Assembly (NCBI GenBank): GCA_038042445.1
Contig: JBBTED010000122.1
Span: forward strand, 1 to 31,975
Length of the DNA stretch: 31,975 bases
Source of the DNA: Candidatus Firestoneibacteriota bacterium
GTDB taxonomy: Bacteria; Oederibacteriota; D2-FULL-39-29; JBBTED01
Reading direction: 5' to 3'
Numbering within the stretch: position 1 is the stretch's first letter; each line of letters begins with the position of its first letter. Made by a program: the position numbers and the translations under genes. Positions 1 to 31,975 of this stretch are shown here, one piece after another. The notes beneath the pieces were generated by a model that did no database searches, had not been told where the DNA came from, and saw nothing but the letters and a program-made list of their open reading frames with translations.

Positions 1-515
1 AGTGCTTTTTTATTTGAAAATGGTTTTGCTGGAGATAACAACTTGGTATCTGATGATTTATGAATTACTTCAAAAATTGTTCTGATTTTTTCATCGTGTT
101 TTTCCACTTTTTCCTCAAGCTGATTTAACTTATAAATAACCTCTTTATTTGAAGAAACCAATTTTCTTATATTAACAAATACCCGCATAATACCTATATT
201 CACTTGAATTGCTCGTTTACTATTTAATATACTTGAAAGCATTGCAACACCCTGCTCTGTGAAAGCGTAAGAATAATATCTAACCCCGCCCCAACTTGAG
301 GTGCCAAATTGGCATCTCAAGTTTGTAAATTCTTCTTTGGTAAGTTGAAACATAAAATCTTCAGGAAACCTTTCGATATTCCTTTTGACTTGTCTCTTTA
401 ATTGAGATGTTTCCACTCCATAAAGTTCTGCCAAATCTCTGTCCAACATAACTTTCAAACCTCTTATTAAATAAATCTTTTTCTCTATTCTTTCCTGCGG
501 TATTAAATTTGGCAT
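1..515 (-). CDS. ORF6N-domain DNA-binding protein (3' end outside window)
   Basis: Not in the ORF track. Manual translation from ATG 515: MPNLIPQERIEKKIYLIRGLKVMLDRDLAELYGVETSQLKRQVKRNIERFPEDFMFQLTKEE...GG.RY..YAFTEQGVAMLSSILNSKRAIQVNI.IMRVFV, the typical ORF6N signature. SD AAGGGAG upstream. Frame stays open to base 1. Confidence 0.9.
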   Translation of the reverse strand, partial: MPNLIPQERIEKKIYLIRGLKVMLDRDLAELYGVETSQLKRQVKRNIERFPEDFMFQLTKEEFTNLRCQFGTSSWGGVRYYSYAFTEQGVAMLSSILNSKRAIQVNIGIMRVFVNIRKLVSSNKEVIYKLNQLEEKVEKHDEKIRTIFEVIHKSSDTKLLSPAKPFSNKKA

Positions 516-557
516 TATTTTTCTCCCTTTTTTAAAAAATCAAGAATCGGCTCGATA

Positions 558-941
558 TTAGGGTGTAGCAGATGAAGGACGGGATGTTTTTTTGTGTAGA
601 AAAACAGTTAAAAACCACCATATTTTAAATTTGTCTTTCCAGTGTATTCTTGTAAATCTTATTCCATAAATCTGTGTAAATGTATCTTTTTTTACACGCA
701 TTATACGACCACGTATCTGATCAAAAAACGTTCCATTTGGAAGAGAAAATTTTAATAAAAAATCGCTAGATGATGCTGTTATTGGATCTTTGGTTTCTAT
801 TTGCATTCCACTAGTACTAACATTTGTTATACAACCTCTTCCAAGGAAAGTATTGAATCGATCCAATGCATAAAGATCTGCCAAAATAATTGTGCTTATA
901 CGTAAGTGTTTTCTTTTTTCTATACCACTTTTAGGATACAT
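558..941 (-). CDS. PilZ-domain protein
   Basis: c-di-GMP-binding motifs RxxxR (EKRKHLR) and N/DxSxxG (NVSTSG); YGIRF strand near the C-terminus. Confidence 0.8.
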   Translation of the reverse strand: MYPKSGIEKRKHLRISTIILADLYALDRFNTFLGRGCITNVSTSGMQIETKDPITASSSDFLLKFSLPNGTFFDQIRGRIMRVKKDTFTQIYGIRFTRIHWKDKFKIWWFLTVFLHKKTSRPSSATP

Positions 942-950
942 TTTTATTAT

Positions 951-977
951 ATTCTAACAGTTAAATAATAATGTCAA
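951..977 (-). promoter_or_regulatory. Possible sigma70 promoter for the PilZ gene
   Basis: TTGACA (977-972) and extended -10 TGtTAGAAT (956-951), 9 nt before the ATG. The 15-nt spacer is short. Confidence 0.4.
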
Positions 978-1044
978 GAGTTATTTTTTGTAGAGTGGAG
1001 TTTTCCCATTTTTTATAAAAATAGAACAAACATCTGCCAACAAT

Positions 1045-1081
1045 TCAATGTATATAAGATGTCATTTTCCACCAGACCATA
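1045..1081 (-). repeat. MVWWK element copy 1 (left arm only); mini-ORF MVWWKMTSYIH*
   Basis: Minus strand TATGGTCTGGTGGAAAA is identical over 17 nt to the copy ending at 30051. ORF runs 1080-1045. Confidence 0.7.
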
Positions 1082-1088
1082 TTTTTTC

Positions 1089-1118
1089 TTTACATTAGTT
1101 ATTTGCAAATGCTATCAT
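1089..1118 (+). promoter_or_regulatory. Possible sigma70 promoter for PBP1A
   Basis: TTTACA-18 nt-TATCAT with a TGn extension, 8 nt before ATG 1127; no SD. Confidence 0.5.
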
Positions 1119-1126
1119 TAAAAACC

Positions 1127-3283
1127 ATGGATGATAAATGGAGATTTTATCGTAAGGATAAAAACGGAAATAGACCTGTTTTAAAAATATCTAAACGCAA
1201 CTATATTATTCTTGGTATAGCTGTTGCTGTTATAATTGGAGCATTTATTGGAATAATTATAGGTTCTATGAAAGAAATACCTTCTATTGCAAGTCTCAAA
1301 GAATACAAACCCAATCTATCCACCAAAATTTATGATATAAATAATGAATTAATAACTCAAATTTATGTAGAGCAAAGAACCTTAGTTCCATTGTCAAAAA
1401 TACCAATTATATTACTAAAAGGAATAGTGGCTTCTGAAGATGAACGTTTTTATAATCACTGGGGAATAGATTTGCACGGAATAATGAGGGCAATGCTAAT
1501 AAATATTCTTCACAGAAAAATAGTTGAAGGTGGAAGTACTATTACACAACAATTAGCACGTAATTTATTTTTAACGATGCAGCAAACTTTTTCACGAAAG
1601 ATTAAAGAAGCACTTTTAGCAATAAAAATTGAATATTACTATACAAAAAAAGAAATACTTGAAATGTATTTAAACCAAATATATTTTGGAAGCGGTGCTT
1701 ATGGTGTAGAATCTGCTGCACGTGTATATTTTGGAAAACATGTTGAAGAATTGAATCTTCCTGAATGTGCAATGTTAATAGCACTTGCCCGCGCTCCAAA
1801 TAGCTATTCACCATATAAAAATCCTGAAAAAGCATTAAACCGTAGAAATGCTATTTTAAATAGATTGCAATCAAGAAGTGTAATAACAAAAAAAGAAGCT
1901 GAAATCGCAAAAAATACTCCTATAGAACTACATAAAATGGAGATTAAAATTGCTCCATACTTTGTGGAATACATAAGACAATATCTTGAAAACACTTATG
2001 GAAGTAATGCCGTATATAAAGGCGGTTTAAAAGTTCATACAACATTAGATTTAAAACTTCAGGATATTGCACAGCAACAATTTAATTTAGGTCTTGATGA
2101 AGTAGAAACTAAAATTGGTTTAAATAAAGGAATATCTCATAAAAAATTATCTGACCCACTTTACAGAAAAAAAATGACTCAATTACAAGGAGCATTTATT
2201 GCAATGGATCCACATACAGGATATGTAAAAGCTCTTATCGGAGGCAGAAATTTCAGAGAAAGCGAATTCAACAGAGCAATTCAGGCAAAAAGACAGCCTG
2301 GTTCTGCTTTTAAACCATTTATATATACTACCGCAATTAACAGCGGTTTTACTGCTGCTGACATAATTCTTGATGCTCCAATAGTATTTGATGAACATAG
2401 CGCTAAACCATGGAAACCTGAAAATTTTGAAGGAAAATTCTTTGGCCCAACTACATTGCGTAAAGCATTAACATTCTCCCGCAATGTAATTACTGTAAAA
2501 CTATTAGACAAAATAGGTTTAAATCCTGTTATTGAATTGGCGCATAAAATGGGAATTAAAAGTGAACTGAGCAAAAATATGAGCTTGGCATTAGGAACAT
2601 CTGTGGTTTCACTTTTAGAATTAACCAGTGCCTACTGTACTTTTCCAAATCAAGGTATAAAAATTGAGCCAATATTTATTTTAGAAGTAAGAAATAGAGA
2701 TGACAAAATACTGGAAGAAAATAAAACTTCTGCTGAAGAAGTATTAAAACCTGAAGTAGCGTATATTTTAACCAACATATTACAGGATGTAGTTGACAGA
2801 GGAACTTCAAGTATAATAAGAAGGTTAGGATTTACACATCCTGCTGCAGGTAAAACAGGCACAACAGACAATTTTAATGATGCATGGTTTGTTGGATTCA
2901 CTCCTGACTTACTCGCAGGCATATGGGTCGGTTATGATGACCAAAAAAGTTTAGGCAAAAATATGACAGGTGGAACAATTGCTGCTCCGATTTGGGCAAG
3001 ATTTATGCAAAAAGCTTTAGAAAATATTCCTGCAAAAGAATTTCCAAAACCAGAAAATATAGTTACTGTCCAAATCGATATTACAACAGGACTTATTGCA
3101 GCAGAAAAATGCGCAAAAACCAGGACAGAGGTATTTATAAAAGGAACAGAACCTACAAAAATTTGTGACTCCTGCACTAAAAATCGTATTTCAAATGCTG
3201 AGTTAGATATCAATATCCTATCTGCAAAATCAAAACATAAAACACAAGTAAAAGAAGAAACCGAGGATAGCAGTGGATTCTGA
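1127..3283 (+). CDS. mrcA: Class A penicillin-binding protein (PBP1A family, transglycosylase/transpeptidase)
   Basis: N-terminal TM helix; GT51 motifs EDERFYNHWG and GGSTITQQL; transpeptidase motifs SAFK, SRN and KTGT. ATG 1127 preferred over TTG 1103. Confidence 0.92.
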   Translation: MDDKWRFYRKDKNGNRPVLKISKRNYIILGIAVAVIIGAFIGIIIGSMKEIPSIASLKEYKPNLSTKIYDINNELITQIYVEQRTLVPLSKIPIILLKGIVASEDERFYNHWGIDLHGIMRAMLINILHRKIVEGGSTITQQLARNLFLTMQQTFSRKIKEALLAIKIEYYYTKKEILEMYLNQIYFGSGAYGVESAARVYFGKHVEELNLPECAMLIALARAPNSYSPYKNPEKALNRRNAILNRLQSRSVITKKEAEIAKNTPIELHKMEIKIAPYFVEYIRQYLENTYGSNAVYKGGLKVHTTLDLKLQDIAQQQFNLGLDEVETKIGLNKGISHKKLSDPLYRKKMTQLQGAFIAMDPHTGYVKALIGGRNFRESEFNRAIQAKRQPGSAFKPFIYTTAINSGFTAADIILDAPIVFDEHSAKPWKPENFEGKFFGPTTLRKALTFSRNVITVKLLDKIGLNPVIELAHKMGIKSELSKNMSLALGTSVVSLLELTSAYCTFPNQGIKIEPIFILEVRNRDDKILEENKTSAEEVLKPEVAYILTNILQDVVDRGTSSIIRRLGFTHPAAGKTGTTDNFNDAWFVGFTPDLLAGIWVGYDDQKSLGKNMTGGTIAAPIWARFMQKALENIPAKEFPKPENIVTVQIDITTGLIAAEKCAKTRTEVFIKGTEPTKICDSCTKNRISNAELDINILSAKSKHKTQVKEETEDSSGF

Positions 3284-4391
3284 ACTTCTCTTTACACCCA
3301 TTAAAATAGGAAACTTAGAATTAAAAAATCGAATAATGCGATCTGCTACTTGTGAAAGAATAGCTACAGATAATGGCTGTCCAACAGAAAAATTAAATAC
3401 TGTATTAGAAGATTTAGCTATTGGTGGTGTAGGACTTATTGTAACGGGATATACTTATATATCTGAAACTGGGAGATCAAATTCTGCCCAAATGGGAATA
3501 TATACTGATGATTATATTCCTGTATTTAAAAAATTGTCATCTGATGTACATAAATGTGGTGCTAAAATCGCAATTCAATTAGTACATAGTGGCAGACAAA
3601 CTAGAAGCAAACATATTGGTGGCAAAACTCCTATGGCTCCATCTGCAGTAGAAGAAAAATCTTCTAAAGTAATTCCACACGAATTAAGTAACGATGAAAT
3701 CGAAAAAATAATAGCTGAGTTTGGAGATGCTGCAAAGCGTGTCCAAATAGCAGAATTTGACGCAGTTCAATTACACGGAGCTCATGGTTATTTAATAAGC
3801 CAGTTTATTTCTCCATATACCAATTGCAGAGAAGACAAATGGGGCGGAAATTCGGAAAACAGAATGCGATTTCTCATAGAAGTGTATAGAAATGTTCGAA
3901 CTAAGGTTGGAGATGATTTTCCAATAATGATAAAACTAAACGGCGCTGATTTTATCAAAGGTGGTTTAGGTTTAGATATTACAGACGCTGTAGAAATAGC
4001 AAAAACATTGGCAAAAGAAGGCATAAATATGATTGAAGTAAGCGCGAGTATGTGGGAAAGTTATTTCCCTATTGTAAAACCTGATATAGATTCACCAGAA
4101 AAAGAAGCGTATTTTCTAAGTTTAGCAGAGGAAATAAAAAAAGCTATCCCTAATATTCCTGTTGCTACAGTTGGAGGCATACGTTCAAGAGAAATTATGG
4201 AAAAAATTATATCTGATGGAAAAGCAGATATTATTTCATTATGCAGACCACTAATTTGTGAAACAGATTTACCATTAAAATTACAAAGAGGTCAATTGAA
4301 ATCAGAATGTATTTCCTGTAATAAATGTTTAAATCCGAGAGTTGCTCCTATATATTGTGTTCAAAAGCGAAAAAACAGACTTAACACTTAA
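3273..4391 (+). CDS. NADH:flavin oxidoreductase (old yellow enzyme family)
   Basis: LFTPIKIGNLELKNRI, HGAHGYL active-site motif, N.REDKWGG, C-terminal CISCNKC...C; GTG start overlaps the PBP stop. Confidence 0.92.
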   Translation: MDSELLFTPIKIGNLELKNRIMRSATCERIATDNGCPTEKLNTVLEDLAIGGVGLIVTGYTYISETGRSNSAQMGIYTDDYIPVFKKLSSDVHKCGAKIAIQLVHSGRQTRSKHIGGKTPMAPSAVEEKSSKVIPHELSNDEIEKIIAEFGDAAKRVQIAEFDAVQLHGAHGYLISQFISPYTNCREDKWGGNSENRMRFLIEVYRNVRTKVGDDFPIMIKLNGADFIKGGLGLDITDAVEIAKTLAKEGINMIEVSASMWESYFPIVKPDIDSPEKEAYFLSLAEEIKKAIPNIPVATVGGIRSREIMEKIISDGKADIISLCRPLICETDLPLKLQRGQLKSECISCNKCLNPRVAPIYCVQKRKNRLNT

Positions 4392-5051
4392 TTGTCCCGA
4401 CACAATTGCAGTACCAATATACCCATATATTAGTTTTGAACCAAATACAGGTCCTAATAACCGCGAAACTGCAGCAAATTTACCCATACACATACTAGTT
4501 ATCAACCTATTCTCATGTGAGAACTTATGATTAAATAGAAAAAGACGAAGAACATCATCTAATGTACTTGCAAATGTAGCAATTTTTGTAATATCAGGAG
4601 ATTTTTTTATACTTAAACTTAAAATTTTATTAAGCTCTCTTTCATTTGGAGTTTTTTTGAAATTGTGATAGGAAATTATAATTTTTTTATGTTGTTTTCT
4701 TGCAAATTCGATAACCTCATCAATAATTTTATCCGCACTTAATTCTATATCAACAACATCTACATACGGAATAATTGACTTAAATATTTCAAGGCGTTTT
4801 TCCTCTGAAATTGGACACTTTCCACCTTCTATAAATGACCTAAAAGTGCCAATTATAGGTAATTGTGTATCTCGTTTTATAGTAATAATTGTTTTGCATA
4901 AAAAATCAGGATTTAGATTTTTAAATGTATCAATTCTCAATTCTATAATATCTGCTTTATTTTTTTTGGCTTGTCCTGAAAGAAGAAGTGGTTTATTGCC
5001 AGCAATTACAGCAATTATATTTAATTTATTAAAGTTAATTCTATTTTTCAC
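4329..5051 (-). CDS. aroD: Type I 3-dehydroquinate dehydratase
   Basis: IELRID, T.R...EGG, DIEL, ISYHNF (His), DITKIA (Schiff-base Lys), MG...SR, GQ motif. Confidence 0.88.
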   Translation of the reverse strand: MKNRINFNKLNIIAVIAGNKPLLLSGQAKKNKADIIELRIDTFKNLNPDFLCKTIITIKRDTQLPIIGTFRSFIEGGKCPISEEKRLEIFKSIIPYVDVVDIELSADKIIDEVIEFARKQHKKIIISYHNFKKTPNERELNKILSLSIKKSPDITKIATFASTLDDVLRLFLFNHKFSHENRLITSMCMGKFAAVSRLLGPVFGSKLIYGYIGTAIVSGQLSVKSVFSLLNTIYRSNSRI

Positions 5052-6318
5052 TTAACTGTATTTTACCACCAATTATAACAATATATGGTAACCCTAAAAG
5101 TTTCCACCCATTAAATGGAGAATTTTTGGCTTTTGATGCGAATTTATTAACATCAACTGTCCATTCTTTATCCACATCAATTATTGTTATATCTGCAATT
5201 GAACCTTCTGAAAGAGTACCACGATTGATATTTAGAATTCTGGCAGGATTTATTGTAAGTTTTTTAATAGCATCTGATAATGACAGGATTTTCTTGTTTA
5301 CTAACTCTGTAATTACAAGTGACAAAGTTGTCTCCATACCTATTATACCAAATGATGCATAATTAAATTCACATTCTTTGTCTAATGATGTATGTGGAGC
5401 ATGATCCGATGCAATACAATCAATTGTTCCATCTTTTAGGCCTTCTTTAATTGCTTTAACATCAATATCTTCACGTAAAGGTGGATTCATTTTGGCATTT
5501 GTATTGTATCCCTTAACTGCTTCTTGAGTTAATGTAAAATAATGTGGTGCAGTTTCTGCAGTAACTCTAACTTTTCGTTTTTTTGCTAATCTAATCATTT
5601 CAACTGCTCCTGCTGTGCTAACATGTGCTATATGCAAATTACAACCTGTCCATTCTGCTAAAATTATATTTCTTGACACTATTATTTCTTCTGCAGCCTT
5701 TGGCATACCACGTAACCCCAGAATAGTTGATGTAAAACCTTCATTCATTACTCCATCATGTGTCATATTTATATCTTCACAATGAGCAATTATAGAAAGA
5801 CCAAACATTTTTGAATATTCCATTGCGCGTCTCATAACTTCAGCATTCATAAGAGGATGCGCATCATCGGACAAAGCTACTGCACCTGCTTCTTTTAATT
5901 CACCTATATTAGAAAGTTCCTCACCTTTTGCCTCTTTTGTAATACTGGCAATTGGAAAAACATTGGTAGATGCATCTGATTTTGCTTTTGAAAGAATAAA
6001 TTCTATGCGGGTTTTATCATCTAACACAGGATTTGTATTTGGCATACAGGCAACAGAAGTAAAACCACCATTTAAAGCACTCAAAGTTCCTGTTGCAATT
6101 GTTTCTTTGTGTTCTTCACCAGGTTCACGTAAATGAACATGCATATCAATAAGACCGGGACACACCACTTTACCTTTAGCATCTATAATTTTTGCAGAAC
6201 TTGAAGAAATATTTTTTGAAACTTTTGAAATTTTCTCGCCTTCAATCAAAATATCCAAATTCGCATCAATTTTATTTGCTGGGTCAATAACCCTTCCATC
6301 TTTTATTATTATTTTCAT
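5041..6318 (-). CDS. pyrC: Dihydroorotase (type I)
   Basis: PGLIDMHVHLREPG, MPNT, KMNPPLR, ASDHAPH, NSPF; follows pyrB. Confidence 0.96.
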   Translation of the reverse strand: MKIIIKDGRVIDPANKIDANLDILIEGEKISKVSKNISSSSAKIIDAKGKVVCPGLIDMHVHLREPGEEHKETIATGTLSALNGGFTSVACMPNTNPVLDDKTRIEFILSKAKSDASTNVFPIASITKEAKGEELSNIGELKEAGAVALSDDAHPLMNAEVMRRAMEYSKMFGLSIIAHCEDINMTHDGVMNEGFTSTILGLRGMPKAAEEIIVSRNIILAEWTGCNLHIAHVSTAGAVEMIRLAKKRKVRVTAETAPHYFTLTQEAVKGYNTNAKMNPPLREDIDVKAIKEGLKDGTIDCIASDHAPHTSLDKECEFNYASFGIIGMETTLSLVITELVNKKILSLSDAIKKLTINPARILNINRGTLSEGSIADITIIDVDKEWTVDVNKFASKAKNSPFNGWKLLGLPYIVIIGGKIQLSEK

Positions 6319-6330
6319 AATTCTTTCCTT

Positions 6331-6381
6331 GTAGGGGCAGGTTTACCTGCCCATTTATTGGGCGAGTAAACTCGCCCCTAC
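6331..6381. repeat. GTAG-type REP doublet (REPIN-like)
   Basis: GTAG GGGCAGGT TT ACCTGCCC atttatt GGGCGAGT AA ACTCGCCC CTAC: two inverted GTAG-tagged hairpins. Confidence 0.8.
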
Positions 6382-6384
6382 GGA

Positions 6385-7323
6385 CTACCCTTCCATAGAA
6401 CTACCTGAAAGCAAAAAGAGCACTGCCATACGCACGGCTATTCCATTTGTAACCTGTTCATTTATTACAGAATTGACACTGTCTGCAAGTTCATTACTTA
6501 TTTCTAAACCACGATTCATAGGACCAGGATGCATAATCAATGCATCCTTTTTGGCTATCTTAAATTTTTCTTCATCCAAACCAAAAAATTTCGCATATTC
6601 ACGAGTTGAAGGAAATAAATTTCTTTTCTGACGTTCCAATTGAATACGTAACATATATATTATATCAGCACCATCAAATGCTTTCTTTAAATCATATTGA
6701 ACTTCCACTCCTAAATTTTCAATACCATAAGGTATTAAAGTTGCTGGACCAGCCACTACAACTTTGCTTCCCATTTTTGTAAATCCAAGAATATTTGAAC
6801 GTGCAACACGACTATGTGCTATATCACCGACAATCACAATTTTTAGACCTTTTAAGGTTTTCTTTTTTTCACGAACAGTAAACATATCAAGAAGCGCCTG
6901 TGTTGGATGCTCATGCATTCCATCACCTGCATTAATTATAGAACACTTTAACATTTTAGCAAGAATATGCGGAGCTCCTGAACAAGAATGTCTAACAATC
7001 ATCATATCAGTTTCAAGTGCCTGAAAAGTTAATGCTGTATCAATTAATGTTTCACCTTTTACAACACTGCTTGTAGTAGTTGAAACACTTAAAACATCTG
7101 CACTTAAACGCTTTGCAGCTAATTCAAATGAAGCTCTGGTTCTTGTACTTGGTTCAAAAAAAAGGTTTAGTATTGTTCTACCACGTAAACTTGGAACTTT
7201 TTTAATTGGTCGGCCAAATAATGTCTTAAAAGAAGCAGCTGTATTTAAAATTAAATTTATTTCATCAATAGTAAGATCTTCTATACCTAATAAATCTTTC
7301 CGCTTCAAACCCTTTTCATTCAT
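6385..7323 (-). CDS. pyrB: Aspartate carbamoyltransferase catalytic subunit
   Basis: FFEPSTRT, HPTQALLD, GDIAHSRVARS, MHPGPMNRG. Confidence 0.97.
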   Translation of the reverse strand: MNEKGLKRKDLLGIEDLTIDEINLILNTAASFKTLFGRPIKKVPSLRGRTILNLFFEPSTRTRASFELAAKRLSADVLSVSTTTSSVVKGETLIDTALTFQALETDMMIVRHSCSGAPHILAKMLKCSIINAGDGMHEHPTQALLDMFTVREKKKTLKGLKIVIVGDIAHSRVARSNILGFTKMGSKVVVAGPATLIPYGIENLGVEVQYDLKKAFDGADIIYMLRIQLERQKRNLFPSTREYAKFFGLDEEKFKIAKKDALIMHPGPMNRGLEISNELADSVNSVINEQVTNGIAVRMAVLFLLSGSSMEG

Positions 7324-7852
7324 TTGCTTTTAGTATAACTTTATCATTACCATCTATTTCTTTAAGATTAACAACTACTTCTTCTTTAATAGAAGTTTGT
7401 ATAGATTTACCAATATAATCTGCCTGAATTGGCAATTCTCTATGCCCTCTGTCAATTAACACAGCCAATTGTAAATATTTAGGCCTGCCAAAATCTATTA
7501 TTTCATCTAAAGCAGCCCTGATACTTCTACCTGTGTATAAAACATCATCTACAAGTATTACTTTTTTATCACGAATATCAAATGAAATTTCTGTTTGCTG
7601 TGCAGAAGGTTTTGGGAATTTACCATCAATATCATCACGGTAAAAAGTTATATCTAATGCCCCCACAGGAAGTGAGATTTTTTCAATTGCTTGAATTTCT
7701 TTCACCAAACGTTTAGCAATAATATCGCCTCGTGTTTTTATTCCTATGAAAACCAAATTTTCAATACCTTTGTTTTTCTCAATTATTTCATGCGCTAAAC
7801 GCATCAAAGCACGTTTTATTTCCACCTCATTCAAAATTTGTTTTTCTTTCAC
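7316..7852 (-). CDS. pyrR: Bifunctional pyr regulator / uracil phosphoribosyltransferase
   Basis: R.AHEIIE, GIKTRG, LDITFYRDD, VDDVLYTGR, DRGHRELPI; GTG start. Confidence 0.95.
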   Translation of the reverse strand: MKEKQILNEVEIKRALMRLAHEIIEKNKGIENLVFIGIKTRGDIIAKRLVKEIQAIEKISLPVGALDITFYRDDIDGKFPKPSAQQTEISFDIRDKKVILVDDVLYTGRSIRAALDEIIDFGRPKYLQLAVLIDRGHRELPIQADYIGKSIQTSIKEEVVVNLKEIDGNDKVILKANE

Positions 7853-7873
7853 AAAGATATTCTACTATTTATT

Positions 7874-8812
7874 TTATTCTTTTTCAAGAAATATAGCATT
7901 GGTCCATGCCATTTTACCTTGTAAATCCATACATTGGATTCTGATATATTTTTCTCCACCACGAATTTTGTATTCTACTTGGCTATATGAATCTTTTTTT
8001 AATGCTGTAAACATTTCACCAGTACCATTCATTCCAATAAATGATATTGATTGGACAGGCGAAGTAATCACATAAATAGTATCTTTTTCAATTTTTACAT
8101 TTTTGATTTCTGGTCCCCAGCTTGCGTAAAATAATCCCTGTTTAATTGAATTCATTATACTGTTGACATCTAAGTTTTTTGATTTCACCATTATCCATGC
8201 ACCACAAGCATCATTAGGACAATGGTCATTACTATGGTTATGTGCATCATCTGAAGCAAATCCAAAAATATTTTTTTTAGCAGATAAAAGATTATCCCAA
8301 TAAACCATTGAATACCCTTTATCCCAACGATGAAAACAACTGGTGTTAAAAACCTCTGTTCCTATATATCCAAAACACGAAAATATATCATTAGTAGTAA
8401 GTGCTGACCAATATGGATGTGCAAGTATAGCTTCTCCACCTTGAAATTCAATCAAATCAATTATTTGTTGTGGATCAACATCTTGCCATTTCTTTTTGAA
8501 AGCAACTATTTGTTCACCTGCATAAGAAATTTGTTCTTTAATATTAAGTGCTACAATATGAAAACAACTATTTGCTTGAGTTGTCCCACAATGAAGTTCT
8601 TCCCCATTTATCAATAGCACTCCTTGATCATCTTCCACTTTTGTAAGTTTGCAATGATCAGTTATTGCCAAAAATTGATATCCTGCAGATTTATATTGCT
8701 TTACTGTATTAATAGGAGACAATGATCCGTCTGAATTTGTAGTATGAGTATGCAAATTCCCTTTATACCAGTTTCCTTCTATAGCAAACGGATTGTTAAA
8801 TCTTATTTTCAT
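7874..8812 (-). CDS. PHP-domain metallohydrolase (CehA/McbA-like)
   Basis: WYKGNLHTHTTNSDG, ITDH, AHP, EVFN, SDDAH; SD AAGGAG. Confidence 0.85.
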   Translation of the reverse strand: MKIRFNNPFAIEGNWYKGNLHTHTTNSDGSLSPINTVKQYKSAGYQFLAITDHCKLTKVEDDQGVLLINGEELHCGTTQANSCFHIVALNIKEQISYAGEQIVAFKKKWQDVDPQQIIDLIEFQGGEAILAHPYWSALTTNDIFSCFGYIGTEVFNTSCFHRWDKGYSMVYWDNLLSAKKNIFGFASDDAHNHSNDHCPNDACGAWIMVKSKNLDVNSIMNSIKQGLFYASWGPEIKNVKIEKDTIYVITSPVQSISFIGMNGTGEMFTALKKDSYSQVEYKIRGGEKYIRIQCMDLQGKMAWTNAIFLEKE

Positions 8813-8829
8813 AGGTTCTCCTTTTATAA

Positions 8830-8860
8830 CCCCCTCTATCTCCCCCTTATCAGTGGGAGG
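8830..8860. repeat. CCCCCTCT-N-CCCCCTT...GGG palindromic repeat (degenerate copy)
   Basis: cccccTCTatctCCCCCTTatcagtGGGAGG resembles 22575-22605. Confidence 0.5.
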
Positions 8861-8869
8861 AAAGATTTA

Positions 8870-10006
8870 TTATGATTTAATATTTATCCAAGCTCCATTT
8901 GATTTGGAACTTTGGACAGTTGCATCCAAAAACAACATTCCAGCAAGCCCATCTTCAACTCCGGGATGAGAATATGGCACAGGGATATTTTTTTCTCCGT
9001 TTCTTTTTCTAACAATAAATTCCATTGTTAAATGAAGATTTGCTAAAGCTTCAAAGAAATCTTCGTTGTGCCCAGCTGGTAGTCTTAAATAAGGTTTGAT
9101 TATTGCAGGAAAATAGTCGTAATTAGCACCAAGCCAATATACTTTATCAGCTCCACCATATTTTACAATTAAAGATTCTGCCCTCTCCTGATTCCATTCT
9201 ATTGAACCTTTTGTTCCAAAAATTCTAAATCCATTATCATTTTTATATCCAATTGCTATTTGAGTTGCTGTAATAATTGAAGTGGCTCCATTTTCTAATT
9301 CTGCAAAAACATTAAAATCATCATCAAGCTTTCTACCTTTAATAAATATATTAAGTTTTGCTGATACTTTAACAACTTCAAGTCCTGTAATCCAACGAAC
9401 TGCCATATGTGCATGTGTACCTATATCACCACCACAACAGGATATTCCAGCTTTCTTTGGATTAACCCGCCATTGTGCCTGTTTTAGTCCTGTATCTTCA
9501 CTCTTATTAGCCAACCAACCTTGAGTATACCAACTTTCCACCTTGCGAACTTCTCCTATATCACCATTTTGAACAAATTCTCTTGCTAACATATACATTG
9601 GATGTCCTGTATAAGTATGTGCAAGTATAAATGGAACTTTCTTTGATTTCACAATTTTAACCAGTGTTTTAGCATCTTCTACTGTCCGAGTCATTGGTTT
9701 TTCACAAAGCACAGGGACATTTTTTTCAATACATAGTTTAGCGGGTGCAAAATGTGCATCATTTGGTGTTACAATAGTAAAATAATCTAATTTTTCTTTA
9801 TCAACCGCATCTACAAGTGATTTATAATTCGGATAACCATTTATCCCTAATTCTTTTGCAGATGATATCGCATCTTCTGGATTTGAACGTAAAGCACCAG
9901 CTACTAACTCTCTGGTAGTATCCAATGAAATTGAACGCCTGTGAACTTTGCCGAAAAAATTTTGGGGTCCACCTCCACCTATCATACCGACTCTCAATTT
10001 TTGCAT
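8870..10006 (-). CDS. Gfo/Idh/MocA family oxidoreductase
   Basis: GMIGGG Rossmann start, IVTPN..H, CEKP, DIGTH. Confidence 0.92.
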   Translation of the reverse strand: MQKLRVGMIGGGGPQNFFGKVHRRSISLDTTRELVAGALRSNPEDAISSAKELGINGYPNYKSLVDAVDKEKLDYFTIVTPNDAHFAPAKLCIEKNVPVLCEKPMTRTVEDAKTLVKIVKSKKVPFILAHTYTGHPMYMLAREFVQNGDIGEVRKVESWYTQGWLANKSEDTGLKQAQWRVNPKKAGISCCGGDIGTHAHMAVRWITGLEVVKVSAKLNIFIKGRKLDDDFNVFAELENGATSIITATQIAIGYKNDNGFRIFGTKGSIEWNQERAESLIVKYGGADKVYWLGANYDYFPAIIKPYLRLPAGHNEDFFEALANLHLTMEFIVRKRNGEKNIPVPYSHPGVEDGLAGMLFLDATVQSSKSNGAWINIKS

Positions 10007-10032
10007 AAAATGATTTCTCCTATTTAATCAAT

Positions 10033-10075
10033 GTAGTCGCTGATTTATCAGCTTTGCCCATAAATGGGCAACTAC
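10033..10075. repeat. GTAG-type REP doublet
   Basis: GTAG TC GCTGAT TT ATCAGC ttt GCCCAT AA ATGGGC AA CTAC. Its terminal CTA (10072-10074) is the TAG stop of the isomerase gene. Confidence 0.85.
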
Positions 10076-10755
10076 AAAAATTTGCAATATTTGGCATATT
10101 CAAAACATAATGGATATAATGTTTCCTCATCTTCTTCAATTGTAGGGAATCTACCCATTTTTTCATAAAATCTATTGTCACAAACATCATCATTTACAGT
10201 ACTTACTTCTCCTAAAAAAAGAATTCCATTCTCTGGCCAGAACTTATGATAAATACCCGGAACTAATGTTATGCTTTCACCGGCTGATAATTTCACAATA
10301 CTGCCAGCAGTTATTTTTTTCGCCATACCATCAACTGAAAAAGAAACATCTGTTTTAGCCAAGCCACCATCTTTTGTAGAGTTATAAATCTGAATTAGCA
10401 ATTTATTTTTACCGCGATTTATTATATCCTCCATTTTTTTCCAGTGAAAATGCATAGGGGCCATTTCTTTAGAATCTGAAAGTAATATTTTTTCAGCATA
10501 AGGCTTTTTATACTTTTTATTTTTTAAATTTCCATTGCGAATTGTAAATAGTAAAATTCCGAGTTCATAATAATCTCCTTTTCCAAAATCTGTCAAATCC
10601 CAACCCAACATATTGTCAACAATCTCACGACATTCTTGTCCTTTATTTTTCCAATCTAAAGGCCTCCAAAATGCAAATGGCGGTAAATAAAATTTTTGCT
10701 TTTTTAAAAATTCTACGGCATCTTTCTGAATTTTATTAATTTGAGAACGTTTCAT
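10072..10755 (-). CDS. D-lyxose/D-mannose family sugar isomerase (cupin)
   Basis: MKRSQIN, LPPFAFW, LGWDLTDFG, YAEK, PMHFH.KKMEDI, GESITL.PG.YH.FW, EVSTVNDD..DN.F. Confidence 0.9.
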   Translation of the reverse strand: MKRSQINKIQKDAVEFLKKQKFYLPPFAFWRPLDWKNKGQECREIVDNMLGWDLTDFGKGDYYELGILLFTIRNGNLKNKKYKKPYAEKILLSDSKEMAPMHFHWKKMEDIINRGKNKLLIQIYNSTKDGGLAKTDVSFSVDGMAKKITAGSIVKLSAGESITLVPGIYHKFWPENGILFLGEVSTVNDDVCDNRFYEKMGRFPTIEEDEETLYPLCFEYAKYCKFL

Positions 10756-10808
10756 AATTTTTTAACTATGGTTTGTTTTCTTCCACCAAACCATAATATC
10801 ATCTCCTT
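10756..10808 (-). other. MVWWK element copy 2: SD-led uORF MVWWKKTNHS* inside a hairpin
   Basis: AAGGAG (10808-10803), 8 nt, then ATG GTT TGG TGG AAG AAA ACA AAC CAT AGT TAA (10794-10762) AAA ATT ATG of the isomerase. Stem TATGGTTTG/CAAACCATA. Confidence 0.7.
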
Positions 10809-10817
10809 TAATAATTT

Positions 10818-12014
10818 TTAAAACACTTTGTTTTTAAAATTTCTTGAAACATCTGGTATTTTTATTAAACGATTCCCATTCCTTATAGATTCTGTTGCTG
10901 CACAAGCAACTGCAACACTCATTCTGCCCGCTAACGGAGTAGATATAGGTTTTTTTCCTGTAAGTATCATATCTACAAAATCTTTACATATAATTGGATC
11001 TGCACCCCCATGTCCACCAACAGCAGGCTTAACAGAATAAACTTGGTCAGCAAGATTTTTCCACCGTTTAGAACGATCCCTTGTTTTAACAATCACCTTA
11101 TCTGAATCATCTAAATTTTCCATTCTTCCCTCTGTACCAATAAATGTATAATTCCTACAATAATCAGGTGTCCAGTGACATTGCATATAAGTAACTTTTA
11201 TTCCACCTTCAAGTTCCATCATTACTGTGCTATTATCTTCCACATCTATTTCTTGCCTAAACACACACATATCCATTTTATTTACTCTATTTATATCAGT
11301 CTCATCATAATTAAACTCTATACAATTATTCTTTTCAAAACAGTTAGGGCAACGTAAAGTGTTAGGTTTTTTGCCACCATAGTAATCAAGACTTCCAGAT
11401 GCAATTACTTTCTTTGTGTATCGCCCTGTAATCCAGTGAATCATATCAATATCATGTGATGCCTTTTGCAATAGCAAACTTGTAGTGTTTTTGCTGTTTC
11501 CATGCCAATCATGATAATACCAGTCTCCGCCTCTTCCTACAAAATGCCTTACCCAGACAATCTTAATCTCACCTAAAACACCTGAATCTACAATATCTTT
11601 CATTACCCGAAAAATATTCATATATCGCATATTAAATCCTATCATAAAATGTTTACCTGATTTTTGCCATGCATTAAGTAATTTATCACAACCTTGTGTA
11701 GTAATTGCCATAGGTTTTTCACAAAATACATGTTTTCCTGATTTAAATGCTTCCATTACATATTCTTCATGTGTCCAATCCGGACTCGTAACAACAACAG
11801 CATCCATATCTTTAACTTTGAAAAATTCTTTAATATCCTGAGTAACAAAAACATCAGAACCTATAGATTTTTTAAATTGTATAAGAGCATCTTCATTAGT
11901 ATCCATACCTGCAACAACAACTGATTCACCTTGTGGCTTATGCCAATGTTCAGCTAATTTCCCTCTTCCTGTAACTCCTATTACGCCTATTTTAACCTGC
12001 TTTTGAGTAATCAT
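10818..12014 (-). CDS. Gfo/Idh/MocA family oxidoreductase (YteT-like)
   Basis: GVIGVTGRG, TSPDWTH, CEKP, GFNMRY, LLQKASHDID, GGHGGAD. Confidence 0.9.
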   Translation of the reverse strand: MITQKQVKIGVIGVTGRGKLAEHWHKPQGESVVVAGMDTNEDALIQFKKSIGSDVFVTQDIKEFFKVKDMDAVVVTSPDWTHEEYVMEAFKSGKHVFCEKPMAITTQGCDKLLNAWQKSGKHFMIGFNMRYMNIFRVMKDIVDSGVLGEIKIVWVRHFVGRGGDWYYHDWHGNSKNTTSLLLQKASHDIDMIHWITGRYTKKVIASGSLDYYGGKKPNTLRCPNCFEKNNCIEFNYDETDINRVNKMDMCVFRQEIDVEDNSTVMMELEGGIKVTYMQCHWTPDYCRNYTFIGTEGRMENLDDSDKVIVKTRDRSKRWKNLADQVYSVKPAVGGHGGADPIICKDFVDMILTGKKPISTPLAGRMSVAVACAATESIRNGNRLIKIPDVSRNFKNKVF

Positions 12015-12024
12015 ATATTTTCCT

Positions 12025-12501
12025 TTATATTGATACTAATTTCACTTTTTTCTTAAGTTCTTCTAATTGTGTAGTAGTTAATTTCTTTTCTGTAAGAGGG
12101 AAAAAAATATCGTCTTCATATTTGGCATGAATTATTAAAAGTTCAATGACATCCATAGAAATTTCTATAAACTTCTCACGTTTTGTTTTGTCATTAAAAT
12201 TTAAATTGTCTAACAAATTATTGAATTGTTGAATTTTTTTAAAAATTTTTTTATGGTCATCAAGGATTTTTGTAATTACACGCTTTGCATTTTTATCTAA
12301 ATTAGAAGGTAATATTGAAATAAGTATTTCCTCACTCTGAAAATGCAATAGTAAGTTTTTGTTAAAAAAATCGTTTATGTTAATAACATCTTCAGTAATA
12401 TCTTTATTATCTATATGCAAGAGGATTTGTTCTAAGAAGTATAGTTTTTCTTTTACTTCTGTATGTATTTGACAAATAGTAAAAATTATATCATTTTTCA
12501 T
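12025..12501 (-). CDS. Hemerythrin HHE-domain protein
   Basis: H...HFQSEE...DH...HAKYEDDIFFP helical pattern. Confidence 0.75.
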   Translation of the reverse strand: MKNDIIFTICQIHTEVKEKLYFLEQILLHIDNKDITEDVININDFFNKNLLLHFQSEEILISILPSNLDKNAKRVITKILDDHKKIFKKIQQFNNLLDNLNFNDKTKREKFIEISMDVIELLIIHAKYEDDIFFPLTEKKLTTTQLEELKKKVKLVSI

Positions 12502-12729
12502 TTATTTGCAGGTACTGCAATTATGCGAAGTACAACCACCACAACTATGTGAACTACTTGATAAAGAAACAGTTTGTGATGAAGATTTAAATCCAAAAAT
12601 AGAAAACAATTTATCTACTTTAAAGCTTTTGCATTTTGGACACTTTATACCTTTACCAATTTCAGAAAAGTTTAATAATACCTCAAATTTATTTCTGCAT
12701 TTTTTACATTCAAATTCATAAACCGGCAT
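12502..12729 (-). CDS. FmdB-family zinc-ribbon protein
   Basis: MPVYEFECKKC...FE...CPKC...KLFS, Cys-rich tail CGGC...CSTC. Confidence 0.9.
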   Translation of the reverse strand: MPVYEFECKKCRNKFEVLLNFSEIGKGIKCPKCKSFKVDKLFSIFGFKSSSQTVSLSSSSHSCGGCTSHNCSTCK

Positions 12730-13659
12730 TTATTTTAGTATAAATTGTAGCATCGGACTACGCTGAAAATCAAATCCTATAGTTTCACCAAAATAACTGG
12801 ATAAATAATCTTTCAAAGTAACACGTTTTTTTTCTGTTATAACGTCTGGTTTCCCTTCTATTCCTACAAGTTTTGCAGTTTCCTCAATTGCATCATTCAA
12901 ATCCCCTAATTCATCAACAAGACCTAAATTAAGTGCCTGACGTCCGGACAAAATCCTGCCATCTGAAAAACTTTTAATTTTTATTTTGATATCATCTAAA
13001 GAAATTTTATCCATATTTGATTCTGCTTTCAATTTTTCCTTAAATACTTCTTTTCTTCCCTGTGCAATTGCTTCGATAAACTGTTCATACACATCATTTA
13101 TAACTTCTTTAAATAACTTTTGCTCTGCTTCAGTCATTTTCCTCATTGGAGAACCAGAGTCTTTATATTCTCCACTTTTTACAACTTCAAATTTTACACC
13201 TATTTTCTTTAGAAGTTCTTCCACATTTGGTATTTCCATTATAACTCCAATACTACCTGTTAATGTTCCGGGATTTGCATAAATTTTATCCGCAGCAGAT
13301 GCGATATAATAACCACCCGAAGCAGCAACACTACCCATTGAAACTACCACTTTCTTTTTATCTTTTTTTAGTTTGTTTATTGCATTGTAAATTTCCTGTG
13401 AAGCAGCTACACCACCACCAGGAGTATCTAAACGAACAACAACTGCTTTTATTCGTTTATCATCATTGTATTTCTCAAGAAGTGTTACTGTTTTACGTGA
13501 ATCATAAATCGGACCGTAAATTTCAACTAATGCAATTTTTTTTGGTACATAATCACTAAATTTGCCGGAAGTTTTTGTAAAAATCATTCTTGCAATATTT
13601 AATATTATCACCAATGCAATAACAATTAGAATTATTGTAGTTACTTTCTTCTTTTGCAT
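12730..13659 (-). CDS. sppA: Signal peptide peptidase SppA (36K type, S49)
   Basis: N-terminal TM, DTPGG, SMGSVAASGGYY, TGSIGV, GEYKD, GLVDELG; follows rpsA. Confidence 0.93.
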   Translation of the reverse strand: MQKKKVTTIILIVIALVIILNIARMIFTKTSGKFSDYVPKKIALVEIYGPIYDSRKTVTLLEKYNDDKRIKAVVVRLDTPGGGVAASQEIYNAINKLKKDKKKVVVSMGSVAASGGYYIASAADKIYANPGTLTGSIGVIMEIPNVEELLKKIGVKFEVVKSGEYKDSGSPMRKMTEAEQKLFKEVINDVYEQFIEAIAQGRKEVFKEKLKAESNMDKISLDDIKIKIKSFSDGRILSGRQALNLGLVDELGDLNDAIEETAKLVGIEGKPDVITEKKRVTLKDYLSSYFGETIGFDFQRSPMLQFILK

Positions 13660-13667
13660 TTTGAGTT

Positions 13668-13694
13668 GAGATCCTTCACTTTGTTCAGGATGAC
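13668..13694 (-). repeat. GTCAT-type palindromic repeat
   Basis: Minus strand GTCATCCTGAACAAAGTGAAGGATCTC; adjacent hairpin TGACCC-TTC-GGGTCA at 13691-13705. Confidence 0.6.
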
Positions 13695-13717
13695 CCTTCG
13701 GGTCAATTTTCCTGTGT

Positions 13718-15343
13718 TTACTGTGAAAGTGCTTTAATACTTAACCCAATTTTTCTTCGTTCTGGTTCAATCTTTATTATTTTAGCAGTAACTTCATCAT
13801 CAATTTTAAAACAATCCTCTATTTTTTCAGGAGCTATTTCTTTTATTTCTGATATATGAAGTAACCCTTCTATTTCCCCACCTAAATCAACAAAAGCACC
13901 AAACTTGCTAAGTCGTACAACTTTACCTGTAATTACCTGTCCAACTTTAAATTTTTCTTCAACTATTTTCCAGGGATCGGGTTGTAACTGCTTAAGCCCA
14001 AGTGATAATTTTCGTGCATTTTTATCAACCTCAAGTACAAGTACTTCCACTTTTTCACCTTTTTTCAAAACTTCATTTGGATGTTTTATTTTATTCGTCC
14101 ATGACATATCAGATACGTGTAATAAACCTTCTATTCCATTTTCTATCTCTATGAAAACACCAAAATCTGCAAAACTTGTAACTGCCCCTTTAACTACACT
14201 CCCGAGAGGACAAATTTGTTCAACAGTGCTCCATGGATCAGACTCCAATTGCCGCATACTCAATGATATTTTCTTTTCATTTTTGTCTATGTTCAACACC
14301 GAAGCTTCTACAGTATCTCCAATCGCCAATATTTCTGACGGATGTTTTGGCCTTTTAGTCCATGACATTTCTGATATATGAACTAGACCTTCTATTCCTT
14401 CTTCTATTTTTACAAATACACCATAGTCCATAATATTAACAACTTTTCCCCGTATAACTGTATTCTGTGGATACTTTTTGTCAATATCAAGCCATGGGTC
14501 AGCTGTTTTTTGCTTTAACCCAAGTGAAATTTTCTTCTCATTGCGATCAACTTTCAGCACTAAAACCTCAATTTCATTACCAAGTGCTAACATTTCCGCT
14601 GGATGGTTAATATGTGTCCAAGACATATCACTAATATGTAATAATCCATCTGCACCACCCAAATCAATAAATGCACCGTATGTAGTAATATTTTTCACAA
14701 TTCCTTTTCTCAAATCATTTTCCTGAAGACTATTCCATATTTCAGTTTTAGCTTTTCTTTTTTCAGTTTCAACAACAATTTTATGTGATGCAATAATATT
14801 ATTTTTTAGAGGTGCAAATTTTATAATACGTACTGGAATTATCTTTCCAATTAAATCCTGTAGATTTTTGCCTTCTTCCAATGCAACTTGTGACCCAGGC
14901 AAAAAAACCTCAATACCAACATCTACAATTAAACCACCTTTTACCTGTCTTGATACTTTAGCACTTAAAGTTTCTTTTTCATCATACGCTTTAGAAATTG
15001 CATCTATATTTCTCTTTCTATCTGCTTTGAATTTAGATAATATTAAAGCCCCTTCTTCATCTTCTTTCTTTTCAAGAAAAACTTCAATTTTATCACCAAT
15101 TTTAACATCTAATTGTCCGTCTCTTGTTGAAAACTCACGTATTGGAACTATACCTTCAGATTTATATCCAATATCAATAAATACTTCTTCTTTACCAATA
15201 TGCACAACAGTACCTTTTACCAATGATTTTTCTTCAAAGGTATTAAGACTTTTGTAAATTTCATCCATACTAAATATTGTTTCTTTTTCTGTATCCACCT
15301 CCTTTGTTGAAACATTTACGTTTTCCTGATTTACTAATGACAT
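13718..15343 (-). CDS. rpsA: 30S ribosomal protein S1
   Basis: Six S1 repeats (DIGYKSEG, FLPGSQ, GLLHISDMSW, GLVHISEMSW, GLLHVSDMSW, GLLHISE). Start moved to ATG 15343, which follows AAGGAGG, rather than TTG 15409 inside ispH. Confidence 0.96.
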   Translation of the reverse strand: MSLVNQENVNVSTKEVDTEKETIFSMDEIYKSLNTFEEKSLVKGTVVHIGKEEVFIDIGYKSEGIVPIREFSTRDGQLDVKIGDKIEVFLEKKEDEEGALILSKFKADRKRNIDAISKAYDEKETLSAKVSRQVKGGLIVDVGIEVFLPGSQVALEEGKNLQDLIGKIIPVRIIKFAPLKNNIIASHKIVVETEKRKAKTEIWNSLQENDLRKGIVKNITTYGAFIDLGGADGLLHISDMSWTHINHPAEMLALGNEIEVLVLKVDRNEKKISLGLKQKTADPWLDIDKKYPQNTVIRGKVVNIMDYGVFVKIEEGIEGLVHISEMSWTKRPKHPSEILAIGDTVEASVLNIDKNEKKISLSMRQLESDPWSTVEQICPLGSVVKGAVTSFADFGVFIEIENGIEGLLHVSDMSWTNKIKHPNEVLKKGEKVEVLVLEVDKNARKLSLGLKQLQPDPWKIVEEKFKVGQVITGKVVRLSKFGAFVDLGGEIEGLLHISEIKEIAPEKIEDCFKIDDEVTAKIIKIEPERRKIGLSIKALSQ

Positions 15344-15363
15344 ATATAAATCATCCTCCTTGT

Positions 15364-16200
15364 TTATCTTAAATTCTGAATTCTTTTTACCACTTCCTGT
15401 ATTATCCAATCGGGTGTTGATGTTCCAGCAGTTATTCCTACCTTTTTTTTATCAATAAACCACTTGCTTTTTAATTCGCCAGCTTCTTCAATGTGATGAG
15501 TTTCAGCACCAGACTCAAAACAAACTTTTGCTAAATTTTTAGTATTTGCGCTATTTTTTCCACCAATTACAATCATTATATCAACTTCCTTAGACATTTT
15601 CAAGGAAAACTTTTGCGAAATTGCAGTTGCATTACATATAGTATTATAAATTTTCAATTCAGAAGTTTTCTTTAGAAGTTTTGCAACAATCATTTGAAAT
15701 TTTCCAAATGAAAGTGTTGTTTGAACTACTACTCCTACTTTTTTTAATTTGGGTAATCGTTCAACTTCTTCCTCAGTATTCACAGTTATTGCATTCTTTC
15801 CTGCATATCCAAGAAGAGCCTTTACTTCAGGATGTTTTTCTTCACCGATTATAACTATATTATAGTTTTCATTTTTAAGATTTTGCACAAGTTGCTGAGA
15901 ACGTTTAACTATTGAACAAGTAGCATCAACTATTTTAAGATTTCGTTTTACCAATATTTCACGAATATCAGGTGAGATTCCATGAGCTGCAACAATAATT
16001 GTTCCTCTTGTAACATCCAAAGGATTTTTTACAATTTTAACATTTTCTTTAGCAAGTTTATCAACAACCTGTGGATTATGTATTATTGGACCAGCGGTAT
16101 ACACAGGTTCATTTTTAAAATTTACAGCATTAAATGCCATATCAACTGCTCTTTTTACACCTGCACAAAACCCTGCTCCTTTTGCAATATAAATTTTCAT
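15364..16200 (-). CDS. ispH: 4-hydroxy-3-methylbut-2-enyl diphosphate reductase
   Basis: GFCAGV, IIHN, AHG, DATC, HPEV, QTT, TICNAT, SANT, TAGTSTP. Confidence 0.95.
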   Translation of the reverse strand: MKIYIAKGAGFCAGVKRAVDMAFNAVNFKNEPVYTAGPIIHNPQVVDKLAKENVKIVKNPLDVTRGTIIVAAHGISPDIREILVKRNLKIVDATCSIVKRSQQLVQNLKNENYNIVIIGEEKHPEVKALLGYAGKNAITVNTEEEVERLPKLKKVGVVVQTTLSFGKFQMIVAKLLKKTSELKIYNTICNATAISQKFSLKMSKEVDIMIVIGGKNSANTKNLAKVCFESGAETHHIEEAGELKSKWFIDKKKVGITAGTSTPDWIIQEVVKRIQNLR

Positions 16201-17027
16201 ATCTGATTTTTTACTAATTGTTTAATACTATGTATGTATTTTTCAGCTTCTAATTCTCCAATTCTAATCAATTTTTTCACTTTTGTAAAATCCAGTATTC
16301 TGTATGACATTACATCTGGCTGTATTACTATATCAGCACCTTTACAACTTACCAATGCCATCTCTCTTTCTACAATTTCCATAGCTTTAACTATTACAGA
16401 AATTGCACTTGGCATTCTTTTGTAAGTAAATATTTTAGCTGAATTATTTTTATTAAAACAAGTGATAACATTTGAAGCTATAATTTTATTTGCACCCATT
16501 TCTTTTAAAACATTCACTGGAACAGGTTCTACAAATCCACCATCTATAAGAATTTGTTTTGAATAGCGAACTGGTTCAAATATGCCAGGCAAAGATATAC
16601 TTGCTCTAACAGCTTCAGATACAGAACCTTTTGTAATTATAACAGGACATCCTGATGATAAATCCATAGCAACAACTGCAAGAGGAATTTTAAGCTCGGA
16701 AAAATCTCTATCTCCCATTATTGATTCCAAATAAGAAATTACACGTTTTCCAGATAGAAGTCCAGAACGTGAAATACTAAAATCCATAATAGATAAAATT
16801 TTTGATTTTTTTCGAAATTCCAATACAAACTTTTCTATACTACTTGCAGAAATTCCAGAAGCCCATATTGCTCCTAAGTATGCACCTATACTTGTCCCTG
16901 CAATAAAATCTATTTTAATGTTTTCTCTTTCTAAAACTTTAAGCACTCCAATATGTGCTAAACCGTGCGCACTTCCACTACTTAGTGCAAGACCAATTTT
17001 ATTTTTGTTGAAATTTTTCATTTGCAT
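16197..17027 (-). CDS. Patatin-like phospholipase (RssA/NTE type)
   Basis: LALSSGSAHGLAHIG, GTSIG nucleophile motif, ASISLPG, DGG. Confidence 0.92.
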   Translation of the reverse strand: MQMKNFNKNKIGLALSSGSAHGLAHIGVLKVLERENIKIDFIAGTSIGAYLGAIWASGISASSIEKFVLEFRKKSKILSIMDFSISRSGLLSGKRVISYLESIMGDRDFSELKIPLAVVAMDLSSGCPVIITKGSVSEAVRASISLPGIFEPVRYSKQILIDGGFVEPVPVNVLKEMGANKIIASNVITCFNKNNSAKIFTYKRMPSAISVIVKAMEIVEREMALVSCKGADIVIQPDVMSYRILDFTKVKKLIRIGELEAEKYIHSIKQLVKNQI

Positions 17028-18040
17028 CCGAAAGAACTTCTTGGATTCTCCTGACGTTTTGCCAATTCTTTAAATAATTTTTTTTCATTTTCAGATAAAT
17101 TTGTTGGCAAAACAACTTTTATTTTGACTATTTCGTCTCCTTTATTTCCCTTTTGAAAAGGTAAACCTAATCCACGCAAACGAAAAACAGCACCATTTTG
17201 TGTTTCTGGAGGAATTTTCATTTTAGCTTTACCCTTTATTGTTGGAACTTCTATTTCTGCACCTAAAGTCATTTCTGACAAAGTTACAGGAATTTCAGCA
17301 AGCAAGTTATTCTCCTTAACTTCAAATATTGGATGCACGTTTAATTTAACCTGTAGATACAAATCACCGGGTGGATTTCCTATTCCACCCTGGCCTGTCA
17401 ATCTTATTTTTGAACCTTCATGTATTCCTGCTGGGATTTTTATCCGCAATTTTCGAGTTTGAACAGTCAAACCTCTTCCATCACAATTATTACATATCGC
17501 ATTTCGTATAACCCCTGTTCCATTACAAATTGAACAATTCTGATGAAAACCTATTTCAATTGATTTTTCCGCACCAAAATATATTTCTTCCAGAGTAACA
17601 TCAATTGCTGTTGTCACATCCTGACCTTTAACTCTTGGTATCCCTGCTCCAAATCCATGCCTTTGATTGCTATGTTCATGCTCAGCCATCATATCTCCAA
17701 AAATTGTTTTGAAAAAATCTGAAAAACTCCCTGCATCCTCCTGCCCAAAATCAAAAGACGTATTAAACCTTTCACCTTTTCTGCGAAATTCTGCACCTTG
17801 TCCTTGTGCAAAACGTGAAAAATCATCTGTACCAAGTGTTTCATATCTTGTTCTTTTCTGTGGATCAGATAAAACTTCATAAGCCTCATTTATTTCCTTA
17901 AATTTTTCTTCTGCACGTTTATTACCGGGATTCAAATCCGGATGAAATTTTCTCGCAAGCTTTCTATACGCCTGTTTTATTACAGTTTCATCTGCCTTTT
18001 TATCCACACCCAATACTTTATAATAATCTTTGTATTCCAT
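17018..18040 (-). CDS. DnaJ/CbpA-class co-chaperone with a reduced zinc finger
   Basis: Start MEYKDYY at 18040 rather than 18109; HPD J-domain, G/F region, FSDFF, two CxxCxGxG motifs, DnaJ C-terminal domains. Confidence 0.92.
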   Translation of the reverse strand: MEYKDYYKVLGVDKKADETVIKQAYRKLARKFHPDLNPGNKRAEEKFKEINEAYEVLSDPQKRTRYETLGTDDFSRFAQGQGAEFRRKGERFNTSFDFGQEDAGSFSDFFKTIFGDMMAEHEHSNQRHGFGAGIPRVKGQDVTTAIDVTLEEIYFGAEKSIEIGFHQNCSICNGTGVIRNAICNNCDGRGLTVQTRKLRIKIPAGIHEGSKIRLTGQGGIGNPPGDLYLQVKLNVHPIFEVKENNLLAEIPVTLSEMTLGAEIEVPTIKGKAKMKIPPETQNGAVFRLRGLGLPFQKGNKGDEIVKIKVVLPTNLSENEKKLFKELAKRQENPRSSFGCK

Positions 18041-18055
18041 AGTTTTTATATTGAA

Positions 18056-18084
18056 AGTATAACAAAAAAATCTAAATCTCTCAA
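18056..18084 (-). promoter_or_regulatory. sigma70 promoter of the dnaJ-like gene and the long minus-strand run
   Basis: TTGAGA-17 nt-TATACT with a TGn extension, 15 nt before ATG 18040. Confidence 0.65.
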
Positions 18085-18182
18085 GGAATTTGTTTGTATG
18101 AATAAACAAATGTTGTTTGGTTCATAACGAATTGAATAGAAATGGGATTGAGGAGAAAATTAAACTCCACTAAACTCATGCC

Positions 18183-18210
18183 TTGACAAGTGTCTAATTT
18201 TTGATATTAT
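18183..18210 (+). promoter_or_regulatory. sigma70 promoter of the glycoside hydrolase gene
   Basis: TTGACA-16 nt-TATTAT with a TGn extension. Confidence 0.6.
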
Positions 18211-18271
18211 ACGCATAATAAGTTAGCCATAATAAATAACACCATAAGCAATAAGATTAAAAAGGAAAATT

Positions 18272-19966
18272 ATGAAAAAGAATACAAAAATTTTCAATAA
18301 ATTTCAAATATCTATTTTTTTAGTTTTTATTCCCATTATATGGATAGCAAGCAATATTATAGAATCAGCAGATAATTTTGCAGGATATATAAATAAAAAA
18401 GATGCAGACAAACCAACTTTAATAATGATAAAAAATTCGCAAAAAGATTTTGGTCCTTTTTTAGGTTATAACATGCAAATAATTACTATGAATTATGGTT
18501 ATGACAATTCAGAATTGCTTGAAGCTGTTAAAGAATTAAAACCAGCATATATTAGATTTCCAGGAGGAACTGCAGGTAATTTTTATCACTGGAAAACTGA
18601 TGGATTTAACGAAGATGAACTTCTTATCAAAGGACATGGTTTCGGAGGAAAACGCACAATTAAAGATAAAAATGGTCAAGAGAAAGTTGTGAATCTCATG
18701 TTTAGAACCTTTATAGCAAATAAAGATATACATCCAGACGGCAAATTAGGATTTGATAAATTTCTTAAATTTTGCAAAGAAGTAGGAACTGAACCAATAA
18801 TTCATTTCAATATATATACAGAAAATTCAAGTGAACCTGCAGAATTTGTAAAGTATATGAAGAAGTTGGATATAATATCTGTAAAATATGGAATGCTCGG
18901 TTGTGAAAATTATGCTCCTAATCAAAATATTGTTAGATTTTCCAATGGTGCTGAAGAATTTTTGTCCGCTGCAGAGAATGCATATCATAAAATTAAAGCT
19001 GTTGATCCTGATATAAAACTTGGAGTTAATTTGTCACCTTATGGTGTACAAGAAATTCAGGCCAGAAAAGTGGGCTGGCTAAAATTTCTGTTTGAAAAAG
19101 AAGAAAAAAAGGGAGATAAGAGTTGGAACAACCAACTTTATAGAAAAAAAGATGTATTCGATGCTTATGAACATCATTATTATACACATACAGGTTTAAG
19201 TTCCAATAAAGGAATAATTGAAGAATTACCAAAGGAAGAATTGGAAATGACATTTTATGACCAATGGAGATATGTATTATTTGCTCAGCATGAGAGTTTT
19301 GAAAAAGAATTAAACGATTGTCAGCAATTTTTCCCAAAACCATTCTGGCATGATGAAGGTGGTATAGGAATGATAAGAAAAGAAGATCGTGGTTCAACAA
19401 TGATGAGTGCGTTGCTTGAAGTGGAATATATTTTTCTAATGAGTGATATGTATCCTCAATATGAAAGGGTATGCAGACATAATCTTTCTGATGGTAGATC
19501 TTGGCAAATATTAGGTGTATATGACAAAAAGCAAAAAAAATTTAATCCACACCCACCCAGATATAATGTTTTCAAATTGTTTGGAAATATTAATGAATGT
19601 AAAAACCGTATAGGATGCAAAGTGGAAAATTCACCAGAAATACAAGGATTTATGTTCTATGAGAATAAGTCAATGCCATTAATAGATGCAAGAACATTTC
19701 AGAAGAATAATATATTATATATTTATGTAGTTAATAGAGGACCTTCTGAAGAAAAAATAAATATAAATTCTGAAAAGAAATTAATATTTCCCGGTAAAAT
19801 AGAATACATTGGAGGATACCTTGATGCATCTAATGGTATTGATGAATTTAATATGAGTCGTCCAAGAGAACACATTGCAGAAATACACACAGAAACACTT
19901 GATAGAGATAATTTTACTATTTTACCATTTTCATTGACGCTAATTAGTATTAAAACAAACAACTAA
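18272..19966 (+). CDS. Exported clan GH-A glycoside hydrolase (GH51/GH79-like)
   Basis: N-terminal signal/TM; IRFPGGTAGNFYHW, FDKFLKFC, LGCE (acid/base position), HYY, HDEGG, VVNR and LPFSLT beta-sandwich tail; SD AAGGA. Confidence 0.7.
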   Translation: MKKNTKIFNKFQISIFLVFIPIIWIASNIIESADNFAGYINKKDADKPTLIMIKNSQKDFGPFLGYNMQIITMNYGYDNSELLEAVKELKPAYIRFPGGTAGNFYHWKTDGFNEDELLIKGHGFGGKRTIKDKNGQEKVVNLMFRTFIANKDIHPDGKLGFDKFLKFCKEVGTEPIIHFNIYTENSSEPAEFVKYMKKLDIISVKYGMLGCENYAPNQNIVRFSNGAEEFLSAAENAYHKIKAVDPDIKLGVNLSPYGVQEIQARKVGWLKFLFEKEEKKGDKSWNNQLYRKKDVFDAYEHHYYTHTGLSSNKGIIEELPKEELEMTFYDQWRYVLFAQHESFEKELNDCQQFFPKPFWHDEGGIGMIRKEDRGSTMMSALLEVEYIFLMSDMYPQYERVCRHNLSDGRSWQILGVYDKKQKKFNPHPPRYNVFKLFGNINECKNRIGCKVENSPEIQGFMFYENKSMPLIDARTFQKNNILYIYVVNRGPSEEKININSEKKLIFPGKIEYIGGYLDASNGIDEFNMSRPREHIAEIHTETLDRDNFTILPFSLTLISIKTNN

Positions 19967-20003
19967 TCACTATATCTATTTTTTCCAAAGAGATGTATGA
20001 GTA

Positions 20004-20807
20004 TTAGATATGTATGTGTGCATCTAACCAATTGATTATATCTGTCATAACTATTGATTTTTCTGGTTCATTAAGAATTTCATGATAAAAACCTTCATAT
20101 AGTTTTAAAACTTTATCTTGCGAATTTGCACGGCTATAAATTTCTTTACTGCCTTTAACATTTGCTATTTTATCATCTGTGCCATGTAAAATAAGAAGTG
20201 GTAATGCAATAGTTTCCATCTGAGACTGTATGGATTTTATAGCACGAATAATTTCTACTCCTTCTCGTGCTTTCATAGAACCGTGATAAATCAAAGGATC
20301 TTTTTCATACTGTTTTACCACTTCTGGATCACGTGAAAGCAAATGGTTATTCAATCTTTTCTCAACTGGCAAAGATGGGAAAATAGTACTGATTATAAAT
20401 GCCAATCTTACTTTTAATAATGAAACATTCTCATCAAGCATTAAGTAGGCACCACTTAAAATCAATCCGTTTATAACAGGTTTTCTTGTGATAGTAAAAA
20501 GTGTAGAAATAGCACCACCCAAACTGTGTCCTAATAAAAATATAGGTAATCCTGGTTTAGATTTTTGAACATCTGAAAGAATATCTTCAACATCCATTAT
20601 ATATTCATCAAAAGATTTGATTAAGGTGCGAGGACCTTCAGAACGGCCATGTCCGCGTAAATCAAAAGTATAACAAGCATAATTATGCGTGTTAAAATAT
20701 TCAACGACAGAAGAATATCTGCCACTATGTTCACCATAACCATGAACTATAATAATAACTGCCTTAGGTTTGCCTTCAGGAAGCCACCATTGCCTAAAGA
20801 GATACAT
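20004..20807 (-). CDS. Alpha/beta hydrolase, lysophospholipase/monoacylglycerol lipase family
   Basis: HGYGEH, DLRGHGRS, GHSLG, HGTDD, HEILNE. Start is uncertain: TTG 20837 lies inside a repeat, so ATG 20807 is preferred. Confidence 0.88.
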   Translation of the reverse strand: MYLFRQWWLPEGKPKAVIIIVHGYGEHSGRYSSVVEYFNTHNYACYTFDLRGHGRSEGPRTLIKSFDEYIMDVEDILSDVQKSKPGLPIFLLGHSLGGAISTLFTITRKPVINGLILSGAYLMLDENVSLLKVRLAFIISTIFPSLPVEKRLNNHLLSRDPEVVKQYEKDPLIYHGSMKAREGVEIIRAIKSIQSQMETIALPLLILHGTDDKIANVKGSKEIYSRANSQDKVLKLYEGFYHEILNEPEKSIVMTDIINWLDAHIHI

Positions 20808-20818
20808 AATAGATTTGC

Positions 20819-20843
20819 GATTCTGAAACAAATTCAAAATGAC
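20819..20843 (-). repeat. GTCAT-type palindromic repeat
   Basis: Minus strand GTCATTTTGAATTTGTTTCAGAATC aligns without gaps to GTCATGCTGAATTCATTTCAGCATC at 27544. Confidence 0.65.
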
Positions 20844-20854
20844 AGATTAATGAT

Positions 20855-20874
20855 GCCGATAAATCGGCAACTAT
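20855..20874. repeat. GTAG-type REP, single arm
   Basis: GCCGATAAATCGGCAACTA is identical to the right arms of the copies at 25991 and 28445; terminal base is changed. Confidence 0.8.
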
Positions 20875-20877
20875 AGA

Positions 20878-22566
20878 TTAAAATTTGTACTTCTGGTCAA
20901 CTATTGCATCGGAAATTAATACTTTTCGTTTATCATCATTAATATCAAGATTTTTCAAATTATCGGAAATAATGTTAAAAGCATCATTGCAGAATACTTT
21001 GCAGATATTAATTTCTACTTGTGATTCTGCTACAGTTTTTTTCAAAATAATGTGCTGTGTTCGTGCAATAGTGCAATAAGCAGCATAGAGATTAATGATT
21101 ATATCCGCTATTTTTTGCTGTACAAACTCCTTATGGATAAGCTCTTTTTTATATTTCATTACAATTCCTTCAAATTTATTCTGAAACAGTTTTGTAAATT
21201 TTGCTATATTTAGAGTTTCCTTTTTTAAAATAAAATCCACACCATCTAATTCTTCAGTAACAAAAATATTACGTATTTTTTTAAGTATATATTTTAAAAT
21301 ACCACCATGTTTTAATTCCTTGCCTATTTCTCTTGCACCTTCCAAAGCAATAAATAATCTCAATATTTCACTGGTCCCTTCAAAAATAATGTTAATACGA
21401 GCATCTCTTAAGAATCTTTCATAAGGATATTCTTTTATATAACCATAACCACCAGCAATTTGCATAGAATGATTTACAATACTCCATAATGCTTCTGCGC
21501 TGAATACTTTGCATGTAGCAGATTCAAGAGAAAAATCCATAGCGGGATATTTATCTGCAGTTTTAGCAGTTACATCAAGAAGTGATTCCATTGCATACGT
21601 TTTAACAGACATCTGAGAAATTTTATCTTTTATCATTTCAAAATTTTTGATAGGTTGACCAAACTGCTCTCTTTCCGTAGCATATTTTGAACTCAACTTA
21701 ATTAATTTTTTTGCAACTCCAAGACACCCAGCACCTAATCCTAATCTACCATAATTTAAAATCATCATTGCTATGTGAAATCCTTCTCCGGGCTCACCTA
21801 AAACATTTTCTTTGGGAATTTTAACATTATCCAGATTAAATGCTGTGGTAACTGACCCCTTAATTCCCATTTTATCTTCGTCTTTACCGATAGTTATTCC
21901 CGGCATATCTTTTGTAACAATAAATGCTGTTATTTTATTTTTTTTCTCACCTTTATCTATAACTTCTGTTTTTGCGAAAATAGTAAATACATCAGCTATA
22001 CTACCATTTGTTATAAAATGTTTTGAGCCATTTAAAATGTAATAATTACCGTCTTCAGTCAACACTGCTTTAGTCTGTATGTTGTGAACATCACAGCCTG
22101 CACTGGGTTCTGTCAGGGCAAAACATGCTATTTTTTCACCAGTAGCTAATTGAGGTAAAAATTTGTTTTTTTGCTCTTCAGTGCCAAAAAGAAGTATTGC
22201 TTTCATACCAATACTCTGATGTGCTCCGATAAAAGTTGCAGTTGAAGCACAATAGCTCGCAATAATTTCCATAGCATGATTATATGCGGTTTGAGAAAGC
22301 CCTGACCCACCATATTGCTCAGGTATAGTCATACCAAAAACACCCAGATTTTTTAATCCATCAATAACATCTTGTGGTATTTTGGCATCATGGTCAATTT
22401 TTTCACCATCAATTTTTCCAGAGGCGAATTTTTTCAAGGAATCCAGAAAAACATTCATTATTTCCTTTTCCTGTTCATTATCTTCCGGATATGGAATAAG
22501 TAGTTCTTTTTTTAGTCTACCAGTAACTAATGATTTCAAAAACCCGTATTTTTCAAATACTTTCAT
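20878..22566 (-). CDS. Acyl-CoA dehydrogenase (ACAD9/VLCAD-like long form)
   Basis: GAHQSIG, FALTEPSAG, GSKHFITNG, KMGIKGS, R.QFG, RDARINIIFEGTSEILR, C-terminal helical extension. Confidence 0.93.
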   Translation of the reverse strand: MKVFEKYGFLKSLVTGRLKKELLIPYPEDNEQEKEIMNVFLDSLKKFASGKIDGEKIDHDAKIPQDVIDGLKNLGVFGMTIPEQYGGSGLSQTAYNHAMEIIASYCASTATFIGAHQSIGMKAILLFGTEEQKNKFLPQLATGEKIACFALTEPSAGCDVHNIQTKAVLTEDGNYYILNGSKHFITNGSIADVFTIFAKTEVIDKGEKKNKITAFIVTKDMPGITIGKDEDKMGIKGSVTTAFNLDNVKIPKENVLGEPGEGFHIAMMILNYGRLGLGAGCLGVAKKLIKLSSKYATEREQFGQPIKNFEMIKDKISQMSVKTYAMESLLDVTAKTADKYPAMDFSLESATCKVFSAEALWSIVNHSMQIAGGYGYIKEYPYERFLRDARINIIFEGTSEILRLFIALEGAREIGKELKHGGILKYILKKIRNIFVTEELDGVDFILKKETLNIAKFTKLFQNKFEGIVMKYKKELIHKEFVQQKIADIIINLYAAYCTIARTQHIILKKTVAESQVEINICKVFCNDAFNIISDNLKNLDINDDKRKVLISDAIVDQKYKF

Positions 22567-22574
22567 TGTTAAAA

Positions 22575-22605
22575 TCCCCCTCTTTCCCCCTTTTTAAAAG
22601 GGGGA
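22575..22605. repeat. CCCCCTCT-N-CCCCCTT...AAGGGGG palindromic repeat
   Basis: TCCCCCTCTT followed by perfect hairpin TCCCCCTTTT-T-AAAAGGGGGA; on the minus strand GAGGGGG sits in the SD position of the dehydrogenase. Confidence 0.6.
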
Positions 22606-22610
22606 TAAAC

Positions 22611-24728
22611 TCAGTAAAACTTCTTATTTTGCTTTGCCATATTGATTAGCAAATTTGAAACTTTAAATCTTTCACCATAGCTTGTGTAAAAGATTTCCAG
22701 TTTATTTACTATATTATTAATACCTGTCTCATCAGCATACCGTAACAAACCTCCTAAAAATGGTGGAAAACCTGTTCCCATAATCATACCTATATCAATA
22801 TCTGATGGTTCATTTGTTACACCTTCTTCAAGAGCTTTTGCAGCTTCATTTATCATTGTGTATATCATACGGTTTAATATTTCCTCTTTGGATAACTGTT
22901 TAAACTTTTCCCTGTCAAGCATATTATAAATTTTCAGATTTGGAATTTTTCTTTTTCCGGAATGAATATAAAATCCTTTTTTTGTTTTTTTACCGTATAG
23001 TTTTAGTTCATAAACTTTCTCCAATATAGATGCAACTTTCATTCGGTCCCCAAAAGCATTTTCAAGAATTTTAAAAACTTTATATCCCACATCTATACCC
23101 ACTTCATCTGCAACTGCCAAAGGTCCCATTGGCATACCGAAATCTATCATTATTTTATCAATCACATCAATTTTTATACCTTCTTCCAAAAAATACGCGG
23201 CTTCATTCATATAAGGAAGCAGTATTCTGTTAACCAAAAATCCACAAGAGTCATTTACCACTATTGGCATTTTACCTAACTGCCGAGTAAAATTAACTGT
23301 TGTAATTATTGTCTCATCACTAGTCTTTTTGCCTTTGATAATTTCAACCAATGGCATTTTATGAACAGGATTAAAAAAGTGCATACCAATAAAATTAGCA
23401 GGATTTTTCAAGCCCTCGCCCATTTCTGTTATGGAAAGAGAAGAAGTATTAGAAGCAATAATGGTCTTATCCGAAAGATGATTTTGCAATTCATTAAAAA
23501 GCTTCTTTTTAAAATTTATATCTTCTATAATTGCCTCAATAACAAAATCTGTATTTTTAAAACCTGTATATTCTATTGCCCCTGATATAAGACTCATTTT
23601 AAAGTTGGCATCATTTGGTTTTAATTTTTTATGTTTGACTGCATTTTTAAAAACTTTATATGCCTGTTGCAAACCTTTAAGTATAGACTCGTGATTTATA
23701 TCTTTCATTCTCACAGTGATATTATGATATGCAATAAGCTGACTAATACCGCCTCCCATAGCACCAGCACCAATTACTCCACAACTGTTAATTTTTAACG
23801 GCCGGACATCTTTGTTTGAAACACCAGTTATCTTCCTATACTTTTCTGTAAGATAGAAAACATTTATTAAATTTTTGCAGACATTTGTTATTACAAGTTT
23901 ACCTAATCCCTTTGATTCAAATTGTAATGCGATTTCCTTTTTGCATTTATACCCTTTTTTGATAACTTCTAAAGCAACAAGAGGAGCAGGATAATGATTC
24001 TTTGTCTGCTTTAGAATAACTTTTTTTACCTGATTGAAAAGAATATACCTGCCAATAAAAGTGTTTTCCAAAAATTTTTCAATGATGGATAATTTCCTTT
24101 TCTTACGGATACAATTTTTTAGCAGAATTCCATTTAAAAATTTAATTGTTTCAGAAATAAGAATTTTTTGCGGGTACAATTTATCAACTAATCCTATTTT
24201 TAAAGCATTCTGCGATGATATGGTTTTACCTGTTAGTATTAAATCCAGTGCAGTTTTTAACCCTACAAGTTTTGGCAGGCGATAAGTTCCGCCAAATCCC
24301 GGAAGTATACCAAGTTGCACTTCAGGAAGACCTAATCTTATTTTTTCATTAAAACTTGCAGTTCTATACTTGCATGCTAAAACAAGTTCCAAGCCCCCGC
24401 CCAAAACAGTGCCATCAATTGCAGCAATTGTTGGAACAGCAAATGACTCAAGTTTGTCAAATATTTTTTGCCCTAAAATGGATTTATTTTCACCATCTGA
24501 AATAGCTGTTATATTTTCAATTTCTTTTATATCAGCACCTGCAATAAAAATATTTTCTTTTTTGCTTGCAATTATTATTCCTTTTACATTTTTTCCTGAT
24601 AACTCATCAAGTATATGTTCAAATTCAGTAATTGTTTGTGCATTTAGAATATTTACCTTTGAATCCGGAGTATCAAATTCAATAAATGCAATTTCCTGTT
24701 CAATTCTTAATTTAACTGAGTTATCCAT
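22611..24728 (-). CDS. fadJ: Fatty-acid oxidation complex alpha subunit (enoyl-CoA hydratase / 3-hydroxyacyl-CoA dehydrogenase)
   Basis: FIAGADI, GGGLE, LPEVQLG, GAGAMG, ASNTSS, GMHFFNPV.KMPLVE, GFLVNR, GTGFPPFLGG. Confidence 0.9.
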   Translation of the reverse strand: MDNSVKLRIEQEIAFIEFDTPDSKVNILNAQTITEFEHILDELSGKNVKGIIIASKKENIFIAGADIKEIENITAISDGENKSILGQKIFDKLESFAVPTIAAIDGTVLGGGLELVLACKYRTASFNEKIRLGLPEVQLGILPGFGGTYRLPKLVGLKTALDLILTGKTISSQNALKIGLVDKLYPQKILISETIKFLNGILLKNCIRKKRKLSIIEKFLENTFIGRYILFNQVKKVILKQTKNHYPAPLVALEVIKKGYKCKKEIALQFESKGLGKLVITNVCKNLINVFYLTEKYRKITGVSNKDVRPLKINSCGVIGAGAMGGGISQLIAYHNITVRMKDINHESILKGLQQAYKVFKNAVKHKKLKPNDANFKMSLISGAIEYTGFKNTDFVIEAIIEDINFKKKLFNELQNHLSDKTIIASNTSSLSITEMGEGLKNPANFIGMHFFNPVHKMPLVEIIKGKKTSDETIITTVNFTRQLGKMPIVVNDSCGFLVNRILLPYMNEAAYFLEEGIKIDVIDKIMIDFGMPMGPLAVADEVGIDVGYKVFKILENAFGDRMKVASILEKVYELKLYGKKTKKGFYIHSGKRKIPNLKIYNMLDREKFKQLSKEEILNRMIYTMINEAAKALEEGVTNEPSDIDIGMIMGTGFPPFLGGLLRYADETGINNIVNKLEIFYTSYGERFKVSNLLINMAKQNKKFY

Positions 24729-24732
24729 TTTT

Positions 24733-25977
24733 TTATCTCTCTAAAATTAATGCAGTGCCTTGACCACCGCCAATACATAATGATACTAAACCAGTTTTTA
24801 AATCCCTTCTTTTCATTTCTTTAAGTATAGTTAAAATCAATCTTGCACCTGTAGCACCTACAGGATGGCCTAATGCTATTGCACCGCCATTGACATTTAG
24901 CAATTCAGGATTTATCTGACCAACACCATTTGAAATTAGCAATCTTTCACAGGCAATAACTTGTGATGCAAATGCTTCATTTATTTCTATCAATTGTATA
25001 TCTTTTAAATTCAAACCGGATTTTTTTAATACATCTTGTATTGCATAAGCAGGACCTAATCCCATCCTCATAGGATCCAAACCAATATAACTGTAATATT
25101 TTAAATAACCTAATGGAGTAAACCCTAATTCTTTTGCTTTTGATTCCTTCATCACAAGTAATGCAACAGCCCCATCTGTAACCTGACAGGAATTGCCAAC
25201 TGTAACTGTCCCAGTACGATAATCAAAATATGGACGTAATTTTCCCAATCCTTCTAAAGTCTGATTTTCCCTTGGTCCATTATCACAGTCAATGTATGTT
25301 TTATATTCAGGAGATAGATACACTGACACAATCTCTTCTTTCAATTTTGTACGTCCCTGAACTGCTTTCTGGTAACTGCTCAATGAAAATTCATCCTGCT
25401 CTTGTCTTGTTATACCAAATTCTTTTGCCAGAATTTCTGCGGTTTGCCCCATATTAAGTCCGCAGACAATATCAGTTAGACCCAGAACCAGACTCAATTT
25501 TGGTTTAAAGTGTTTGGGACGAAATTTTAATAAAGTTTGGACTTTAGCAACTATGCTTTTACTTTTCTTAAATTCTAAAAGCAACTCAGCAAATTTCTTG
25601 TCGAACAAAAGCGGTGTATTACTCATTGATTCAGTTCCACCTGCAATTACAATTTCACATCTGCCGGATAAAATTTTTTCATAAGCAGTAGTTACAGCTT
25701 CCATTCCTGAGGCACAATTTCTGTGAACAGTAGAAGCAATTTTATCCTGAGGAATACCACTAAATAATGAAATTACTCTGCTGATATTAACAGCTTCAAC
25801 TGGCTGTATCACATTACCAAAGATAACTTCATCAACTTGTGCTGGAGCAAACTCCGTTTTTGCCAATAATTCCTGAACAACTATTTTGCCTAATTCGTAA
25901 GCAGGAATATCTTTTAAAATAGTTCCTGCTTTTACAAAAGGCGTCCTAACTCCATCAACAATAGCTAATCTTTCCAT
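24733..25977 (-). CDS. fadI: 3-ketoacyl-CoA thiolase (FadI/FadA type)
   Basis: RTPF, NCASG, GGTESMS, NEAFA, GAIALGHPVGATG, CIGGGQG; adjacent to fadJ. Confidence 0.85.
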   Translation of the reverse strand: MERLAIVDGVRTPFVKAGTILKDIPAYELGKIVVQELLAKTEFAPAQVDEVIFGNVIQPVEAVNISRVISLFSGIPQDKIASTVHRNCASGMEAVTTAYEKILSGRCEIVIAGGTESMSNTPLLFDKKFAELLLEFKKSKSIVAKVQTLLKFRPKHFKPKLSLVLGLTDIVCGLNMGQTAEILAKEFGITRQEQDEFSLSSYQKAVQGRTKLKEEIVSVYLSPEYKTYIDCDNGPRENQTLEGLGKLRPYFDYRTGTVTVGNSCQVTDGAVALLVMKESKAKELGFTPLGYLKYYSYIGLDPMRMGLGPAYAIQDVLKKSGLNLKDIQLIEINEAFASQVIACERLLISNGVGQINPELLNVNGGAIALGHPVGATGARLILTILKEMKRRDLKTGLVSLCIGGGQGTALILER

Positions 25978-25990
25978 ATTTTTTTAATTT

Positions 25991-26039
25991 GTAGTTGCTG
26001 ATTTATCAACTATTTTTTTGCCGATAAATCGGCAACTAC
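25991..26039. repeat. GTAG-type REP doublet
   Basis: GTAG TT GCTGATTTATCAAC ... GCCGATAAATCGGC AA CTAC. Confidence 0.85.
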
Positions 26040-26044
26040 ATTTT

Positions 26045-27526
26045 TTATTTTGCCTGTCTTTTATCAATTATTCGTTTTTCTTTGAGAGCAGTATCTAATT
26101 CCAATTTTTCTATCATCTGCTCTAAACTTATAATAACAACATCATTTAATGATACTTCTGTTTCAGTCAAAATTTTATCACTTATCTCTTTTTTAAATTT
26201 TTCCGTATTGGTGTCTGGCTTAATACTACAGCATAAAATAAGTTCATCAACATCAAACTGGTCATTGTCTTTTTTCCGTATCTCTAATTGCCATTCTGTT
26301 ATTTCAATTGCTGCAGCCAGAACTTCTGAAAGATTGTTTAAATCAACAACTGTGCCTTTAATTTTTGATAAATCCAGATTTTTTATCTCTGATACACGTC
26401 CTATTCTTGAAGAAATACGCGGAACAGTTCTACCGCAATACTTACAAGGTTCATAAGAAATTCCTCCTTCAATTAAATCACCTGTGCGATATCTAAAAAC
26501 ACAGGAGCCACGTGCATCTATGCTTGTATAAACAAGTTCACCTGATTCGTTTTCTTTTTTCACTTCACCAGTTTTTGGGTTTATAATTTCAAATATTTCT
26601 TTGTCTGGTGATGTATGATAACCACTAAATGTTTCTAAATCTGTAGGACATTCAGCCCATGCACATCTTGCTTCTGTAAAACCATAAGTACCAAATATTT
26701 TTACTTCCTTGGCACCTGCTTGTTCCAAAAGATCAGCAAGCTTTGTCTTAAAACCCTGTGGCACATAAGATGCTCCCAAAACTATTCTTTTAATAAAATC
26801 TAACTTATAATTATCGCATACTGCTTTTCTAATTAAATGATACACATATCCGGGAACGCCTATTACAAGTTCAGGTTTGAGTTTCATCATTAACCGAATA
26901 TTACCTTCAGTTCCCATTACTTTTCCGCCACCAGTGCTTAAAACCAGAATATTATAACTTAATCCTCCAAAAACTGTTTGCCAGAAAGCCAAATGTGGTG
27001 CATAAGGAAATAAATTTATACCTTTTGTTCTTTTTTTAAGATCAAATACTTCTATTAATCTATGTCCTGAAATGTATAAATTGTTTATATCATACATAGT
27101 GTATAAGAAAGATGTTGGTATAGCTGACCTACCTGTAGTTGAAGTAACAAATATAGGATTATATTCCAATTCCAATGACTCAACAATTTTTGCATTATTT
27201 AATATTTTTTTAACACCTAAACTTACCAATTTTGTTAACGGCCAATATTTTTTTATAAGATTTTCATCAGGATGAAGCAAAAACTTTAAAGTTTTTGCAG
27301 GATCTGCATCAGTAGGTAGTAAATCTAATTTACTTGTAAACGGAATATTATGCAAATCACTAACAGTTTTGATTTTTTTTGGGTCAATTTTATTTTTATC
27401 AAAAAGTTCGTGATAATAAGGACTAAAAGGATAAAGCTGATTTTGCAAGAAATCTTGCAATTTTTTTTCTTGCAAGCATTTTAATTTCCTCCAAGGGGTA
27501 CGATCTAATTTATTCCATCCTTTCAT
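26045..27526 (-). CDS. PaaK-like (phenylacetate-CoA ligase family) adenylate-forming enzyme
   Basis: SPYY, L.NIPFTSK.DL, STTGRSA.P (variant P-loop), YGFTE, GELVYT, RYRTGD; SD GAGGAG. Confidence 0.8.
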   Translation of the reverse strand: MKGWNKLDRTPWRKLKCLQEKKLQDFLQNQLYPFSPYYHELFDKNKIDPKKIKTVSDLHNIPFTSKLDLLPTDADPAKTLKFLLHPDENLIKKYWPLTKLVSLGVKKILNNAKIVESLELEYNPIFVTSTTGRSAIPTSFLYTMYDINNLYISGHRLIEVFDLKKRTKGINLFPYAPHLAFWQTVFGGLSYNILVLSTGGGKVMGTEGNIRLMMKLKPELVIGVPGYVYHLIRKAVCDNYKLDFIKRIVLGASYVPQGFKTKLADLLEQAGAKEVKIFGTYGFTEARCAWAECPTDLETFSGYHTSPDKEIFEIINPKTGEVKKENESGELVYTSIDARGSCVFRYRTGDLIEGGISYEPCKYCGRTVPRISSRIGRVSEIKNLDLSKIKGTVVDLNNLSEVLAAAIEITEWQLEIRKKDNDQFDVDELILCCSIKPDTNTEKFKKEISDKILTETEVSLNDVVIISLEQMIEKLELDTALKEKRIIDKRQAK

Positions 27527-27543
27527 AATATTCTCCTCAAATT

Positions 27544-27569
27544 GTCATGCTGAATTCATTTCAGCATCT
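27544..27569 (+). repeat. GTCAT-type palindromic repeat
   Basis: GTC ATGCTGAA ttcat TTCAGCAT CT; contains the TGA stop (27556-27558) of the thioesterase. Confidence 0.65.
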
Positions 27570-28035
27570 TTTCCTTAAAATATTTCACCCGTACTTCTCT
27601 TCTTTTTATTGCATTTGCACTTTTTGTTTTTTCCTCTTTTGTACGCAAAATTAATCGTGGCACTTCAATAGGTCTGCCATTATCATCCAATGCAACCATA
27701 GTAAGATATCCTGAACCTACAAATAATTTTTCCCCGGTTTTTAATCTTTCTGTTTCCACTTTAACTTCAACTTCCATCGAGCTTTTACCAACATAACACA
27801 AATTAGCAAATAAAGTTAAAATATCACCTACATGAACATGATTTTTAAAAGTAATATGGTCCATTGAAGCTACAACAACATTTTTTTGTGAATGACGGGT
27901 AGCAGCAACAAATGCTGCTTCGTCTATTAATTTAAGAATTGTTCCACCATGGACATAACCATAATGATTGGCATATAAAGGCATCATCACTTCAGCCAAC
28001 ACAGTAGCAGATTTAGAAACTGTTTTACCTTGCAT
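27556..28035 (-). CDS. Acyl-CoA thioesterase (hotdog fold, YciA-like)
   Basis: ANHYGYVHGG.ILKLIDE, VVASMD, VGKSSMEV, MVALD..GRP. ATG 28035 preferred over GTG 28068. Confidence 0.9.
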   Translation of the reverse strand: MQGKTVSKSATVLAEVMMPLYANHYGYVHGGTILKLIDEAAFVAATRHSQKNVVVASMDHITFKNHVHVGDILTLFANLCYVGKSSMEVEVKVETERLKTGEKLFVGSGYLTMVALDDNGRPIEVPRLILRTKEEKTKSANAIKRREVRVKYFKEKMLK

Positions 28036-28073
28036 AATCAGATAAGTTATACAGCAAAACTTTTCCACCTATT

Positions 28074-28424
28074 TGGTGGAGGCGGCGGGAGTCGAACCCG
28101 CGTCCAAAAGTGCGTCAGAACAGGCATACTACATACATATCCTTTGATTTAAATTTCGCATTATCCATCTCCCAAAGGCAGGATATGGCTAACACTATCT
28201 TGATAACGCTTCATCCTCTTTCCCTCAAGCGAAAAAAAGAGGACTATCCTGTTAAGCCGACTTTTGAAATTTTACAGGCAAAATTTCAAAAGCTTGACTG
28301 TGTTTAAGCAGCCAATGCTAACTGTTCGTCAGCGATTAAAATTTTTCCACTTGTTTTACGAGATAATGGAACCTCGGTATGCAGCCTGAACCTCAATCAC
28401 CCCTGTCGAAGCCCTTACGCCCCC
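28074..28424 (-). ncRNA. ssrA: tmRNA; tag peptide (A)ADEQLALAA
   Basis: 5' GGGGGCG...TTCGAC; 3' GCGGG-TTCGACT-CCCGC-CGCCTCC-ACCA with G3:U70; tag ORF GCT GAC GAA CAG TTA GCA TTG GCT GCT TAA at 28333-28304; downstream of smpB. Confidence 0.97.
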
Positions 28425-28444
28425 ATTGAAAATCCAAAATTTCT

Positions 28445-28494
28445 GCAGTTACTGATTTATCAGATGCTTTTTTTGCCGATAAATCGGCAACTAC
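28445..28494. repeat. GTAG-type REP doublet
   Basis: GCAG TT ACTGATTTATCAGA ... GCCGATAAATCGGC AA CTAC; CTA 28491-28493 is the smpB stop. Confidence 0.85.
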
Positions 28495-28928
28495 ATTTTA
28501 TGTCTTGATTCGCGGTCAAGGTCTCGTTTTTTTATTTGCTCGCGTTTATCGTATTGTTTTTTGCCACGTACCAATGCAAGCTCAAGTTTAATTCTATTGT
28601 CTTTAGCATACAACTTAGTAACTACTAATGTCAAGCCCTTCTGAGTAACCTTACCAATAAGACGTTTTATTTCTTCTTTATGTAATAATAATTTGCGAGT
28701 TCTCAAAGGAGCAACGTTGTATATATTCCCATAATCATAAGGTGTAATGTGCATATTAAACACAAATAATTCACCCTTATCAAATCTGCCAAAGCTATCT
28801 CTTAAGTTCGCTTTGCCTGCACGAATAGATTTAACCTCAGTCCCTTTAAGAACTATGCCTGCTTCGTAAGTCTCAAGAATTTCATAATCATAGAAAGCTT
28901 TGCGATTTGCTGCAAGTTGTTTAATCAT
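28491..28928 (-). CDS. smpB: SsrA-binding protein
   Basis: [36 protein letters not shown]. Confidence 0.97.
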
Positions 28929-28936
28929 AGTATATG

Positions 28937-28965
28937 ATAATATTCGAAAAATTAGGTTATTTCAA
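28937..28965 (-). promoter_or_regulatory. sigma70 promoter of smpB (near-leaderless)
   Basis: TTGAAA-17 nt-TATTAT, 8 nt before the ATG; no SD. Confidence 0.65.
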
Positions 28966-28994
28966 GAGGAAAAATGTAGCAATTTCCAAAAATA

Positions 28995-29357
28995 TCACAA
29001 TGACATACGAAGCCCAAATTGTTTATGTCGTAAATCCACAATATATTTATTTAGTTCTGCACGATTATCCTCAGATAAATTTTCAAAATGAACACCAACA
29101 AATGCAAAATGCTGTTCTGCAATAGTTTGAGTTCTAACTATTTCACCTTTTAATTCACCAAATTGAGGTCCATCCGGCATTTTGAAAGAAATAGACACAG
29201 GCATATCAATTTCAAGTGACTCTTTTGCTATAATTCCAATCCCAGTAGCACTTATATTTGTAATTACACCCTTAATTAAATGAGCACCAGTATTAAGAGG
29301 CATTATACTCACTTCTGTAATAACTGATATTCTTACAAATTTTCTTCTTTCAGGCAT
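28995..29357 (-). CDS. PilZ-domain protein
   Basis: ERRKFVR and NISATG motifs, GVHF strand; SD AGGAGG. Confidence 0.9.
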   Translation of the reverse strand: MPERRKFVRISVITEVSIMPLNTGAHLIKGVITNISATGIGIIAKESLEIDMPVSISFKMPDGPQFGELKGEIVRTQTIAEQHFAFVGVHFENLSEDNRAELNKYIVDLRHKQFGLRMSL

Positions 29358-29435
29358 AATTCCCTCCTAAACTTGTATCTTGTATTTCGTAAGTTAAAGT
29401 CATTTACTTCATCTTTTACTTTAGGTTTTACTTCT

Positions 29436-29987
29436 TTAACGAGGTAGAGTTATATTCTGCTGTGCCTGATATTTGCCTTTTTTATCAGCATAAGATGTTT
29501 CACATATTTCATCACTTTCAAGAAATATAAGTTGAGCTATACCTTCATTTGCATATATTTTTACCGGCACAGGTGAAGTATTTGAAATCTCTAAAGTTGC
29601 ATATCCCTCCCATTCAGGCTCAAAAGGCGTAACATTCACAACAACTCCACACCTTGCATAAGTAGATTTTCCAAAACATATTGTTATCACACTTCTTGGT
29701 ATTTTAAAATATTCAACAGTACGTGCAAGAACATATGAATTAGGCGGTATAATACAAACATCACATTTGACATCTTCCATTAATTTTAAATCAAAATTTT
29801 TAGGGTCGATAATTTTATTTTCTTTTGAATGAAATATTTTGAACTCATTAGAAATTCGAATATCATATCCATAAGAAGACAATCCGTAAGAAATTACTCC
29901 GGTTTTAACTTGCTTCTCTTCAAATGGCACAATCATCTTTTCCTCACGTGCCATTTTTTTTATCCACTTATCAGATTTAACAGACAT
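29436..29987 (-). CDS. dcd: dCTP deaminase
   Basis: [47 protein letters not shown]. Confidence 0.96.
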
Positions 29988-30051
29988 AATTTTTTACTAT
30001 GGTCTTGCGCTTAAAGGAAATGGTGGAACCATATTTTTCCACCAGACCATA
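29988..30051 (-). other. MVWWK element copy 3: uORF MVWWKNMVPPFPLSARP* inside a hairpin
   Basis: ATG 30050 ... CCA TAG TAA AAA ATT ATG(dcd). Nested stems TATGGTC/GACCATA and TGGTGGAA/TTCCACCA. Confidence 0.7.
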
Positions 30052-30069
30052 AAATTTTTGTTTAAGATA

Positions 30070-30144
30070 TGGCGTCCCCGACGGGATTCGGACCCGTGCA
30101 ACCACCTTGAAAGGGTGGTGACCTAACCGCTAGTCTACGGGGAC
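30070..30144 (-). tRNA. tRNA-Glu(TTC), CCA encoded, T-loop TCCGAAT
   Basis: GTCCCCG/CGGGGAC acceptor, CCACC-CTTTCAA-GGTGG anticodon arm, ACGGG/CCCGT T-stem, G73, CCA. Confidence 0.95.
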
Positions 30145-30154
30145 ACATTAAATA

Positions 30155-30227
30155 TGAGCCGGGCGCGAATCGGACGCGCGACACTCGCCTTAAAAGGGCG
30201 ATGCTCTACCAACTGAGCTACCGGCCC
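30155..30227 (-). tRNA. tRNA-Lys(TTT), CCA not encoded, T-loop TCCGATT
   Basis: GGGCCGG/CCGGCTC acceptor, GCTC/GAGC D-stem, TCGCC-CTTTTAA-GGCGA anticodon arm, GCGCG/CGCGC T-stem, A73. Confidence 0.95.
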
Positions 30228-30248
30228 GTATGACAAATTAGAAAGTCT

Positions 30249-30278
30249 ATTATAAATAAAAATACGTTTTTTTGTCTA
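30249..30278 (-). promoter_or_regulatory. sigma70 promoter of the tRNA-Lys/tRNA-Glu(-dcd) unit
   Basis: TAGACA-18 nt-TATAAT, 21 nt upstream of tRNA-Lys. Confidence 0.7.
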
Positions 30279-30329
30279 CTAAAATCGTGTGCCAGAGTGT
30301 AGTAATCGGGCATCCAGAGTCTTGTTTAA

Positions 30330-31370
30330 TCAATTTATTATGACCGGGTTATTTGAAATTTTGGGGTTTGATTTTTGTATTTCTCCAATTTGCCAAGCTT
30401 TCTCATTAAACTTATCAAGTTGAATTAATATATTTTTTACCTGTAATTTAGAAACTATCAATATCATTCCAATTCCCATATTAAAAACATCATACATTTC
30501 TGAATTACTGATTTTACCTAATTTCTGAAGAAATTTAAAAATCGGTGGTATTGTCCATGCACCTCTTTCAAGGACAGCATTTAACCCAGAAGGTAGTATT
30601 CTTGAAATATTTCCAGGAAATCCTCCTCCTGTTATATGTGCCATTGCTTTAATTGTAAATTTAGAACTTAATAAATGTGTTACTGATGTTAAATAACTCT
30701 TATGGGGTTTCAATAGTTCTTCACCAATAGTGCATTTAAGTTCTGATAAATATGCATCTACTTTGTATGTTTTTTTCTCAAACAAAAGTTTTCTCACAAG
30801 TGAATAGCCATTTGTATGTAAACCTGTTGAAGCAAGCCCTATGATTTTATCACCTGGCATTATAGTATTCCCATTTATAATTTTACCCTCTTCCACAATA
30901 CCCACTATACATCCTGCCAAATCATACTCGCCTTTAATATAAATACCAGGCATTTGTGCAGTTTCTCCACCAATTAAAACACAATTAGCTTTTTTACAGG
31001 CATAAGCTAAACCCTTAATTGTTTCTTTTACTACATTTTTATCCAATTTACTCATTGCAATATAATCTAAAAAAAATAAAGGTCTTGCTCCTTGAACCAA
31101 AATATCATTTATACAATGATTTACCAAATCTACACCAACTGTATCATATTTGTTCATCATACTTGCAATTTTTATTTTTGTCCCAACACCATCTATACTT
31201 GATACAAGAACAGGATTTTTGAAATCTTTGGATTTAAAACGAAACATTCCACCAAAACCCCCGAATTTGCCATAAACATTTTTATTGAAGGTGCTTTTAA
31301 CATATTCACCTATTTTTCTCTTTACAGCATCCCCAGCCTTTATATCTACACCCGCTTTTTTATATTGCAT
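30330..31370 (-). CDS. purM: Phosphoribosylformylglycinamidine cyclo-ligase (AIR synthetase)
   Basis: YKKAGVDI, GGFGG, DGVGTK, PLFFLDY, GGETA, GLHTNGYSL, HITGGG, FNMGIG. Confidence 0.97.
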   Translation of the reverse strand: MQYKKAGVDIKAGDAVKRKIGEYVKSTFNKNVYGKFGGFGGMFRFKSKDFKNPVLVSSIDGVGTKIKIASMMNKYDTVGVDLVNHCINDILVQGARPLFFLDYIAMSKLDKNVVKETIKGLAYACKKANCVLIGGETAQMPGIYIKGEYDLAGCIVGIVEEGKIINGNTIMPGDKIIGLASTGLHTNGYSLVRKLLFEKKTYKVDAYLSELKCTIGEELLKPHKSYLTSVTHLLSSKFTIKAMAHITGGGFPGNISRILPSGLNAVLERGAWTIPPIFKFLQKLGKISNSEMYDVFNMGIGMILIVSKLQVKNILIQLDKFNEKAWQIGEIQKSNPKISNNPVIIN

Positions 31371-31380
31371 AATGTTTAAA

Positions 31381-31409
31381 ATTATACATAAAAAACTAAA
31401 ATTTTTCTA
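31381..31409 (-). promoter_or_regulatory. sigma70 promoter of purM (near-leaderless)
   Basis: TAGAAA-17 nt-TATAAT, 10 nt before the ATG; no SD. Confidence 0.6.
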
Positions 31410-31512
31410 TAAAAATTTTGACAGTGATGGAACTATTTTGAAAAGTTAAACTTTAGTTTTTGGTGCGGAAATCCAGTACCTTTTAAATGACAAACATCCA
31501 AGAATGTATTTT

Positions 31513-31975
31513 TTACAATTGCCAGGTTAAGCCAAAGCGGTGGGAACCTAATATGCCTTTTATTGCGCTAAATGAATAGATAAACGCGTAATCCAATTTC
31601 ATTCCACTAATGAAATTATAGCTTGCTCCTAATGCTACTTCATCTAAATTTGCTCCTGTCCTTAAACTTATATCCTTGCTCTCTGTTGAATATTCTATTC
31701 CTCCATACACATTTATATCTTTTTTACCGTTTATATTCCTGTCCCTATATGACACATCTATTGCCGGTATGAATCTGCCTATACTATATGATGTACCTAT
31801 TTGTATTGTCATTGGCAATTCTTCGCCCGTCACATCGCCTAATGATAAGTTTGGTTTATTTATATTCTCTATACTTGCTCCAAGTTTTAATTCCTCATAC
31901 ATTCTATATATTATGCCTAAATTGTAACGGTTCAGAGCTTTTTGGAAGTTTTGGCTCATAAGCAAGTAGAGGGTT
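31513..31975 (-). CDS. C-terminal part of an outer-membrane beta-barrel protein (PorV/PorP-SprF-like); 5' end outside window
   Basis: Amphipathic strands with LGASIENINKP, LP..IQIGTSY, GGIEY, LRTG, LDYAF, SHRFGL. Frame is open to the window edge. Confidence 0.65.
   Translation of the reverse strand, partial: TLYLLMSQNFQKALNRYNLGIIYRMYEELKLGASIENINKPNLSLGDVTGEELPMTIQIGTSYSIGRFIPAIDVSYRDRNINGKKDINVYGGIEYSTESKDISLRTGANLDEVALGASYNFISGMKLDYAFIYSFSAIKGILGSHRFGLTWQL

Follow-up and report, generated by a model that had tools for sequence, protein, structure and literature searches.

The analysed DNA, hereafter called the window, is a stretch of 31,975 nt on contig JBBTED010000122.1 (assembly GCA_038042445.1) from an uncultured groundwater bacterium of Candidatus Firestoneibacteriota. 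The minus strand of the window has three matches to TATGGTYTGGTGGAA (1067-1081, 10781-10795 and 30037-30051), while none of 100 shuffles reached three (shuffle mean 0.14), confirming the repeated MVWWK element that a previous inspection of the letters alone (the sequence-only reading) had described. Two of the matches belong to complete units directly in front of the genes for a D-lyxose isomerase and a dCTP deaminase-like protein (Table 1). The third is the solo arm that the sequence-only reading had also reported; PilZ and ORF6N genes lie next downstream of it, and no transposase was found there.

Table 1. Features associated with the hairpin repeat in the window.
Feature	Position	Strand	Remarks
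Solo 5' arm, remnant	1067..1081	-	without 3' arm or tail
D-lyxose isomerase gene	10072..10755	-	ATG 10755-10753 directly 3' of copy 1
Short unit (copy 1)	10756..10796	-	own mini-ORF ATG..TAA 10794-10762
Copy 1 tail GTTAAAAAATT	10766-10756	-	isomerase ATG comes next
Copy 1 3' arm CAAACCATA	10775-10767	-	pairs with TATGGTTTG as 9-bp stem
Copy 1 5' arm TATGGTTTG	10795-10787	-	followed by 11-nt loop
GGAG Shine-Dalgarno motif	10803..10806	-	8 nt 5' of the ATG of copy 1; read directly
dcd (dCTP deaminase-like) gene	29436..29987	-	ATG 29987-29985 directly 3' of long unit
Long unit (copy 2)	29988..30052	-	two-level hairpin; mini-ORF 30050-29997, then second stop
Copy 2 outer stem	within 29988..30052	-	TATGGTCT / AGACCATA
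Copy 2 inner stem	within 29988..30052	-	GGTGGAA / TTCCACC
Copy 2 tail GTAAAAAATT	within 29988..30052	-	dcd ATG comes next
tRNA-Lys and tRNA-Glu genes	30070..30227	-	tRNA-Glu 3' end 18 nt 5' of long unit

As previously claimed, the mini-ORFs of copies 1 and 2 (MVWWKKTNHS with one stop and MVWWKNMVPPFPLSARP with two) are in frame with the downstream gene and both end TAA AAA ATT ATG. The strong Shine-Dalgarno (SD) sequence ascribed to the upstream ORF (uORF) of the isomerase is present as the GGAG motif, and neither the isomerase gene nor dcd has an SD of its own. Without copy 1, GGAG-N8-ATG of the isomerase gene would return, which was probably the ancestral state; position 1 of the Pfam profile coincides with residue 1 of the isomerase. 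Copies 1 and 2 fold with z values of -4.1 and -2.95 relative to shuffles, and in both predicted folds the tail and the gene AUG are unpaired. No significant fold was obtained for the solo arm (z +0.4).

The genome-wide search that the sequence-only reading had proposed was carried out with an iterated nhmmer profile and yielded 75 units in 68 arrays at 67 loci (62 single, 5 double and 1 triple array), the three window copies among them; for the core motif itself, 30 matches were counted across the genome. The unit is made up of a hairpin of 9 bp (TATGGTYYG...CRRACCATA) followed by a tail rich in A (..AAAAAATT). It starts with TTATGG, has no GTAG-type head and is not GC-rich, with G-C pairs at 4 of the 9 stem positions. 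A short form of 39-41 nt (61 units) and a long form of about 64 nt with an extra inner hairpin (13 units) were distinguished. The covariation noticed between the arms of the window copies holds throughout the genome at two stem pairs (C-G in 30 and T-A in 19 units; T-A in 37 and C-G in 10), and a mean of 8.15 of 9 positions pair, compared with 7.63 for 1000 shuffles, the highest of which reached 7.87. Because the tail of 11 nt is conserved and differs from subfamily to subfamily, the element is asymmetric; tails of types C and D contain an SD-like AAGGGA. Several arrays mix subfamilies, such as C115, in which units of the GGTCTG, C and AGTCCG types are combined, pointing to repeated independent insertion between ..AAATT and ATG. 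No copy of the repeat was found in the other genomes and metagenomes searched. Comparison of the units with Rfam, likewise suggested earlier, gave no family at gathering score, the only match being the Purine riboswitch (21.2 bits versus 37).

We counted an array as docked when a start codon opening an ORF 60 or more codons long lay within -3 to +4 nt of its 3' end. This was the case for 41 of 68 arrays, or about 39 of 67 loci after removal of one false call (C75) and merging of C7 and C179, which are one locus split over two contigs. At these loci the unit ends exactly at the ATG of housekeeping genes, among them those for L3, L6, L22, L27, S5, RuvA, RuvX, FtsW, RodA, AtpG, YchF, ThiC and WecB, and at three more the ATG is reached via a sister-family unit. 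NCBIfam profiles start at residues 1-9 in 25 of 37 downstream proteins (38 scanned minus C75), so that the ATG behind the unit is the true start. The unit shares the strand of the next downstream gene in 63 of 65 arrays, and 25 of 39 docked arrays have a same-strand upstream ORF that ends nearby. The rpsJ-rplC spacer consists of two units and nothing else, the stop codon of S10 being supplied by a unit.

The precise position at start codons and the near-constant co-orientation with genes would also be expected if the unit were a cis-acting leader useful to the host, either a portable module for initiation or coupling, or a sequence bound by a global RNA-binding regulator, which sets or co-ordinates translation or mRNA processing. 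The presence of units in front of essential genes and within the operons of ribosomal proteins, the maintenance of the stem by compensatory changes and the SD-like AAGGGA of type C and D tails are consistent with this. We nevertheless consider such a role rather unlikely, because the genes served are functionally unrelated, arrays contain two or three different units with no obvious regulatory logic, one unit precedes a tRNA-Ser gene by 2 nt, and several others are loose in spacers. Moreover, a leader of this kind should be conserved together with its genes, yet the family was not found in any other species genome or metagenome searched.

The layout of the units with respect to translation was assessed from their sequence and predicted folds. 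The predicted unpaired probability was 0.59 at the gene start and 0.51 in control genes, and only 0.16 at the first codon of the unit. First codon, peptide, loop and stop position vary among units, which again argues against a host-useful leader: the first codon is ATG in 53 of 74 units and this ATG is absent in 21, TGG-TGG occurs in 36 of 74, and 24 of 74 have TGA at codon 4. It is therefore very improbable that the mini-ORF is a leader sensing Trp or stalling ribosomes at its tandem UGG codons, or, as the sequence-only reading had offered, that the 3' CCACCA of tRNA or tmRNA is base-paired by UGGUGGA. While TGG-TGG follows the ATG in all three window copies, neither a terminator (U-tract) nor an antiterminator was found downstream, no Trp gene is among the listed target genes, and UGGUGGA is not conserved across the family. 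Both Trp sensing and tmRNA pairing were rejected on the ground that the peptide is not conserved across units.

The translational coupling that had been proposed together with stalling fared better. Its architecture fits, since in many units the stop lies 6-12 nt before the gene ATG or, in one case, overlaps it by 4 nt. Of 74 units, 61 have a stop in the ATG frame and 53 in the YGLV frame, and 48 leave the LWSG frame open. The upstream gene has its stop within the unit or overlapping the gene ATG in 7 of 39 docked arrays. Reading the upstream frame through the unit gave stop-to-ATG gaps of -4, 6, 8, 10 and 11 nt; the remaining two of these arrays have a TAG from an ATA-type head, with gaps of 35 and 74 nt. 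Stops in two frames shortly before the ATG, with the third frame closing in an ATGA overlap, are also what a host-useful leader would predict. A uORF route cannot be general to all units, since 21 of 74 lack the ATG, many stop early and few are preceded by an SD. In about one third of the docked arrays with an ATG-first unit the mini-ORF ends after 2-3 codons, which in single units places the stop 25-32 nt before the gene ATG, and an SD of at least 5 nt precedes the unit in only about four docked arrays. The host genome is itself SD-poor, with an SD of at least 5 nt before 22% of first-ATG starts compared with 2.6% in controls.

Evidence that the units are insertions comes from protein-coding genes. 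Units are intragenic at 7 of 67 loci, all of them gene-oriented and in a stop-free frame that adds 13 residues, a distribution that also speaks against a leader function. In Fmt, the unit coincides with a 13-residue insert relative to PDB 4iqf and 3tqq, and 119 of 119 best homologues lack this insert (at most 5 residues in its 13 columns). In a HEAT-like repeat protein the repeats are 32, 31, 44, 31 and 32 residues long, the unit accounting for the extra 13, and in MurF the unit falls within a 20-residue insert relative to 4qdi. The upstream flank of the units is A-rich at positions -6 to -1 and then (T/A)T, giving the logo AAAA(A/T)T immediately before the unit. Direct repeats flanking the units are variable, from 1 to 10 nt long, and therefore no fixed-length duplication exists. 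From these flanks we infer a target rule, by which units would insert along the direction of transcription 3' of A-rich ...AAATT, mostly exactly before the ATG of a gene. Among free AAATT sites followed by R, a start-like ATG is found at 107 of 14,282 (0.75%), compared with a docked share of about 58% among the loci; this preference could stem not from targeting but from selection or function. No DNA-level empty site for start-docked copies was found in the searched collections, where no close relative occurs (the nearest Fmt is 49% identical and the nearest L3 about 45%).

Neither a parent element or dedicated transposase nor a longer element sharing the ends of the unit was found in the 90%-complete genome. 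The idea of a mobile repeat landing at TTATG starts, put forward in the sequence-only reading, came nearest to the evidence; its IS630/mariner details did not. A classical IS630/Tc1-mariner MITE would have the 29-nt palindrome TATGG...CCATA as terminal inverted repeats, a TA duplication and a DDE transposase. The arms are indeed perfect inverted repeats with TA at both ends, and TA is kept at the reconstructed junction of at least two non-start copies (C86 and C74). However, the conserved, subfamily-specific 11-nt tail and the strictly polar orientation are unlike a symmetric element with terminal inverted repeats, no fixed duplication is present, and 29 nt is far below usual MITE sizes. In addition, DDE_3 (PF13358) had no match in the genome, the completeness of 90% leaving its absence unproven. 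We regard this explanation as improbable. TnpB (PF07282) had no match in the genome either. Five Y1_Tnp genes are present, each flanked by its own GTAG-type REP family, and no hairpin-repeat unit was found beside any of them. The genome also holds dozens of REP families. Our leading guess for the mobilising enzyme, a tentative one, is a Y1/HUH transposase acting on single-stranded hairpins.

Taken together, the results are best explained if the units are a lineage-specific, non-autonomous mobile DNA element that is tolerated through its layout and works in a manner similar to the interspersed repetitive units of mycobacteria (MIRUs), an explanation to which we assign a probability of roughly 0.6. 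As the unit begins with ATG(G) and ends with AAATT, each insertion would rebuild the target on both sides, and arrays of differing subfamilies would therefore accumulate. Surviving copies would be tolerated because of the layout of the unit. The duplicate 'decoy' ATG would be hidden in the 5' arm of the stem, and a ribosome arriving from the old SD or from the upstream gene would run into a stop that either precedes the real ATG by 6-12 nt or shares bases with it (ATGA), from where re-initiation may be possible. The real ATG would lie in the unpaired A-rich tail, which is the usual start context of this SD-poor genome; two subfamilies also have the SD-like AAGGGA there. Within genes, copies would persist only in stop-free frames. 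We further infer that the element is selfish in nature. It is conceivable, though doubtful, that the units exemplify an unnamed class of mini-elements homing to start codons, which target the translation-start junction and carry a self-neutralising cassette (stem-locked decoy AUG, stops in the entering frames and an exposed A-rich or SD-bearing tail) equivalent to a natural bicistronic coupler. Such elements may occur in many uncultured lineages and may be targeted by HUH enzymes via single-stranded transcribed DNA.

The colonised start sites include those of ribosomal-protein operons, which would be occupied without silencing. For annotation, the units give rise to spurious upstream starts, spurious small ORFs and protein inserts of 13 residues, and in assembly they break contigs, as at the L27 locus, which is spread over two. 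The family also offers natural variants (with or without ATG, with early, late or no stop, and with or without SD-like tail) for testing re-initiation, hairpin-masked decoy AUGs and SD-less initiation in an SD-poor phylum. Should an enzyme be responsible for the targeting, it would make a very precise tool for insertion directed at start codons.

Several known repeats share features with the units. Like REP/REPIN sequences with their RAYT (Y1) partners, the hairpin repeat is short, dispersed, palindromic and present in many copies, but it lacks the GTAG head and GC-richness, flanks no Y1 gene, and lies in fixed orientation at the 5' ends of genes, whereas REPs are mainly found after 3' ends. 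The miniature elements derived from IS200/IS605 (PATEs) are hairpin-based and strand-specific, have no fixed target duplication and insert 3' of a short specific sequence resembling their own 3' end. The hairpin repeat is similarly strand-specific, without fixed duplication and located 3' of AAAA(A/T)T, but it has one hairpin only and no TnpA/TnpB partner was found in the genome. Rickettsia palindromic elements are about 150 bp long, mostly intragenic and in-frame, and add a peptide segment (PMC10969869). The hairpin repeat is also palindromic and adds a peptide in-frame within protein-coding genes; it differs in being intragenic at just 7 of 67 loci and in its short insert of 13 residues. The Neisseria REP2 and Borrelia IR repeats lie immediately 5' of genes and bring a ribosome-binding site and/or ATG, and REP2, a larger repeat, has a promoter and identifies a set of co-regulated genes (PMC3184786). 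The hairpin repeat shares their location directly upstream of genes and likewise brings a ribosome-binding site and/or ATG, but no regulon is evident for it of the kind reported there for REP2.

MIRUs of mycobacteria were reportedly described by Supply et al. in 1997. They are 40-100-bp repeats in tens of copies, often in tandem, that lie between co-directional genes in gene orientation and seemingly insert at start codons; their small ORF is coupled to the downstream gene by a -4 overlap, and insertion barely disturbs expression (PMC12548453, PMC3184786). The hairpin repeat is AT-rich with one 9-bp hairpin, and the likeness proposed is one of behaviour. Unlike MIRUs, it has stops 6-12 nt ahead of the ATG, with the -4 overlap in one case only, many units have no usable mini-ORF, some are intragenic, and the host belongs to an uncultured groundwater phylum. 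Like MIRUs, it consists of small dispersed units (39-41 or about 64 nt, 75 in total) that are co-oriented with genes and abut the downstream start codon at about 39 of 67 loci. With the hairpin repeat, tiny repeats would have a second way, independent of that of mycobacterial MIRUs, to settle at the most sensitive position of a gene.

The 15-mer TATGGTYTGGTGGAA matches the window at three sites, all on the minus strand, and none of 100 shuffles gave three. The sequence-only reading had described a repeated hairpin with a mini-ORF before the D-lyxose isomerase gene (copy 1) and before dcd (copy 2), together with a solitary third site, and this observation is confirmed. Direct reading of the sequence shows that both mini-ORFs share the frame of the gene and finish TAA AAA ATT ATG, and the covariation of the arms between the two copies is joined by double changes at two stem pairs genome-wide. 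When predicted folding was compared with shuffles, copies 1 and 2 reached z values of -4.1 and -2.95, respectively, and in both the tail and the AUG of the gene stay unpaired; no fold was found in the same comparison for the lone 5' arm. A GGAG lies 8 nt upstream of the mini-ORF of copy 1, and copy 2 starts 18 nt past tRNA-Glu. Behind copy 1, position 1 of the Pfam profile Lyx_isomer falls on residue 1 of the ORF; behind copy 2, position 2 of the profile DCD falls on residue 4. Downstream of the solo arm lie genes for PilZ and ORF6N proteins, not a transposase gene. The window also holds a tmRNA gene.

An nhmmer profile iterated to convergence recovered 75 units, each a hairpin with an A-rich tail, from the assembly (2.81 Mb, 31.9% G+C, 181 contigs, 90% complete), whose contig C122 is the window; 30 occurrences of the core motif were counted. 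The units form 68 arrays (62 single, 5 double, 1 triple) but 67 loci, since the L27 locus straddles the ends of contigs C179 and C7. The end of C179 and the start of C7 both break inside one unit before rpmA (L27) and differ by one base, which may reflect a population polymorphism; the repeat fragments the assembly at this locus. A unit follows the layout (T)TATGGTYYG, a loop starting GTG(G/A)A, CRRACCATA and a tail finishing AAAAAATT, with a length of 39-41 nt in 61 units and of about 64 nt, including an inner hairpin, in 13. Stem and tail vary jointly between subfamilies, and types C and D carry an additional SD-like AAGGGA. A general regex for other families with the same tail returned nothing useful.

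Coordinates and properties of the repeat units, their subfamilies and the genes considered with them (C, contig; empty cell, not given)
Feature	Position	Strand	Description
TATGGTYTGGTGGAA matches	window 1067-1081, 10781-10795, 30037-30051	-	15-mer
Copy 1 unit		-	before D-lyxose isomerase gene; perfect 9-bp stem TATGGTTTG / CAAACCATA, loop 11 nt, then GTTAAAAAATT, then gene ATG
Copy 2 unit		-	before dcd; longer two-level hairpin, outer arms GTCT/AGAC vs GTTT/AAAC in copy 1, tail GTAAAAAATT
Solo 5' arm	window 1067-1081	-	lone 5' arm, third TATGGTYTGGTGGAA site
tmRNA gene	window 28074-28424	-	tag peptide ADEQLALAA
Subfamily GGTCTG/CAGACC			tail GTTAAAAAATT or AACAAAAAATT
Subfamily GGTTTG/CAAACC			
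Subfamily AGTCCG/CGGACC			first codon ATA, tail AATAGAAAATT
Subfamily type C			weakened stem, tail AAGGGAAAAAATT
Sister family			6 loci; different stem TATGCTGTG...ACAGCATA, same AAGGGAAAAAATT-ATG end
rpsJ	C12:105-488		S10 gene, before two units and rplC
GTAG-type REP GTAGGGCAAGGCTTTAGCCTTGC...	C21, upstream of NifS-like gene (31166-32314)	-	nested in unit's loop, beside a second, long unit
Y1_Tnp (RAYT-like) genes	C63:23806-24138, C59:5446-5694, C11:20047-20388, C63:8398-8664, C74:19487-19771		five genes
GIY-YIG genes	C21:4115-4333, C79:17162-17386, C63:19819-20040, C21:49678-49887		four stand-alone genes, 91-106 residues from first Met (open frames 92-112 aa)
ORF6N-domain (KilA-N-like) paralogues	window 3-515; C133, C136 (three), C71, C95, C29	- (window copy)	eight, 53-71% identical; window copy runs off contig end

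The hairpin is maintained and the peptide is not. Double changes occur at two of the nine stem pairs (C-G 30 / T-A 19 and T-A 37 / C-G 10), and a mean of 8.15 of 9 positions are paired, compared with 7.63 when the arms were shuffled among copies (maximum 7.87 in 1000). As these double changes set three subfamilies apart, as few as two events may lie behind the two covarying pairs. Of 74 units, 53 have ATG as their first codon, and at codons 3-4 the reading is TGG-TGG in 36 and xGG-TGA in 24. The mini-ORF MVWWKKTDHS* leaves 6-8 nt to the gene ATG, and MVW* or MV* leaves 25-32 nt in single units; there are also three in-frame fusions and two mini-ORFs that overlap the gene. This variation rules out both a conserved peptide and the sensing of tryptophan by a leader, which the tandem Trp codons of the window copies had brought to mind. 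The comparison with Rfam proposed earlier yielded no family at gathering or permissive thresholds. A Purine-riboswitch match of 21 bits at the dcd copy was rejected because the long form also precedes many unrelated genes, as was a CsrA-type GGA loop site because GGA is missing from the GTGA subfamilies.

A start codon opening at least 60 codons lies within -3 to +4 nt behind 41 of the 68 arrays, corresponding to about 39 of 67 docked loci once C75 (really intragenic) and the duplicated L27 locus are removed. Three further arrays reach the ATG via a sister-family unit, and four lie 8-15 nt upstream of a start, with an SD in between in three of them. According to NCBIfam, the downstream genes encode L3, L6, L22, L27, S5, RuvA, RuvX, NifS/IscS, ThrC, BCCP, ThiC, YchF, FtsW, RodA, WecB, RimP, ATP synthase gamma, AhbA, and several regulators. 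Since the family profile begins at residues 1-9 in 25 of 37 downstream proteins (38 scanned, the false call at C75 dropped), the ATG after the unit is the true start. Random orientation of the copies, which the sequence-only reading had held to speak against a regulatory role, was not found: the next downstream gene is on the strand of the unit for 63 of 65 arrays. In a GC-skew test, the locally G-rich strand carries 44 of 49 units and 1523 of 1712 genes, so that an orientation directed by replication is inseparable from gene direction. One unit ends 2 nt before a same-strand tRNA-Ser gene, and another adjoins the 3' end of a convergent tRNA-Met.

Seven units are located inside long ORFs, and all seven are gene-oriented and in a stop-free frame. 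Six of them read L-W-(S/F)-G-E-(K/R)-R-Q-T-I-x-x-K-L; the MurF unit, which lies within a 20-residue insert relative to 4qdi, reads in another frame, and its TAG is changed to TTG. In methionyl-tRNA formyltransferase (Fmt), a 13-residue insert relative to two solved homologues coincides exactly with the unit, and in an alignment with the 119 best matches among 5.8 billion proteins, none of these homologues exceeds 5 residues across the 13 insert columns. Likewise, the repeats of a HEAT-like repeat protein are 32, 31, 44, 31, and 32 residues long, the extra 13 being the unit. The units are thus insertions. A close Fmt homologue lacking the insert, equivalent to an empty allele at the DNA level, was not found, the nearest being 49% identical. 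Different subfamilies are mixed within arrays, such as the three different units before rplF, so successive insertions rather than duplication in place built the arrays. Since a REP is nested in a unit's loop on C21, the periods of activity of the two repeat types overlapped.

For units outside arrays, A occupies the six preceding positions in 35-53 of 67 copies and (T/A)T comes next; the right flank reads A (57/67), T (46/67), G (40/67). The direct repeat common to left flank and tail (ATTATG at the isomerase copy, TTATGG at L27, CAAAGAATTA in the HEAT-like gene) varies from 1 to 10 nt, so there is no fixed-length target duplication. Judged from these flanks, insertion looks to occur 3' of a sequence resembling the element's own 3' end, and because the unit begins ATG(G) and ends AAATT, each new copy leaves a restored site at either end. 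Among unoccupied AAATT|R sites, a start-like ATG is present in only 107 of 14,282, compared with about 58% of loci docked at starts. Purging of intragenic insertions accounts for part of this excess; the remainder needs either a longer target including the ATG or selection favouring docked copies, which are inseparable here. The latter bears on the main rival explanation, that the unit is a leader useful to its host; a maintained hairpin before co-oriented genes sits well with it, the variable peptide and the seven intragenic units do not, and we consider it unlikely. Our preferred reading, with a probability of about 0.6, is that of a small mobile repeat whose docking site is the start codon and whose build makes it harmless at that position.

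How a docked repeat may spare its gene was considered from RNA folds predicted for 38 docked units. The mean predicted hairpin energy is -10.1 kcal/mol, the unit's first codon is mostly paired (0.16), and gene positions -10 to +3 match those of 147 control genes in openness (0.59 and 0.51, respectively). Because the genome is SD-sparing with A-rich starts, the A-rich unpaired tail represents a normal start context: 22% of first-ATG starts, compared with 2.6% of controls, have an SD of at least 5 nt in front of them, and starts genome-wide are surrounded by A-rich sequence, the base at -1 being T in 51%. Stops occur in the ATG frame of 61 of 74 units and in the YGLV frame of 53; 48 units have an open LWSG frame. 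Same-strand ORFs of 80 codons or more terminate close to the unit in 25 of the 39 docked arrays, from 63 nt before to 55 nt after its first codon. Seven of these arrays have the stop of the upstream gene within the unit or overlapping the gene ATG: two such stops are the TAG of an ATA-type head, at distances of 35 and 74 nt from the gene ATG, four are a TAA 6-11 nt before it, and one is an ATGA overlap whose frame reads through the whole unit. The rpsJ-rplC spacer of 74 nt consists of two units only, the first of which supplies the TAG stop of S10. Without the units, stop and start would overlap as ATGA, suggesting that the ancestral genes may have overlapped; in 10 class-level relatives with both genes the spacer measures 40-81 nt, and most of these spacers contain SD-like motifs. 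Translational coupling is described as weakening with distance and as possible without an SD (PMC12548453). At the isomerase, L27 and C1 copies, the old SD would face the decoy ATG, the unit's own first codon, and re-initiation might follow from the stop 6 nt before the real ATG. Sequence and predicted folds suggest that the gene behind a unit can still be expressed.

No candidate for the mobiliser was linked to the units. All five Y1_Tnp genes are flanked by their own GTAG-type GC-rich REP family and none by units. The genome is unusually REP-rich, with dozens of families, the largest having 117, 92, and 69 copies by 14-mer count; another 14-mer, GCGTGGATTGAAAC, with 43 copies, is probably a CRISPR array repeat. 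The GIY-YIG genes are flanked by other repeats (two of the four sit among REP-like repeats of other families) and show no linkage to units, and neither do any of the eight ORF6N paralogues. DDE_3, TnpB, and IS110 models had no match in the 90%-complete assembly, and no longer element sharing the unit's ends was found in the genome. Our guess is a single-strand, hairpin-recognising HUH enzyme, which would fit the polarity, the lack of a fixed duplication and the end-like target.

A strict 29-nt pattern had no match in 185,579 species genomes or in JGI metagenomes, and a looser arm-gap-arm pattern gave 12 single matches in 12 unrelated genomes, a number expected by chance. The nearest relatives belong to the same class only (L3 about 45% identical), and a single 15-mer was found in 1 of 40 relatives. 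DNA of the organism was matched in 11 sequencing runs from five groundwater studies, with no RNA run among them. In contigs of four runs, the isomerase unit was unchanged in one run, apparent joints are explained by other copies of the unit, and a unit is skipped in none of the contigs; the empty sites that the sequence-only reading had suggested looking for were thus not seen. In a relative of about 96% identity, the match of one contig ends at the isomerase ATG with the letters beyond not displayed, which carries no evidential weight.

A literature search found no description of this unit family. The units do not fit the definition of REP/RAYT elements or of IS630 MITEs, the latter in line with the missing DDE_3; of the IS630/mariner-like MITE proposed earlier, the small mobile repeat docking at start codons is retained and the family assignment is not. 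The closest description found is that of the MIRUs, outlined as repeats of 40-100 bp in 40-50 copies within operons, with ORFs overlapping their neighbours (PMC12548453, PMC3184786). Compared by description, the units work like MIRUs without being related to them in composition or architecture, since they are AT-rich and made of a hairpin and a tail, and they rely less on the unit ORF. They share in-frame intragenic insertion with the Rickettsia RPEs, as outlined in PMC10969869, and the habit of bringing an RBS/ATG with Neisseria REP2, as summarized in PMC3184786.

Follow-up and report, generated by a model that had tools for sequence, protein, structure and literature searches.

Can a tRNA whose gene encodes cytidine in place of the conserved uridine 55 be a working tRNA and, if so, is position 55 used in the form in which it is encoded? 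The question arises from two tRNA genes in a 31,975-nucleotide stretch of DNA (hereafter, the window) of Candidatus Firestoneibacteriota bacterium (assembly GCA_038042445.1, contig JBBTED010000122.1; GTDB lineage Bacteria; Oederibacteriota; D2-FULL-39-29; JBBTED01), in the T-loops of which C55 was noticed on inspection of the sequence. U55 and pseudouridine 55 are described as conserved (PMC7912444, PMC10464925) and, along with the pseudouridine synthase TruB, are treated as near-universal tRNA features (PMC7912444), and the loss of TruB in Escherichia coli is stated to lower fitness (bioRxiv 10.1101/2023.11.11.566336). The original prediction offered two readings of the encoded cytidines, namely an undescribed system editing C55 to uridine or pseudouridine and a lineage-specific tRNA elbow with C55.

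The C55 tRNA genes of the window

The window is the whole of contig C122 of an assembly (G000 hereafter) of 2.81 Mb, 181 contigs and 31.9% GC. Three RNA genes, those of a tmRNA, tRNA-Glu(UUC) and tRNA-Lys(UUU), lie on its minus strand, as was found in agreement by ARAGORN and Rfam (Table 1). In the cmscan alignment the T-arms of tRNA-Lys and tRNA-Glu read GCGCG-UCCGAUU-CGCGC and ACGGG-UCCGAAU-CCCGU, respectively, with U54, C55, C56, G57 and A58 in both loops and the G53-C61 pair intact. No departure from the canonical form is seen in G18G19, in any of the four stems or in the anticodon loops, the 7/4/5/5 layout is present, and the minimum-free-energy folds of both tRNAs are cloverleaves; the scores of both exceed the RF00005 gathering score of 29 more than twofold. 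The conserved elbow set (G18, G19, U54, C56, A58 and the G53-C61 pair) is complete in both, and U55, which as the TruB substrate is expected of a canonical elongator tRNA, is missing from them, as well as from tRNA-Val(UAC) encoded elsewhere in the genome. The observation from which we started, i.e., C55 in two genes with intact stems, G18G19 and anticodons, accompanied by a tmRNA with an unchanged T-loop, is thus confirmed, the T-loop of the tmRNA retaining GGGUUCGACUCCC, i.e., UUCGACU. As to the 'good promoter' ascribed to the tRNA pair, there is a sigma-70-like site agreeing with the consensus at 11 of 12 positions; it is a consensus match only, and about one such site (1.1) is expected by chance in shuffles.

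C55 in tRNA-Lys and tRNA-Glu is real and is no sequencing artefact. At the level of assembled contigs, positions 29900-30324 are matched with 0 differences by a contig of the probable source run, and the C55 of tRNA-Glu is also present in an independent study's contig (X3, covering 30013-30130), the T-arm of tRNA-Lys lying outside the cover of the independent runs X3, X6 and X10. Moreover, C55 of the orthologous tRNA-Lys(UUU) recurs in six further class genomes, each assembled separately. The DNA of G000 was found in groundwater metagenomes, the 17 runs listed for it all being metagenomes represented by contigs. Since 3 of the 43 tRNAs of one genome have C55 at this conserved position, its occurrence is more than chance, and the earlier argument that a change shared by two different tRNAs is unlikely to be a random error is borne out by the agreement of the contigs and by the recurrence in relatives.

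Table 1. Location of the features discussed in the text; positions refer to the window unless another contig or locus is named
Feature	Position	Strand	Details
tRNA-Lys(UUU)	30155-30227	(-)	T-loop UCCGAUU; no encoded CCA; RF00005 65.9 bits
C55 of tRNA-Lys	30173	(-)	G on + strand; counted from 5' end at 30227
tRNA-Glu(UUC)	30070/30073-30144	(-)	T-loop UCCGAAU; CCA encoded; RF00005 64.5 bits
C55 of tRNA-Glu	30091	(-)	G on + strand; counted from 5' end
tmRNA	28074-28424	(-)	ARAGORN, Rfam 214 bits; tag ADEQLALAA; comparator, outside the variant
Sigma-70-like promoter, TAGACA-18-TATAAT	30249-30278	(-)	11/12, consensus match only; ~21 nt upstream of tRNA-Lys
Terminator-like hairpin with T-rich tail	30021-30044	(-)	consensus match only; downstream of tRNA-Glu
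dcd, dCTP deaminase	29436-29987	(-)	TIGR02274 170 bits; Pfam DCD and dUTPase; directly downstream of tRNAs
purM	30330-31370	(-)	TIGR00878 402.6 bits
ORF, 312 aa	7874-8812	(-)	no Pfam match at E<=1e-5
ORF, 564 aa	18272-19966	(+)	no Pfam match at E<=1e-5
ORF6N-domain protein	3-515	(-)	runs past contig start
tRNA-Val(UAC) with C55	C21:120020-120096		loop TCCGAAC; ARAGORN
infB-rbfA-DHH phosphoesterase-ribF	L125:2189-4105 (G000:C81, about 51188-53104)		truB-less junction
Class tRNA-Ile(GAU), G005	L146:1581-1657	(-)	beside tRNA-Ala(UGC)
Class tRNA-Ile(GAU), G004	L185:1584-1660	(-)	beside tRNA-Ala(UGC)
Class tRNA-Ile(GAU), G001	L215:1501-1577	(+)	beside tRNA-Ala(UGC)
Class tRNA-Ile(GAU), G007	L380		beside tRNA-Ala(UGC)

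The tRNA set and codon usage of the genome

ARAGORN detected 43 tRNAs in the 181 contigs of G000, 40 of them with U55 and three (Glu-UUC, Lys-UUU and Val-UAC) with C55. No second gene for any of these three was found in the 181 contigs either by ARAGORN or by a DNA search, which matched only other tRNA species, the claim of sole copies being bounded by an assembly that is 90% complete, has 2.2% contamination and comes without the tRNAs of the rRNA operon. The codon counts from 734 long ORFs are headed by AAA and GAA (72.6 and 51.1 per 1000, respectively), and GTA accounts for 21.1 per 1000, so that the C55 tRNAs serve about 14% of codons. Considering that they have no second copy and read the commonest codons, these tRNAs are to be regarded as essential working genes rather than pseudogenes; the original prediction, which held that the window genes do not look like pseudogenes and asked whether they are sole copies, finds further support in their intact folds and in the conservation of C55 in relatives. 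Nine other U34 tRNAs of G000 keep U55, and the variant therefore does not follow wobble or anticodon type. The presence of an encoded 3' CCA is mixed in G000: most tRNA genes, including that of Glu-UUC, have it, and about a dozen, among them Lys-UUU and three genes each for Gly and Thr, do not.

Position 55 in related genomes

The tabulation of position 55 in the orthologous tRNAs of relatives revealed C55 to be recurrent in the class (Table 2). In addition to the species listed there, C55 was found in Thr-GGU of G005 and in Ala-GGC of G001, and the C55 species of the class are Lys, Glu, Val, Thr, Ala and Gly. The C55 form of Lys-UUU is shared by three class families that diverged deeply, RibF being only 44-48% identical to that of G000. 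On a single-gene RibF tree with long branches, from which G007 and G012 were excluded (RibF missing or split), at least three changes at position 55 of this tRNA were counted by hand under parsimony. Between the Lys-UUU of G001 and its counterparts in the congeners G003 and G011, position 55 is the sole difference. As in tRNA-Lys and tRNA-Glu of the window, G18G19 is kept in all C55 tRNAs checked from the full sets of the relatives (8/8).

Table 2. Nucleotide at position 55 in orthologous tRNAs of the class and of its sister classes
tRNA	Class	Sister classes
Lys-UUU	C55 7/10 (G000, G001, G004, G005, G009, G010, G012); U55 in G002, G003, G011; gene not found in G006-G008	U55 13/13
Glu-UUC	C55 1/13 (G000 only)	U55 7/7
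Val-UAC	C55 2/7 (G000, G005)	U55 4/4 (G015, G017, G022, G080)
Gly-GCC	C55 2/7 (G002, G003)	U55 3/3 (G015, G017, G022)
Ile-GAU	A18 and G55, 4/4 where assembled	G18 and U55, 3/3
Thr-UGU	U55 4/4	C55 15/22, all truB-positive

Full tRNA sets were obtained with ARAGORN on the fetched loci, the counts being within one of the numbers of Rfam matches, and the T-loops were parsed from the ARAGORN output by a custom script. Among the genomes of the class, which have no TruB, tRNAs with a nucleotide other than U55 numbered 3 of 43 in G000, 4 of 40 in G005, 2 of 42 in G004 and 3 of 46 in G001, whereas in the TruB-containing sister genomes there were 1 of 45 in G015, none of 43 in G017 and 1 of 45 in G022. 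In total, this gives 12/171 for the class vs 2/133 for the sisters (Fisher p=0.027, kinship ignored) in 4 of the 13 class genomes and 3 of the 86 others, all being incomplete metagenome-assembled genomes (MAGs); for C55 alone the ratio of 9/171 vs 2/133 is not significant (p=0.12, kinship likewise ignored). In the truB-less class, C55 extends to a larger number of tRNA species (six, to which the G55 of tRNA-Ile is added) and shows visible turnover, the quantitative excess being only suggestive.

Both non-U55 tRNAs of the sister controls are Thr-UGU with C55. In the phylum-wide orthologue search, C55 was present in 14 of the 20 Thr-UGU genes from sister classes, or 15 of 22 with G022 and G017 added (C55 loci L391, L399, L404, L406-L410, L413 and L415-L419), and 13 of these genes, belonging to many genera of family f11, have the identical T-arm ACCGG-TCCGATT-CCGGT. 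As these genomes are truB-positive, C55 is independent of truB loss and is tolerated in the phylum; the Thr-UGU tRNAs with C55 would escape TruB despite the presence of the enzyme.

A different change was observed in tRNA-Ile(GAU) of the class, in which the T-loop is UGCAAUU and the D-loop AGUUAGUUA, A18 being combined with G55. Both partners of the near-universal 18:55 tertiary contact are altered in this tRNA, and G55 is compensated within the genome by A18.

TruB and other T-loop modification enzymes

None of the 13 class genomes, which are 80-98% complete and 1.7-3.0 Mb in size, yielded the TruB_N domain (PF01509), vs 81 of 86 genomes from the remainder of the phylum. The five misses outside the class fall on genomes that are 65-86% complete, each with family members carrying truB, and in the control genomes the domain was detected in 14 of 14. 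In G000, TIGR00431 gave no match at E<=10, and four sister-class TruB proteins compared by blastp with all stop-to-stop ORFs of at least 50 aa produced a best E of 0.27. The gene order in G000 is infB-rbfA-DHH-ribF, in which the spacer between the DHH phosphoesterase gene and ribF is 30 bp long, thus indicating a clean absence of truB and no assembly gap; in the sister-class genome G030 truB lies between DHH and ribF, and G015 has truB-ribF. In the other class genomes ribF is beside neither DHH nor rbfA, and the clean-deletion argument therefore covers G000 only. Judged by the gene content of the 13 genomes examined, the whole class lacks TruB, which is the loss that the original prediction had proposed to check for. 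Downstream of ribF in G000 come a DNA methylase gene and a MutH-like gene.

Pus10 (TIGR01213), described as absent from Bacteria (PMC7912444), was likewise found in 0 of the 13 class genomes. With TruB and Pus10 both missing, no known enzyme could form pseudouridine 55 in the class. TruA is retained in G000, and the sole PF00849 synthase of this genome is an RluD-like protein of the RluA family, 306 aa long and with no extra or deaminase domain.

As to the methylation of U54, the search for TrmFO in G000 yielded only a 59-bit partial match, far under the cut-off, in a 625-aa frame which we take to be MnmG. No dedicated TrmA was found in G000, its single U5-methyltransferase scoring as RlmD. 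Among 41 relatives, TrmFO was present in five, all of family f5, and TrmA in none, so that, of the 15 families sampled, a single one has dedicated m5U54 enzymes. The loss of these enzymes as a trait specific to the class was rejected on these phylum-wide counts. Because m5U54 enzymes are rare across the phylum, most of these bacteria may have an unmethylated T54.

C55 as a probable functional element of the tRNA elbow

Taken together, the data make it probable that the Lys, Glu and Val-UAC tRNAs are products of working single-copy genes, in which the encoded C55 is most likely used as C and a G18-C55 contact replaces that of G18 with pseudouridine 55. This corresponds to the lineage-specific C55 elbow of the original prediction, in favor of which are the inheritance of C55, its recurrence in orthologous tRNAs of relatives and the fact that it is carried by tRNAs which have no second copy and read the commonest codons. 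Uridine and pseudouridine use an O4 acceptor and an N3-H donor that cytidine does not possess, and the hydrogen bonding between G18 and C55 must therefore differ. Aminoacylation and function with C55 are presumed from the sole-copy status of the tRNAs and from codon use. The occurrence of C55 in Glu-UUC of G000 alone, i.e., in 1 of 13 class genomes, counts against this reading.

The following sequence of events may be proposed. C55 would stay unedited, the tRNAs being used as transcribed, in a phylum whose elbow would be permissive, considering that m5U54 enzymes are found in one family of 15. The loss of TruB could then have taken away the last reason for keeping U55 as an enzyme substrate, so that, with the constraint weakened, more tRNA species would leave U55 and drift to, or settle on, other states. 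Weighing against truB loss as a simple cause of C55 are the Thr-UGU tRNAs with C55 in truB-positive genomes and the non-significant excess of C55 counted alone. One can go further and suppose, with considerable reserve, that after the loss of all known T-loop modification enzymes (TruB, Pus10, TrmA and TrmFO) the nucleotides 18 and 55 became a freely co-evolving pair (G-U, G-C or A-G), C55 in the most used tRNAs being an adaptive encoded substitute for pseudouridine 55. If this were true, the class would constitute a natural experiment on the purpose of pseudouridine 55 and TruB.

The closest competitor of the reading of C55 as a tolerated, lineage-specific state is positive selection for it, either as a hard-wired stand-in for the stabilising pseudouridine 55 or as a means to alter the elbow surface against a nuclease, an integrase or a phage factor. 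The preservation of C in a genome with 32% GC suggests selection and not pure drift, and in Lys-UUU it extends over the three diverged families mentioned above; the C55 of Thr-UGU, with its identical T-arm, is conserved over many f11 genera, the variant in G000 falls on the tRNAs of the two commonest codons, and the A18/G55 co-variation shows the 18:55 contact to be under selection. Nevertheless, the flip between U and C in congeners that is accompanied by no other change looks nearly neutral, as does the scatter of C55 across Lys, Glu, Val, Thr, Ala and Gly; no nuclease, integrase or toxin gene was found near the tRNAs of the window, and a consistent link to the anticodon is contradicted by the nine U34 tRNAs with U55. 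Considering these facts, we regard positive selection as a possible but rather unlikely cause.

The editing hypothesis and the neighboring genes

Post-transcriptional conversion of C55 to uridine or pseudouridine by an undescribed enzyme would account for the C55 tRNAs being essential and otherwise canonical. C-to-U and C-to-pseudouridine editing are known at other tRNA positions, CDAT8 acting at C8 and TrcP at C32, and editing of this type needs a dedicated enzyme of the CDA fold. A search of the G000 ORFs of at least 50 aa with a regular expression for the CDA zinc motif retrieved two ORFs only, corresponding to TadA (171 bits, above the cut-off) and a ComEB-like dCMP deaminase; by this criterion, a CDA-fold RNA deaminase, either alone or fused to a pseudouridine synthase, was not found in the 90% complete genome. 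As the RluD-like synthase has no added domain either, no candidate enzyme for editing was found.

A dCTP deaminase gene directly downstream of the tRNAs might seem to favor editing. Next to the tRNAs lie purM and dcd, both recognized at the equivalog level, and after them come a PilZ-domain gene and smpB. The product of dcd was rejected as the editing deaminase, being an ordinary nucleotide enzyme, and its position beside the C55 tRNAs looks like a coincidence, with no RNA deaminase involved. Similarly, the AIRS-domain gene, considered as selD in view of the link of 2-selenouridine to Lys and Glu tRNAs, proved to be purM. The nearest relatives of this purM show at most 56% identity and are scattered among an unclassified MAG, Abditibacteriota, Patescibacteria and Dehalococcoidia.

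Further evidence against editing comes from the absence of detectable TruB and Pus10 in 13 of 13 class genomes, and from the alternation of U55 and C55 between otherwise identical tRNAs of congeners, which would make editing pointless; in addition, the G55 of tRNA-Ile is offset in the genome itself by A18. Transcripts of the C55 tRNA-Gly of Lactiplantibacillus plantarum are reported to function as C55 in vitro (PMC10464925). Editing of C55, the first of the two readings in the original prediction, is thus very improbable. Still less credible is the notion of decaying pseudogenes or of assembly and binning errors: G000 is admittedly a MAG of 181 contigs with the completeness and contamination given above, but the cloverleaves are perfect and score in Rfam at over double the gathering threshold, the assembly contains no other gene for Lys-UUU, Glu-UUC or Val-UAC, the contigs bearing C55 tRNAs share the GC content of the genome, the base agrees in source-run contigs and, for Glu, in that of an independent study, and C55 orthologues are present in six other assemblies.

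Comparison with known systems

In open-access text, natural C55 or truB-less free-living bacteria were represented only by the cases of L. plantarum and Mollicutes. In the former, all tRNA-Gly species except GCC have a natural C55, which is called unusual since U55 pairs with G18, and C55U variants are glycylated equally in vitro (PMC10464925). The tRNAs analyzed here resemble these tRNA-Gly species in being bacterial elongator tRNAs with encoded C55, canonical G18G19 and a canonical remaining T-loop. The difference is that in L. plantarum the feature belongs to one amino-acid family in one Firmicute, whereas in the present case a single genome has it in Lys, Glu and Val, and a TruB-less class as a whole has six C55 species along with the G55 tRNA-Ile. 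The word 'TruB' does not occur in the text of that paper (PMC10464925).

The loss of TruB was published for hemoplasmas, Mycoplasma genitalium and Mycoplasma pneumoniae (PMC4014445). The two cases are alike in that an entire bacterial clade has lost a pseudouridine-55 synthase which is otherwise near-universal. However, these Mollicutes are host-bound parasites with genomes below 1 Mb, whereas the genomes of the class measure 1.7-3.0 Mb, TruA and RluD are retained, and the DNA of G000 was found in groundwater. In open-access text we found no account of bacteria that have genomes of ordinary size and are truB-less throughout a class, no tRNA-Lys, -Glu, -Val or -Thr reported with C55, and no mention of the A18/G55 pair.

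The tRNA-Pyl of Desulfitobacterium hafniense has a G13-C55 contact and keeps the L-shape (PMC7609411). As in that molecule, C55 of the tRNAs considered here would take part in an alternative contact linking the D-loop with the T-loop. tRNA-Pyl has no G18, G19 and T-psi-C (PMC7609411); in contrast to it, the present tRNAs keep G18G19, U54, C56 and A58 and differ at position 55 only.

The likeness to CDAT8 and TrcP editing consists in a gene encoding C where U is conserved, but the dedicated CDA-fold enzyme was not found here, and C alternates with U among close relatives.

The class examined thus comprises bacteria with ordinary-sized genomes, no TruB being found in any of the 13 examined, and G000 decodes its commonest codons with C55 tRNAs. 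The natural pairs of tRNAs differing only at position 55 provide a testbed for the roles of U55, pseudouridine 55 and the TruB chaperone in folding, stability and decoding. From the practical point of view, C55 should not count against a gene of these lineages in tRNA-gene finders or pseudogene filters.

Other features of the window

Two further ORFs of the window, encoding 312 and 564 aa, gave no Pfam match at the threshold indicated in Table 1. At the very beginning of the contig, and running past it, an ORF6N-domain protein is encoded, the ORF6N domain being phage-associated.
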